Assembly: GCA_004431415.1 (NCBI GenBank)
Contig: QPMI01000470.1
Location: 248,001 to 312,000 of the forward strand
Source of the DNA: Cyanophora paradoxa CCMP329
Lineage: Eukaryota > Plantae > Glaucophyta
Direction of reading: 5' to 3'
DNA length: 64,000 bases
Shown: piece after piece, positions 1 to 64,000 of the stretch
How the letters are laid out: each line of letters starts with the position of its first letter
Position numbering within the stretch: the stretch's first letter is position 1
Translations under genes and position numbers: made by a program
Notes under the pieces: generated by a model
Databases searched by the model: none
The model's input: only the letters and a program-made list of their open reading frames with translations
Told to the model about the DNA's origin: nothing

Positions 1-1897
1 GGTACCAGTTGAAGAGGTGCAGGCGCCGGTTCGCGTTCGTATCCGGCCCGAACTGCTTGTTGATGACCACCTGAGGCGGGCGTGAGCGCGGGCGCTCTGG
101 CGCGCGGGGGGAGGCGGTCGGGAATCGCGGCGGGCAGCGGGCGGGCGCACCGGCGTCGGGACCGTGGCGCTAAGGCGCTGGCAGCCCGTGGTGACCCGAT
201 CGCCGCGCACCCCCTCCTGCTCCTCCGTGCCGCACCCGTGCCCCCCCTTCTTCTTCTTCTTCGTCTTCTTCTTCTTCGGCTTGGGCTCCGGCTTCTCTTC
301 GGCCTGCGCGAGCCAGCCCTCGCGCTCGAGCTCCGCCAGCTTGGCTCGCATGACGTCGAGGCTGCCCGTCTCCAGCGCCGCCTTGGCGGCCTCGTCGGCC
401 GCGTCCAGCAGCGCCTGATCCTGCGCGTCCCGCCCCATCAGCATCGCGACCGCCCGGCGGCGGGGACCGCGGGGTGGCGGCCGGGCAGAGGCGGGGGAGG
501 GGAGCGCGGGGGGCGGCGCACCAGCTCGGCGTTGTCGTGCGGCTTCCCCTTGGAAGCAAAGGGCATCGCCACCGAGCCGCAGGCGACGACGGCCGCGACG
601 CGCTTGATTGCGGCGCCCTCCGCGTCCCAGAAGAGGTCGGGCAGGTGGGCGGCGGCCAGCTCGCCGCCGAGGACGAGGCGCGTGAACGTCCCGCGCCCCA
701 TCACCGCGTCGTGCTTCCGCACCTCCCTTCCCGGCAGGCCGGGCGGGAGGGGCTTCAGGCCGTGGCAGAGGGCGCCCTGCGCGCCGGGGGCTCGGCGGGG
801 GCGCGCGTGGGGCGCGCCGGGGGCGTGCGGAGGGGCGGGCGGGCGGACCTGGGCCCGCAGGACCTCTTGGATGAAGCGCGTGTCCACCTCGCCGCCGCCG
901 GGGAGGTTGCAGCTGAGCACGAGCGTCTGCGGGGGCGACACGGCGCGCTTCGCCACCGCGACGGCGTGCAGGGGCCCGTGGGGGTCGTCGAGAAAGGCCC
1001 CCTGCAGGGCGCGCAGGGTCCACTCGGCGACGGGGCGCGGCTCGAGCCTCTTCCCCGACCGCAGCCGCAGCTCGGAGCCGTAGAGCTCGGCCTCGCGCGC
1101 CGGGGGCCCGAGCATCCCCGGAGGTACGATCCCGCGAGGCAGCTGCGGAGGGGGAGGCGCGTTCGGGCCGGGGCGGCAGCGGGCGGGCGAGAGGGGGCGT
1201 CTCGCACGTAGATCGTCTTGCCGGCCCAGCGGTGGGCCCCGAAGGACGGGAGCCCGTAGGTGTACCGCGCCAGGAGCGCGGCCTTGGCGAACGGATCTGC
1301 GGCAGGGCGTCGGGCGGGCAGCGGCGCTGCGAGCGCGGGGCGAGGAGGGGCGGGCGGACTCTTTGTGCGGAGGGGGCACGCCGGGCCCGGGAGCGCGTTG
1401 GACGCGCGCCTCTGCCCGCCGACCGCCAGCCCCGCCGCGCGCTTCTCGTTGCGCTTCCTCAAGGCCTCGGCGCGCCGAGCCGCCGCCGCCGGGTCGGCCG
1501 CGAGCGCCTCTGCCGCGGCGGCGCACAGGGCCGCGTCGTCCGCGCCGTCCGCCGACGCGGCGGCGGCCCCGGGCGGCTCCCGCGGCGGCTCCTGCTGCAG
1601 ACGCTCGCCCCTGCGCGGGCGGACGCGCCGCGGGGCCTCCTCCGCTTCCGCCCGGCCCGGCCGACCGCCGGGGCCGGGGCCTGCGCAGGCGCCGGACCGC
1701 TCCGGTTCCCCGACCAGGGCCGCCTGTGCGTTCTCGCGCCTCCGCTTGTGCGTGGCCTGCGCTGCAATGCCGCGGTGCCTGGCGGCCGCCTTCCTCGCCG
1801 CCTTGGTAGCCTTGGCCAGCTCCGTCAGCGGGATCAACTCCAGCCCCGCGCGCGCAAGCATGCCGCCGCGCGAGCTGCCGGGCCCGCCGTCCGGCAT
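1..1897 (-). CDS. Multi-exon hypothetical protein with a Lys-rich NLS-like tract; 3' end lies outside the window
   Basis: Exons 1897-1208, 1142-849, 776-522, 420-151 and 70-<1 join in phase 0 at GT..CAG introns into one open frame (...HRWAGKTIY|LPRGIVPPG...EVLRAQ|GALCHG...HDNAEL|DQALLDAA...PKPKKKKTKKKKK...|VVINKQFGPDTNANRRLHLFNWY). No family recognised. Confidence 0.6.
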
Positions 1898-2689
1898 GAT
1901 CTTCGGATGCGTGCTTCACCTGCGAAATTAAAGGCGAGGCGTCGGCGCGGGCGGCCGCAGGGCTCGAGCGAGTGGCGGCGAGCTTTCGATATCGGTCGCG
2001 TGGCGCGCGGGCTGCTCCGCGCACCTCTTCTCCGCCGCGCCCAATGCCCTAGACGAGCCAGCGGGCCTTTGCGGTGCGCCAGCAGCCGTCGGGGCTGTTT
2101 CTGCTGCAACAACGAGCTCCGTCGCGGACGCGTAGCTCGCCGATTCGTCGTTGGGTTCTGCTGGTGTCGAATCGAAAGGTGCCCAGGTATCACGCGACTG
2201 TTGCGACGTTGAGCCCCACTTGTCCGCTTAGATCGTCGCCACGGGTTTTCTTCGCGGGTACCCCCTTGGCCGCCCGCTGCCCGCAGTTAACGTTCACGTT
2301 CAGGCTGGAATCCGCTAGAGTATGTATACGCAGAGCTCGGGCGCCGGCCGCCATCCAATGATTTACTCGCGACCGGCTGCCTTTTTTCTCGTTGAATTCG
2401 AAGCCGCGAGTGCCGCTGACGAATGCGCGAGCCAAGCTCAGCCAAAAACTCGTGCGCCCTCGGTTTCATCGCCGCGGGGTGGGTTCAGGAGGCGCGGCCC
2501 TCTCGTGCGTGCATGCGCGCCCCGGACCCCCGCCCACCCCAGTGCTCGGCTCGGCAGAGACGACCGCAGCGGCCTCGGCGGATTCGACAGAAATGTACAA
2601 TGCCCGCCCGACCCGCGGGCGTCGGGCGAGCCGCCGAGCCGGCCCTGGGCCTCGCGGCCCCCTCGCCGCGCGCCGTAGCCGAGCCCGCC

Positions 2690-3589
2690 TCACTCGTCCT
2701 CGCCGCGGATCTTGCGGCGGAGCTGCGATCGCCCGCCCCGCCGGTCAGAAGAGGACGGGGATCGAGCCCGCCGGCGGGGCAGAGGGGGCGGGGGCACCTG
2801 GATATCCTGTGCGCGAAAGCGGCGGGCGCCGTCAGCCTCCGGCGCGTGCGAGGGCGAGCGCGGGGGGAGGGGGGCGTGCCTTGGGTTGGATGGTCGTGCG
2901 GCCGCGGTGGATCGCCATGAGGTTGGCCCCCTCAAAGGTCTGGATGAGGTGCATCTCGGCCGCCTCGCGCAGCGCCTCGATCGCCTCCTTCTGCCAGCGC
3001 AGGTCCTCGCAGGTGAAGCCGGCCTCGCGCCGGCGCTTGAACTCGTCCTGGGCCAGCTCCTTGACCTGCGGCCCGCGCGCCCCCGTCAGCCTCGTCCCCC
3101 CGCCCCGCCCCGCGCGGCCGCCCCGGGCGGACGCACCAGACGATCAAAGCGCGCGTAGGAGATGAGGGGATTAAACGTCTTCTGGTACTTGCGGATCTGA
3201 GGGAGAGCGGGGCCCGGTCAGGAACGAGGGAGGAGAAGGGGACGGGGGCGATGACGGGGGCTCGTTTTGTTTAGAGAGAGGGCGGCGGGGCGGACCTCGC
3301 GGAGGGCGACCGTCCCTGCCCCCGGCCCAACGCGCGCGGCGCTCAGCCGCGGAGCCGGCGGGGCCCGGCGGGGGATCGGGGCGGCGCACCGGGGCGGTAC
3401 CTGCGGGCGCGCTGGGGTGAGGCGGGGAAGGAAGGGCCGGGGGCGCGCTCGCGCTCTCGAGGCGCACCTGTGCGGCCTCTTGACGCCCCCGGCGGCGGGG
3501 GCGCTCTTCCGCGCGGCCTTGGTGGCCAGGCACCTCCTCGGCGCCTTGCCCCCGGTCGACCTCTTTGCCGTCTGCTTCATGCGCGCCAT
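2690..3589 (-). CDS. Histone H3 variant (146 aa, 7 exons); H3-like tail with a CenH3-like histone fold
   Basis: Exons 3589-3468, 3400-3390, 3315-3296, 3196-3137, 3065-2880, 2806-2798 and 2722-2690 give [146 protein letters not shown], colinear with H3 end to end. Confidence 0.93.
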
Positions 3590-3675
3590 GGCCGCCCGTT
3601 ACCCCCTCGCGGGCTCGTCGGGCTCGGCGGCTCGCCGCTGCCGGCGCTGCACCCGACCTCGCCTGCGGGAGCCTG

Positions 3676-3681
3676 TATTTA
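3676..3681 (-). promoter_or_regulatory. TAAATA TATA-like box of the H3 variant
   Basis: AT-rich hexamer in otherwise GC-rich DNA about 90 bp upstream of the ATG. The same hexamer precedes the genes at 55978, 57135, 59499 and 61280. Confidence 0.55.
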
Positions 3682-5643
3682 AGCGTCGGCCGGCGAGGGA
3701 AAAGGAGGGGAGGGGGATTGCGCGAAGCAACTCACCGGGGAGCGGCGGCGGGGAGACGGATTCGGGGGTAGAAAAGAAGGCGCGGGGGTGCCGAGGGCGG
3801 GCCCCCGGGCGGCCCCACCGGGGACGGGGCGGGAGGGGGCGGCGGCGGCCGGAGAACGGCGCGGGGCGCCCCGGCGACCCGACCCCTCGAGTCCTCCGAG
3901 CGATCGCCCCCTCTTGCGAGCGTTGGATCGACAGAGGGCTGCGGGGCGGGTGAGGGAAATCAAACAATCCGCCCTAGCGGCCCGCGGGCGCACCGGCAGA
4001 CGGTGGGACCCCGTCCGATCGATCGGGCTCGTCTTTTCGGTTCGTTTAAAAAAAAGCCCGGGCCGAATTAGTGTCCTAGGGGGGGGGGTACGTGCCACAC
4101 CGGCGCCGTACCTCACCTTTAGCTCGCGACCTCATGGAGCTCTAACCCGACCAAATCGACCCCGGGGAATCGAATGGCGGGGTCGGCGGGGGGCGTAGAG
4201 GGGGTACTGGAGCGCCAGGGAGGGGTCGGGGTTTTGATGGCGGCGCAACCTGGGCAAAGCCCGGTGAATAGCAGCCGATGGGTGCTAGTAAACGATCGGG
4301 CGGGGTTTGGGCTCACTCCGCCGCTCCGGCGACGCGCGAGATGCGTTCGAACGACGCCGGGTCGCTGCCGCGCGGCTCCTGCCGGCCGAAGGGCGCCCCA
4401 GAGGCCATCTGCGCACCCTACGATCGTACTGGGAGCGTTTGCCCGCGCGGGGCGGGCGGGAGCTCGGTGCGTTTGCGGGACGCGCCGTCGGCCACGCGGC
4501 GGCTCGCCGAGCGAGCGCGGACCGATCGGGCGTGTAGCGAGCACCGCAAAGGCCAGCAAACACGTTTCCCGGCCCGCCAGGCGTGCGACGCGACGACCAT
4601 TTGCCGATGTCTGCGGGAGTCCAGCGCAGGCCGAGCCCACGGTCAGCTTTTCATCGATCAAAGAGTGCGAGCTGCGCACCTGTGACGTCCTATGGCGGCG
4701 GGCTGCAGGATCAGGGATGCCGGTCGGTCGCGCGAGGGTACTCTTATTTCACTGGGGTACGCGTATCGCGGGCCAGTTTGCAGCAGCAGCCGTATGTGTG
4801 CAGTTTACATAAACGAGAACATGTGAGACGGGCGGCTGGGCGCCACGTCGCACCTTTCCTCGAGATTCAGGTGCTTCGGATCTCGTTCGATTTCCGCCCC
4901 CGCCGTCGCCAATTGAGCGCTTGACCTTGCGCAGGCGCAGTGCCCGGGCCCGGCGCCGGCGGAGCCCGCGGGAGCCCGAGCGCACGGGTGCACGTGCGGC
5001 CGGCATCGGAGATCAGATTTCTGCGCGCGATCCGCGTCCGTCCCGCGGCGCGTGCCGGGGGAGCTCGATCCGAGGTGCCGTGCCCGAGCTCGAGCGTGGG
5101 CGCCTGCACCTCCAGCCTCAGCTCGCAGCACGCAGCCGCAACGTGCGCGCCGCAGCTCGCACCGGCGTGGGCCGGCGTGCGCGCCAGCACGAGGCGCCAC
5201 CCCCCGATCTCTCCATTCGCGTCGGTTTGGAGGAACAGGCTAGGTGCGCAGCTGCAGGCCGCCGATGCGCACCGGCCGCGTCGTCGAGGCAGAGTAGAGG
5301 GCCGGGCGGGGGCGGGCGTGCGTCGCGTTGCGCCGCTGCGTTAGCTGCCTCGTCCCGTGCACGCCAAAAAACTCTGATGCGGTGTCTGCTTCGCAGGTTT
5401 CCTCCGGTGGGGGGCGGACGGCACGCCAGCAGTATTAGAGGCGCAGCGGACCGAGTCTCTTCTCTCGCGCTCGTTGCTGCTCAGGTACGCGCCGCTGTTA
5501 TTCGATCGTCCGGCGGCGTGCCCCCGCCCCCCTCTAGAACTCCACCCGGGCCCCGACCGCTGCCCCTGTACCGTTTATCGTTATCGATTTATTTTCTTGT
5601 CCTTTGAGCTACGTGTGCATCGTAGCTGCTTTCAATTTACCCC

Positions 5644-5873
5644 GTACCCCAAGCCGCGTTCCGCATTCCAGCGTTCCAGACCTGCCCTCGCCCCCGGCCC
5701 TGCGCCGCTGCACCGAATTGAACTCGATTCCGCCGAGGCCGTGGGTGCGCTCGCCGGGGCGCCGGGATCAGAAGGGGGGCGGAACGCTGGAATGCACGGA
5801 ACGCTCCTTACTCTCTCATACATTTAGAATTGGAATGAAGAGAGGAATGCAAGGGAATGCGGGCCGCGGGTAC
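5644..5873 (+). repeat. Dispersed ~230-bp GGAAT-rich palindromic repeat (MITE-like or hr-like), copy 1
   Basis: Starts GTACCCC..CCGCGTTCCGCATTCC and ends GGAATGCGGGCCGCGGGTAC (imperfect terminal IR). Internal IR GCATTCCAGCGTTCC/GGAACGCTGGAATGC. Five further copies in the window. Confidence 0.85.
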
Positions 5874-5997
5874 AAGATCGCCTCCCCATCTACCTGTCTC
5901 TCTAGCCCCTCTGGTGAGTTCCTTTTTCAGGCGCTAGATTCGATGAGAGGCCCGGGGTCGGTACCCCCTCCTCTCCTCTACCCCGAAGCAACGCCAT

Positions 5998-6224
5998 GTA
6001 CCCCAACCGCGTTCCGCATTCCAGCGTTCCAGACCCTCCTCCCGCCCCCGGCCCCGCGCCATTGCACGCAACCTCAACGCCGCCGGCGCCCATGGGTGTG
6101 CTCGCCGGGCCGCCGGGAGCCAAGGGGGGCGGAACGCTGGAACGCACGGAATTCTCCATACTTTCTAACACATTTAGAATTGGAATGAAGAGAGGAATGC
6201 AAGGGAATGCGGGCTGCGGGGTAC
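5998..6224 (+). repeat. GGAAT-rich palindromic repeat, copy 2 (tandem duplicate of copy 1)
   Basis: Near-identical to 5644-5873, and the similarity continues into the 3' flank (GTACAAGA...CTACCTGTC). Confidence 0.85.
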
Positions 6225-6308
6225 AAGAGCCCCCTACGCTACCTGTCCTATCCCTCTAGCTACAAAGCGAAAACGAAAGTGATCCAACCTACACCTGCTC
6301 TAGAGTCG

Positions 6309-8304
6309 CTAGAGTAAACCCGACCCGGTACGCCTTCCGCCCCCGAGCGGGGCGGCGGCAGTCACGCGGCAACAGCATCCTCGTCCTCGATCTCGAGGCG
6401 ACCGCCCCCCGCGCCGCCCAACAACTCCAACCGCTCGCCGACGGCCGGCTCGAGCCCCTCGCTCCGTTGCCGCTTGAGCGTCGGCGAGCCGTCCCTGTGC
6501 GCCGAGCGGTGGGTTAGCAGGAGGCGCGTCGGAGCGACGGGGAACGTTAACATGGTGCACCGCTTGGTCTGCTCTCCTTCCCCGCCCCGCCCCGCAACCC
6601 CCGCACCCGACCTGCCGGCGCCGCCCGGTGAGCCCCGTGCGCGGCCTCGCTCGTTGGTGGGGCGGGCGAGGCTTTTGCGGGGGCAGGAGCGGAAGCGCAC
6701 CAGAGCGCGCGGAGGTCGGCGTCGGACATCTCGAGCCACCGCTTCGCCCCCGACTGCCGCTTCCTGGCCGACGGCGTGAGGGCCGAGGACGGGGCCCACC
6801 GCCCGGCGGGGCGGGGCGGGCCGGGTGGGGCGCTCACGGGTCCGGCGGGGGCCAGCCGAGGCGGCGGGCGACGGAGACGGCCAGGGCGCAGACGGCGTCG
6901 CGGTCCATTGACGCCAGCGTCGCCGCCGGCGCCTCGCCGGGCAGGTGGCGCAGGGCGTAGCCTCGAAGGTCGTCCGTGTTGCGCTTGAAAAAGGTCCTGG
7001 AGGCAAACGCCCGCTTCCTGCACGCGGGCGGCCGTCGGAAAGGGCGAGAGAGCCGCGCGGCCGCGCGCACGCGGGGGGGAGGAGGGGACGCACGCCAGCT
7101 GGACGTCGACGACCGTCCCCTCGTCGCCCTCGGCGGACCTGCACAAAAACTCCAGGGCGTCGGCGGGCGCCGCGCTGCCGCCCGAAGAGCGCGCGGGGCG
7201 GAGGCGCACATTTCGAGAAAGAGCGCCGGGTTCGGATCGCTGCCCCGCACGCCGTCAGCCAGCGGCCACCGGGCGCGCGCCCGCGCCGCGGGGCCCGGGG
7301 GGCGCGCGCACCAGTGGGAGACGTCGAGTTCGCGCTCCCTGCAGAGGCGCGCGGCGAGGGTGCGGAGGGAGGCGAGGTCGCGCAGCCCCGCCGCCTGCTC
7401 CTCGGCGCCGAGCGAGGCCAGGAGCCTCAGCAGCCGCGAGCAATCCCGAAAGGCGTCGCTCCTGACGGCCGCCGGCCGCGCGCTGCGAGGCGGGCCGGTT
7501 GGGCCGATCGGGCCGGGCGCCGGGCGCTCCTCGGCGGGATGCGGGGCCGCACCTGGGACCGGAGAGGGACGTGGACGGCTCGGCGTCCGCGGGGGGCGGC
7601 GAGGTGGCAGGCGGCCCGATGCCGCCGGCCGGCGGGCGCGGCGTCCACGCGTCGGGCTCGAGGATGTGGCGCACGGCCGCGCGCTCGATCGTCCGGGCCG
7701 TGCGGAAGATCCGGTCCATCGAGAGGCAGCGCTGCAGGAGCGCCGCCTCCGTGAAGACGTGCTTCCTGGAGGCGCACGCGGGGCACCACACGCCCGGCGG
7801 CGCGAGCGCCAGCTCGCCGATGCCGGCGACCAGCGCCGTCCCGCGCGGCATCTCGGCGAGCGCCCGCAGCACGGCCGGCACCAGCAGGGCGCGGCAGGCT
7901 GCGCGGACGCGCGGGCGCCCCGGGCCCGGGCGGCACGCGTCAGCGGCGCCACCGAGAACGAGCGCGCGGCAGGAGATCTAGAGGCGCGGGGTCGGGCGCG
8001 ACGCGGCGCACCGAGGTCAAGGGCCGACTCCAGGACGACGGCACACGCGGCGCGTTGGCGGGCAGCGAGCCCGTCGCCGCGCTCCTGCCGCATCGGAGGT
8101 CGATCACAGCACGCCGGGCAATCGCTCCGACTCGCGGTTGCGCACCGAGCCCGCGCCGACCATAGCTGCGATCCATTGGACGGAGCGGGCGTGCGCCTCG
8201 ATCACCCGGTCGCCGTCCGAGGCTTCCTCGACGGATTCCAGCCCGAGGAGGGCCACGGGGTCGCCCAGCCCCGGGCCCCAGCAGTTGGGCCGGGGGCACA
8301 TCAA
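6309..8304 (-). CDS. Probable multi-exon hypothetical gene (CxxC motif WCPAC); frame interrupted, possibly a pseudogene
   Basis: Protein-like segments in shifting minus-strand frames (GDPVALLGLESVEE..., VLRALAEMPRG...WCPACASRKHVFTEAALLQRC, AFRDCSRLLRLLASL, DLRGYALRHL, KRWLEMSDADLRALW) separated by GC-rich GTGCGC..CAG introns. The exact model is unresolved. Confidence 0.4.
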
Positions 8305-9836
8305 TTACCCTTAAAAAAGCTTTTTTTTGCCACAGTAGGGACACGCATCTTGGCAAGCAGCACCCGCTCGGCCTCCGGACGTGAGCGCCGGCGCGATCAT
8401 CTCCCTAGCCCTCCAGCGTTGCTAAAACGAACCGTGCGCTTCGCTGCGCCAGGTCCTTCGTCGCCAACGCACAGGCATCGCGCCCGCATCGGGCGGGCGT
8501 TGCGCACCCGCGCGGGGGCGGGCCGCACCAACCTCTCCGATTTCGGTCGGTCACAGCGAAAAGCACGTGCGTCGTGCGCCAGCCCCAGGCGCCGGCCCCG
8601 GACCACCACTCGCAAGCTGACGATAGGCGGCGATCGGGGCGGCAGAGTCGAGGCAGCGAGTCGAAGCACCCGTATCGGCTGCAGGACCATCGTGCTCGAC
8701 CGCCTGCCGGTGCGCGGGCCCCGCGCCGCGCTCTTGCCCGACCGGGCGGCCGGCCGCGGCGCCGGCGCGCGGGGGCGTGCTTCCGCGCGCTGCCGGCGGC
8801 GCGGATCCGGATCGGCGATCGTGCCCTTATGAACGCGCTCTCAGGTCTGCGCTGCCGCAGGCAGGCCGCCGCCGGTCCAGCGGGCGCTTTGCCGTCCGAC
8901 GAGCTCGAGGTGCGTGCGGACACGAGCCGCGAGCCTAGAGGGCGCTAGCGCTAGCCGTGGCTGCAGGGCCGGCGCCCGCGGCCACCCTATCTGGCCGCTT
9001 CGTGCACTAACGCAGACCTCGGGAAAGACAGGCCCGGCGGCGCGGATCCTGGGGGGGGGGGTACGCGTGCACACCGCGAATCCAATCCTAGGCTCGACCT
9101 AGCTCAATTGCTGTGCAGCTTCGCTGAGGTGCATACATACATCTATGCAAATACACATATATACATATCACGATTCTTCGTCGAATGAAATTAACCTCGC
9201 ATTATCTGATCTCAGTGGAGCCGCTGATCATGAGCGGAAATTTCGGTCACGGAGTCAGCTCGGCCAACTTTTTCACGATGAAGAAAGCAGATATCGACAT
9301 GTACGCATCTTCAGAGTTAGAGTCGGAGATGGGTGCAACTCGTAATTGGAGAAGAGTCCCACTCGGATCCGTTTGGTGAGTGCATTCGTTTCGATTTCCA
9401 CATTTCAGTTCCATGTCTCTAGCCGTAGCTAGATATAGATCTACCTAGACTAGTACTGTTCACCGGGATATAAGGCCGAACCACACCGTTTTTTTGTCAC
9501 GTGCATGCATTTCCCGGCCTGAATTCGTGCTCTTGTCGATAATTTTTATGATGTTAATGCATTTGACAAAATCCCACGAATCTCACTGCCCCTGATCTAT
9601 TTTTTTCAAAAAGGCGGTCAACATCTGATCTAAATTTGCTCATAGCTCGCGATCGCATATATACGCGTACGCACACGTAAATATATAAAAAAGGTACACG
9701 TTACGTAATAACTGACGGCCGCGTCTTTTTTCACAGGAGCCGCCGTTCCAGCTTCGCAACTTCAGAGCCGGGCTCCATCCCCGCTGATCAAAAGTCGTTC
9801 ACTGAAGAAGTTTCGTCGAATGCACCGCAGTCAAGC

Positions 9837-12800
9837 ATGGACGCGTACGGTGGCGAAGCCAAAGCTCGTCATGATCAGGTCATCGAGCGCATCATCGACC
9901 AGTTCGCACAGGAAGTGGTATACCTCGGAGTGCCCAACGATGCGCCCAGCTCCGCGGTGGACGACGAGCTTCGCAGCATTGTTGGGGCAAAGAGTCGCCT
10001 CTTTCGCTCTCTGGTTCTTCGAATTTTCACGGTTACGATTATCGTGACAAGATCCAACCTCGACAAGGCCCAGGATCCCGACGACGAGGACGCTTTGAAG
10101 GAAGCTCTCGTGTCCTCCATCTCCTCGACAGCTGAGGAAGACTTGAACAAAGCGCTGAGGGGCTGGTGTCGTCAGTGGAAGGAATCCGGATCGGCCTTCG
10201 GCCTCCTTGTCGTTCCGTTGAGCCATTGCATCAAGGTTTTCACAGCTCTTCTGGGACACAAGAATGCCGAGGAGCTCGGATCGACTCTCTCCAAGCGGAA
10301 GGACACACTCTTCCACGCCGTGTACACGTCAGTCGAAGCGCTTCCAAAGTCGCCAGTCCAGCCTACACCCAGCCTCAAAGCCTTCAAGCGGGTGATCGTG
10401 TCTGGTCGCTTGGGAACCAAATACGAGGACGATGCGGTAACGCTGTCGTACCTTTTGAGCATTCTGGGTGCTCTTGATCATGATCAGTAAGCGCCCTTTG
10501 CTTCTTCATGCACAAACAGCTAATATATATAAAGATGTAATATGCTACGATTTTCTGATCTACCCTCTGCCGTATCAGATTCATGAATCAAGGCGCAACT
10601 GGAAGCAAAGATCAAGGCCCATTTTCTCAAGATCAAACAACCGAGACGAAGTTCGCCGGGGCTGAAACGGTACGCGTACCCACGTACAACTGATATACAA
10701 TTGCAATTCTTTGCTTCCCACCGGCAAGGACTGATCGTAACTTTCATCGATCAGGTAACTGCAACGAGTGTCGGTCGACGTCTGCATCACTCGGGCTGGG
10801 ACAGGGTCTCGGGGTCTCTTTTACTCGAGAACCTCGGTTTGACATCATGGCCCGGCAATCTGGAGGCGCTGACGGCTCCTTGTGATGTCCGGGAGCTCAA
10901 ATTGCATCTCAACTATTCCGGCTCCCGCTCGAGCGCAGAAGACCTGTTTCCTTCGGAGCAACTGGTCAAACTGGTCAACTTGGAGAATCTGTCCATCAAA
11001 TGGCACAATCCGCATCTCAACTCTCTCCCCTCCGGACTAACGAAACTCGATGCTTTGCGGGTACTGGATCTAAGCGGAAGCCTTGGTGCGCGGCGATCCA
11101 TATCAAATAATGCCACGTGCAAATCCGCAACCATAGTATTCGATATTTATCTCAGTCTTTTTTGCGCGCAAGCCTTCTTAAGCAGAAGTCACGCCATCGT
11201 TTCTTCATGTTGGTCCTAATTAAACGACCGCGGCCTGCGTGCTCAGATTGCAAGCGAGATTCGAACGAACCATTCGAAGTGATTTGCAACCTCACATACT
11301 TGGAGCAGCTGGACATTCCCGCGTGCAACATTGAAAATGTTCCGCCAAACATCGGGAATCTGGGCCGTCTTCGACGTTTGAACCTCAGCTCTAACAAGAT
11401 CGGTGCGATGTCCTGGCTGAACGCTCCACACACAAATTCAACATTTTGCATTCGACCGCTTCACACTTCGGCACTGACACAGTGCAACAGATGCACAATC
11501 TTTTCCAAGCCAGTTCAGCAAGCTCGTCAATTTGGAGCATCTGTTCATGGACATGAATGACCTTCACAGTGTTCCATCGTCGATACTCTCGCTCTCGAAT
11601 CTAAAAGAGCTATCGCTTTTTAACTGCAACCTAGGTGCGTTCATATCGTTTTTGTTTAATGCGTATTCGAAGGGGGGGGGGTGTGTGTGTGTGGGGGGGG
11701 GACCTTGCAATCGGGTAAATCACAATGAGGGCTGACTCGCTTTCGAATACGGCAGACACAGAATCGTTCCCAACAGATCTAGAACTCGGCAAGCTCGTCA
11801 ATCTGAAGTCGCTGAACCTGGACGGTAACAACTTCAACGCTGTTCCTTCTTCGGTTCTCTCCCTCTCGAACTTGGAGGATCTATCGCTTCGTGATTGCAA
11901 GCTGCGTGCGTGGATTTCGATTGCGTGGCCTCCCCCGTGCCCCGTCGACAGAATGCGCTCTAGATCTGCGTTTATTTTTCTGTTTGATTATATTTTAATG
12001 CTGCTTTCGTGTAATTAGAATCCATCCCAAGTACGATCGGAAACCTTGCAAAGCTCAAGCGCCTGGATATCTCGAGCTCCGTGGGAGCAGGTTCGTCAAG
12101 GAACAGCCTGAGTACGTGCAAAGCCGTCTTGTTCCTCGCAATCGCTTGCTCACGTCGGATTCAGAGTCGGTTCCTAGCGAGATTGGGGATCTCGTCTGCT
12201 TGGAAGAGCTTGGGTTGGCCGACACACAGCTTGCGGGTCTACCCTCTCACATCGGTCAACTCAAGAAACTGCGCCGTCTTTTCCTCCAGCGGAACAAACT
12301 GAGTGCGCGCGCAAATTGAAACAAACATGCAGCCGTTTTTTTTGACACGACTTTGCGTCCTCGAGCAGCCCTGGATTCGATTCCGTCTGAGATCGGCAAG
12401 CTCAGCAATCTTCAGCTGTTGAATCTCTCGGAGAACAGGCTGGGTAGATTGTCAAATCGTCAACTGCTGAGCATTCTCCGCAAAAACCGCTCTCTCATTT
12501 TCGTGATACGCAGGTTTTGTCCCAAGTGCAATCTGGACCCTCGAGAGCCTGGTGGAGCTGTGGTTGGCCAATTCGCAGATCACGTCCGTTCCCCCACTCG
12601 TCGGGCATCTCAAGAACCTGCGCCGTCTCGTGCTTTCGAGGAACAAACTTGGTTAGTTGAAACATGGGGATAAGCTCCCAGCTGCAGCCATCCGTTTGTG
12701 TGTCTAACTCACTGCACCCTCTGCGTCGACCAGACCGGCTTCCCGGCGAAGTAGGACAGCTTGCGAACTTGGAGTCGCTCAATCTGAACAACACGGGGCT

Positions 12801-15800
12801 CGCAAGCCTGCCGCCCGAGATCGGCCGGCTGGTCAAGCTCCGCATCCTGGATCTCTCTTCGAATCGATTCGGTAAAAACACACTAGAGCTTTTATCCGGG
12901 CTCTGATTCCGTTGCTGACCGTACCCTTTTTCGGCCCAGGATCGGTGCCGCCCGAGGTGACTCTATTGACATCGCTTCAAGAGCTCCACGTGCAGAACAA
13001 TGCTGTTGCGGTCTTGAAGAAAGAAGATCGTAATCACGCACCACACTGGGGCGAGATGTACCTGTCCCGTCCCAAGCCTCGGCATCCCGTGGTCCGCGCA
13101 TGCGCACAGGGTTCTGCTCTAAAATATTTGCCAATGCTAATCGATGTGCACGTGCGCAGATGGTCGCCCTCGAATCAACTGACATCGTCAAGTTTATGGC
13201 CGACAGAAACATTCCTGTCGACCTCGCCCTTCTGCCTCTGTCGAGATTCCAACTGTACAGTGATCCGGCCGTCGGTTCCGCACTCAACGACGAGCTGCTC
13301 AAGAAGATGCAAGAGTACAGGCGCGCAGCGCTGGACCAGGTGGGCCGCAACCCTGCCCTGACGCTCCCCCGTGCACGCAATCGGGCACGCGCACGCTCGC
13401 CGCACGTGCGCCTCCAAACCGCTTGCATGTGGCTGCAGACGTCCGAAGCGCCCGTTGGCGCTCCCGTTGCCGGAGAGCTCGATACCATGCCTGCAGCAAC
13501 CGAGCCGGAGGCGAGTGCAAGGCGCCTGCGCTAACGCGAGCTCTCGGGTTCTCGATCTCACATCTGACCGCAAAGTGCAGGCCCCATCATCCGCATCGGA
13601 GCCGGCGCCCTGGGACGCAACCGGAGCTGCTTGTTCTATGCCGCAGCCCCCCTCGACCCCGATCGCAACGGGCGTCGATGGCACGCCGGCCATCGCCTCA
13701 CGCGGAGAACCCGACGACTCCTCCTTGCCGACGGCGCACGTTGGCACGGCGACTCGCATCGAGCCCAACGTGGGGGGCGCAGCGGAGCGTGCCGGCACGG
13801 GCGCCCCGCAGGCCGCGGCCCGCAGCCAGCCCGAGCGCGACGCCGAGAACGACGCAAACGCGAGCGTCGATCGCGGCGACGCGGTTGTTGAAAAGGACCC
13901 CGTCGCTCACTGGACACGTACCGTCGAAATCGGGAGGGAGCTGTTGATCAGATTCAAGCAAGCCTTGCTCGACGACCCAACGCCGTGCGGCTTGTTCAGA
14001 CAGCTGGAGGAGGGCGCGCACACCTTGGATGGTGGCGCCCACCTGCAGCTCGCCCTGGACGATTGCTTCCTGCGTTTTCTCTCAGAGGTGGATCCGACCA
14101 TCACACAGCTCGTGCACCTGCGGTTCTGTACCCCGACCGGGACCAAGTCGAAGATGCCCGGCTCGACGCTGGCCGAGGGTGAGCAACGTGGGCCCCTCGG
14201 TGTTCCGCATCTTTGCAAAGTGCTGGTGTTGCTAGGTGCGCCCTACGTGTTGACCGTTTGCGTTGCACCTTCAATCATTACGCACAACTAAAACCCCACT
14301 GCGCGTGCAGAGGCCGCTCAGGAGACCCGTTCAGGCAACGATGACGCGGATTCGCAGCTGGAAGACGCCCTGCACAAACTGGCCAAGCTCGTTGAGCTAC
14401 GTGCAGAGATTCTCCTGCGACGCACGGCCGCAAGCATGGGCTCGCTCGCCTTCAGCAACGACAAGGAAGCCAACGCCATCGATCCTCTCCTGCAGCTCAA
14501 CGAGAGCGACTGCGCCCTCGCCCACGAGCTCGTGCATCAAAAGCTGCTACGCATATCCGTGGACATCTCCATTTTCATACTTCAGAAGTGGCAGAGGCAA
14601 GCCCAATCACATGCACTTCGCTTGACGGGCCCTCCAGGTTTGTGCACGCATTCACGAGGATCCATGCACCATTCTCAAGTTGACCGCTCCCAGGTTTTGT
14701 TTCTGGGAATACCGGCATTGATTTTCACTACGATGTACCCGAGGGCATGGAGGGTGCCTTGTGCTCGGAGCTCCTGGACGCCGAGACTATTCTGAGGCAC
14801 GCTTGCGCTGAATTTCGCTTCTTCATCCCCTGCCGCTCTGCAGCGCTGTCAGAAAATCTGCCCGTGCGAGACGACCCGATCCAGTCGAAACCACCTGCAG
14901 GCAACCCGACGCCCTGCACCTGTATTTCTCGATGCACCCCTTGCGATGCCAGCGGTGCGCCTACCGAGCCTCAAGCCGGTGCGTTATTTCCACACAAAAC
15001 TCATGTTTGAAGGTATTCGTATCTATGCATATGCACCTCACGGAACGAGGGTCGGGCAAAAAACGCGTGTCGCTTCAAGCGTTTTCTAATAATTAAAAGT
15101 AGTATAATGAAAGAGACACACACAACTTGTAATAGGCGACAATCCCCCCTATGCCTCTGATCTGATTCCGGCGCCATCCTCAGTGGCGTACGAAATGAAG
15201 ATGCAGTTTGGCAGCGATCAAAAAGACCACGCCCTTGTTCACGCGTGGCGAGTCGATCAAAAGGCCAAGCGGGAGCTGGTAAAAAAAGTCTGCCTTGAAC
15301 TTCGGGCACGTGGTATCCCCATCGGGAGGAAATACGTTTCAATCACTCGAGTTTATTTCGGCACCGCTAGCACCCAGTGCGTCCTAGCTTTTTTTCCATC
15401 CCCTCTCTTCTCGCCTTGTTTTCCGTGGACAGTTCACAAAGGATTTTTCTGTGCACGCACACAGGTCGACAGCAGATTACGAAGGGCAGCTCAAAGATTT
15501 CCGGCGGCAGATCAACAAGATAAACAAGATTATCGGCGCACATCGAACAAATCTGAGCAAGGAATCAACTGCGCTCACTGACCTACAGAAGAGGTTTGTT
15601 CATCTTCCTCTTTGTTTCGGTTCTTAGTTTCGGAATATATTACTAGTGTGAGGGTATTCATCATCCCTCTCCTTCGGTAGCTCTTTCCTAATGCATTCCC
15701 TGTGCACAGTGTCCCAAAACCGACGAAGCCGATCTTGACCCTGATGAAGTCTCTGGAGAAGAAAATTGGCAAAATCCAGGATAAGATCAGCAAAGCGCAA

Positions 15801-18800
15801 CAAGACAAAGCTCGGCTAGAGGCAGACGCGGCCGCGATTGCAGTTCGGACGCGCAGCGGCACCGGCATTGGTGCCTCTACCTCTGCACCATCCTCGGCCG
15901 CGCAGTCGGCTGCACGAGCACCCGGTGCTGGCACATCTCAAGCAACGCCTTCGGTGAATGCGGCGAACGTGGCAAGCGCCAACGCAAACAGCAAGAAGCG
16001 CCAGCTGGAGGTGAGCCTTGACCAAATGTTCCTTTTGGTGTCCAACCTGAAGGCTGAGTGTCGAATCGCAGGGACAGAATGGAGAGGCCATTGCCGGGGA
16101 GACACCAGCAAAGAAGCCGGCTCTGAACGAGTCGACTTCGCGAGTTGTGCAGGTCAAGGGCAAGGCCGAGCGCAAGCAGCATGCGCAGGAGAACGCGGCC
16201 CCTGCTGTGGCTTCTCAGCCTGCAGCTGCAGACGGTGTCCCATCGGGATCCTCCAGCCACTTGACTTCGATCGTGAATGCCGCTCCAGCTGCAGGCGCAA
16301 CACAACTACATGGTGCTTTGGGATAGATAATCGCCTCGGAATCTTTCTTATTCAGTTTGGTGGCTGTGCAGCCGTGAATCTCGAGGCTGCAGTTGGAAAC
16401 ATAGGAGGCACCGGAGGAGACGCTCTGAACTTTAATAATTCAAGGGCACACAACAACTCTGCTCCCCCAGGTCCGTATGCAACCCTAGAATTTTAAATCG
16501 ACGACCGTGATTGACGATTGGTTGGCCCAACGTCAACCGCAGCACCCAGCGAGCCTTCGCAATCATCCGCTGGCGCTGCTTTGACCGCGGGCTCCAAGAC
16601 CAACGCCGAGGCGGATATTGTCTCGCAATCGCCGCCAACATCGTTTGACAATGCTGACCCTATGAGTCTCGATGATCATTCCAGTCCAGCTGGCGAGGAT
16701 GCAGCAGCACCGGAAGACGTCGACGCTATCGATTCCGAGTCCAATGAGACCCCCCCCGCGACTTGTGATGAGGACCTGCACCCCTCCGGTGCGTGCTATG
16801 CTGGATTAGTCTCTGGATCACATAACCCTTTTTTGGACGTGATGTCGTCCTTCTGACTTGACAGTGCACTCGTGCACCTTTTTGGCATCAGATCGCTGTT
16901 TGGCGCTTTGCCACTACGATGTCAAGTCCTCCGGCGACGTGTTCGGGGGGGGATTCTATCGTCTGTCGCGCGAGGCGTGTGCGTACGCAGTGCCGCTCGC
17001 AAAGGTGAAGATTCGGGGCGAAGGACACGTGTACGATCCAGTGGATCGAGAGACATGTGTCAATTGCACGATTCTCACGCAGAACCAAGCTGCATACGCT
17101 ATCCTCAAAGACCTCTCCCAAAACGACGCCGTCGACAGCAATGAGGTGCGTGTGCAACACGACAATACCAACTTTTGCCAACGAGATAGTTTGAATCGTA
17201 GACTAAAGCTCTGCTTTTTGATCAGGCTGCATAGCATGTTGTAGTGTTGCAGTGTCTCAGCAACTTGAACTTGACTCTAAATTTCCTTTCCGAGCAGAAG
17301 AAGGCAAACCGAGAAACGAGATTGGAGTCTTTCCAGCTCGGCATCTACCTGGACCCTGAGCTGGCCGGAACGGTCAATCAGGTTTACAAGACGGTCGGCA
17401 CTCACGATCTCTGTCTACGTTCGTCGGCGGACGCTTCGGAAAGAAAGCTTCGGAAAGACCCCTCAAACGAGAAGCGCCACCTTTCGTTCTCTGCAACGGA
17501 CCTCCTCGGGGTTCTTCGGAAGCAGCTGGGTAATCCGAGCGCCCTTGACAAGCTGGAGGCCAAGGACATCGTGCTCGAGCCATACAGTTTTCTTTGCAAG
17601 TGGCCAGAGAGCAAGCACTGCTCCTGGCGGTCGCGACCCGACGAGAATGGACTGTTCCATCGAGTTGGAACGCACCGAAATCCGAAGACGTGGTTCTTTC
17701 CTGGTGAAAAGTACCGCCTTACAACACAGGCGAAATTGGGTTCGCCGCTTGCTCGTCCTTAAAGTGCTTCGTGCACGTAGCCCGCACGCTTATGCAGCCA
17801 GCATGTACATGTGCAGGCGACAAAGATAGCAGCGTGACACCCGTGAACAAGCTCGTGCGCTGCCCGGCGGTTGATGCCGGACTCATCCAACCGGGCGAGC
17901 GGCTCCACTGGAGCGACCACGACAAGCTGACTCACATTGCGCAAAACGGACGTCGGTACCCCGCTCTCATCAACACGGACATGACCGACTTTCTTGTGCC
18001 TTGCACCCAAGAAGAGTGGAATTTGCGGTTCCCAAGCTGCCCAGATGCGGACGGGGGTGGGAGTTTCGACCCTCCTGGCGATCTAAAGGTGCGAGCATGC
18101 GCGAGCTGCATAGTTTGTTGACAGGCCTGAAAAGCCACCTATTTTTGCCGTTTCTCGAGCTCACCGGCACCCTTGAGCTTATTTTGTATCCGTAGGATTG
18201 GATTGCGGTCCTGAACAAGCCCAATCCCGACGTGATCAGCCTGTATAGATCGTTCAACGGAGAGACAGTGGTCTCAGCAATGGCGCGTCTCGGCCCGGAG
18301 ACAAAGGACAAGATCTTGAATGCGGCTCTGCACGGCCAGATTGTGGCAAATCTGGGCTACGCTCCGCTGCCCCGGGAAGACCTCCAAAGGCGTGTGTTGG
18401 CAGAGCTGGCCCGCTGCGTCTACATCAAGAACATCACACAGAGCGGCTGGGGTGGACGTGCGAGCTTGTTGCCTGGAGGGTGAATGCCAGCTTCTATGCA
18501 ATTGCAAACTAACCACTATTCCAAGCTGCAATCGTTTTGGTCATTTGCAAGCTAATTATATAACTCCCGTGCAGGGTACCGGCTGCAAACCCCGCCTTTG
18601 ACATCCACGAGGGCGTGGAGCGGGCGCTGGCGGTGGCAGAAGAGTGCGAGGATTTCCAGAAAGTGCTGGAGGTGTGGGAGCGCTGGCGGAAGAAGAGAGC
18701 AGGAGACCCTTCGTACGTCTAGCTTCTCCCAGCATCTCCCATGTAAATCCTGAGAGAAACCGGCAGGGACGAGAAAAACCCCATTCAGCAGCTGCGAGAT

Positions 18801-21800
18801 CGTTGGATCTGGAACCGCGATGCACGTGCACCCACGTCCGGCCCATCGCCTGCGGAGGCAAGCGGCACCTCGCCAGATCTGGAGCAGGCAAGCGACGAGC
18901 AACCTCCAACCGCGGTCCCGCCGGCTCCCGGGCCGTCGAGCACGAGCCCCAGAGAACGATTCGTCCTGCCCCAGACCTGGGCCGAGCTCGAGAAGATGGC
19001 AAGGGGCAAAGGAGTCTACCAGGAGAAGGCCAAACGGATCATCCAGGCATTTACCTCCGCGTGCGACAGCACAGACAAGAAAGAAGATGTTCGGAAGGCC
19101 GTATACTCAAAGTTTATCGCCTGGGCAAACAGGAGCAAGGAACTTCTCGTTCGTCATGAGCTGGATATGACATGGGACGACCTCGGTACGTATTAACAAC
19201 TCTATCTATGTATGCACACATAGATACGCCGATACACATTTTCTTTTACATTAACAATGTTTTCTTGCATGGGAGCGATTTCGAATGTACGAATCGGTAC
19301 TTATCATTTTCTGCTTGTGATCGTAAACAGTTGGCGAAGACATGCGAATTGCGAAAGCATATCTGCGAGACTTCGAATTTCGCATGTTCCACCCCGATCC
19401 AAAGAACGAGGTGCAGCAACTTCTCGCGGGATTTGTTTTCAGCGGTCCCGGGGTATGCACGTGAGATTTTCCTCGCGATCGGTCATGCCATCGTGTTCGA
19501 ACGTCTTTTTTAACATGCATGCTTGGACAACAGGGATGCGGAAAGACCGAGCTTGCGCTTCAGATGGCAAGGAGATTGGGGGACAGGGTTTTCTTCATGA
19601 ACATGCCTCTGTCAGGATCGAGGAGCCACTTCGTGCGTGACAAGTACATCTCATACATCGTGTTTAAAGCGCATACATGTGTGCATTCTCTAGAATATCG
19701 CACAGTTTTACACTTTTTTGAATTTTTTTGATACGAGGGATGTGAGCTAAACATAGTATTACGCTCGCTAATTATATAATAATATGGTGCATTTGCACGT
19801 AAAAGCTTGAAGAGGCTTCATTTCGCGTTTCAAATGTAACTATGCCGCTGCTGCAGGCCTCCATGGATGGACAGATGTTTGGTGCTTCGATAAATGTCAT
19901 GAAAGAGATGCAGCCTGGCTTCATCCTATTCGAGTACGTAAGACTGAGATCCAGAGCTCCCACGCGGCGCGTACCTTCGAATTCTGACATGACATGTGGA
20001 ATGCGCAGGGAAGCAAATGGGCTTTTCAACGGAGATGACAGCACCGGTCTCGTGTCTCTGGTGAGTTTAATTTTAGAAGCCTTGTAGGAGAACATGTACA
20101 TGCATACAGGCAGTGATGCTTTTTTGTATACCCGCGATCCAGTTCAAGTCGAATGTTCTTGGAGCCGAGTCGGGCAATATGGATCAGTACCTTCGCAACA
20201 ACAGGGGTTTGCTGATCATCATGACGACAAACTACCCGTGGCTGATGGATGAGAACATGGCCAACAGCAAGTTGCACCCGTGCGCGCTCCATGTCCCTCT
20301 TGTGGGGGGCACATTTCCACAGCTTGCATTTTCAGATCTCTGTGATTACAATAGCTCAAGAAAATTTACAAATCTTTTTATATTACAGGAATCGTTTCTA
20401 AGCTGCCATTTAACGATTCATTTAAATGGATCTTTATATTTAAAACACGCACACATATCATATCCACTTTATGTTTAATTAGGCTCCCATTCGTGTTGCC
20501 ATAAACATCTTTGATCGGGATGCACAACGCAGATTGCGTTTCGGCAGAGTGGCAGGGGAGACTGCCGCCACATCATACGCTAAATGGGCCACTCGTTTCA
20601 ATCAGGGAGAGCCAAAATTCTTCATCGATCTGTCATTGTTGGACTGGAAGGCCTTTGTGGAGTCGGTTGAGGGGTTCCAAGGCTCCATCCAGGACGCCGA
20701 TGGATTTGATGTTGAAATCAGCTCAAGGGTGGTCCAGCTATCGGTCAAAAGCCACGCCTGCATAGCTGCCATGCTCGATTTTGAGGATGTCTACGGCGAG
20801 TGGGAGTATGGCGCTGGCTTTGAGAAAATTCGCGTGTCGTTGAAGCACATGCAAGCTGGCCTTGAGAAGTACGTGGATACCATCAAGCGAACGCGAATTA
20901 TGGAGGCCCCCCCTCCAGTCAACGATACAGACAAGGTATTTTTCAGCCTTTGCTCGGAGCGGACCGTTGCTGAATCGAAAACCGCTTCATTCTAGATCTG
21001 ACGCTACGTTTTGCAGACTGCAGCTGCCGGGGCAAGCCCCGAGGCAGTGTCAGAAGACTCGAGGTCGAAGGTGGCATCGCCGTCGTCAGATTCGTCAGTG
21101 GACGCCGAACCGGCTGCAGTGCGCACAGTTTGCAGTTTAAAATAATTCGAGACAAGTCTCCTACCGATTTGAAACGGTCGCGCTCCGGTCGCAGTTCGAA
21201 ACCCCGGAAGTGGACGACGCAGCTCTGCTCACCGACCTCCCTGGTCCGGCACCCGAAGATCTCGGCGGCGACAGTGTCGACGACGAACCGGCGGGCATTG
21301 CGAATGTACCTATGCACGTGGAGGGCGCCTCTGCACGCTCTGATGCGATGGAAGGCGAGGTGCTCCTCAATGCAATCGTCAACATACATAGCCTAGTAGT
21401 GCTCGAGCTCGAAAAAGCTCGCGCCAATTTCTTGCCTGATCCCGGCCCCACCCCTGCCCCCTCAGAACGACATTGCAAATCTCAACCATGGCCAGGACGT
21501 TGACGCAGCCGGCGCTTCTCTCCAAGAGGCCCCGCCGGCGGTCCCACCGACATTGGCATCGTCGCCGGCGGCAGAGGCGCTGTCGGACGGTGAGACGTCG
21601 GCATCGACGCCGCGATCGCCAGAATCGTCAGACGAGTCGTCCGATTCGGACGACGAGGGCAGCGGTCCCGAAGACCCTCCCAGCGGGCCCCAGCAGCCAG
21701 CTTCGTCCGCGGGGACCTCGAGTGGCGGCGCCGATGGGGACGATCACGGACGTGTCGATGCATATGGCGGGCCGAGCGCCGGCGGCCCTCCCGCGCCGTC

Positions 21801-24800
21801 TCGCCCGGGAGGCGGGCCCTCGGCACGCTCGGCTGGCGCCGGCATCCAAGGCGCGCCCCCCGCGAGCTCGGTCCGACCTGGTGCGGGACTCGTGCCGGCC
21901 GCGACGCCAGCAGCAGCAATGGACGAAGCGATGGACGCACTGCTTCCTCCTCCTGCACCGTCCTCCGCCGGCGCCCCTGCAGAAGGCTCGGCAGATTCAA
22001 ATGCGCACGGGCTCGCCACCAACACGCGTCCACGTGCGCTCCCGACTTTGCCTCCTCTGACCGGCTGCCGCGCTTTCGCCGACGAGTGCTTGATTTTTGG
22101 CAGTTGTAGATGCGGGGGCGGGGCCCGACGAGGCCCCTGTCCGCCAAAGAGGCGTACCGGGCGGAGATCAAGGTGGCCGTGATACGGGTCGGGTCGATCA
22201 CGATCACGCCGGCATCCAGCCTGCGCACCCGTGGCGGCCGGATCTCGGACCAGCAGCTGCAGCTGCAGCCAGCCCGATCGCCAGCTCTACGGGCTCGCCC
22301 GAGCCCGCGCAGGAGCCGGAGGACCCGAAGCGCCCCCTCGTTGGCGAAAGTCTCGGCGCCGCTCACGGCGGCGCGGCCCTCGGTGACATCAACTTTGACT
22401 GGCCGCCGATTTACACGCCCACGCCGAGCGAGATAGCTCGAGATCTGGCGTCGGAGGGCCAACCGCAAGATCGGAATGAACTCATGATTTTCCTGGACGA
22501 ATTGATTGCAACCCCTCCGCCGGACGCCGACCCTGCGCCTGCCCGTGCGGAGCCGCCGAAACCGAAAGCAGCATCGATGCCGGCTCCCATGCCAGCGTCA
22601 ATGGCGGCGCCTGCGACGTTCGAGTCATCGGAGGGATCGGGCGACCGGCTCCAGCAGCCAGCCTCATCGGACAATGGCGTAGATGGCAGGGAGCCCGGGG
22701 TCCTTGAAGCGATGGACATCCAGGTGTGCCCTCCAAATGCATTTGACAGCAAGATAGCACCTGATACCGGCTCCATCCCTGCCCGTCAGAACGACGTTGC
22801 AAATGTCGAGCAGAGCGCAGTCGAGGCCTCTCTCCAAGAGGCCCCGCCCACATCGCCCCCGGCAGCTGCAGGCGCCGCCGGGGGCGATCACGGACGCGTC
22901 GATGGCGGGCCGATCGCGAGTGCCGACGGCCCTCCCGCGCCGTCTCGCCCGGGAGGCGGGCCCCCGGCACGCTCGGCTGGCGCCGGCACCCAAGGCCCGC
23001 CCCCCGCGAGCTCGGTCCGACCTGGTGCGGGACTCGTGCCGGCCGCCACGCCGGCGGCAGCAGCACCGATGCCGGCAGCAGCGACGACGCCGGATCCCGT
23101 CCCAGCGGCGGCACCGGCGGGCGAGTCGACAGCCGGCACGCCAGCAGAGGCCGGAGAGGTCGAATATCGCAACATTGTTCGGTGGGCTCAGCTTTCTTAC
23201 GACCAGCGTCAGGAAGCGTTCGTGAAGATGGCGATGCAACGTGCAAAAAATGACAGGGGCAGCTTGCGCTTCTACGCGAGGTCAGCCGACAGGGATGCAC
23301 ACGTTCAGCAGGCAATCCAGCGAGAGATCGAGAAGATGCACCGAGAGGCTCTGCAGGCGCTGCGTCGCGCCCAGCATCGCGATCTGGCGATGTACAACCG
23401 CGAAGCCGTTCAACGCCTGCGTCGAGTCGTCGATCTACTCGAGCGCGACGAAGGGGAGGTCAAGCAGCTAAAAAAGGCCGAGCTGCCGTCTTACGCGAAG
23501 GCGGCCCTCGACATGGTGATGCGACTGCTGGAGCAAGGGTCTTTGCCAGGCCCGGGCACGTCGGCATCGGCGTCGGCGGTGCCAAGATCTGCAGCTGCGG
23601 TCCAGCGCGCACAGCCGCGTGTGCCCACGGGCGCCACGTACCAGCAGGCGCCCGGCGCGCAGCTGCAGCCCGCACGTGGCGGCGCCGCCCCATCCCCGGC
23701 GACCGGCTCGGCGGCCCCTGATCCGGGGGGCGCGCGGTCAAGGGGAGGCAACGAAGGACCGGCGCAGGAGGCTTCCTATCCTTTCGAGGATGAGGTCTTA
23801 AAGTTCATCGAGAGCGACGTGTGGATGACCTTGAAGCGGTGGCGCAGTCTCGAAACACACGAGGATCGCTTGGAAGGGTTCAGGGAGAACGCACGAAAAA
23901 CGCTCGGCGCCAATCCGTCGGAGGAGGCGCTCATCAAGCTGGCAAACGAGGAGTACGCGGAAATCGGCCAGCTGTTGGACCGCGCCGTGCAGCTCGGGCT
24001 CTGCTCTCCCAATCACGATGGTGGAGCAACACCGCCCAGTCAATTGGAGGGGCCCCGCAGGCACTGGAACCTGAAACCGGTCTACAACGAGTACCAACGG
24101 CACTATCGACATGCTGTTGCGACTTTTACCGTCTACCAGCAGCTGCAGGCGCTCGCCCTGCGGGGTGTCCCCGCAGGCGCGGCTCCGGGCGGGAGTGCAC
24201 CGTCGCCGGCCGGATCGGTTTTCGACTCGCAGGCCCCTCTGCCCTCTCAGCCGGTGCGATGCGCTGCAGACCTCCGCCTCCGGCGCGACAGATCTGAAGC
24301 CCTCGACCTCCGTCCCCGCCCCACAAGGCTCTCGCCTGACCGGCACTCCCTCTTTTTTTGTCTCGCAGAATGACGCGCTTCCTGAACAGCAGCCGCCCCC
24401 TGCTTGGGAGGCCCCACCGTCGACGTTGCTCCCGAACACGGAAAGCTTAGCAGGTGCCGCTTTCGGCGAAATCGATATCGCCAGCGTCGATCAGCGGGCC
24501 GCGGTAGAGCCTGCAGCAGAGCAAGCGCCCCGTGACGCCAGGGCCGAAGGAACAATTAATATTCCGAGTGCCGCGTTCACGGAGATCCAAGTAAGAGGCG
24601 ACGGTATTTGCCTCTTCCGAGCTGTGCGTTTCTCGAATTCTCGATTCTAGCGCTTGTTGGATGCAGTTCCGCCTTCCGTGCAGCGGCTTGAAGGCTGCAG
24701 CCGCTGACCTGCCGCCCGATCCCGTCGCCTTTTGATTGGTCGTGTATCGGTATCCCTCAGATTGCGGAGGGTCTGATAACGCAAGTATACCGTAAGCATT

Positions 24801-27800
24801 CGAGACCTACTGACGACGACGTGAATTTCGAACGAGAATCAATCATTCAGGCAATTCGCTCGCGCGTGCAGGAAATCATGGTTTGTCTCTGGTGCTGCAA
24901 TCGTGTGAAAAAGCGAACTGCGATTGACGCTGGATGCATGCGCAGGCTCGTGAAGATTATCGCGCTGGGGCTCTTTTTCCTGGCGGCCGGACTGTGGCAC
25001 AGCACACCCAGGACCTCATCGATCACCCTACAACGTACTGGGGTGCGCTGTCGTCGTTTCAAGTATTGATCCCCTTAAAGACAATGAAGTCTGACGAGCT
25101 GGCGTACACATGCACAGGCGGGGAACCAGAAATGTGGGCCGCCGCGGACCTGTACCAGGTCCCCATCATCGTGTATGTGCGAGACTCCGAAACATCGTTC
25201 CGAGAATGGGCGAGGTGCACGAATACGGTTCTCCTGGACAGAACAATTTAGTGCACTATGCACAGAATTCAAACAATCCCTAAAGCTTTAGATGGTGTTT
25301 GAGCGCACCGATCGCATTTTTCTTTTTGCCCCCTTCGCGCTGGAGTAATCGAAGGTTAGACCTAGCCAGCGCACTCGATCTCGAGCTCACGCATTTGCAT
25401 CTTTCGATCCATATGCTATACTTAGCTAGAGTGCGTCAATACATCGCTGAATGCTCCCCTGACCAGATACGGCACACACTACACAAATCCTCCCATTCAC
25501 GTGCGCGCTTCACAATTTTGCTATCATGTGGAACCATGAAAATTTGCCGACCGTTGGCACTGCAAATCGCACCAGTTGCACTATACGGACAATCAAACCC
25601 ACTACAATCTGCTGGTGCCGCGGGACCCATCGGCATCTGCAAGCTTAAGCGGCGAAGCTGCCGCCACAGCCACTCCTGTGGAGCCAGAAATCCCGGCCCC
25701 CCTCGCCGTCAGTGTCGAGCGCACGATCCCGAGAGCCACGTTCGATACCCTTTTCACGGTTCGCCGTGTGATAGGCGACGGCCGGTGTCTCTTCCGCTCG
25801 GTGCGCTCCATTCTCTCAATGCTGGCGTACGCGTCTGCTGGCTGCAATCGCCGTGCAGCGATCCTACAGCGGGTCCCGTCGCGCGCCTTGTAACCGTTTG
25901 CGCGTTGCTCAGATCACGCAAGGTCTGTTGACGAACCTGGGGGAAACAGGAGACGCTAGCGATGCAGACGTGGAAGACGTACGGGAATCGATCATTCGAA
26001 CAATTATCTCGCGCGCAGACGAGCTGAAAGTTCGTGCACTCTTTTGTTTTTGAGTTTTCGCAATCGTGTGTTTCCGGTTCAGGAACCGCGTTTGACGATT
26101 GGCGCAGGCTAGCCCCTTCTATCCGAGCCTTTTCCCCGGCAACGTGACCGTGGAACAGCACATCCAGAATCTCGTTGCCGACCCAGCTTACTGGGGTGCG
26201 CTTTGCTTCCGTGTTTTCGTCTACTACGGGCCATTATCTCGGGGTCTGAAGAGCTGATCGTGGTCACGACGAGCGCAGGTGGGGAGCCGGAACTGTTCAT
26301 TGCCGCCGACTTGTTCAGGGTCCCCATCTTCGTGTACACGGAAGATCCGGAGCGACTTGTGTACCGCCGCCTCCCTGGGTGCGCGAGAGGCAGTTCTCCT
26401 GGCCGAATAAACTCACTGCCCCACGCTTAGCATACGCTCCCCTCGCACTGAAGCTCACGCGCTCTGCTGCTGATCATTTTCCGACTCAACTGCCGTCATC
26501 AGATATGGCGAGCATTACATGCGCACCGACGGCCCCATGGCCATTCACGTGCGTGCTTTGCAGTTTGCCTTCAAGACAGGTCGGACGCACGCCGGGTGTT
26601 GACTTTGCGAGTCGACGTCGCTCCAGTTGCGGTACAACGGAAGTCACTACGAGCTCCTGGTGCCGCGACAGCCGATTTCGACCACGCCCGTCGAGGCTCC
26701 CGGCGCGGATTCTCTCTCAGCTAGCCTTGACGCGCCGGTGCGTGCGTGGCGCGCGCCGCTGCGCGTTTCTTCGTCTGCGTTGGCCCGCCCGGGCCCGCTC
26801 TCGCATCGTCGCCCGACGCCCCCGCTGCCCTCAGGTCGCACCGGACGGCAATGCTGGCGCGCCACCCGCACAGCCTTCAGAGGTCACGATGGGGCAACGG
26901 CCCTCTGCCGAAGTGCGAGGGGGCGGCGGCCCCGCAGACCGCGATACCGAAATGACGGACTTGGGCAACGACGACGCCGAACCCTCTGGCCCAGTGCGCG
27001 GGGGAGGCTCGCCTCTGACGGCCCCCTTATTCCGCTTGACGCCTTTGCAGTTCTCCTCCGAGGCTGCACATGTGGCCGGCGCGCGTCACGGCGACGCGCA
27101 AAACTCGGAGCTAGAGAATATCGAGGATTACGACGACGACGGCGAGCCTCTGCCACCACCAGCTGCAGAGCCGTCGGCACGGCCCTCTTCCAGAGTGCAC
27201 GGGGGCGGCGGCCCCGCAGACCGCGATACCGAAATGCCCGACGCCGAGTCGCCGTCGCCGCCGTCGTCACCGCGGCCACCGTCGCCGCCGCCACCGCCGC
27301 TGTCGGCCAAGAAAGCCCGCACGGTGCGAGCCCGAGCCGCCGCCGGCGTGCACGTGCATGCGCACGCGACGGCGCTCTATCTGTTTATTCCTCGCGCACC
27401 CGGATCAAGCTGACGACTCGGTCTGCAGAGCGGCGCTGCCGGCACTTCGTCTGCCGCCCCTCCTGTCCAGCCATCCGACTCCGTTGTTGTGGCAGAACGC
27501 CATTTTCCCAGGTTCGGCCTGTTGACAGTGACGCAAAAAGACATCGACGTGCTCCTGGACGAGGAGGGCAAGCTCAACGACGCTGTGATCGATTACTACG
27601 TGGCGCTCTTGGAATCTGGCCAGCCCGGGCCCGACACAGCAGCGTCATCGACGGCCCCGCTACAGCCCAAGCGCCTCATTTTCGGTTCTCAGTTCTACAC
27701 GAAGTTGACCAAGAAATTGGACGACAAAAGGTCTTGGTCGGATGACTACGGCTTCAACAAGGTCAAGAACTGGCGCTGGGTCAAGTCGCTCGATCCCTTG

Positions 27801-30257
27801 GACTACGATGAGCTCATCTTTCTAATCAACCACTACAACGCACACTGGACAACGGCCAACATCTGCCCGCGAGCAAGGCGCTTCGAGCACTACGACGGCA
27901 CCTCGTCAGATTTCCATCCGTATGTGCTGCGCGACCTGCGACGTTTCATGCGCGACCAGTGCAAGGCTCGAGGCCTGCAGGATCCCGACGTGGGCAAGTG
28001 GGCGGTGTGCCAGAATCCCCGCCCCATCCCTCACCAGGACGACGAGTGGAACTGCGGCGTCATCCTGTGCGCGATCTTGGAGCGCATCCTGCTCGGCGAG
28101 AAGATTCTGGATCACCCGACCCACCCGTTTACGGCCACGCAAGAAGAGTGCCTGTGGCTTCGGCGGCGAATCGCAGCGGCGATTCTCTCGAACCAGCCCC
28201 CCTCGTGGCCACCTGCAGACGCGCCCACGGGCGCGTTGATGCCGGCCGAGCCCGCCCCCGCGACACCCCCCTCCCACCCCTCCGAGGTGCGAGAGCGTCC
28301 GCGGGCCGTGGTCCGCGCCCCGCCGTCTGCGCCCGGCGCGCCGCGGCGGGCGGACGTCGCGGGCGTCCGTGGCGCCGGCCTGCTCAAGCGCATCCTTGAT
28401 CTCTCGCCTGACGTCCATTTCCCGCCCCCCACCTCGCTCCTCAGAGCTGCGAGGCGGGCGAGGAGGAGGAGGAGGACGACGACGACGACGGCGTGCCCGA
28501 CGAGGGGGCGCGGGGGCGCGGGGCCTCTGGGAGCGCCGCGGCCGGCACACACGGGGACGGCGTCCCCGCTGGCTCCGTCGAGATCGGCCCGGGGCCGGCG
28601 CTGCCGGCCGAGACGCACGCGCGCGCCAGCCCCTCGGGCCCGGTGCGCGCGCGGGGCAGGGCTTATGCTTGCCTCTGACCGCCTCCCATCTTGGCTTACG
28701 CCTTCTCAGCCCTCTTCCGAGGCTGCGCCTGTGGTTGGCGCTGGCAAGAGGCCGGAGCCGGTCTACGAAGGGGTGCGGATTGGCTCGCAGATCTCGGAGC
28801 TACTGAGCATCGAAGACTGCAACGACGACGGCGAGCCTCTGCCAGCATCCGCCGTTACCGCCTCCGCCCCCGCAACGCCCCCCTGTCATCCCTACAAGGT
28901 AAGAGACCCTTTGATCCGCGGGCCGCGCGCCGGCACCCCGCCGCCCGCGCCGGGGGCACCGTGGCGGGCGGGTGTGGCCGGACGTCCGCGCGCGGGCGCG
29001 CGGCCGGGCCAGCGCGGGCGCGCGGCCGGGCCAGCGCGGGCGCGCGCCCCGATCCCTCGCCTGACAACGGGGTCCTGCACCCCGCCCCCCTCAGAGCGGC
29101 GAGGCGAGCCACGGCAAAGGGGGAGCAGCTCCCGCTCAGCCCGATGCAGCGCCGGCCGTGCCGTACGCGTCGCCCTCGCGATCGGTCCCGACTGCCGCAG
29201 CCGCGGTGGCGGACGCGACGCCCGCCGATGAAGGCGGCGACGAGCGTCCCTCATCGAACCGGCCTCGCACCCGCCTCGTCCCTCCCACCCAGGTGCGAGC
29301 CGTCGCAGTTTCCAGCCCAAGTCAGGATCCCGCGCTGCCTATACTTGGCGCGACGACGCGTGTGCACTCACAGCCCCCTCGTCCAGTCTCACGAGCCCAC
29401 CCCTCAGAGCCGCGACGCGGACGCCGAACAGCTTCCTGCTTCCGAGGCGGACCAGGCGCCCGCTCTCGCGAGCGCTGACACGCCCGCGCCCACCGGCGGC
29501 ACGTCTGCGCCGGCCAGCGATCGCGATGCGTCCCGGGTAGGCCTGACCCAAACCCCTCCCTACGTCCCGCGATCACGCACGCTGACGCCGACAAAAAACG
29601 AAGGGGGATGCGGACGGCTGCGGAAATCACGCCGGCACCAGCAGCGCCGACGCTGCGGGCGTCGTGCAGGGGAGGACGGCGGGCGGCACGCCGGGCTGCG
29701 GTGGCGTACCAGGCGGCTCGGCAGAGTCCCCGCAACGTCCGGCGACAGCTGCTGGCCGTGGTCTGGATGACGGCAGTCCAGCTCCGATTCCGGCTCCGCT
29801 TGCGCCTCCTCTGCGCCCACCGGCTCCACCTCCCACTCAGCCATTGTCGATCGTCGACTACATACAGACGTTGGTAGATTATCTGGCTGGCGCGGCTGAG
29901 TGCCTCCGAAGCGAGGACGCTACGTATACTGCTCCGCCCGATCTTTGTTACTGGCCGTCGTCGCTCTTTCGCATCCGTGGTAGTCAGAGCCGTTCCATCG
30001 TGGGCCCCTGGATCCTCGTGGACTACGCCCGACTGCAGAAGCATGCAGGAGTCGGGTGCTTGCGCCTTTCGAGTCACAAAGTGCTCTCAACGCTGCGGTG
30101 CGTGCAGATCCAGAGCACCGAGGAGCTTCATTTTGTTGTAATCGACTTACTTTTGGTGCAGGGAATGGTACAGGAACCGGGCTGGATCGATAGATGTCTC
30201 ACATGCGGCCGAGGACTTGATCGTGCCGTGCATCGGCATGCGCACTCCTGGCGATGA
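9837..30257 (+). CDS. Very long intron-rich coding region: LRR - helical/coiled-coil - AAA+ ATPase - low complexity - OTU - OTU - Ulp1 (one giant gene or 2-3 tandem genes)
   Basis: A continuous succession of plus-strand exons with short GT-AG introns from ATG 9837 (TATATAAA at ~9682), with no obvious intergenic gap. Continuity across every junction was not verified. Confidence 0.5.
10730..13010 (+). CDS. Leucine-rich repeat region (roughly 15-20 LRRs of ~23 aa), multi-exon
   Basis: Repeated LxxLxLxxNxLxxLPxxIGxL consensus, e.g. VPPNIGNLGRLRRLNLSSNKI, LPSHIGQLKKLRRLFLQRNKL, LPPEIGRLVKLRILDLSSNRF. Confidence 0.92.
19381..20280 (+). CDS. AAA+ ATPase domain split by introns
   Basis: Spliced Walker A GFVFSGPG|GCGKTELA, Walker B-like GFILFE|EANGLF and sensor-1 LLIIMTTNYP in the expected order and spacing. 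Confidence 0.75.
21715..23063 (+). repeat. Internal ~200-bp coding duplication (21715-21918 / 22870-23063) in a Pro/Ala-rich linker
   Basis: GDDHGRVD...GPPAPSRPGGGP.ARSAGAG.QG.PPASSVRPGAGLVPAATPAAA occurs twice, nearly identical at DNA level. Confidence 0.85.
24576..25622 (+). CDS. OTU-family cysteine protease domain 1
   Basis: VRGDGICLFRA (catalytic Asp/Cys loop), YWG|GEPEMWAAADLYQVPIIVY and THYNLLVP (catalytic His). Confidence 0.88.
25752..26668 (+). CDS. OTU-family cysteine protease domain 2
   Basis: VIGDGRCLFRS, YWG|GEPELFIAADLFRVPIFVY and YNGSHYELLVP, with intron positions matching OTU 1. Confidence 0.88.
27512..28190 (+). CDS. Ulp1/SENP (peptidase C48) domain
   Basis: LNDAVIDYY, FGSQFYTKL, INHYNAHW (His), EHYDG (Asp) and PHQDDEWNCGV (oxyanion Gln plus Cys). 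Confidence 0.92.
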
Positions 30258-31013
30258 CGAGCCATACGCTCAGCAGTACAAGGAGTGCACACACGGGGTG
30301 CAAATGTTTGATGCCTTTTGGGTCCACGTACAAGCTGCAGAAGTGCTAGCTCAACCCCCCCGGGCCGCGAGATCTAGCAACTAGCTGGTCGACGTCGAAC
30401 ATGTAGTGACCTCTGTCACTCAGTCACAGTGAGTGTAGCGCTTCCTAACTTTGAAAAGCCTCTTTAGAGTTCAACGATTGTTGTATGTACCGCAATGTCG
30501 ACGCGTTCGTCTATAATTTGGAAATATCGACGATCATACTTGTTCATTGATATCGTATCGATTTACACGGTCTCTCGCCAGTCACTGAGTCTTTCCGAAG
30601 CTCCTGCAACCTGCAGCTTGCAATTGTTGCGCACTCAAGATTGCGCATGCCATATGCATGTGCACGAGTCTTTCGCTGCCATTGCATTTGCAATTGCTAG
30701 CTATATATAGCTCTATAGCTATATATAGGTCTCAGAGGAGAGAGATATATACATACATCATGGGCGCGTGCACAGGCAGAAAACTGACTCGGTGATTGCA
30801 GCAAGTCTCAGCTGCGCATGCAACGCGATCGAGATCCGAGACTATAGTATATTGAAAGAAGAAACAAAGATACAAATCAATTATTAGTATATAAGATATA
30901 TATCCTATAGAGAGACAAAGAAAGATATATATACGAGGAACTGACTCGGAAGAAAGATCACGAGCTGCCTCGAGCTCACTTGGCCGCGCAAAAGCCATGG
31001 ATCATGAGCTACC

Positions 31014-34000
31014 TCACTCGAAAGAAAGATTAGACCGCTGCTGCAGGTCTTTGAACTGCTTTTGATCGGCCCTGGCTACAACATCCAAAAAGAACAAGAG
31101 CTGCGAGGCGGAAAAGGTGCCCGTAGCGCGCAGAAAGGCGGGGTACTCGCGGACGAGATCCGCGATGCGGATGAGAGACCTGAAGGTCCGCTGGTCGATA
31201 CGGAAGTGGCCGCTCTGCAGAGTCTCCCCGAATTCTGACGTGAGCGCCTTCTCCACCTTCGGCCAGTGTGCCGTCCAGCTCCCCGAGCCGCGGAGGCCCT
31301 TGAGCCGGCTGAAGGTTCTCCCTCCCCGAGTGTTGATGAAGCGGTTGAACATGGCCGCAGCGAGGAGGAAGAGGTCGCGGGCGCGCGCGCCTTCGGCGCA
31401 AGCGAGGTGCTGGCGCACTTTCTTCAGGACCGCCCCATTGACATCCGCCCCGACGAGATCGACCTGCTCGCCGCCTTCTTGTAGCCGGTCCTCGAGCTGG
31501 TCGAGGATCTGTGCCACGGCTTCCGGGCAGCTCGACTTGATGCGCTCCGGACCCTCCGCCTGCTTCCCTTTGCACTTCTTGGAGCCCGTCTTGCTGATGA
31601 GGTTGGGGTACGCCTTTGTTAAGAAGCTCACGATCCGGTCGCCGGTCAGCTCCGCTGCCAGAGTCCGCGGCTTTCGTGCTTTGCGCGGCGCCGATTGCTG
31701 TGTGTGGCAAACAAAAGTTAGCACATGTACAGCGGAGAGTGTGGTGCCCACGATAACCCAAGAGTAGGCGCTTCTATGATTCTCATAAGGGTACGTATAT
31801 TCATTCTATGACTGGAGGAGAGTAAAAAAGTAGGAAAGGGAGATGGATTTCGAGATCTAGAAGTCATCTTGGCGAACTGGGGGTAGGGATGCACGCGGAT
31901 GGGGGGGGGGAGAAGGGGAGGGGGGGGGAGAAGCGAACGTAAGTACCTCGTCTTCGAAACCGATGGTTTGTGCGATCGCATCAACGCCATCATCCCCGTC
32001 GTCCTTGCCCTTCTCCTCCTCGTCCTCCTCGTCCTTGCCCTCCTCGTCTTCCCCCTCGCCCTCGCCCTCCTCCTCCTTCTCGCCCTCACCCTCGCCCTCA
32101 CCCTCGCCCTCGTCCCCCTCGCCCTCACCCTCTTCCTCATCTTCCTCCTCGTCCTCAGCCTTGCCAGTATCTGCATCGCGGGGGGGCGGGGGGGGTCAGG
32201 AGGGGCGGGGGGGGGAGTGGGGGCAGGGGGGCGGCAGGGGGGATGGGGATGGGGGCAGGAGGGGGGGGGGGGGGGGGGAGGGGGCAGGGGGAGGAGGAGG
32301 GGAGGAGGGGAGGAGGGGTGGAAGGGGATGGGGGAGGGGAGGATGGGGGGAGGGGCAAGGGAGGGGGGAGGGAAGGAGGGAGAAGAAAGGAAGGAGGGAG
32401 GGTGTTGGAAGGGGGCGGCAGGGGGGATGGGATGGGGGCAGGAGGGGGGGGGGGCAGGGGGGGGGAGGAGGAGGGAGGAGGGGAGGGGGTGGAAGGGATG
32501 GGGGAGGGGAGGATGGGGGGAGGGGCAAGGGAGGGGGAGGAAGGAGGGAGAAGAAAGGAAGGAGGGAGGGTGTTGGAAGGGGGGGGGGGGGGGGGGGGGG
32601 GCTGCACCGCCACTTTTCTTTGGGGTCTGCGCATTTGCATCCTTGCGCTTTCTTGACTTTGACCTGCGCTTCCTCTTTGCGCCGGCTGCTGCTGGGGTCG
32701 AATTCGATGGGGGCGGATTCCCCGGTGGGGCTGCGGGGCTAGCGCTGTCCTTCTTGCTTGAAGAACGTAGCTTGCGTTTGCCATCCTCCTGCGCGGCCGC
32801 GGCTCCTGCGCCCCCCGAATGCATCAGGGGTATGCCTTGCGGACTATAGGGTAATGCCATGCGGACTATAGGTAGGCAATTTTCCGAGCCTCAGGGCGCA
32901 CCGGGGGGGGATGATGTCGGATTCCCCGGTGGGGCTGCGGAGCTGTCCTTCTTGCTTGAAGAACGTAGCTTGCGTTTGTCATCCTCCTGCGCGGCCGCGG
33001 CTCCTGCGCCCCCCGAATGCATCAGAAGCGAGCAGGCGAGAAATTTATTTGCCAAGACGATCTCTAGATAAGAAATTAAAAACGTGGAGCGAAAACGCGG
33101 ACGGCCGGGTTTCATAAATAATCAATATATGAGGGGATACCATGTGGAACTGTGGGATGGGGGGTTGGGGGGGAAGAGGGGGGGGGGGGGGGGGGGGACT
33201 GGATGGGCGAGAGCGCACCTGGGAGGGGCTCAGCGGGCTTCTGCGGCGCGGGCTCGAGGTTTGGGTCCCGCTTGGGGCAGAACAGCTGCGAGATCCCCTC
33301 CTTGAGCTTCTCATCCGGCTTCATCGGATCCCACGAGTCCGGGCCCGGCGCCGGGTCGGGAGACAGCTTGATGAGGCGGGCCAGCCAGGTGCAGACGTCT
33401 AGAGTGCCGCAAAAGTTGTACTCGCGAACGTCGTGGCGCTGCTCGCATAGCTTGCACTCGAATGAGGCTGCGTCAAGGGTCATTGCCGGCGGATGCGATG
33501 AGCGGGGCTCTAGTCTAGAAGCAGCCGCTCTAGGGGGTGGCTCAGGGGATGCCTCCGAGGGACTGCACGGGGAGGCGGCGCGGGCGGGTGTCGTACCGGT
33601 TGGAGGGACGGGGCGTGCGGCGAACGCGGAGATCTCGTCGCCGCTGGCGCGCGCATCGCCAGTCTCGAGCCTCCGGCGCTTGTCGGACTTGCCTCCTGCA
33701 AGCGATATGGGTGCAAAAGTCAGACGGGCTTAACTGGAGTGAAGAAAGAAGCGGCTTTCGATGGGGCGGTGGGGGACCCTCGGCGCTAACGTTAAGGCTG
33801 CAGGGCGGCTTTGCAGATGTGTGCATGCTCCCGGCGAAGCGTGTGCCTAGGCCTCCGAGGCGCGCGAGCCCCAGCGGCGCTCGCACCTCGCGATAGTTCA
33901 GGCCTCGCGGGCGGGGCCGCGGCCGCGGCAGATCCCGCCTGTACCAGGGCCGCGAACACGCGGGCTCGGATGCAGCGCTCGCAGCGAAGCCCTGCGCCCT

Positions 34001-34490
34001 CGGCGAGTGCGTCGCGGAGAATCTCGATGAAGGCCCCGTCCTGCTCAAATTCCTCGGCGCTGCCGGCGCCGTCGTCCTCCAGCTTCTCGCCGGCGCCGGC
34101 CACGGCGCCGCCGGCCGCGGCGCCGGCGCCATCTTGGCTATTGCTGGAACCTGCAGCTGGCGCTGCAGCTCGTCGGCGTTTCGCGTATCTTTCGACGGCT
34201 GCTATCACCGATTCGTCCAGCAGAAAGCTGGAAAGGGTGTATGACTCGCGGTCGGGGAGCGCCTGGATTTTCGCCTCTACGCAGGGCGCTACAGCGAGGC
34301 TGCTGCAGAGAAGGAGGCCGCAATCTTCGGAGCAGCACACTGCGCGCCAGCCGAGAATGGAGAATGACGTGCCGAGCTCGAAGGCCTTCTTGCAGACATC
34401 GGTGGGGGCACAGTTCAAGCTTCCGCACAGCTGCTCGAAATGCGCATCCCGCTGCTCCTGTACTTCCGTCGTGGCCAGCCTGTTCCCCAT
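31014..34490 (-). CDS. Multi-exon orphan protein A: Cys-rich N-terminal modules, basic/acidic linker, C-terminal helical domain
   Basis: Exons within ORFs 33792-34610 (from MGNRLATT), 33112-33483, 32891-33115, 31718-32860 and 31014-31751. Homologous to 57135-59376 (see findings). Confidence 0.65.
32180..32601 (+). repeat. Polypurine G-rich low-complexity tract with an internal ~180-bp duplication (likely intronic)
   Basis: Almost purely G/A. The block GGGATGGGGGCAGGAGG...GGGTGTTGGAAGG occurs twice. Confidence 0.85.
32715..33026. repeat. Duplicated ~110-bp exon segment (32715-32826 / 32920-33026)
   Basis: Both encode LMHSGGAGAAAAQED.KRKLRSSSKKDS..APPGNP on the minus strand. Confidence 0.85.
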
Positions 34491-34543
34491 CGGCGTTTCC
34501 GCTCCTAGCTGGCCAAATCGTAGTTGGACGGGTACGACATGCG

Positions 34544-34571
34544 TCCAGTCGTTGGCATGCCAACGACTGGA
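34544..34571. other. Perfect 28-bp palindrome TCCAGTCGTTGGCA|TGCCAACGACTGGA; candidate recombination or resolution site (left)
   Basis: Perfect dyad with no spacer. 26 bp are identical at 60352-60377. The function is inferred. Confidence 0.8.
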
Positions 34572-35289
34572 ACTCGATCGCGGAGAGCGCGGGCTCGGCC
34601 CCCGTTGCACGGGAGAGCTTGTGTGCCTTCAAAAAGGATCTGGAGTCGTTCCTGGGGCGCCGGGGGAAGGCGCACGACCGTGGGCAGCGGACCCGGTGGC
34701 AATCCTGGGCTGAGATCGTGCGTCTCTGCGTTTTTTCGACCGCAGCTTTGACCGTAGCGTCATCGTTGCAGACTGGCTGTGCACATGGCGCGGCGCCGCG
34801 CGCAAGCCGGAGGCCCAGCTGCAGCTGCAGGGCCCTGATCGCGGCAAGCTTTGAGGGCTCTGCAGCTGCAGCGGGCGAACCACGGCATGCACGAAGCTGC
34901 GGCCTGAGCCTGCGGGAGAAGCGCGCTCGGCGCGCGTGCGGGGGCGAGCGCGCAGGACGCCCGCAGCTATCCCGACAGCGCGTGCCGCTGCCAGCTGCCG
35001 CTGCACGCTTTTTAGATCGCCCGGCGTGTGCGATTGCGGCGCTGCACCTGGGATCAGCCTCGCGGCCGACCGTGAGTGCTCCCAGCTTCAGCCTCGAACT
35101 CTGCAGCCGCCACGGTTTTGTCCGATTGCACGCCGCACGGAGATCGTGCCAACTTTGCCGCTGTGCGCGTCGGTCGCGCGCGGCACGTAGTGTGCGCCCC
35201 GCTTTCTGACCCTCGATTTCAGGTGCCTGCGCCCTCGTCCCTCGCTGCCGGGCTCTGCGTGACGGGCGGCGGATGCAGGCTCTGCGCGC

Positions 35290-38055
35290 GGTCCGTGCGC
35301 CTCGGCCCGCCGCCGCCGGGCCCCGCGTGACGGGTCGAGGCGCAGGGCTGGGGCGCGGGGCGGGGGCGGCGGCGGCACGGGGCGGCTTCGGTTCGGCGCC
35401 GTCCCGCTCCCTATTCTCCCACGGTCCGTGCGCCTCGGCCCGCCGCTGCCGGGCCCCGCGTGACGGGTCGAGGCGCAGGCTGGGGGCGCGGGCCGGGGCG
35501 GCGGCGGCACGGGGCGGCTTCGGTTCGGCGCCGTCCCGCTCCCTATTCTCCCACGGTCCGTGCGCCTCGGCCCGCCGCCGCCGGGCCCCGCGTGACGGGT
35601 CGAGGCGCAGGCTGGGGGCGCGGGCCGGGGCGGCGGCGGCAGGGGCGGCTTCGGTTCGGCGCCGTCCCGCTCCCTATTCTCCCACGGTCCGTGCGCCTCG
35701 GCCCGCCGCCGCCGGGCCCCGCGTGACGGGTCGAGGCGCAGGGCTGGGGTGCGGGCCGGGGCGGCGGCGGCACGGGAGCGGCTTTGGTTCGGCGGGCGCC
35801 GTCCCGCTCCCTATTCTCCCACGGTCCGTGCGCCTCGGCCCGCCGCCGCCGGGCCCGCGTGACGGGTCGAGGCGCAGGCTGGGGGGCGCGGGCCGGGCGC
35901 GGCGGCGGCACGGGGGCGGCTTCGGTTCGGCGCCGTCCCGCTCCCTATTCTCCCACGGTCCGTGCGCCTCGGCCCGCCGCCGCCGGGCCCCGCGTGACGG
36001 GTCGAGGCGCAGGGTTGGGGTGCGGGCCGGGCGGCGGCGGCACGGGGCGGGCTTCGGATCGGGGGCACCGTCCCGCTCCTATTCTCCCACGGTCCGTGCG
36101 CCTCGGCCCGCCGCCGCCGGGCCCCGCGTGACGGGTCGTGGCGCAGGGTTGGGCGCGGGCCGGGGCGGCGGCGGCACGGGGCGGCTTCGGTTCGGCGCCG
36201 TCCCGCTCCCTATTCTCCCACGGTCCGTGCGCCTCGGCCCGCCGCCGCCGGGCCCCGCGTGACGGGTCGAGGCGCAGGGCTGGGTGCGGGCCGGGCGGCG
36301 GCGGCACGGGAGCGGCTTTGGTTCGGCGGGCGCCGTCCCGCTCCCTATTCTCCCACGGTCCGTGCGCCTCGGCCCGCCGCCGCCGGGCCCCGCGTGACGG
36401 GTCGAGGCGCAGGCTGGGGGGCGCGGGCCGGGCGCGGCGGCGGCACGGGGGGCGGCTTCGGTTCGGCGCCGTCCCGCTCCCTATTCTCCCACGGTCCGTG
36501 CGCCTCGGCCCGCCGCCGCCGGGCCCCGCGTGACGGGTCGAGGCGCAGGGTTGGGGTGCGGGCCGGGGCGGCGGCGGCACGGGGGCGGGCTTCGGATCGG
36601 GGGGCACTGTCCCGCTCCTATTCTCCCACGGTCCGTGCGCCTCGGCCCGCCGCCGCCGGGCCCCGCGTGACGGGTCGTGGCGCAGGGTTGGGGCGCGGGC
36701 CGGGGGCGGTGGCGGCACGGGGGCGGCTTCGGTTCGGGGGGCGCCGTCCCGCTCCCTATTCTCCCACGGTCCGTGCGCCTCGGCCCGCCGCCGCCGGGCC
36801 CCGCGTGACGGGTCGAGGCGCAGGGCTGGGGCGCGGGCCGGGCGCGGCGGCGGCAGGGGGCGGGCTTCGGTTCGGGGGGCGCCGTCCCGCTCCTATTCTC
36901 CCACGGTCCGTGCACCTCGGCCCGCCGCCGCCGGGCCCCGCGTGACGGGTCGTGGCGCAGGGCTGGGGGCGCGGGCCGGGGCGGCGGCGGCACGGGGGCG
37001 GCTTCGGTTCGGCGCCGTCCCGCTCCCTATTCTCCCACGGTCCGTGCGCCTCGGCCCGCCGCCGCCGGGCCCGCGTGACGGGTCGAGGCGCAGGCTGGGG
37101 GCGCGGGCCGGGCGCGGCGGCGGCACGGGGGCGGCTTCGGTTCGGCGCCGTCCCGCTCCCTATTCTCCCACGGTCCGTGCGCCTCGGCCCGCCGCCGCCG
37201 GGCCCCGCGTGACGGGTCGAGGCGCAGGGCTGGGGTGCGGGCCGGGGCGGCGGCGGCACGGGAGCGGCTTTGGTTCGGCGGGCGCCGTCCCGCTCCCTAT
37301 TCTCCCACGGTCCGTGCGCCTCGGCCCGCCGCTGCCGGGCCCGCGTGACGGGTCGTGGCGCAGGGCTGGGGCGCGGGCCGGGGCGGCGGCGGCAGGGGCG
37401 GGCTTCGGTTCGGGGGGCGCCGTCCCGCTCCTATTCTCCCACGGTCCGTGCGCCTCGGCCCGCCGCCGCCGGGCCCCGCGTGACGGGTCGTGGCGCAGGG
37501 CTGGGGCGCGGGCCGGGGCGGCGGCGGCAGGGGGCGGGCTTCGGTTCGGGGGGCGCCGTCCCGCTCCCCATTCTCCCACGGTCCGTGCGCCTCGGCCCGC
37601 CGCCGCCGGGCCCGCGTGACGGGTCGAGGCGCAGGGCTGGGGCGCGGGTCGGGGCGGCGGCGGCACGGGGCGGCTTCGGTTCGGCGCCGTCCCGCTCCCT
37701 ATTCTCCCACGGTCCGTGCGCCTCGGCCCGCCGCCGCCGAGCCCCGCGTGACGGGTCGAGGCGCAGGGCTGGGGCGGGGGGCGGGGGCGGCGGCGGCACG
37801 GGGGCGGCTTCGGTTCGGCGCCGTCCCGCTCCCTATTCTCCCACGGTCCGTGCGCCTCGGCCCGCCGCCGCCGGGCCCCGCGTGACGGGTCGAGGCGCAG
37901 GCTGGGGGCACGGGGCGGGGGCGGCGGCGGCACGGGGGCGACTTTGGTTCGGGGCCCCAGAATCGGGGGGCGCCGTCCCGCTCCTATTCTCCCACGGTCC
38001 GTGCGCCTCGGCCCGCCGCCGCCGAGCCCCGCGTGACGGGTCGAGGCGCAGGCTG
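35290..38055. repeat. GC-rich tandem satellite, ~134-bp unit, ~21 copies
   Basis: The anchor (T/C)ATTCTCCCACGGTCCGTGC recurs 20 times between ~35412 and ~37985, plus a partial first unit. Each unit has a conserved core and a variable G-run segment. Confidence 0.97.
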
Positions 38056-38218
38056 GAGCGCGGGGGCGGGTGTGTCAGGTGGTTCAGAAGCGCCTTCTAC
38101 ATCCTTTCCCCTAGGATGTTTAGTGATACTTGTTTAGTGGTACTTTTGCAGTCTGCTTCCAGTATTGTACCATACACGTGCGCGCCGCTTAGTGGCTGAT
38201 ATCTCAGTTTTAATCCGC

Positions 38219-38457
38219 GTACCCGCCTTCCACGCCATCGCCTCTCATTCTCTTTCATTCCTTTCTTAATTCCAATTCTAAATGTATGAGAGAGTACGGA
38301 GCGTTCCGTGCGTTCCGGCGTTCCGGGCCCCTTACCCCCGGGCGGCCCGGCGAACGCACTCACGGGCGCCGGCGGCGTCGAGTGTGATGCGGTGGAGCAC
38401 GGCCGGGGGCGAGGGCAGGTCTGGAACTCTGGAATGCGGAACGCGGTTTTGGGGTAC
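38219..38457 (-). repeat. GGAAT-rich palindromic repeat, copy 3
   Basis: Reverse-complement match to 5644-5873, with GTAC at both ends. Confidence 0.82.
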
Positions 38458-38500
38458 AGCGCGAGGGTTGACCACGCGGCGCAGAGCTCGCACGGAATTT

Positions 38501-38606
38501 GCACGAATCCGACTGCGCCCGCTTGCAAACTGGCCTCTCCCGCCCCTATAAAGGCGGCCCCGCCGCGCCACACCTCATTCTTTGCCTCGCTTGCCTCGCT
38601 GAAATC
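38501..38606 (+). promoter_or_regulatory. Shared promoter cassette GCACGAATCC ... CCTATAAA ... CTCATTCTTTGC
   Basis: TATA at 38547 and Inr-like CTCATTC about 27 nt downstream. Closely related cassettes have TATA at 48671, 49855, 52221 and 54883. Confidence 0.75.
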
Positions 38607-38855
38607 ATGGAGCCGACCGCCGCCATAACCGCCGCCCCCGCCGCCCGCCCGGAGGCCCAGCCGGGCGCGACGGCCCCGGGGACGGCGTCGCGCCCCGCGG
38701 TCTGGACCGCCGAGCGCGTCGCGCTGCTCGTCGAGGCCGCCGGCCTCCCCGCCGAGCCCGAGCTCGACGCCCTCATCCTCGACGCGCTGGCGAGCTTCGA
38801 CTACGAGGCGGAGTGCGCGGGGGGCGGCCTCTCCCGGGAGTCCCGCTCCCTCTAG
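38607..38855 (+). CDS. Small orphan protein, MEPTAA family copy 1 (82 aa)
   Basis: Intronless ORF after TATA/Inr. Paralogs at 52274 and 54936 share VWTA.RVALLV..AGLPAEPELDALILDAL..FDYE.EC. Confidence 0.75.
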   Translation: MEPTAAITAAPAARPEAQPGATAPGTASRPAVWTAERVALLVEAAGLPAEPELDALILDALASFDYEAECAGGGLSRESRSL

Positions 38856-39418
38856 ATCTCCACGCCCAGCGTCTTCGACGGGCCGCCGGGCGCTAGTTCT
38901 GTTGGCTAAATTAATATTGCAAGCTTTTTGAAGTCCATCACGCGCTGCGCCCTTTTCTATATCGTGCGTCGTACACCTGTAGTCTCAGAGTCTATCATAG
39001 TATGCTTGTATGTGTATATGTGTATACGTAAGCTATATATACGTAAGCTGAACGCTAATCATATATAAATGGAATACTTGCACACATATGCATGCCGCAG
39101 CTGCAGTGCTCCACTCGAGTTCAGATTCTTAAATTTGCCACCGAGGTCCTTCTCGTGCGCGCTCCGATCCGCTGATCATCGGATATCGATATATGCATAT
39201 GTGTTCTCGCGTTATTCGCCGTCCGCGTCTCAGAGTCTCTGCTTCCAAAGTTCTCAGTCCGTGTCGCTCCGTCGACCGTCGGACGAGCTCTATAGCTAGA
39301 TCCGAGCGTGCAAGCGCCCGCAACGCGCTTGCCTCTCAGCGTCTGTTGACTGCGCGCATGTGCGCTTGCTTGGTTGTACCATCTTGCACCTCTTACGAGT
39401 AAAACCCGTGTTCGTTCT

Positions 39419-39421
<3 letters not shown>

Positions 39422-39489
<68 letters not shown>

Positions 39490-39507
39490 ATATATATATA
39501 TATATAT
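39422..39507. repeat. (TA)n microsatellite
   Basis: About 40 TA units with one CG interruption. Confidence 0.97.
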
Positions 39508-39673
39508 GCATGCGCATCGTCATTTCGAATCGTGCGCATGCGCCGACGTTATTACAAGTACGGAACGGACATCAGAGTCTGAAACGCATTATATAATTAT
39601 ATATTTTTTTCAGCGCTAGCTGCAATCTAATGTGTATATACACATGTCAACGCATACACTCGCACGAAAATAT

Positions 39674-40636
39674 CTAGCACGCTACAGTGTGAAAACGGAC
39701 GATGGTGCTGTCGAGGAGGACGCGGATCCGGGAGACCGGGCCCGCAACCTCGCGATCGAGAAACTGGAGAAACGCATTCATCCCCGCGAGCTTGCACGCC
39801 CTGGCTGCGAGGATCTCGGCGAGCATGATATCCGCTTCGCCAGCCCGAAGCTGCGGAAAGAGCGGGCGGCAGCGCCGGAGGGCCTGCGCCCACAGCCGCT
39901 GCGCAAAGAGACGCGCAACGCCACGGACGCGGGGCCTCCAATCCGACATATTCTTCAAGCAAGAAAACTTTGCCCCGATCTTCGCCTCCACGATTGCGAG
40001 CATGGCGTAGAGCCGATCGCTGTTCCGCATCCGCAGCCGACGCGCCTCGGGATTCTTCTCCTGGGGCAGATCCTCGCCGCAGCCGAGGGCGGACTGGACA
40101 TCGTTGCGGAGCAAGTTGTACTGCCTGCGGAGCTTCCTGACGCGCTCCCTGACCTCCGTGCGCAGCTCCTCGACGCCCTCGAAACCCTTCTTCAGGCTGA
40201 ACAGTGCGTTGAAAAGGCTCGGCGACGCCGAAGCGAGGGCGCCATGGGCCGCCTCGTTGTTCATTTCCGCAAAGTCCTTTGCCAGCTGCATGCAGTTCTT
40301 CAGCGCGTCGAGGTCGGTTTCGCTGCGCGCGTAGCCGCACGCCTCCAGCAACGACAACACGTGCGGTTCCTGCTCCGCGCGCCGCAGGCACGCCTTTGCC
40401 TCCTTGGCGTGCGCCTTGACAGAGCGCTTGGTTCCGAGCGCGACCGCCGCTTCGCTGATCCCCTCCAGGACGGCCGCGGCGTCGACGGTGGCCTCGACGA
40501 CGTCCCGGGCCAACCCTGCCCGCGTCGTCGCGACGTCGGCCAGCTCGAGGCTGGCGATCGTGGAACGGAGTCCCGTCGCGACGCAGGTCGTCACCGGCTC
40601 GGACGGGCGCTTGGAGGGGCTCGTCGCGCTTGCCAT
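39674..40636 (-). CDS. Intronless hypothetical helical/coiled-coil protein (~320 aa)
   Basis: Long ORF with natural composition from MASATSPS, TATAAAAA on the minus strand at 40753-40760, and AT-rich flanks. Confidence 0.72.
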   Translation of the reverse strand: MASATSPSKRPSEPVTTCVATGLRSTIASLELADVATTRAGLARDVVEATVDAAAVLEGISEAAVALGTKRSVKAHAKEAKACLRRAEQEPHVLSLLEACGYARSETDLDALKNCMQLAKDFAEMNNEAAHGALASASPSLFNALFSLKKGFEGVEELRTEVRERVRKLRRQYNLLRNDVQSALGCGEDLPQEKNPEARRLRMRNSDRLYAMLAIVEAKIGAKFSCLKNMSDWRPRVRGVARLFAQRLWAQALRRCRPLFPQLRAGEADIMLAEILAARACKLAGMNAFLQFLDREVAGPVSRIRVLLDSTIVRFHTVAC

Positions 40637-41060
40637 TGCGTCGAGATCGCGATGCGGTACCTCCTGCGCACGCACACGTCAAGGTGCGCTTGCCCACAAA
40701 ATCTGACGCTCGCACCTTTGAAAAAGTGAGCCCACCGGGACGCGCGATCTCCTTTTTATAAGCCGCATTTGTGCGTGCTCGCTCGTTAGATTCGAATGAA
40801 ATCGTGCGTACAAAAAAACGATTCATTGCACGTTTGTTTCTGCAAACACACTGGAGTACGCTAGTACAGGACCTCGAAGCGCTAAACTTTAGCACGCTAT
40901 AGCGAGCTGATCGTGACACACAATTGCACCCCCGGGCTAACTACGCTCGCTGCAGACGCACGCTTTCGTGCGCATGATCGTCTAAATATTCCATCATCGA
41001 ATTTCGATGTGTCAACGTCAACGTAGCTCATCGCAATTTCGGCATACGAAACAGCGCGTA

Positions 41061-41417
41061 TCACGAATTAAAAATGACTTCTGTCCGGGTACGCTTCCGA
41101 GACGCCCCGCGCCTGCCGCGGCCCGCGCCCTTGGCCCGGGCCGGGCCTGCGGGGTGCTTGGCCGGCTGCACCGCACGAAACGCTGCTAGCGCGACCTTCC
41201 GCTCTACTTGAACGCACTTGCGGCACGTGTAGGTGCGTCGTTTCAAACGACTCGGCGCAAAGGCCTCGGGGGCGAGCCGGGATCGACATCGGCAGCACAC
41301 GACCGCGACCGTCATTCCATCTTCTGCCAAAATTCTTCCGCAGCCACGGTCGGTGTCGGGGCGCGACGGACCCCGTTCCACTGCAGCAACTTCGTCTGCG
41401 TCGCGCGTCGCGATCAT
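41061..41417 (-). CDS. Small C4 zinc-finger protein with a basic tail, head-to-head with the primase-helicase
   Basis: CCRC...LAPEAF.......TYTCRKC followed by an NLS-like RRGASRKRTR. Confidence 0.6.
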   Translation of the reverse strand: MIATRDADEVAAVERGPSRPDTDRGCGRILAEDGMTVAVVCCRCRSRLAPEAFAPSRLKRRTYTCRKCVQVERKVALAAFRAVQPAKHPAGPARAKGAGRGRRGASRKRTRTEVIFNS

Positions 41418-41614
41418 CGTGTGCTCGGCTCTCGCTGCCGACCGAGGTGCGCGACGCGCCTCCCTTTAAGCGTCCCGCCGTCTCGCTTCCTCCCCCCTCC
41501 CCCCATTTTTTCTGGCCGCTGGATTCGTGCGAAACCTACTTCTCGCAGGCGCCCCGGCCCCGAGATCCATAAAGAGAAGCCCACCGGTGTGCATTTGGAC
41601 ACAAAGCCACGGCA

Positions 41615-44600
41615 ATGGAGGAGAACGTCCCCGCTCGCCCCCCGACCCCCACGCCCGCGCTCCTCGCTGCGCCCCGCGCGGCGCCGCCCGCGGGGCCCGC
41701 GCCGGCGGCCCCGCCGCCGCCCTACATCGTTCCCGTCTGGTCGCGCCCGGGCGCCCCCGTCGAGGCGGCGTGGCGCGCCGAGGCGCTCCGCGCCGGCTAC
41801 CCCGCGGAACGCTGGCCCCTCGTCGTCGACATGCCTCGGGCGCGGGCGGCGCTCAAGATCGACGCCAAGCCCAAGGAGCTCGGGCTCGCCTACTGCGACG
41901 CGGCGGCGGCGGCGGGCGTCCCCGCGTACCTCGTGCCCTACCAGAAAGAGTTCTTCTCGAGGCAGCTGGGCGCGAAGAAGGCGACCTTTGAGTTCTTCAT
42001 CTTCCGCGAGCCCTCGGACGTCCTCGCGCTGACGGCCGTCCTGCCCCCGGAGCGGCGCTGCCTCTACGAGACGTACGCAAAGGGCTCCAAGCTGCGCATC
42101 TTCTTCGACGTCGACGTGGACCGCGCCCTGAACCCGGGGATCGACGACGAGGCCTGGGGCCAGATGCTCGGCGGCATCATGCGCGCCACGGTGGACACGC
42201 TGGAGAGGGCGTGCGGGCGGGAGGCGCCCCGCGTCGACGGCGGGGACGACGTGAACGAGTACCTCACGCTCATCGATTCGACCAGCGCCACAAAGTACTC
42301 TGCCCACATCGTCGTCTCCGAGAGGCTCGCCTGGTGCGCGTCCACCGCCGACCACCGCGCCCTCCACGCCGCAATCGAGGCGACGTACCTCGAGCACCAC
42401 GCGCGGGACGCCGAGTCGTTTCCCCTGGTGCGGCGCGCCGTGACCAAGCCCGAGGGGCCGGCGTTCGTCGAGGAGATCCCGTGGGATCGCGCCCTCTTCG
42501 CCGACGCCTCGCGCAACTTTCGGCTCCCGTGGAGCACAAAGGCGGGAAGGAGCGCGCCCCTCGTGCCCGTGCGCCTCGTGCCGGACCCCGAAGGCGGCGG
42601 CGTCTTCGTCCCCTCGCTGTGGCGGCGCGTGGAGCTGGAGCGGGACCCGACGACGGGGCGTCCCACGGCCGAGTGCGAGGCCCTCTTCCGGCGCTGCCTG
42701 GTGGCGACCTTTGACGGCGAGCCGCACCTCTGCGTCGCCGTACGTTCGGCGGCGCAGCTGATGCCGCCCCCGCCGGGGCGCGCGCGCAAGGCGGGGGCGG
42801 CGGCGAGCGCCCCGCCTGCGGCGCCGCCGGCCGGCGCGGGCGTCGGCGCGGCCCCCGCCGCCGGCGGCCCCGCGGGCGGCGGCGCCGTCGACCTGGAGGC
42901 CGCCACGCGCCACTGCGTCGAGGCGGGTCTGCTGGAGGCCGGGCGCCGCATCACCGGCATCTACAGGCGGCCCGAGGGTCCGCGCAGGCCGACGATCCTC
43001 TCCACGGACTCGACGGCGTGCCCGCTGCGCAACGGCGCCCACGCTGCCGGCGGGACGCAGCACCAAACGAGCCGCATGGCGCTCCACGTGCGCGTCCGCT
43101 GGCTCCCCTCGGGCAAGCGGCCCCGAGACGGCGAGCCGGGCCGGCGGCTCGAGGTGACGGTGGAGCGCCAGTGCATCCACGACAAGTGCCGCGAGCTGGT
43201 CAAGTCGGGGGCCCGCAGCTGGCCGTCGCCCCACGTGTTCGACGGCGGCGCCCTCGCCCGCGAGTTTGCCAAGCTCTACCCCTTGCCGGAGGAAGCCGCC
43301 GCCGCCGCCTGCGAGTCGGACGCCGAGTCGAACGCCTCGGCTCAGACGGCCGCCAGCGTGCGCTCCACCTCGTCCTCGCGCACCAGCGCGCGCAGCCGCT
43401 CCAGCGGCGGCTCCAAGCGCGGCGGCGGCGGCGGTCGCCGCGGCGGCGGCGGCGGCGGCGGGGACGACGCGGAGGCGAGCGGGCCGGAGGACCTGGCGGT
43501 GCCCCTGTCCCTGCTCGCGCGCACGGACTTTTTGGACTTTATCGGCAAGTCGGCGGACGACGCCTACGTGACCATCCTCGAAGCGTACGGCAAGCTGCGC
43601 GCGAAAATCGGTGCGGCGATGAGCGCCGTCGGCAAGGACCCGCAATTTTTCGCGCCCCTCGCGGCCGCCAGCGCCGACGCAGACGGAGAGGTGAGGGAGG
43701 CCTCGGTGAACTCGTACGCCGAGCTGCAGGAGCTGGTCAAGCGCTGCGAAAACTACTTCGACCCGCTCGGCAGCCGCGGCGGCTTCGATCTCTTCAAGGT
43801 CTACGCGCAGCTCCGCGAAATCGACCCGCAGGCCGCAGCCAACCTCCCGTTCGTCCCCTCGCTGCACGTGCTCATCGGCAAGCTGGTGTGCGCGGTGGCC
43901 CGCCGCGACGGCGTCAAGCGCACCATCCCGACCGAGGCGGAAAAGGGGCACCCCGTCAGCAAGTTCATCCGCTACCACCGCGAAACCTTCGTCTACGAGG
44001 AGATGGAGGGCGTGCGGACCGTCGCCGAGTACGCCTGCCGCGCCTGCCGCGAGTTTCCGACCATCCAGGCGATCATCGAGCGCCACGGCAAGGATCTGGA
44101 GCAGAGGCTCAACACGCTCTACGCGGTGGCCGAGCTGCCCGACTTTCCGCTCGCCGCGGCGCCCGAGCACCGCTTCGTCTCGGCGCGCAACTGCCTGCTG
44201 GACGCGCGCACGTGCGTCGCCTACCTGCGGCCCGGGTACGACGCCCCGCCCGACGCGGACCCGGCGCTGGTGCGCCCGTGGGGCGAGCTCCCCGGGGGCG
44301 AGCCGGTCGCCCTCATCCACCTTGACCAAGAGATGGACCTCTCCGGCTCCTGGGAGGCGGAGCGGCCGGCGGCGCGCTCGTTCAGCTCGATGGGCGTCGC
44401 CTGGCGGGGCGCCGACCGGCTCCAGGCGCTGCGCACGATCTGGGCGACGCAGAACCTCGCCGAGGCCGACCGCTTCGTCTTCGAGGCGCTGGCGGGCAAG
44501 ACCATCTGCGGCGGGCGCGAGCCGGACAAGGTCATCCCCCACTTTATCGGCAACGCCGACACGGGCAAGAACGTGGTGCTGCGCACCGTCACGCGCTCGA

Positions 44601-45571
44601 TCCCGCGGCGCCTGCAGTTCAAGATCGACGGGCAGTGCAACAAGACCTACTCCGTCATCAACTGGGCGGGCAAGATGCTGGTCTGGAGCGACGAGGCGAA
44701 GAGCATCCCCGAGGGCGTGCCCCGCGACGCCCTCTTCTCGGCGCTCTGCTTCGAGCGGATCACGGCGGACCGCAAGTACCTCAGCCAGTACACGTTTGAT
44801 CCGACCGCGAATTTCATGTTCGCGAGCAACGGGCCCATCAGCTGGCCGAAGAACACGTTTTCGCGGGACGAGTGGGTGAAGAAGGACCTCGTCATCCCGT
44901 TTGACGTCCCGCCCAAGCGCCAGGACCAGACCCTCGACGCCCAGTGCGAGGCGCAGCAGGCTTCCATCACGCGGCGCTACTGCCTGGCCTACAGGCTGCT
45001 CCGCGAGCTCAAGGCGCTGCACGGCAACCCGGGAATTCTGGACCTGATCGACCCGGATTCGAACATCGGTCGGCGCATGGCGGAGATGCAGACGAGCTGC
45101 CCCCTCCAGGCGTTTATCGAATCCAAGCTCAACGTGACGGGCGTGGACGAGTACACCGAGCTCGAGCCGGGCCGCGGGCGGACGCTGCGCTGGAGGGCCG
45201 GCGTGCAGCACTGCGAGAACAGGAACCCCGACGCCGCGCCGCCGGGCACGCTCCGCCCGCCGCGCGTGCGCTTCCAGGCGCTGTACGAGTTCTACCGCAT
45301 GGAGATGTCTCGCAACTTTTCGCGCCTGGAGCCGCTGGACGAGCGCACCTTTCGCAGGACGCTGGCGCAGGTGGACAAGCGCCTGTGGATCAAGAGCGTC
45401 AAGCTGCACGTGCCCGGGACCAAGGGCACGACCCAGAACGTGGATATGGTGTTTGGCTGCGCGTTTAAAGGATTCGACGACGACTCGGCCGCGGACGAGG
45501 CGCCAGCACCGTCGGCCCCGCGGCCGGATGCCCAGATGATCGACGCCGCCACCGGCGCCCCGGTCTCTTGA
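41615..45571 (+). CDS. Intronless AEP (PrimPol/NCLDV-herpes type) primase - Zn finger - D5-like SF3 helicase fusion, 1318 aa
   Basis: AEP motifs IFFDVDVD, KYSAHIV and ADASRNFRLPWSTK. Zn module CPLRNGAH...QCIHDKC. D5_N-like FVSARNCLLD. Walker A GNADTGKN, Walker B LVWSDE and motif C FMFASN. Confidence 0.9.
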   Translation: MEENVPARPPTPTPALLAAPRAAPPAGPAPAAPPPPYIVPVWSRPGAPVEAAWRAEALRAGYPAERWPLVVDMPRARAALKIDAKPKELGLAYCDAAAAAGVPAYLVPYQKEFFSRQLGAKKATFEFFIFREPSDVLALTAVLPPERRCLYETYAKGSKLRIFFDVDVDRALNPGIDDEAWGQMLGGIMRATVDTLERACGREAPRVDGGDDVNEYLTLIDSTSATKYSAHIVVSERLAWCASTADHRALHAAIEATYLEHHARDAESFPLVRRAVTKPEGPAFVEEIPWDRALFADASRNFRLPWSTKAGRSAPLVPVRLVPDPEGGGVFVPSLWRRVELERDPTTGRPTAECEALFRRCLVATFDGEPHLCVAVRSAAQLMPPPPGRARKAGAAASAPPAAPPAGAGVGAAPAAGGPAGGGAVDLEAATRHCVEAGLLEAGRRITGIYRRPEGPRRPTILSTDSTACPLRNGAHAAGGTQHQTSRMALHVRVRWLPSGKRPRDGEPGRRLEVTVERQCIHDKCRELVKSGARSWPSPHVFDGGALAREFAKLYPLPEEAAAAACESDAESNASAQTAASVRSTSSSRTSARSRSSGGSKRGGGGGRRGGGGGGGDDAEASGPEDLAVPLSLLARTDFLDFIGKSADDAYVTILEAYGKLRAKIGAAMSAVGKDPQFFAPLAAASADADGEVREASVNSYAELQELVKRCENYFDPLGSRGGFDLFKVYAQLREIDPQAAANLPFVPSLHVLIGKLVCAVARRDGVKRTIPTEAEKGHPVSKFIRYHRETFVYEEMEGVRTVAEYACRACREFPTIQAIIERHGKDLEQRLNTLYAVAELPDFPLAAAPEHRFVSARNCLLDARTCVAYLRPGYDAPPDADPALVRPWGELPGGEPVALIHLDQEMDLSGSWEAERPAARSFSSMGVAWRGADRLQALRTIWATQNLAEADRFVFEALAGKTICGGREPDKVIPHFIGNADTGKNVVLRTVTRSIPRRLQFKIDGQCNKTYSVINWAGKMLVWSDEAKSIPEGVPRDALFSALCFERITADRKYLSQYTFDPTANFMFASNGPISWPKNTFSRDEWVKKDLVIPFDVPPKRQDQTLDAQCEAQQASITRRYCLAYRLLRELKALHGNPGILDLIDPDSNIGRRMAEMQTSCPLQAFIESKLNVTGVDEYTELEPGRGRTLRWRAGVQHCENRNPDAAPPGTLRPPRVRFQALYEFYRMEMSRNFSRLEPLDERTFRRTLAQVDKRLWIKSVKLHVPGTKGTTQNVDMVFGCAFKGFDDDSAADEAPAPSAPRPDAQMIDAATGAPVS

Positions 45572-46002
45572 GTAGCTATAGTTCTATCCGACGCGTGCGC
45601 ATGCGCCTTGGCCCCATGTACATATACTTGTCGAGTGACGGCTGCGTTTTCTTCGATAATTATAATGATATTATTTGAACGTGCGAATGAAAAAAATCGA
45701 AAGCGTTTCATCGAATGTATCAACACTTATAATACAAAGTAGAGTGCTTACTACAGCAATAACAGCGGATTCTCGCTCTTCATGTGCGGGAGTTTCAACT
45801 GGTGCTTATTTTCGCACCTGAGGTTCCGAGCGGATTGTTCGGGGGGGGGGGGGGGGGGGGGGTAGCATCGGCAGTGGTCGCTCAGTTTCGTGCGAATTCG
45901 AGCGCCCGCCCCGGCCTATAAAGAGCGGATCTCGCCGCCTGAGAGCCACATTCCCGCAGATCCAAAAACTGCTGTTGCGCCCCTTTGCAGAGCACCGCAG
46001 CC

Positions 46003-46587
46003 ATGTTGACCGCCGCCCTCGCGAGCACCAAAGCCCCAACCCAGCGCGACGCTTCCGGCGGTGCGCGTCGCGAGCGCCTCCTGGGCGCCATCCCTCGCGC
46101 GGCAATGTTCCTGTGCAAGGCCCGCAAGTTTAACCTGGGCTGCCCCATCTCCGACGGCGACCTCTTCGGCTACGCGTTGGCCAAGGGCGTCGAGACCCTC
46201 GACGACGTCTCCCTCGCTGCGATCGCCAGGGACCTCGCGACGGGCCTGCGCGCTGCAGCGGCGGGTGCAACCGATGCGATCGAGCGCCATTTCTACGCCA
46301 AGGGCTCGGTCATGAACTCGCTCACGGAGAACGAGCTGACGGCGCACGTGGACCTGGTCGAGCGTGCCGCCGGCGCCGCCGGCGCCCCGAAGAGGGCCCT
46401 CCGGTACGCGGACTGGGCCCGGCTCCAGCGCCACTGGAAGCCCGCCGGCGGCTATGATCGCCGGTCGCGCAAGCTCTACGAGCACGCGGCGAGCGCCATT
46501 CCCGACGTGCGCCTGCGGAACGGCGCGCTCGAGCTCGCGAACATCATCGACGCCCTCTTTCGCGGCGAAAATGGAAACGGCCTCTGA
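46003..46587 (+). CDS. Intronless hypothetical protein (194 aa)
   Basis: CCTATAAAG at 45915 and CACATTC Inr upstream. GC-rich ORF followed by an AT-rich spacer. Confidence 0.72.
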   Translation: MLTAALASTKAPTQRDASGGARRERLLGAIPRAAMFLCKARKFNLGCPISDGDLFGYALAKGVETLDDVSLAAIARDLATGLRAAAAGATDAIERHFYAKGSVMNSLTENELTAHVDLVERAAGAAGAPKRALRYADWARLQRHWKPAGGYDRRSRKLYEHAASAIPDVRLRNGALELANIIDALFRGENGNGL

Positions 46588-47437
46588 TTTTTCGGATACC
46601 GTCCCCTTTGGCTCTTCACCCCACCTGGAATTCGAAATGGATATGTATACTCGCTGCCCTTTGTGTAGCTAGCGCTGAACTTTGAAAGCAATTATTACGC
46701 TTCTTGCATATATATATTTTTCTTCATTGAACAGCACTCTAACTACACATCGATATCGGGTGTAATGTTAGTACCACAGGATCGTGATCGGGAATTTATA
46801 GTTATTATAATGCTGTGCTGAATCATGCTTGCTGATGTACGTATACAGTCTAAATTACAATGACGAGTTCACTGAACACATAAAGATGCCCGTGCTGTAC
46901 TACGGTAGCTACTGCTAACACCGCGCCTGACGCCCTCGAGCTCGATGTCGTTCTAGATCTCATTCTCATTTTCACTTTTCAATTTTGTGCTGAACATTTT
47001 ATAGCTTATAAATCGCATGGATGCACGACTATATGTTACGGATATGGTCAGCTAGCTACAGCTAGCTAATATATCTTAGGCCTAGATGACCATCGGGTCC
47101 GCGGTGGCAATAGTTTCGCCCGTGGGCGCATCGAGCTCGGGGTCGTACACCAGGGTGCAGCCGTGGTACACGTCGTCCGTGGAGCCAAAACGGCAGTCCC
47201 GCCACCGTTACCGTTGGATTTCGCCCCACGTGTCGTATACGTATACGCACTGCATGTGCGAGGGTTCGGCATGCGCGAGGCCTAGGGGGTAGCGGCTTAC
47301 ACGTAAATTCGCAGACCCCCTCCCCGTTATCCCCTCCCCCATCACAGGCATCGACCTGGGGCGCAGGTTCCCGGGCCCTCACACTCTTTCTCTAGGAAAA
47401 TTTCGGTTACGGCACCGCCGCGCCCCTGCTCCCCGAC

Positions 47438-47878
47438 ATGGCCTTCGTGTGCGAAACGCCCCTCCGGCGCGACGCGACGCTCTGTCGCGACGCGACCCTC
47501 TGTCGCGACGCGACCCTCTGTCTAGATCGCGACGCGTCGCGCGACGGGTCGCGCGACGCTGCCTCCGCGGCGTTCCTCGGCATCGCGCCCGACTCCGTTC
47601 TCGCCCAAGTCCTGATGTCTCCCACCAAGAACCCCTTCGCGCTGGAGACTTGCGCTGACGACATCGATGAGGCACAAGTCTGGACAGCTGCCTTCACATC
47701 CTGTACTTTGCTGGATCCGGAGAGCGACTCCGCTCATGAAAGCGATCACGACGACCCGTACGGCGTTCGGAGGGTGGACGAGGAGCGCGAGGGCGAGGCG
47801 GCTGCGCCTTGTTTCTTCTACGACCGCAAGCAGAATACCAGTGTATACGGACGTAGTCTCTACTGGCCGCAGTGGTAG
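47438..47878 (+). CDS. Hypothetical acidic protein with 3x RDATLC (18-bp) repeats
   Basis: ATG-initiated 146-aa ORF followed by an AT-rich spacer. Confidence 0.5.
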   Translation: MAFVCETPLRRDATLCRDATLCRDATLCLDRDASRDGSRDAASAAFLGIAPDSVLAQVLMSPTKNPFALETCADDIDEAQVWTAAFTSCTLLDPESDSAHESDHDDPYGVRRVDEEREGEAAAPCFFYDRKQNTSVYGRSLYWPQW

Positions 47879-48228
47879 TGCAGACGAGCACCCCTAGTCA
47901 TGTTCGTAGAAATATTTATAATTACATATAAGGCTTCGAATTTCTCATCCGATCCGTGGACTAGGTAGGAAGTCTGTGATAGCATAGTGCGCCTTTTATC
48001 GCCGCGAGTTCGCAATTGTATCTAGATCTAGATCTGTGTTGTATTCTATCTTCCTAATACAAGAAAGATTCTTAAAACGCTCGCTTCGAATTCGAATTAG
48101 GTCAAACGCATACAACATGCATACTTATATATACGTAATGCAGCAATATTAATGCACCGTCGCGTGAAATCGGCGGCGACGGCACCGGCGCTGCGGCGAG
48201 CTCGATGTCTGAGTTTTTTTCAATCCGC

Positions 48229-48469
48229 GTACCCGCCGTTCACGCCTCTCCTTTCATCATTCCCTTGCATTCCTCTCTTCATTCCATTTCTAAATGTATG
48301 AGAGAGTATGGAGCGTTCCGCGCCTTCCAGCGTTCCGGGCCCCCTTCCCCCCGGCGGTCCGGCGAGCGCACCCATGGGCGCCGGCGGCGTTGAGGTTGAG
48401 TGTGCGACGGCGCAGGCCGGGGCGAGGGCAGGCCTGGAACGCTGGAATGCGGAACGCGGCTGGGGGTAC
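48229..48469 (-). repeat. GGAAT-rich palindromic repeat, copy 4
   Basis: Matches copies 1-3, with GTAC at both ends. Confidence 0.85.
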
Positions 48470-48727
48470 ACGCCAGATCAGTGCCCTTAGGCCTGCTGCT
48501 GATTACGAGGGCGCCGGACAGGGCGAGTTGCATTGTTCGGTGAATTCGGGCAACCGATCACGACGTCGACGGTCGGGCTACTCGAAAAAACCCGCTCGTC
48601 TCGGCCCAAATCGCAATGCACGTAGCACGAAAAAAATCGCAGCTACCTGCAAATTGGTCTTTCACGCTCCTATAAAAGGCGGATCCGCCGCGCCCAGCTC
48701 ATTCTTTGCCCTGCAAAAGTTTTGATC

Positions 48728-49534
48728 ATGGAGCCGACCGCCGCCGCCACCGCCGCCGCCACCGCCGCCCCCATCGCCAACCCGCCCGCCCAGCCCGTCG
48801 CGACGCAGTCGGCGCCGGCACCCCGTCGCGCAGAATTCGCGACGCTCCCCGACCCACTCCTCCCCTTTGTCGCGACCGGCCTCGCGCCGCGCGAGGTCTT
48901 CGCCCTCGGAGAGCGGGCGCGCCTCGCCGTGGACGGCGCGCTCCGGGCGCGCGCCGCGCGGACCTTTCGCGCAGCCCACGGCGCCCCCTTTAGCGGAATC
49001 GCCCGCGAGTTCAGGGTCCACCGGGCTCCCCTGCGCCGGTTCCGCCGGCGCCTCGCCGGCGCCCTGCGCGCGGAGGCCGGTCGCGCGACTCGCCTCGGCG
49101 GCTGGAAGGCGTGCGCCGAAGTGACCCGCTACCTCGACGACCTCCGGGCGGACCTGCGCGCGGCCATGCAGGCCGATTTCGCGCAGCGCACGAGCGACAG
49201 GGCGCGCTTCGAGGAGATCTTTCGGACCGGCTCGGATAGAAGCACGCTGGACGCCCTCCTCGCCAAAGCGTACAACGCCGCCCTGCGGGTGCCGCCAACC
49301 TCGAAGCCGGGCGTCGGCGTCTGGCGCTCCTGGCGCCGCCTCGTCGACGAGAGCTTTGGCGGCGCCGGCATCTGGCGCTCCCCCGAGGATCTCGCCCGCG
49401 GGCGCGACCACGCGTATGGAGCAATCCGGGCCACGTTCAACGTGGCACGCCTCGTGCGCACCTGCCATCTCGTCCTTGACCTGGCCGCCACGCTGCGCGT
49501 GAGCTTTAGTGCAGAGGAGATGACCTCTGCGTAG
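48728..49534 (+). CDS. F-box-like protein with a MEPTAA leader
   Basis: FATLPDPLLPFVATGLAPREVFAL resembles the F-box consensus (LP.ELL..I...L...D...L). Shared TATA/Inr cassette upstream. Confidence 0.62.
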   Translation: MEPTAAATAAATAAPIANPPAQPVATQSAPAPRRAEFATLPDPLLPFVATGLAPREVFALGERARLAVDGALRARAARTFRAAHGAPFSGIAREFRVHRAPLRRFRRRLAGALRAEAGRATRLGGWKACAEVTRYLDDLRADLRAAMQADFAQRTSDRARFEEIFRTGSDRSTLDALLAKAYNAALRVPPTSKPGVGVWRSWRRLVDESFGGAGIWRSPEDLARGRDHAYGAIRATFNVARLVRTCHLVLDLAATLRVSFSAEEMTSA

Positions 49535-49913
49535 ACGGCAGACGCCTTTTGTGTTTGCAATCTTTTTCTCGAACTCGTGATTTCTGTCATCGCATTTCAT
49601 TTTGCGGTACCGGTTGACAGGTCGATTTCGAGCGTGGTTTTTTGTAACTCTAGATCTACACGTATAGGATAGTTATATAATCAATTGTGTATGATCACGA
49701 TCGATATCGTGTGAATGATCATGATTGAATTCAAGATCTCGAGCTCACATTTTAAAAGGGAGCCGGAAACTTGAACGCTCCTCTCGGCCCGTTTTATGCG
49801 ACGCATGCGCAAATCGCACGAATCCTACCGCTTCCGCGTGGTCTCCTCCGCTCCTATAAAAGGAAGCGGCACCGCCTTCAGCGTTAGTCTTAACTTGTCA
49901 AATCGCAGAAACA

Positions 49914-50378
49914 ATGGCGGCCAACTCCTCGACGACCGTGCCGGCCGCCGCGTCCGCGGCCGCGGATCTCGACGCCGGCGCCGTTAACGTTGCGCCCGCG
50001 CATCCCCGGCTGCTCGAGGTCGACGGCGTCGCGATCCCCTTCGACGCGCTCGCCGGGGTCGCGTGGGCCATCTTCATGTTCTTCGAGATGTCCCTTGACA
50101 GGGGGGCCCGGGCCCGGGGCGATCGCGACCGCATCGGGAGTCTGTCTGCCGACTGTGTCGACCGCATGTGGGTGCTCCATGCTACGAACGGCGCCGAGGG
50201 GACCGAGGACGACGTGCGCATCGCCAAGGCCCTCGCACCGCTCGTTCGTTGCATCGCTAGGCGCTCCCTCAACAAGACTCGTGACCGAACAAGATTGCCA
50301 TCATCAAGGAGATTCTCGACAAGATCACCCTCGCACGCCAGTTTCAGTACTAGTACTAGTGTAAGTACGTATACGTAG
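49914..50378 (+). CDS. Hypothetical protein; C-terminus possibly frameshifted
   Basis: Shared promoter (GCACGAATCC, TATA 49855). An alternative frame from ~50291 reads KIAIIKEILDKITLARQFQY*. Confidence 0.6.
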   Translation: MAANSSTTVPAAASAAADLDAGAVNVAPAHPRLLEVDGVAIPFDALAGVAWAIFMFFEMSLDRGARARGDRDRIGSLSADCVDRMWVLHATNGAEGTEDDVRIAKALAPLVRCIARRSLNKTRDRTRLPSSRRFSTRSPSHASFSTSTSVSTYT

Positions 50379-50925
50379 CTACGCGTACTCGTACGCAGAC
50401 TTGTAGATGTACAGCTGCGTGCAGCGTAGTGTTTAAATTTTGCAAGGGGGGAAGGGGGCCCCCTTGCTTCCCGTTCCCTCGCTTCAGCCAAAAGTTTTCT
50501 ATGAGGCCGTTTTCGAGGGCCAGCTTGCAACGAAATTGTCGGTTATTCGCGATCCGATTGGCTCGGTGAACCGGTCAGCTCTCGACTTTCGAGCGTCGAA
50601 TTCGAGGGGAAAAAGTGGTTTTCGAGGGGAAAACTAACTTCTCTCTAACTCCGGTCTTCGAATTCCTTGCGCGGTCACGGCGGTTCTGCATGGCCCAGTG
50701 GAACCAGTTCTCCCTAGCTGTCTCCTCTAGATTTCGGCTTCCTCGCAGTGCGTCGCGTACGCCTTGCTCTTCGTTGCGCGGTTCTGCATGGAACCACTTC
50801 TCTCTACCTGTCAACGTCTCCTCTAGATTTCCGCTTCGTCGCACTGCGCAGCCTACGCCGCAGGGTACCCGTGCCGCGTGGACTAATTGGAGCAGCCCCC
50901 CACGTCGACGTCGCCGGTCCTCCAC

Positions 50926-51219
50926 ATGTACATGAGAGTCCTCAAGCGCCTCCGTGACGCCGGCCTCGCGGATATCGAAATTCAAGACCTTGTCTACCAG
51001 ATGCGCAGCGGGAGCGAGCAGCGCGCCAGCCGCGTGGCTCTGCGGGCGCTCGAAGCGGCGGGCCGCCTCACCATGCTCTCGCAAGACGGCTCTCTTCAGG
51101 ACCGCCGCCGCTGGCTGCCGCTCACCCCCATGGTCGACTTCCGCCTCGACCCCCTCCAGAAGGCCTGGATCGCCTATGTTTACGGCGAGCCCTCTGCAGA
51201 CAACACCATCATCTTCTAG
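50926..51219 (+). CDS. Small hypothetical protein (97 aa)
   Basis: Protein-like composition (MYMRVLKRLRDAGLADIEIQDLVYQM...). No family recognised. Confidence 0.45.
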   Translation: MYMRVLKRLRDAGLADIEIQDLVYQMRSGSEQRASRVALRALEAAGRLTMLSQDGSLQDRRRWLPLTPMVDFRLDPLQKAWIAYVYGEPSADNTIIF

Positions 51220-52142
51220 CCAGCTGTTCAGGGTTAGGGGTAGGCCGCGCGAACACAAATCATGCGCAGCGTTTTTCCGCTCCAGAACAATCTTTCATAT
51301 ACAGTGCGCTGAATCTGGCCTTTCATTCACGCTTTTCTTTATTCGGTTAGATCGCAGCGTCTGCATATCAGCCCTTTTCTATTCTTTTCAATCATATATA
51401 ATCTGTGTCTATCTTTACTACTTCAACCTGCCGCGCGCGCTGGGCCGGGGTCGTCTGCCCCGTGCATGTTCGTGCCACTACTACTCTTTCCGAAGTTCAT
51501 TAGATCCCGATTCCCCCCTTGCACCCCCGGCGCGCCAAACGCGGCCGGGCCCCTAGTATGTAATTAGAGTCGACGTCGTATGTATCGTACGTATACGGTA
51601 CGCAAGTTTACAGTCTAGTCAATAGATGCGTGCGGTGACATCAGCATTTGCTTGGCGGATCCCAGACTGCATGTAGCACCTGTACATCCGCATCTGCTCA
51701 TCATTACAAAACTATTGCAAGTACTAACGCGATTTTTCGTCTGTACTCTACGTATATATACGTATACCATGTACTCACAATGTACATTGGTATACGTATG
51801 CATGCGCAACGTACACGTGCGCGTTGCACGCGTATGTACGACGTCGACGTCGACAAGTCACTGCAACAGTACTAGTCATATATATGGCTCAGACGCGCAC
51901 GTGGCGAAAAAGAGGGCACAGAACGTCCTCGCCGTTGCCTCTCCAGGATGCGAGGTTCGGCGCCCCCGCCCCCCGCGAGAAATTTGCGCGATTCATTTTG
52001 CCCGCGCGGCCGCACGCGTCACGCAGGACGACCTCTCGTGGGGCGTGCGCAATATTCAGGGGGCCGTGCGATTTACTAGTTATAGATAGAGCGTCGCTTG
52101 CACGTGCACATTGTATTTTTGGCTCCGACCAACTTGTCGTGT

Positions 52143-52958
52143 CGGGGTACTCGAACGATCGTTTCGGCCCAACGCTAAATTCGCACGAATCCAACCGCGC
52201 TACGCGGTCTCTCCCGCGCCTATAAAAAGGCGGCCCAGCCGCGCCCCTCCTCATTCTTTGCCTCGCGGAAACCATGGAGCCGACCGCCGCCGCCGCCATC
52301 ACCGCCGCCCCCGCCGCCCGCCCGGAGGCCCAGCCGGGCGCGACGGCCCCGGGGACGGCGTCCCGCCCCGCGGTCTGGACCGCCGACCGCGTCGCGCTGC
52401 TCGTCGCGACCGCCGGCCTCCCCGCCGAGCCCGAGCTCGACGCCCTCATCCTCGACGCGCTGACGGGGTTCGATTACGAGGAGGAGTGCGCGCGGGCCGG
52501 CCTCTCCCTCCCCCTCTCCCCGCTCAGCGTCGCCGATGAGCGCTAGAGATCTCGAGATGCCGCTTCTACCACGACCCCCGCCGCCAGCTGCAGTACACGT
52601 AGCCCGTGCTTGTGAGCGTGCGTGTGTGCTGTAAGCTGACTTGTAATTAGAATTGGATGCTGCATTCGAATTCGAATTCGAGTTCAGACACTGCGAGTGC
52701 CGCCACTTGTCAACTCGTGCGTCTAAATAAGCTCTGTAGCTTGTCTTCATTGCATTTCTAAATATATGCATATGAGAGAGTATGGAGCGTTCCGAGCGTT
52801 CCCGGCGTTCCGGCGCCGGCCCCCCTTGCCTCTGGGCGGCCCAACGCAAGAGCATCCACGGGCGCCGGCGGCGTTGAGGTTGCGTGCTGCGCTGCAGGGC
52901 CGGCGCAGGGTAGGGAGGGCTGGTCCGGAACGCCTAACGCGGAACGCGACTGGGGTAT
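52143..52958 (+). repeat. Direct repeat unit 1: promoter + MEPTAA gene + 3' region + partial GGAAT repeat (copy 5, 52745-52958)
   Basis: Colinear with 54805-55808. The coding part is near-identical and the 3' part has diverged with indels. Confidence 0.85.
52274..52546 (+). CDS. Small orphan protein, MEPTAA family copy 2 (90 aa)
   Basis: Identical protein to 54936-55208. TATA at 52221. Confidence 0.75.
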   Translation: MEPTAAAAITAAPAARPEAQPGATAPGTASRPAVWTADRVALLVATAGLPAEPELDALILDALTGFDYEEECARAGLSLPLSPLSVADER

Positions 52959-53296
52959 GGCCAGGCCTAGGCGGCAAAGGGAAAGGGTGCCCGCAACACA
53001 CCACAATTTCTACCATTTTCTGCCGCGCCCGGCGGCCGAATTGCGAGCCGCTGGGCCGACGAGCGCTATAGCTCTGATCCCGTTGCGATCAGCTTCATAA
53101 CATAGCCAGCCCGCGCTGTGCGTATCTCAGAGTCTATGCCGACAGCCGAGAAATTTGAATTCACATATCATAGCTATATAAATATAGTATCATAGTATAC
53201 AGCTGCATCAAATTTCGCGCGCAATCGAGTGAAAACTGCCAAAAAATAAAGAAACACATGCACATGTACGTATACGCCACGACAGGTCAGACCTGG

Positions 53297-54385
53297 CTAC
53301 GCGCAAGGTTTGCGCACGCGGCCGAGGCCGCGCAGGCCGGCTGCTTTCGCGCAGCTGCCGGCGCGCGCGCGATCGATGTCCGCGAGGCGCCGCGCAAGGG
53401 TGTCGAGCTCGGCATTGTCTCCCGGCTTTGCGAGCGCCGAGTAGAGCATGTGGGCCGTGGGCTGGCCAGCGCTCACAAACTGGAGGCCTTGGTAGGCCAT
53501 CCAGTCTTCCATCGTCACGCAGGCCCAGTCGGGGCAGTCGGCGGCGGCCTGGTTCAGCGTGCGCACGTCGAACCAGGGGCCCGCCGCGGTGCGGGTGGTG
53601 CGGCTCCGCCCGAGGTCAAAGGCGCACGCGATCCCGGCAAGCGCGGCGCAGTCCTTGCGCGCAGCGTTGGTGCTCTCGATGGCCCGGTTCAGGTTCACCG
53701 CCGCCTCGAACTCGGCGCTCCTGCCGGGGCGGCCGCCGCGGCCGGCGCCGTGCGCAAGGGCCGCGAGCTTGAAAGTGGTGCGATCGAACCGGACGATGTG
53801 CATGAACGAGGAGACGGGCACCGTCGTCGCCCCGGGAGGGAGCTGACCGCGGCTCCGGTTGCACTCCTCTGTGACGTCGACGAACCACGCGGGCGCCGCC
53901 CGCGCCGCGGCGTCGAGGGCGCGGTAGGCCTCGCCCTTGGCGGCGCCGAGGCGCACGGCGGCCCGCTGGACGCTCCTGTTCGCGAGGATAAAGGCCTTCA
54001 TCTTCTTCTCCCCCGCGTCCACCTCGCCGTCGCGCGCGGCCTCCTCGGCCTCCTCCAGGGCGTCGCGCACCGCGCGCGCCTCGGTCGCGCAGGGGCGCGC
54101 AGCGGGGCCCGAGAGCGCCTCCAGACCGTCGGCGGCGGTGCGCGCGCGGGCGGCGCACTCGTCGCCAAAGAGGCCGCCTGAGCGCTCGCGGAGGCTGCTG
54201 CAGGTCCAGCGGATGGCGAGGATGTCGGGGGCGCAGAGGGAGCCGACCTCGACGACGTGGCGGAGGAGCTCGTCGGGGAGGTGGAAGAGGGTGAGGCTGC
54301 TGGGGCGGGGCCCGGTCGCGCGCGACGCAGGCGCGACGGCGGCCTTGGGGAGCGTCGCGAGGAGGTCGGCGGTCGCGAGGGCCAT
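53297..54385 (-). CDS. Intronless F-box protein
   Basis: LFHLPDELLRHVVEVGSLCAPDILAIRWTCSSLR fits the F-box consensus. CATAAAA and CACATTC upstream. Confidence 0.8.
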   Translation of the reverse strand: MALATADLLATLPKAAVAPASRATGPRPSSLTLFHLPDELLRHVVEVGSLCAPDILAIRWTCSSLRERSGGLFGDECAARARTAADGLEALSGPAARPCATEARAVRDALEEAEEAARDGEVDAGEKKMKAFILANRSVQRAAVRLGAAKGEAYRALDAAARAAPAWFVDVTEECNRSRGQLPPGATTVPVSSFMHIVRFDRTTFKLAALAHGAGRGGRPGRSAEFEAAVNLNRAIESTNAARKDCAALAGIACAFDLGRSRTTRTAAGPWFDVRTLNQAAADCPDWACVTMEDWMAYQGLQFVSAGQPTAHMLYSALAKPGDNAELDTLARRLADIDRARAGSCAKAAGLRGLGRVRKPCA

Positions 54386-54804
54386 GGTTCCAAGGCGGAG
54401 GCAAAGGGCGGGCGGGGCTGCGCAGAAACGTTTCGACGACAAGGAATGTGTGCCTCGCTCGGGCGCGGGGCGGCTTTTATGGGTGCGTGGGAGGCTACAT
54501 TGCAACGGGCAGAAGCCAAGGCGATTCGCGTTCAGGGCATACCCCTTTAGCTAGGAGGCGCAGGGGGTAGGGAGGGGTTGCGGGCGGTGGGCGAGGGCCA
54601 ACGGCGCCGTCTCCAAGCCTCCCGCGAGCGCGGTGCACGTCGCTCGCGCGCGCGTTCGGGTTAGAAAACGCGTGCACGAAGCGAACTAGCGACGTTTGCA
54701 CTTTGCGATACAGGGTCAAAGCTGAAGGTCGTCGCCCCTGCAGCGTACACGCGTTGGCGCCGCCGCCAGTCGCATTTCACTCGGATTCGGCCGACTGATG
54801 AGTC

Positions 54805-55808
54805 AGGGATACTTGAACGCTCGTCTCGGCCCAACGATAGATTCGCACGAATCCAACCGCGCTACGCGGTCTCTCCCGCGCCTATAAAAAGGCGGCCCAG
54901 CCGCGCCCCTCCTCATTCTTTGCATCGCAGAAATTATGGAGCCGACCGCCGCCGCCGCCATCACCGCCGCCCCCGCCGCCCGCCCGGAGGCCCAGCCGGG
55001 CGCGACGGCCCCGGGGACGGCGTCGCGCCCCGCGGTCTGGACCGCCGACCGCGTCGCGCTGCTCGTCGCGACCGCCGGCCTCCCCGCCGAGCCCGAGCTC
55101 GACGCCCTCATCCTCGACGCGCTGACGGGGTTCGATTACGAGGAGGAGTGCGCGCGGGCCGGCCTCTCCCTCCCCCTCTCCCCGCTCAGCGTCGCCGATG
55201 AGCGCTAGAGAAATGCCGCTTCGACCATGCCCCCGTTGCCAGTATACGTGCTCGCAGCCCGTGGTGTGGGTATGTGTGTATGTGAGCTGTAAGCTGGTTT
55301 GTCATTGTATGCTGAATTCGAATTCGAGTTCAGATACTGCGATTCGAATGTCGTGAGAGTCGCCATCTGTCATTTTTTAATTGCAACTCGTGCACGCGCA
55401 CCGATCTAAAGCTAACTGTAGATCTTCCCCGAGATAATTGTATCTAATTATAAGTACTTCTATGATAAGCTTTGTAGCTCGTCTTTGATTTTGACTCAAA
55501 TGGTTTTATTCATGGTCATGAGTGATATCTCGAGCTCATAATCAGGATCGATCCGCGAATACGTACCCGCCGCCTACGCCTCTGCTTGTCATCATTCCCT
55601 TTGCATTCCTCTCTTCATTCCATTTCTAAATGTATGAGAGAGTATGGAGCGTTCCGTGCGTTCCAGCGTTCCGGGCCCCTTGCCTCTCGGCGACCCAACG
55701 AGGAGCATGCACGGGGGCGCCGGCGGCGTCGAGTTTTGTTGCGGCTGCGCACGGCCGGGGGCAGAAGTAGGTCTGGAACGCTGGAATGCGGAACGCGGCC
55801 GGGGGTAC
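54805..55808 (+). repeat. Direct repeat unit 2, including GGAAT repeat copy 6 (55563-55808, minus orientation)
   Basis: Colinear with 52143-52958. Confidence 0.85.
54936..55208 (+). CDS. Small orphan protein, MEPTAA family copy 3 (90 aa)
   Basis: Identical protein to 52274-52546. TATA at 54883. Confidence 0.75.
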   Translation: MEPTAAAAITAAPAARPEAQPGATAPGTASRPAVWTADRVALLVATAGLPAEPELDALILDALTGFDYEEECARAGLSLPLSPLSVADER

Positions 55809-55977
55809 AGGGCGAGAGAAGCTTAAGCCCAAGGCCTGCAGCTGCTTCCGAGAGGACCGGACGGGGCCGGCGCACTCAAGTTGCTGTTCGAGAACGCATA
55901 AATACCACCGACTCGACCCCGAAAACAGCAGCAACCAGGACCGCCTCCGACGCCAAAACAACCAAGACGGGACGTCC

Positions 55978-56946
55978 ATGTGCAAGGACACGTTTGAAAT
56001 TGTGGAGAGCGACGAGGGACCCATCTGCACTCGGTGCGGCGTCTGCATCGACTCTCTCGACCACGAAGACCTCGCCCGCGCCTACGGCCACGCCCCTGAT
56101 GCAGAGGACGACGCGCTCGCAGAGATGATAACCGTGCACGTTGCCGCCCCGCCCAGCCCGCGCATCTGCAGCGGCACGCCTGCCTCGGCCTCCAGGCCTA
56201 GAACCGGGCCGGCGAATTTAAACGGATCGGATCCCGCGCACGAATCGGAAGCCGGGTGCGGCCTCTCGGAGCCCCACGGACAGGAGCTGCCCCAGTGGGG
56301 TTCGGACGAGGAGACGGAGACGACGGACGACGGCTCGCCGTCCCGGGACCCGGCCGCCCCGCGAGTGAAGCGCGGGACGTTCGACGTCGGTCCGGCGGTG
56401 GGGCGGGCGCTGCAGAGGGCCGCCGACGCCATGGACCTTCCCGAGGGGGTCGTGCGCCTGGCGCGCGAGGTGCTCGCGCCGCGCAAGCTCCGCTCGGGCC
56501 ACAACGCGGCGGTCGCGGCGGCGGCCGCGCTCTACTGGGCGGCCAACGCCATGCGGTGCCCCAGGACCGTCGCAGAGGCCACCGACTGGGCGCCCGGGCT
56601 CGTCAACCGCCGCAGCGCCTTTCTGCTCATGGTCCGCAAAATCGCCGGCTGGCACGGGGGCAGCGTCCGGTACGTGCCGAAGCCGCTGGACTACATCGAC
56701 CGGCTCGCCGCCCGCATCGGACTCTCGGGCAAGGAGCGCGAGGCGGCCCGCGAGCGCGCGAGGGCGCTCGCCGCGGCCGGCTCGGGCCGCTCGCCCGTCG
56801 TCCTCGCGGCGGCGGCCATCTGCGCCGCCACGGGCCTGCCCCACGACGCGGTGGCCGGCGCCGCGGGCATCACCGCCTGCGGGGTGCGCAAGGGGATGGC
56901 CGCCTTGCGCGCGCACCTGTCCAGTCCTCTTGTGGGCGCGAGCTAG
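55978..56946 (+). CDS. Intronless divergent TFIIB-family transcription initiation factor
   Basis: Partial Zn ribbon MC...SDEGPICTRCGVC, cyclin repeat 1 (DAMDLPEGV...AVAAAAALYWAA...PRTVAE), linker PLDYIDRLAARIGL and repeat 2 GRSPVVLAAAAI. TAAATA at 55899. Confidence 0.88.
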   Translation: MCKDTFEIVESDEGPICTRCGVCIDSLDHEDLARAYGHAPDAEDDALAEMITVHVAAPPSPRICSGTPASASRPRTGPANLNGSDPAHESEAGCGLSEPHGQELPQWGSDEETETTDDGSPSRDPAAPRVKRGTFDVGPAVGRALQRAADAMDLPEGVVRLAREVLAPRKLRSGHNAAVAAAAALYWAANAMRCPRTVAEATDWAPGLVNRRSAFLLMVRKIAGWHGGSVRYVPKPLDYIDRLAARIGLSGKEREAARERARALAAAGSGRSPVVLAAAAICAATGLPHDAVAGAAGITACGVRKGMAALRAHLSSPLVGAS

Positions 56947-57134
56947 AACGATTCCGAAGACTCGAATTTGCGCGTGAATTTCGCGTCTTTGAAATTTCGC
57001 AAGCCTAGGGCCTGGGTCCAGGCCGGGTACGATTATAGCGCCGTTGAGAGAGATCGCGAGCTCGAGGGAGATTCTGAGAGGCAGAGCCTGCAACGCGTAA
57101 ATAGAGCCCGGGGGCCCCGCGCCGGCACGAGTAG

Positions 57135-59376
57135 ATGGCAGCGGGAGACGCGGATGACGTTCCTGCCCCTTCGGGCTCGGGCCCGGGCGGCGGCACCCCG
57201 GCCGCGGGCGCCGGCGCCGGCGCCGACCTGGCGTCGGCGGCGGCCCCTCCAGCTCCCGTCCCGCCGCCCGAGCCCGAGTCCCGCCCCGGCCGCGTCGCCC
57301 TGCCGGCCTACTTTTCCGAGTGGCGGCACGAGATGATCAACTTTCGCCACCAGTGCGCGCGCTGCGGCTGCCGGCAGCCCCTGCCGCCGCTGTTCCTCTA
57401 CCCCTGCACGGTGGCCGCGCTGCTCGAGCGGACGGGCGCCAAGACTGTGAGCGAGGCGATCGACGCGCACCCGCGGGCGGCCGCCAACGTCTTTCGCGGC
57501 GGGCGCATCGCCTGCACCCCGTGCGCCCTCTCGCTCGCCTCGGGCGGGGCCTTTCCACAGGCCTCGGCCCCGCGGGGCCCGAAGGCTTGAATCCCGACGG
57601 CGGGGCGTGCGGCGCGGCCGGCTGCGACCACGCCGCCCTCTCGCCCTGCAGCCGGCTCGACGCCTACGCCTCCTACCTGGGGTACATCGTCGAGGGAGGG
57701 GAACCGCGGGCGTGGACGGAGGGCGAGGCCTGCGGGCGCGCCCTCTTGGCGTCCGTGCACGAGGTCGGGGCGAGGCTGCGCCTCCCCGCTCCCGCCCCGC
57801 CGCCGGCCCCTCTGCCGCCTCTTCCGCCCCCCGACCCCCCCGCCGCGGCCGCCGGGGCCGCCGCCGGAGGAGAGCCGCAGACGGCCGCCGCCGCGGCGAG
57901 CTCGAGCTCGAGCGCTGCGGGAGGGGCGGCGCCCAAGGAGCCGCGATCGCCCGCGACCCGACGCAGGGGCGGCGGCGCGCGCGCTGGCGGCGGCTCGCGA
58001 TCGGGCGGCCCGTCTCGATCGGGAGGGGGAGCGTCGTCCTCGCGCGCGGCGGCCACGGGCAAGCGGGCGGCGCGGGACGGGGAGCCCTCCGACCGCGAGA
58101 GCTCGAAAGAAGAGGAGGAAGAGCGGGACGAGCTCGCAGAAGAGGACGAAGCTGCGGCGGCCGCGGCCGGCGGCGCAAAGGCCAAGGGGCGCCCCGGCGC
58201 CTCTGCACGACGGCCCCGGCCGGCGGCGAGGACGAGGAGGAGGAAGAGGCTCCGGAACAGTCCGACAAGGGCGCGGGGCCCAGCTCCAGGGCGAGGCGCA
58301 AGCGCTCCAAGTGGGCCGCAGCCGCAGACGACAGGCGCCCCTGGCGGAGCGACAAGCTCATCAAGGTGCGCCCAGCGAGATGGAGCTCAAATTAATTATA
58401 AGATTGAAAGCTGCGGCCCCCTTACCTCGCGCGCGCAGGTCCTGGTGGCGGCCTACGCCGTGCCGAGCGAAGAGGGAGACGAAGACGCCGAGGGGAGCTC
58501 CGGCGGCGGCGGCGGCGGCGGCGCGGCGGCGGCGGGCGGGGGCGAGGGCAGCGCCGCCGGCTCGGGCGCGGAAGAGGACGACGAGGACGAGTGGGAGGCG
58601 GCCCAGCGCGAGCGGTGGGCCAAGTCGTTCGAGCGCCTGGTGGAGGAGCTCGAGGGCGACGGGGACGGCGGGGGCAGCAAGGGCAAGCAGCCGGCCGAGG
58701 ACGACGGCATCGACCGGGACGGATTCGAGGCGATCGTCATGGGGCTAGAGGGGGGCATCTCCCCTGAGCTGGTCGGGCTGAGGCTGGACGCCAGCGCCGA
58801 GGCGCGGGCCGAGCTCCTGCGCTCCGCGACCGAGGCGGGCGTGGGGCGCCTGCGGGCCCTCTTGCTCATCGCCTGCGCCGTGCTGGGCATCTACGAGCGC
58901 TTTGCGGCGCGCTTCAGCCGGAGCCGCCGCTCGTGGGGATTCTTTCGCCAGGTGCACCAAATTTCGCGCCCTTTAATTTTGTACAACTTCAGAGAGGCGA
59001 CGCGCGGGCGCAGCTCAACGTCGACCCGCGCTACGACGACGCCCTGCGCTGCTGCGGCTTCCGCACCGACGAGCCGACCTTCAAGGCTCGCACCTACCTC
59101 GAGCTGCGCCACCTCGCCTCGACCGTCCGGCGCTTCCCCGGCCTCGCGCGCGTGGCCGGCGCGGCGCACGCGCAGGACTTCGTCAACTTTGTGCCGCTGC
59201 TGCTCCGCGCGGACGAGCGCGGGCTGGAGGAGGTCTGGCAGCGGCTGGAGGACGAGCTGCCCGAGGGGATGACGCTGCCGGACGACCTGCTGGCCGAGGC
59301 GGCCGACCGGGGCGACGGCGGGCCTGGCTCGGACGGAGGCGAGGGCGGCGCCGGCTCGGACGGGGAGGGCGCGTAG
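57135..59376 (+). CDS. Multi-exon orphan protein B (paralog of 31014-34490)
   Basis: ORFs 57135-57590, 57320-59272 and 58933-59376 are joined by introns (~58366-58438, ~58952-58992) and apparent frameshifts (~57560, ~58190). TAAATA at 57098. Confidence 0.65.
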
Positions 59377-59498
59377 CGCCGCCCCGGCCCGCGGCCGCGG
59401 CCGGGGCGGGGCCGGGCCGGCCCCGGGCCGGATCCCGATAAATACGGGCGGGGATCCCCCGCGGAGCGGCACCGGAATCGAGAGCGGCCGACGTCACG

Positions 59499-59915
59499 AT
59501 GGGCCTGGAATCGATCGAGCTCGTCGACATCGCGATCTACCCCACCTCTGCGTTTCCGACGGCGAGGGAGGGCGTGCGCGTCAACACGTACCACGCGGTC
59601 AGGGACGCGCTGGACGTGAGCATGACGCCGCACGGGCTGCGCGCCTCGACCTGCGTGCGCGAGGACGCCATCCCGATCCTGCGCAAGCACGAGCGCAAGG
59701 GCTACGCGCGGCTCACGGCGTACGTCGAGGACGAGGGTGGCGTCGCCGTCACGCACATCGTACTCGCCCGCGACGAGCGCGAGGTCGCGCCGCCCAAGCC
59801 CCGCGCGGCCGCCGGCGGCGTCGCCGCCCCCGGCAAGAAGGCCGCCGGCCCCAAGATCAAGGCCGAGAAGCCCAAGCCCAAGGGGGAGGCGGGCGAGGAG
59901 GGCTCGGACGAGTGA
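59499..59915 (+). CDS. Hypothetical protein (138 aa) with a Lys/Pro-rich tail
   Basis: Clean ATG ORF with TAAATA at 59439. Confidence 0.72.
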   Translation: MGLESIELVDIAIYPTSAFPTAREGVRVNTYHAVRDALDVSMTPHGLRASTCVREDAIPILRKHERKGYARLTAYVEDEGGVAVTHIVLARDEREVAPPKPRAAAGGVAAPGKKAAGPKIKAEKPKPKGEAGEEGSDE

Positions 59916-60351
59916 TCCTTTTGGAGTCTGTTAGCTACAGCTCGAACGCCCGTTGCAGATAGGACCCGCCGACTCGTTCTGCGCAAGAGTTTGCGTATTG
60001 CAGTGCCCTCTAGATCTGGTATTGAGAGCGCGGGCGCCGGCGGGCCGGGGCGGTGGGCTAGAGCGCGCGCCGATATCGCGATCGATCCGCCTGCGCTCAG
60101 CGGCTGGCAGCGGCGCCGCTCGCCGGCCGCTTCCTGCCGAATCCCCTCTATACCACCTTTTAGCTCTCGAAAGCGAGCCGTGCGCGGGCCCGAGGCGCCA
60201 GCCGGCGCCGCGGCGACGCGCGCGCGCGCGCGGCGCGTGCGTGCTCCCGGCGGGCCGTGCCGGGGACGTCTCGGTGCACCAAGAGTCGTTTCCAAACACA
60301 ATAGAGCAAATCGCGCCGAGCGAGCGCGTCGCCGCGCGTCGGTTGCGGGAA

Positions 60352-60377
60352 TCCAGTCGTTGGCATGCCAACGACTG
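60352..60377. other. Second copy of the palindrome (TCCAGTCGTTGGCATGCCAACGACTG); candidate recombination or resolution site (right)
   Basis: 26/26 identical to 34544-34569, with a 24-bp perfect dyad. Lies in the spacer between convergent genes. Confidence 0.8.
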
Positions 60378-60506
60378 AAACGACCCCCCCTCCCGGGGGG
60401 GAGGAAAAGGGGGGGAGAAAGCGGGGGGTACACCCGCCGATGGGCGCCGTCCGCTCCGCCCCGGTCCCTCAGACGCCCGTGCGCTGGCGATCCCGGTGCT
60501 CGGCGG

Positions 60507-61280
60507 CTAGGACGAGTCGCCCGCGTCGTCTGCCTCGCCCGCGCGGCCTGCGCCGCCGCCCTCTTCCTCCGCGTCCACCTGAATCGGTGCGCCCGCGTTC
60601 GAGTGCTCCCTGGCGAGCCGTCGCATGACTGCCAGCTTGCGCTTCGCCCCGCCGCCGCCGTCCTTGACGCCCCGCTCAAAGGCGCGGGACGCGGCGATGC
60701 CGGGAAAGCCGTGGGCGATGGCGTAGGCCTTCCACGGGCCCTTGTTCTTCGTGTACGAGAACTTGCTCCCGCGGTTGTGCTCCCGCAGCCTGCGATCCGC
60801 CTGCGATCAGCGCGGCGCCGGGCGCGCCCCGCGTGCGGCTGCGGGCTGGGCTCGCGCGCGGCGCGGCGCGCGGGGCGCCGGCGGCGGCGCTCGGCACGCT
60901 CGGCGCGCTCGGCGCGCGGCTCGGGCGGGGGGCGCTCACCGGCGGGCCATGTCCGAGGTGCTGCCGACGTAGCACACGTTGTCCGGGTTCGTGATGAGGT
61001 AGACGACGGGGCGCTTCGGGTGGCGCAGGTGCAGCGGCTTGGCCTTGCCGTCCGCCGTCTTGCTGCCGGCGTCCGCCTTGGGCTTGGCTCCCGCCGCCCT
61101 GACCTTGCCGCCCCCGCCGCCCCCGCCCCCGCCCCCGCCGCCCGCCGCCTCGCCCGCCGCCGGCGGCCCGGGCTGACCGGCTCCGTCCGCAGCGTCGTCG
61201 GTAGAGGCGCTCTGCGAGGCCGGCTCGGCGGCCGTGGTGCCATCGCCGTGGATCGACTCGCTCGGGGGCTCCTTCTCCAT
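60507..61280 (-). CDS. SLX1-like GIY-YIG endonuclease (one intron 60790-60939; apparent 1-nt frameshift near 60670)
   Basis: The spliced sequence VVYLITNPDNVCYVGSTSDMARR|LREHNRGSKFSYTKNKGPWKAYAIAHGFPGIAASRAFE fits the SLX1/GIY-YIG pattern (YxL...YVGxT...RRLxxHN...T...PW...GF...A..FE). TAAATA at 61401-61406. Confidence 0.85.
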
Positions 61281-61806
61281 GGTCTCTTCGCCCCGCGCCG
61301 CCGGCGGGGGCCGCTCCGCTGCGAGCTCCACGGACCCGCCCATCCCCCCTCTTGAGATCCCGCGAGGTCCGCTTGCCCCCGCCCCGCCCCCGCGCGGTCT
61401 TATTTACGCGGACCCGCCCGGGCCCCCGCCGGCGCAGGGGTACCGCGTGCCCGCTGGCTCCCCTCTCTTCGTGCGCAGTACCCCCTCCTTCCCCGCTCGG
61501 CTTTCCCCCCCCCCTCTGATCCCGCCTCGCAGCGGGCGCGGCGCCGCGGGTCCCTCCCGGCGGGGCGGCCGCCGGGCCCGTGCCCCACGCAGGATCCCGG
61601 CGTGCTCGGCTCGGCGCGGGCGGCGTGCTGCGGGCGCGCTCGGTGCGTATTTTCGTTCATCTCGCTCGCTACCCGCCTGGCAGGGCCGCGCTCGTGACGG
61701 TGTGCGGCAGGGAGGCGGGGGCGGCGCGCCTCTCGCGCTTTGCGGGGGGCCCGCGGGGGCAGGACGATGGGTACCGGGCGGCTCGCGCCCGGCGGCGGCT
61801 TGGCGG

Positions 61807-64000
61807 TCACCTCTGGCGGCACGCGGGGCGCGGCGTCGGGGCGCGGGGTCGGCCGTCGGCGTCCATGGTTGGCGGGGCGGCGGGGCGGCGGCGTCGTCGG
61901 GAGGACGAGGGGCTCGGGCGCTCCGTATTATGCGTCCCGTGCCGCCGCCGCCGCCTCCGCCTCCTCCGCCTCCTCCGCCGCCTCCGGCGCTCACGCCCCG
62001 CGCCTGGGGTTCTTCGGGGGCGGCCGCGGCGGCGCCCCGTGTAGCTCCCGCGCCCGCCGGGGGCCGGCTCGGCCCGCGGGGGCTCCTGGGCGGCCGCGGC
62101 GAGGCGCCGCAGGACCTCCTCGGCCGTCGTCGTCACGTCGACCGCGCCGCCCGTCGCGCGGTACTCCACCTCCACGGCCGCCCTCGGGTACGAGTAGTCG
62201 TCCGGCCCGCCCTCGTTCGACGGCGTCCAGAGCGCGCCGAACCGCCGCAGGATGACAAAGCGGTTCTCCTGCTGCCCGGAGGCGAGGCCCACCGTCGCCG
62301 TCAGCCGCGCAAAGACCGTCGACGGTAGGAGGTCCCCGCGCCGCGTCGCCATCGCCGCCACGACCGTCCGCGCAGGCATCGGGCTCGGCGTGATCAGGCG
62401 GATGTGCCAGGGCGCCGGCGGCGGCGGCATCTCCCCCTCGCGCCCCTCGCGGCGCCCGCCCGGGGAGGAGCGACTCCCGCGCGGCCGGCCGCGCCCCCGC
62501 TTCGGCGCGGCGGCCACCTCCTCCGGCGCCGCCGCCTCCACCGCCTCTGCCGCCGGAGCGGCCGCCGGCGCGGGCACCGGCACCGCCGCGGGCGGCGGCT
62601 CCCTCGGCGTGAGCTGCAGCGCCCTGCGGAGCGCCTTCCGGGGGCGGGTCGCACGGCGGCCGCCGCCGCTGCCCTCTGCCTCCTCCACCTCCTCCCTGTC
62701 GCTCCGGCCGCGCGCCGCCGGCTTGCGCGGGGAGCAGCGGTGCCGCTCCTTGCCCCTCGTCGTCCCGAAGATGCGGCAGCACTCGGGGCACCAGCGCCCC
62801 TCGGCCCGGGCCAGCTCGCGCTCGACGCGCATGCCCTCTTTCGGCTCGTCCGAGCTCTCGTCCGAGCTCCCGCCGTCCTCGCCTTCGTCGGACCCGCCGC
62901 CGCCGCCGCCGCCGCCAGGGGCGCCGCCGCGCGCCTCGCCCGCGGCGTCCTGGTCCTCGCCTCCCGACTCGCTCCCTTTCTCGTCCTCCGTCCCCTCCTC
63001 CTCCTCCTCCTCCTCCTCCTCCTCATCGTCGGTCCCGGCGCGCTCCGCCCGCTTGGCTCCCTCCAGGGCCGCCCGCCCCGGCCCCTCCAGCGCCCGGATC
63101 GACGGTCCCTCGTGCTCGGCGGCGGCGCGCTCCAGCCACGCCAGCGCGGCGCACGCCTGCGCGGCGGCGCGTCGGAGGCGCGCGGGGCGGCAGCGCGCAG
63201 CGACGGGGGCGGGGCGGGGCGCGGGCGGCGCACCTCGCGCTGCGTCCTGTGGCAGTCGTAGTGCATCGTGGCGGTCTTCGGCGTGTGCTGGAGGAGCCGC
63301 GCCGTCCCCTCGATCACGCTGGTGGCGACGTCCCCCTCGATCCGCCCCTTGGCCGCCTGATCGCGCACCCAGGTCGTCACCACGGCGCGCATCGTCCTCG
63401 GCGGGACCGGCACGCCCGTCCAGCGGCAAAAGGCCTGCGCCCCCGCCGCCCCCACCGGTTCGCCTCGCGCCCTCCCCCGACCCCGCGCCGCCTCACCTCC
63501 TTGGCAAACGCCGTCCAGGAGCCGCGGCGAAAGGGCTCGCCGGCCGACGTGAAGAAGATGTACCCCTGGTCCTTGGCGCCCTCCCGGAGCAGGTGCCGGC
63601 GGTAGTTTTCCACGTACTCGGTCAGCGGTTCCTGACGCGCCGCGCGGCAGGTCTTTCTGCGGACGCGGGGCGGGGGGGCGGCGGGGGCGGGCGCGGGGCG
63701 CACCTGGAGCTGCTCGGCCACCGGCACGACCACGGCCCCGTGCCGCTTCTGCGGGCCCCATCGCCGGCGCGGGGGGGCGCGGGGGGTACCCCCTCTTCGC
63801 GCGCACCGCCGTCTTGTGGGTGAGGGCCCCCTCGCTCGGCCCGTCCTGGATCCGCATGCTCAGGATCGACATGTTCCACCGACCGTTGTCCTTGCGCAGG
63901 GTGTCGCCGATCTTCAGGTGCTGGAGGAGGCCCGGCCGCGCCGGGCTGATCGAGAGGAAGCCGAGGAGAAGGCAGTCCCGCAGGTGCTTTGCCTTTTGCC
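61807..64000 (-). CDS. Spliced tyrosine recombinase with a C-terminal C2HC zinc finger and two AT-hooks; 5' end lies outside the window
   Basis: Exons >64000-63807, 63748-63704, 63631-63497, 63434-63234 and 63156- give RDCLLLGFLSISPARPGLLQHLKIG (Arg), HKTA|KRHG (Lys), YIFFTSAGEP, PPRTMRAVVTTW (HxxR position), ARLLQHTPKTATMHYD (His, Tyr), then CPECCRIFGTTRGKERHRC, PKRGRGRPR and RRRGRPR. The exact C-terminus is uncertain. Confidence 0.87.

Follow-up and report, generated by a model that had tools for sequence, protein, structure and literature searches.

The window, i.e., the whole 64,000-nt stretch of Cyanophora paradoxa DNA that was analysed, holds the following genes and features (+ and −, strand).

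1..1898 (−): multi-exon orphan gene, read by eye, leaving the window at its left end
2690..3589 (−): histone H3 variant (Pfam; PDB alignments; exons by eye)
3676..3681 (−): TAAATA motif upstream of H3; also at 55899, 57098 and 59439 (+) and at 61406 (−)
5640..5859 (−): palindromic dispersed repeat, copy 1
5998..6209 (−): palindromic dispersed repeat, copy 2
9837..14750 (+): multi-intron LRR gene (LRR Pfam matches on 7 exon frames; end by eye)
15100..21050 (+): one or more long orphan genes with many introns (GC3 0.61-0.67; limits set by eye)
21400..30500 (+): one or more multi-intron genes; two sets of OTU-like motifs, Ulp1/C48 domain at 27414-28250
31017..31805 (−): orphan exon (GC3 0.80; a contig of run X21 covers 30649-31697)
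35289..38064 (no strand): 134-bp satellite, about 20 copies
38246..38458 (+): palindromic dispersed repeat, copy 3
38607..38855 (+): small orphan A, copy 1, with a CTATAAA promoter; identity with copies 2 and 3, 92-93%
39674..40636 (−): 320-aa orphan P0007, exact gene model in EukProt
41615..45571 (+): P0001, intronless, 1318 aa: PrimPol-like AEP, putative zinc-binding linker and SF3 (D5/P4-type) helicase
46003..46587 (+): 194-aa orphan P0008, CTATAAA promoter
48258..48470 (+): palindromic dispersed repeat, copy 4
48728..49534 (+): 268-aa gene P0005, F-box-like motif, akin to orphan A in its start region
52274..52546 (+): orphan A, copy 2 (shares 272 of 273 bases with copy 3)
52744..52955 (+): palindromic dispersed repeat, copy 5, the most diverged
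53297..54385 (−): 362-aa gene P0006, F-box-like motif
54936..55208 (+): orphan A, copy 3
55593..55812 (+): palindromic dispersed repeat, copy 6
55978..56946 (+): divergent TFIIB, intronless (Pfam, NCBIfam)
57135..59376 (+): Cys-rich orphan, then a multi-exon orphan, by eye
59499..59915 (+): 138-aa orphan P0004; two further contigs carry relatives
60507..61343 (−): GIY-YIG nuclease, one 150-nt intron (profile search and splice sites)
61807..64000 (−): tyrosine recombinase (YR), catalytic half and acidic/C2H2-like tail, with four introns (58-77 nt), extending past the window's right end

The AEP/D5 primase-helicase claimed in an earlier note on this DNA is borne out by P0001. Its helicase part matches the DUF5906 profile (E 1.7e-9) and PHROG primase families, and its AEP motifs align with PrimPol-like proteins. 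The zinc-binding linker is a putative site read by eye and had no match in Pfam. A search of 1.84 billion representatives gave only 5 remote matches, 21-39% identical over parts, the best of which (21%) is an amoebozoan transcript. P0001 itself was the only match among 7976 scored candidates of 724-2307 aa; these records thus contain no other intact primase. With a model of the AEP (pLDDT 39.5), the top rows in VIA-align are relaxases at Z 7, within background for such a model. Judged by its sequence, P0001 is close to no sampled group.

The YR gene points inward, its start lying past the window's right edge. The identification as a tyrosine recombinase stands: when the four GT-AG introns are spliced out, the core frame stays open, and it matches its C. 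paradoxa paralogue P0003 (tig00020538) at 176 of 214 positions (82%). P0003 has a weak XerD profile match (E 2.2e-4) and matches Atlas clusters at 0.96-0.97, with PF00589 in 15% of the members of one cluster. The window's YR gave no match in a Pfam search. In the R-H-R-Y tetrad, read by eye, both R residues, H and Y are present, and the H of HxxR is changed to R. A C48-like motif set, seen by eye only, precedes the YR in P0002 and P0003; the protease-like part of these proteins had no C48 match in Pfam. Neither P0002 nor P0003, both imperfect gene models, matches DUF3435, the Starship captain type, at E <= 1.

P0004 adjoins the 3′ end of the YR gene at 1.9 kb. A relative with 70% identity is found on tig00020539, its gene number 17 away from that of the YR paralogue; that this contig adjoins tig00020538 is taken from the contig numbering alone. 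P0004 and the YR have thus diverged in step (70% and 82%). A letter-identical match to P0004 on tig00000179 runs on into the window's other frame. Because P0004 has a paralogue on the next-numbered contig and an identical match on a third, the YR/P0004 module is likely to be multi-copy, and the genes are not the single-copy set that would have spoken against a mobile element. In 3 of 3 DNA runs, contigs of the region have 1.8-2.1x the depth of contigs elsewhere; this is weak evidence for such an element, since the comparators were chosen through short matches rich in GC and the runs are possibly the window's source. This doubling and the tig00000179 match could also stem from a redundant contig in the assembly or from a segmental duplication. 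No locus related to the YR paralogue or P0004 was found in IMG/VR.

The nuclease, previously called SLX1-like, is retained as a GIY-YIG domain, two exons of which match Pfam below its cut-off (E 5e-4 and 3.5e-3). The TFIIB gene is confirmed by Pfam and NCBIfam (profile E 1.3e-8), and its only PDB matches at E <= 0.01 are two chains (E 8e-7), which we take to be archaeal TFB. The F-box assignment of P0005 and P0006 holds at the level of motifs read by eye, but neither of the two segments matches the Pfam F-box. P0007 has a sub-threshold Borealin-N match of 28 residues, which is likely a coiled coil. The exons of the left-end orphan that were searched have no Pfam, PHROG or NCBIfam match, and the orphans at 57135..59376 match no family. 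Tandem gene duplications in the window reach 89% over 556 nt. For the 5 intronless gene models found in the protein collection, no further member exists there at 90% identity. As stated earlier, housekeeping genes are absent from the Pfam scan of ORF pieces, save the H3 variant and TFIIB themselves.

Two promoter classes are seen. TAAATA precedes 5 of the 21 gene starts examined, those of H3, TFIIB, the 57.1-kb and 59.5-kb genes and GIY-YIG, and joins H3 at 3.6 kb to four genes at 56-61 kb, as proposed before. Shuffled sequences give a mean of 0.16, and none of 1000 shuffles reaches 5; it should be noted that the motif was chosen post hoc and the 21 starts were hand-picked, three of them placed one base off and scored as misses. 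CTATAAA lies upstream of six other starts (shuffle mean 0.07). Both motifs may be ordinary host TATA boxes. The TAAATA genes have a GC3 of 0.89-0.97 (57.1-kb gene left out).

The claim of a dispersed repeat common to both sides of the window was also correct: six palindromic copies of about 215 nt, 70-85% identical, lie at 5.6-6.2 kb and 38-56 kb. The fold of one copy has z = -5.2, equalled by 0 of 200 shuffles. Short inverted ends are visible by eye in 5 of 6 copies, and the repeat may be a MITE. Its summed depth is 9.9-10.8x that of the region's unique contigs, a weak indication as depth is no copy number; few copies seem to exist outside the window. Baculovirus hr repeats are dispersed imperfect palindromes between genes. 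The palindromes described here are alike in layout and by analogy might work as origins or as enhancers. The satellite, also reported before, consists of 19.8 copies of 134 bp with 92% matches.

The block at 9.6-30.5 kb differs from its surroundings, with a GC3 of 0.61-0.78 vs 0.85-0.97 in flanking genes, and has no copy of the palindromic repeat. The multi-exon LRR gene at 9.8-14.7 kb, whose first ORF has a GC3 of 0.66, is absent from the earlier note. The orphan gene or genes at 15100..21050 have no match in Pfam. Where OTU/Ulp1 proteases had been suggested, Ulp1/C48 is supported by profile (E 8.6e-11) but OTU is not, as only one of two exons gave a match (E 0.12) and the motifs were otherwise read by eye. 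One contig from run X21, guessed to be RNA, joins 30096 to 30161 without the intervening letters. The block may be cargo or a separate insertion. The proposal of a giant mobile element is supported in that the genes are virus-like, partly intronised and not single-copy, but the whole 64 kb is only possibly one element.

These two composition classes, with the tandem duplications, raise the possibility that there is no single element. In a repeat-rich accessory region, a Crypton-like YR transposon with a C48 protease would have piled up with the decayed remains of a viral primase cassette, MITEs of one family and duplicated host genes (H3 variant, LRR, OTU/Ulp1), all being later duplicated together. 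Some Cryptons carry a C48 peptidase (PMC3212892, in the part available), C48-like motifs precede the YR in P0002 and P0003 (by eye), and X21 contigs cover middle-block genes, one of them across an intron. However P0004 and the YR diverged in step, with the P0004 relative on the next-numbered contig, the palindromic repeat appears scarce outside the window, one promoter class is common to both sides, and every tested frame is intact. Such a pile-up is unlikely.

Viral hallmarks were sought in 222 ORF pieces (145 + 77; 220 taken by codon score from 909, and 2 added). The search for capsid (MCP), packaging ATPase/A32 and PolB proposed earlier, run as Pfam profiles and extended to RNA polymerase and VLTF, gave no match in any of these pieces across the 64-kb window, although divergent capsids escape Pfam. 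The Mriyaviricetes markers HUH endonuclease, RuvC, VLTF2/VLTF3 and MCP were likewise unmatched in the window. Mirusviricota have as hallmarks an HK97 capsid, a portal and a terminase; none of these had a Pfam or PHROG match in the window. No element end, target-site repeat or empty site is seen within the 64 kb. Thus the capsid-less state and the status as a single element are unproven.

The window could be the intron-rich accessory portion of an endogenous virus from a class already described (Nucleocytoviricota GEVE, Mriyaviricetes- or PLV-related, mirusvirus) that spreads or spread as virions, its capsid, packaging and polymerase genes lying beyond. The accessible parts of the sources report GEVEs in C. 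paradoxa (PMC12344493), regions related to Mriyaviricetes in a glaucophyte assembly (10.1101/2025.04.19.649669), an intact GEVE in which 61 of 506 genes have introns and two regulatory programmes operate (10.64898/2026.10.09.758095), and nucleus-dependent nucleocytoviricots without most replication genes (10.64898/2026.08.29.747986). The intronless primase-helicase, TFIIB and F-box-like genes are compatible with this origin. Against it are the lack of any hallmark in the pieces scanned, the empty IMG/VR searches, and the weakness of P0001's 5 matches where a typical NCLDV D5 would, in our expectation, have many relatives. Integration genes are also reportedly absent from mriyaviruses, in the accessible text of 10.64898/2026.06.19.733378, whereas the window has a YR. 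A virus of this kind is considered somewhat unlikely. The claim that the locus lies outside any nameable class is upheld for the primase-helicase, which has no close sampled group, but not for the locus as such, given the viral regions reported in the host lineage.

The H3 variant matches PF00125 (E 2.8e-10), which confirms the earlier assignment. Its tail is identical to canonical H3 at 32 of 39 positions in PDB alignments, with the changes T3M, R8K, K9R, K18R, Q19C, T32A and K37R and with K4, K27 and K36 retained. Loop 1 is about 10 residues longer than in H3.Y, F84W and T107A are found, and Q68 is lost (by eye). Six introns, with micro-exons of 11 and 20 nt in a putative exon structure read by eye, give the gene a host-derived look. 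A CenH3 is recognised by a longer loop 1, loss of Q68, F84 and T118 and a divergent N-terminal tail (PMC4359364, in the part available). The longer loop and the loss of Q68 and F84, with the 134-bp satellite nearby, could mean a host chromatin or centromere locus, with the variant as host CenH3, the satellite as centromeric and the virus-like genes as domesticated or stray passengers. However the tail is not divergent, T118 is retained, and the YR, the primase and the paralogous copies are left unexplained, thus a centromere locus is very improbable.

The reading tentatively preferred, at somewhat less than an even chance, is that the window belongs to a large element of viral origin that integrates by its YR, primes its own replication and comes from a lineage unsampled in the databases searched, possibly of an undescribed kind. 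In its favour are the paralogues of the YR and P0004, the repeat and TAAATA on both sides of the window, the pairing of a YR with an AEP-SF3 fusion and the remoteness of P0001's matches. Against it are the lack of another intact primase, the differing middle block, promoters that may be ordinary host TATA boxes and the host-derived look of H3. The element would insert into the nuclear genome of Cyanophora and replicate in the nucleus. The YR would excise and integrate a circular form. The SF3 helicase would open the palindromic repeats, which lie beside an AT-rich tract and may act as origins or enhancers, and the AEP would then prime. Extension would fall to host polymerases because PolB is not seen, and branched intermediates would be resolved by the GIY-YIG nuclease. 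Host RNA polymerase II and host spliceosomes would transcribe and splice, and the element's TFIIB would prefer one promoter class over the other. The H3 variant, not methylatable at K9, may keep heterochromatin off the element. The element would have acquired the 9.6-30.5 kb block as cargo, and virion genes would either lie beyond the window or be lost. A bolder version is distinctly doubtful: a new class of capsid-less giant mobile element, i.e., a Starship-like YR transposon outside fungi that self-replicates by its PrimPol-helicase and has its own chromatin from a K9-less CenH3-like histone, the satellite perhaps segregating an episome or mini-chromosome.

The preferred virus-derived element can be set beside known systems. 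Cryptons are small units with short terminal direct repeats. In the available part of PMC3212892, CryptonS/F with a C48 peptidase are especially alike in their intron-bearing eukaryotic YR with linked C48-like protease motifs; in the window the protease-like part is apparently fused to the YR and other genes seemingly travel along. AEP-SF3 fusions with a YR are the usual replication and integration pair in PLV-type viruses, which are endogenous and multi-copy in a protist genome (10.64898/2026.06.19.733378 and PMC10120064, both in part). The window has such a YR and helicase-based replication gene. However PLV insertions mostly measure 15-30 kb and carry MCP, mCP and ATPase, of which none is seen in the 64 kb. 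The window's genes are sparse, several contain introns, and they include TFIIB and H3. The repeat and promoter links cover 3.6-64 kb, longer than a compact 15-45 kb PLV genome with its terminal repeats if this is one element. Nucleocytoviricota GEVEs (punuivirus and those of C. paradoxa; PMC12344493, in part) are alike in size, TFIIB, partial intronisation, two promoter classes and the AEP and D5-like SF3 architecture that P0001 displays, but the window lacks an MCP, A32, PolB, RNAP or VLTF match, its promoters are TATA-like and P0001 has no close relatives. Mriyaviricetes (PMC11253617) share an AEP-helicase, the absence of PolB and RNAP and probable nuclear replication, and related regions are reported in a glaucophyte; they are 35-45 kb, lack an integrase and are defined by HUH, RuvC, VLTF2/3 and MCP, which are not seen here. 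Starships (PMC11162782, in part) would be alike in a YR that moves tens of kb of cargo, if the preferred reading holds, but the window has no DUF3435 match, a non-fungal host and its own primase-helicase. A Starship carries its YR at the 5′ end and direct repeats at both ends, whereas the YR here begins past the right edge of the window and points inward.

Large YR-driven cargo elements are described from fungi only, as far as the accessible text of PMC11162782 goes, and in the literature searched a YR with a primase-helicase is found only in compact capsid-coding viruses. If the preferred reading is true, a multi-copy glaucophyte element of >60 kb with host-like introns, TFIIB and an H3 with K9R would supply the stage so far missing between large DNA viruses that are endogenous and giant transposons. 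Its lineage may extend further, because the helicase subfamily is also found in an amoebozoan transcript and in a eukaryote-looking metagenome contig. The alga is culturable and its methylome is published, and it would allow a direct test of whether mobile DNA evades H3K9/5mC silencing by means of its own histone.

The 64 kb window is GC-rich and mosaic in base composition (0.47-0.82), with short GT-AG introns, and seven of its proteins are present as EukProt entries. The features on which the analysis rests are:

5.6, 6.0, 38.2, 48.3, 52.7 and 55.6 kb, six copies of a palindromic dispersed repeat of ~215 nt; the two left copies are in tandem and opposite in orientation to the four right copies
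9.6-30.5 kb, a middle block of LRR, orphan, OTU and Ulp1 genes
41615..45571 (+), a primase-helicase of 1318 aa (P0001)
59499..59915 (+), an orphan protein of 138 aa (P0004)
61807..64000 (-), a tyrosine recombinase (YR), which leaves the right end of the window

The gene list of the earlier note holds for the YR, AEP/helicase, TFIIB, H3 and Ulp1; the GIY-YIG nuclease is weak, and F-box and OTU are seen at the motif level only. Pfam matches were obtained for H3, Ulp1, a DUF5906 helicase, TFIIB and LRR exons, and weakly for two GIY-YIG exons. Rfam gave no matches. The TFIIB gene is without introns and divergent in sequence, and it matches two PDB chains that we take to be archaeal. At 57288-57548 (+), two Cys-pairs with zinc-finger spacing, without a Pfam match, may resemble VLTF2, a late transcription factor of viruses. 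Stretches of 60-200 nt are duplicated inside the OTU/Ulp1 gene region (21435-23062 and 26897-28847).

The sequence of P0001 joins an AEP with PrimPol-type motifs to an SF3 helicase. Only five other relatives were found at E 0.001 among 1.84 billion representatives, the top one an Echinamoeba exundans transcript at 21%. The primase gave two matching stretches but no loci in IMG/VR, and nothing above noise in the PDB. The AlphaFold model of the AEP has a pLDDT of 39.5; its top Foldseek PDB rows were human PrimPol (E 0.05) and a Pithovirus primase (E 0.055), and VIA-align on this model was uninformative. A metagenome scan with the helicase alignment returned one locus of 2.2 kb (L001), in which positions 1141-2248 carry a related helicase over several frames, plus a microsatellite. 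From its sequence this helicase looks eukaryotic, and either intron-split or decayed. No long piece of X21, a run guessed to be RNA, was listed over the primase, nor any RNA-run match for 41-46.6 kb, and neither result says anything about expression. Contigs of X21 do cover parts of 28-35 kb, and one spans an intron.

With one YR exon as query, the window's own gene model, P0002, was found together with its paralogue P0003 (tig00020538_g10388), a Cyanophora paradoxa protein in EukProt; C. paradoxa is accordingly the most likely host. P0002 tracks the window sequence with frame switches, and thus was predicted from DNA differing by indels. When spliced by coordinates, the YR core has four GT-AG introns, zero stops and 176/214 residues identical to P0003. 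The latter shows a weak XerD match and a match of 0.96 to integrase-bearing Atlas clusters. One YR exon, in frame, had no NCBIfam match, and the YR found no phage by tblastn, no PDB chain in a profile search and nothing in a metagenome scan. Upstream of the YR, beyond the window, P0002 and P0003 both display a C48/adenain-like protease motif set, read by eye and without Pfam support, in an apparent fusion with the recombinase. The window Ulp1 and this motif set fail to align.

The pairing of a YR with a primase-helicase is the same replication and integration pair seen in Polinton-like viruses, according to the accessible parts of 10.64898/2026.06.19.733378 and PMC10120064. Starships would be alike in scale (PMC11162782, in part), but P0002 and P0003, both imperfect gene models, gave no match to the DUF3435-type Starship captain at E <= 1. 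Viral hallmarks were sought in 222 ORF pieces (220 chosen by codon score out of 909, plus 2 extra); none of them matched a family for a capsid or packaging ATPase, for PolB or RNA polymerase, or for VLTF or terminase, with divergent capsids known to escape Pfam. The window might be part of a described GEVE, a mriyavirus-like virus or a mirusvirus, with such genes outside it, which we consider somewhat unlikely. GEVEs are already published for C. paradoxa and Mriyaviricetes-related regions for a glaucophyte (PMC12344493 and 10.1101/2025.04.19.649669, as far as their available text goes); mriyaviruses, however, are described as without an integrase in the part of 10.64898/2026.06.19.733378 that is accessible, whereas the window has a YR. 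A new capsid-less class of element is doubtful. The literature search, thin in subscription coverage, found nothing on this locus or gene combination, and figures or bioRxiv supplements may map the contig as a GEVE. In the accessible part of PMC6704402 the words "viral", "virus" and "recombinase" each occur 0 times.

All repeat copies contain an AT-rich tract and a hairpin built of iterated 7-mers. Five of the six share one short inverted end motif, as in a MITE with a 4-base target (5640-6209, 38246-38458, 48258-48470, 55593-55812). At 50680-50859 a second imperfect palindrome is present twice in tandem, each copy ~85 nt long and the pair 74% alike. Positions 39422-39507 are an (AT)43 run. 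Upstream of gene starts, TAAATA is found at 5 of 21 and CTATAAA at 6 others, both far exceeding shuffles. As judged from sequence, repeats and promoter motifs tie the left 9 kb of the window to the right 26 kb. In the middle block the repeat is absent and GC3 is lower. One promoter and orphan A were recently duplicated (52144-52696 / 54806-55342; 89% over 556 nt, ORFs 272/273 identical), and their summed depth would correspond to 6-8 copies when set against that of the region.

In three DNA runs, possibly the window's own source, unique contigs of 28-48 kb have 1.8-2.1x the depth of contigs from elsewhere (13, 14 and 14 of 15 listed rows, excluding zero rows and one repeat-paralogue row, with 342 further rows beyond the listing), and the repeat core about 10x that of the region, although depth is not copy number. 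The G-rich tract at 32180-32600 carries a 168-nt duplication, and the G-rich bin is without short-read contig cover. Unrelated nested insertions within a duplicated region, an unlikely explanation, would accord with the raised depth of the unique contigs and with the differing middle block; the repeats and promoters shared by the two sides point the other way. P0025, the P0004 match on tig00000179, is letter-identical to the window barring one skipped stretch and one frame switch, and P0004 has a 70% relative in tig00020539_g10405. Consecutive contig and gene numbers, under the usual numbering practice, suggest that the diverged YR and P0004 relatives may be neighbours. Two results speak against several copies: a full-length primase was found only once, and all five gene models found are single-member clusters. 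IMG/VR scans found no locus for P0003, for A4 (a query for P0004), for P0009 or for the core of the repeat. P0004 had no usable match in the Atlas, and its AlphaFold model has a pLDDT of 44.

The tail of the H3 variant is identical to canonical H3 at 32/39 positions. Its changes include R8K and K9R, so that lysine 9 is missing; K4, K27 and K36 are retained. In the fold, loop 1 is lengthened, F84W and T107A are present and T118 is retained. Read by eye, the gene has six introns, two of which flank micro-exons. With the two micro-exons of 11 and 20 nt at 3296-3400 (-) included, the conserved H3 sequence that follows the tail is recovered, and a later intron appears to begin GC, not GT. A centromere-type host locus is very improbable. 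The variant agrees with some CenH3 criteria and departs from others (PMC4359364, in its accessible part). A Borealin N-terminus match at 39677-40636 (-) fell below threshold (22.9 bits vs a cut-off of 24.4) and is probably a coiled-coil artefact, though a CenH3-like histone and a satellite share the window. In Acanthamoeba, H3K9me is enriched at methylated regions, as stated in the available portion of PMC12344493; this gives a motive, though no proof, for an anti-silencing role of K9R.

The giant-element interpretation of the earlier note is partly supported overall, and the observation behind it is likewise confirmed in part. We tentatively favor, at slightly less than even chance, a large virus-derived element, all of whose functional steps we infer. 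It would be integrated by its YR, and its DNA would be primed and unwound at the palindromes by its own primase-helicase. The element would rely on host polymerases and host splicing; its TFIIB may bias transcription, and the K9R histone may shield its chromatin.

Follow-up and report, generated by a model that had tools for sequence, protein, structure and literature searches.

Lysine 9 is among the most conserved residues of histone H3, and its replacement by arginine has mostly been studied in engineered mutants. A gene at positions 2,690 to 3,589 of a 64,000-nucleotide stretch of the Cyanophora paradoxa CCMP329 genome (contig QPMI01000470.1; this whole stretch is called the window below) encodes an H3 that carries the replacement naturally, in a near-canonical tail joined to a fold with features of centromeric histones. 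The locus raises the question of whether such a histone serves a mobile element, the centromere, a virus, or the host itself. With a probability that we put at about 55%, it is a host-encoded, lineage-specific, noncentromeric H3 variant whose nucleosomes would be looser and could not be methylated at K9. Cyanophora is a glaucophyte, a freshwater alga and an early-branching relative of plants, and such an organism, with a spliced H3 that is K9R by nature and a sister type that is K27R, would allow a test of whether K9 and K27 silencing lift separately.

Gene structure and splicing

The gene lies on the minus strand, from an ATG at 3589 to a stop codon that ends at 2690, and has seven exons separated by six short introns (67 to 99 nt), five with GT-AG and one with GC-AG splice sites. 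Its product of 146 amino acids matches letter for letter (100%) the C. paradoxa gene model EP00741_Cyanophora_paradoxa_P014444 (P0001). The features, in the order of transcription, are as follows.

3994..4610, minus strand: upstream transcribed stretch seen in RNA-type contigs, with one 67-nt skip at 4248-4314
3468..3589, minus strand: exon 1, holding the start codon and a tail close to that of canonical H3 (changes T3M, R8K, K9R, K18R, Q19C, and K37R)
3401..3467, minus strand: intron 1, 67 nt, GT-AG, joined in runs X15 and X18
3390..3400, minus strand: exon 2, micro-exon of 11 nt, its letters between the RNA-type joints as predicted
3316..3389, minus strand: intron 2, 74 nt, GT-AG, interrupting the codon of G44
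3296..3315, minus strand: exon 3, 20 nt, supported in run X18
3197..3295, minus strand: intron 3, 99 nt, GT-AG, joined in run X18
3137..3196, minus strand: exon 4, last part of alpha-N and first part of alpha-1; residues 57-68 are rewritten (R63S, K64Y, Q68D)
3066..3136, minus strand: intron 4, 71 nt, GT-AG, joined in all four RNA-type runs
2880..3065, minus strand: exon 5, alpha-1, 10-residue insert, F84W, alpha-2 (T107A), and loop 2 (A114R, K115G)
2807..2879, minus strand: intron 5, 73 nt, GC-AG, joined in runs X15, X17, and X18
2798..2806, minus strand: exon 6, micro-exon of 9 nt, its letters between the RNA-type joints as predicted
2723..2797, minus strand: intron 6, 75 nt, GT-AG, joined in three of the four RNA-type runs
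2690..2722, minus strand: exon 7, last part of alpha-3, then the stop codon

Contigs from four runs of three studies, compared with positions 1-9000 of the window, joined all six introns at exactly the predicted exon joins: intron 4 in every run, introns 5 and 6 in three of the four, introns 1 and 2 in X15, and introns 1 to 3 in X18. Exon 1 is spanned by record 18 of the RNA-type contigs of X19. None of these runs is on record as RNA; we judged them to be of RNA type because neighboring genes are spliced in them too, and their contigs demonstrate splicing without giving an expression level. A processed DNA copy is a remote possibility as the source of the joins, the joints in DNA runs having been judged from the 15 rows listed of 255. 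Runs X21 to X24 contained almost no words of the locus and weigh neither for nor against expression. Within exon 5, the RNA-type contigs carry two sets of substitutions (depths of about 19 and 6) that match no retrieved protein model, which suggests two further transcribed paralogues. Thus, the splicing that the preliminary description had asked to see confirmed is found, micro-exons included, and its provision that the gene might be unexpressed does not apply.

The upstream stretch at 3994..4610 is possibly the 5' untranslated region of the H3 gene; it was duplicated together with the gene, and the models P0002 and P0003/P0004 start in its homologue. The high GC content and short introns of the H3 gene are consistent with C. 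paradoxa, since the genome has a high GC content and a mean intron length of 86 bp (PMC6704402, section 3.1).

A conserved tail on a diverged fold

Comparison with a canonical H3 (P0111) bore out every item of the residue list drawn up in the preliminary description: the 10 additional residues in loop 1 (between positions 73 and 84), T3M, R8K, K9R, K18R, Q68D, F84W, and T107A. The tail lysines K4, K14, K23, K27, and K36 are retained. Beyond that list, we found Q19C, K37R, a rewritten 57-66 segment (R63S, K64Y, L65A, P66R), A114R, K115G, and A127R. We take R63, K64, and K115 to be DNA contacts and positions 110, 114, and 127 to belong to the H3-H3 interface. The likeness to H3 is not a matter of chance, as the Pfam Histone domain (PF00125) is matched with an E value of 2.6e-28; the best PDB, Atlas, and Foldseek matches are all H3. 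In an AlphaFold model of low confidence (pLDDT, 62.8), too weak for claims about interfaces, the alpha-1 helix is lengthened and takes up most of the insert.

The changes are unevenly distributed. The tail is identical to canonical H3 at 36 of 44 positions, versus 43 of 76 for residues 57-132 (Fisher's test, P = 0.005), and the sister type P0038 shows the same pattern (38/44 versus 41/76; P = 0.0003). The two subtypes differ from each other at 26 of the 76 fold positions, and conservation of the tail in both of them while the fold diverged points to selection on the tail. The net charge of the K9R H3 is +18, versus +20 for canonical H3.

A subfamily found so far only in Cyanophora

Protein searches recovered the signature of the subfamily in at least nine C. 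paradoxa gene models on at least seven named contigs, a lower bound: P0001, P0002, P0003, P0004, P0267, P0061, and three accessions of P0038. P0038 shares R8K, keeps K9, and carries K27R; thus, the sister types P0001 and P0038 have each lost a different repressive lysine, and this K9R/K27R pair is the most striking point of the finding. The gene model of P0267 does not allow its tail to be recovered. P0003 and P0004 are decayed copies without a start, and DNA contigs with a deletion over 3577-3632 and substitutions matching these two models probably derive from them. The models P0002 to P0004 have upstream DNA in common over about 1 kb or more. In run X1, DNA contigs matching 1.7-20 kb exactly have depths of 134-171, versus 67-75 for contigs of the diverged paralogue; the roughly twofold difference is a hint of two near-identical copies of this block, although the depth of a contig is a poor guide to copy number. 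We attribute it to segmental duplication, because a third of the C. paradoxa assembly, which is likely haploid, is duplicated (34.7 Mb; PMC6704402, section 3.1).

In two trees, the three main types (P0001, P0267, and P0038) formed one clade (support of 99/93 and 99/92), which was joined as sister by the H3 of L038. Support for this pairing (89/78 and 88/78) falls short of the starred threshold, and both branches are long. L038 is a Nucleocytoviricota contig with genes for an NCLDV capsid, VLTF3, and RNA polymerase. These trees were built from 49 and 28 hand-picked rows of 177 distinct folds, with intron-retaining and fused models left out, and their bootstraps had not settled. AU tests rejected no alternative placement of the family, neither with a CenH3-like row of unverified status (P = 0.39) nor with near-canonical H3 (P = 0.20). 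The histone-fold phylogeny proposed in the preliminary description supports the clade and leaves its sister branch weak, and no verified CenH3 is among its rows; the family did not join the three unverified CenH3-like rows that are.

Close relatives from outside the species were absent from the matches listed in three word-limited protein searches (best 120 of each), from the best 150 of 14,471 matches in the 50%-representative library, and from the viral contigs searched. Metagenome contigs (5 of 64 parts, best 80 matches) yielded only sequences that were 64-67% identical, none of them a close relative. Other glaucophytes contributed no orthologue to the matches listed from the protein searches and the 50%-representative library, and the family may therefore be of recent origin; as far as these sequence comparisons reach, it is found so far only in Cyanophora. 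A search of the literature that left most subscription journals aside found no published description of Cyanophora H3 variants, and none stands in the available text of 10.1101/2025.03.28.645958 or 10.64898/2026.07.28.741200. The available text of the preprint 10.1101/2021.11.30.470311 does not name Cyanophora, and its supplements could list these genes.

Proposed function

The gene has the makeup of a mark-resistant replacement variant, being an intron-bearing paralogue with spliced transcripts that lacks a repressive lysine. The variant would be translated and built into nucleosomes with H4. Its TAKRS tail would not be methylated at K9 or bound by HP1-type readers, and signaling through K4, K27, and K36 would stay. 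Loss of R63, K64, and K115, together with the changes at 110, 114, and 127, might weaken the grip on DNA and alter H3-H3 pairing. Weaker DNA binding and the lack of K9 methylation would favor open chromatin, much as Arabidopsis H3.15 (K27H) does for K27, where it removes H3K27me3 (PMC10426802, available text). H3K9 methylation in Cyanophora was not found in the literature searched, where the histone-mark passages available concern other species. As for its origin, the variant may have arisen from an intron-bearing host H3 gene, and segmental duplications, of which this genome has many, may then have multiplied it.

A more elaborate version, which we regard as speculative, is that Cyanophora has retained an H3 lineage, possibly acquired from a giant virus or carrying a fold of CenH3 type, which has a nucleosome surface of its own (10-residue insert, altered H3-H3 interface) and has split into paralogues that each escape one mark (K9R and K27R). 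If this were true, the K9R/K27R pair would be a natural set of two tools, one for shutting down each heterochromatin pathway.

Alternative explanations

The main idea of the preliminary description was that the histone is cargo of a currently mobile element, which it shields from K9 silencing. The dispersal of copies over at least seven contigs, the upstream DNA duplicated with the gene, the twofold depth of the exact-match block, and a Ulp1-type protease at 27 kb would fit such an element. However, 225 Pfam scans of open reading frames in the window (97 + 40 + 88, partly overlapping) detected no transposase, integrase, or reverse transcriptase domain, and positions 1-9500 contain no terminal repeats around the gene that resemble those of an element. 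The six introns of the gene are spliced in RNA-type contigs, as are its neighbors, which are GC rich and intron rich like typical host genes; the duplication and the depth carry little weight in an assembly of which a third is duplicated anyway. Only 2.7 kb of the window lies to the left of the gene, so that a very large element around it is possible; overall, we find an element-borne histone very improbable. We give equally little credence to a transcribed but decaying duplicate under relaxed selection, in which K9R would have no function. The broken sister copies P0003/P0004, the alteration of many fold residues that are conserved in other H3s, and the failure to find an orthologue outside the species among the matches listed are what decay would leave. 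Against it stand the open frame over seven exactly spliced exons, the much stronger conservation of the tail than of the fold in two subtypes that have themselves diverged, and the nearly canonical net charge.

Another alternative is that the gene encodes a centromeric histone, in which a natural tail swap has joined a fold derived from CenH3 to the tail of an H3, and which works beside an ordinary CenH3 or in its place. Loss of Q68, F84W, and substitution of T107 are usual diagnostics of CenH3, and all of them are present here, as is a longer loop 1. To the eye, two segments of the sister types (residues 63-68 and 84-87) look like rice CenH3; chimeras of H3 and CENP-A have been engineered and are present in the PDB; and the AU test did not reject the grouping with a CenH3-like row given above. 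The CenH3-like fold of the preliminary description stands as a set of residues, and a centromeric role for it is not supported. Of the 26 rows in alignment A2, 11 from outside Cyanophora likewise pair a canonical tail with W84 and a longer loop (8 of these are near-copies of one type, and rows were picked for such features), and the recurrence of this signature without a divergent tail means that F84W and a longer loop are not specific to CenH3. No CENP-A chain was named among the best 60 of 174 PDB matches of exon 5 or among the 50 Foldseek matches listed; the low-confidence model, with its longer alpha-1 helix, also speaks against a CENP-A-like loop. CenH3 is defined by a highly divergent, unalignable N-terminal tail (PMC4359364, available part), in contrast to the tail found here, which aligns with that of H3. 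Additionally, van Hooff et al. list five other Cyanophora sequences as CenpA in the available part of PMC5579357 supplement 3, none of them from the K9R family. The N-terminal part of one, CPAR010062, combines a short unalignable tail with the Q68A motif of green-algal CenH3s (same supplement), so that a separate CenH3 candidate exists in the species, though from an older assembly. The models in the available part of that supplement come from a 2010 assembly, and the absence of the K9R family from the CenpA set may therefore be a gap. The alternative offered in the preliminary description, that this is the host's own unusual CenH3, finds little in its favor given the alignable tail, the separate candidate, and the recurrence of the signature on canonical tails; and because the gene is multicopy and expressed, neither of the provisos attached there (an unexpressed gene, a sole host CenH3) applies. 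We consider a centromeric role unlikely, and somewhat less so than an element or decay.

Least unlikely among these alternatives, though still doubtful, is a derivation of the subfamily from a giant-virus (Nucleocytoviricota) H3 through an endogenous insert, with introns gained later and the gene kept by the host; such an origin could be compatible with the same antisilencing function. The sister position of L038 in both trees would agree with it, and the L038 H3 shares L65A, F84W, A98M, and T107A with the family; moreover, C. paradoxa is reported to contain inserts of giant viruses (PMC12344493, section 9), genes transferred into its genome acquire numerous introns (PMC6704402, section 3.1), and the window holds D5-like primase-helicase and TFIIB-like open reading frames. 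However, the sister position is weakly supported and competes with the unrejected placements, and the L038 H3 has retained K9 and lacks the insert in loop 1. Similar substitutions are seen by eye in angiosperm CenH3s, which implies that the sites shared with L038 change repeatedly. The virus-like reading frames lie 38-52 kb from the H3 gene, and viral genes in C. paradoxa tend to be methylated and silent (PMC12344493, available part), whereas the H3 gene is spliced. G44 is the one residue missing at this point from three older H3-like models of Cyanophora, whereas P0038 carries one residue more; as intron 2 splits the codon of G44, indels at this very position hint, indirectly, at a shared host intron. 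From these comparisons, a host origin is tentatively preferred over a viral one.

Comparison with known H3 variants

Among known histones, a close parallel to the proposed host variant is in Arabidopsis, where H3.15 and H3.10 are likewise lineage-specific host paralogues tied to the erasure of a repressive mark (PMC10426802, available text). Unlike H3.15, the Cyanophora gene loses K9 (K27 in the sister type), and its fold is far more diverged, being 43/76 identical to canonical H3, and carries a 10-residue insert. The expansion of H3 in Stylonychia likewise comprises many paralogues in one protist that differ at modification motifs (PMC2939574, available text), in a different lineage, whereas the Cyanophora variants have the CenH3-like fold signature in addition. 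Nucleocytoviricota and mirusviruses have single H3 genes in which, as in Cyanophora, a near-canonical tail sits on a diverged fold (PMC9145170 and PMC10132985, available parts), but the region of the Cyanophora gene is host-like and the gene's six introns are spliced, and the H3 of L038, the weakly supported sister branch, keeps K9 and is without the insert. CenH3/CENP-A shares the longer loop 1, the loss of Q68, F84W, and the T107 substitution, and differs in that the Cyanophora tail is 36/44 identical to H3, the insert is 10 residues long, and there are at least nine gene models; green-algal CenH3s keep motifs at 60-66 and 110-115 that are rewritten in the K9R H3. For protist genomes in general, loop-1, F84W, and T107 signatures alone can misname a histone as CenH3.

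The environmental H3s P0077 type, P0082, P0083, and P0094 have the same architecture, a canonical tail with W84 and a longer loop 1, but do not group with the Cyanophora family in the trees; P0083 carries K9Q and P0082 K27R. The P0077 type itself (P0077, P0080, P0081, P0093, P0097, P0100, P0101, and P0106) has an almost fully canonical tail, six additional residues in loop 1, F84W, and T107S, and showed no close match in the viral contigs. The giant-virus H3 at L038:10001-10420 carries F84W, T107A, H113F, and an altered K27 context and lies beside capsid and VLTF3 genes. In Cyanophora itself, four further H3-like models with divergent tails keep F84, and CPAR010062, the best CenH3 candidate, is fused to a second sequence (PMC5579357 supplement 3, available part). 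The H3 variant repertoire of this organism seems, from its sequences, unusually large. The fusion in CPAR010062, whose second part we take to be MCM-like, is probably a gene-model error.

Other features of the window

Downstream of the H3 gene, a spliced gene at 1-2250 (minus strand) has a diverged paralogue (about 90%) in DNA and RNA-type contigs; its Atlas match to acyltransferase clusters (score, 0.91; 124 of 256 features) is a weak lead. At 6137-8400 (minus strand) lies a spliced orphan gene with at least eight introns, Cys-rich motifs, and no Pfam match. The region from 9000 to 21000 is a low-GC island (about 50%) with a multiexon LRR gene at 10.6-12.9 kb and an AAA motif at 19.5 kb, and it is not an assembly chimera, since one DNA contig spans the island and its GC-rich flank. 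CpG depletion does not set the H3 region apart from the rest of the window.

The Ulp1/Peptidase_C48 SUMO-protease domain lies at 27414-29231 (plus strand), with no transposase found nearby; proteases of this type are often carried by DNA transposons. A MITE-like repeat of about 250 bp occurs six times, at 5644-5898 and 5998-6247 (minus strand) and at 38198-38458, 48204-48470, 52744-52955, and 55562-55816 (plus strand). Most copies have short GTACCC...GGGTAC inverted ends and internal inverted segments; the repeat has no Rfam match and is not tied to the H3 gene. A tandem array of a 134-bp unit occupies 35289-37956 (about 20 copies, 92% matches, about 82% GC), directly to the left of the virus-like region. 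A link between this array and the H3 gene, raised in the preliminary description, was dropped, as the array is 2.7 kb long, lies 32 kb away, and nothing connects the two.

Two long unbroken open reading frames on the plus strand encode a D5-like primase-helicase (41573-45571; DUF5906, PHROG primase) and a TFIIB-like protein (55771-56946). Neither has a close relative among the viral contigs, and the stretch from 38 to 57 kb is possibly a fragment of an endogenous giant virus. A mirusvirus was considered and set aside, as the window contains no marker and the available text of PMC10827195 does not name Cyanophora. A match to the Borealin N terminus at 39674-40678 (minus strand) falls below the cutoff (E = 6.7e-5) and is probably a coiled-coil artifact. 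An (AT)43 run occupies 39422-39507, and a gene-start module is duplicated locally at 52144-52696, 54806-55342, and 38496-38835, the copies being 86-89% identical.
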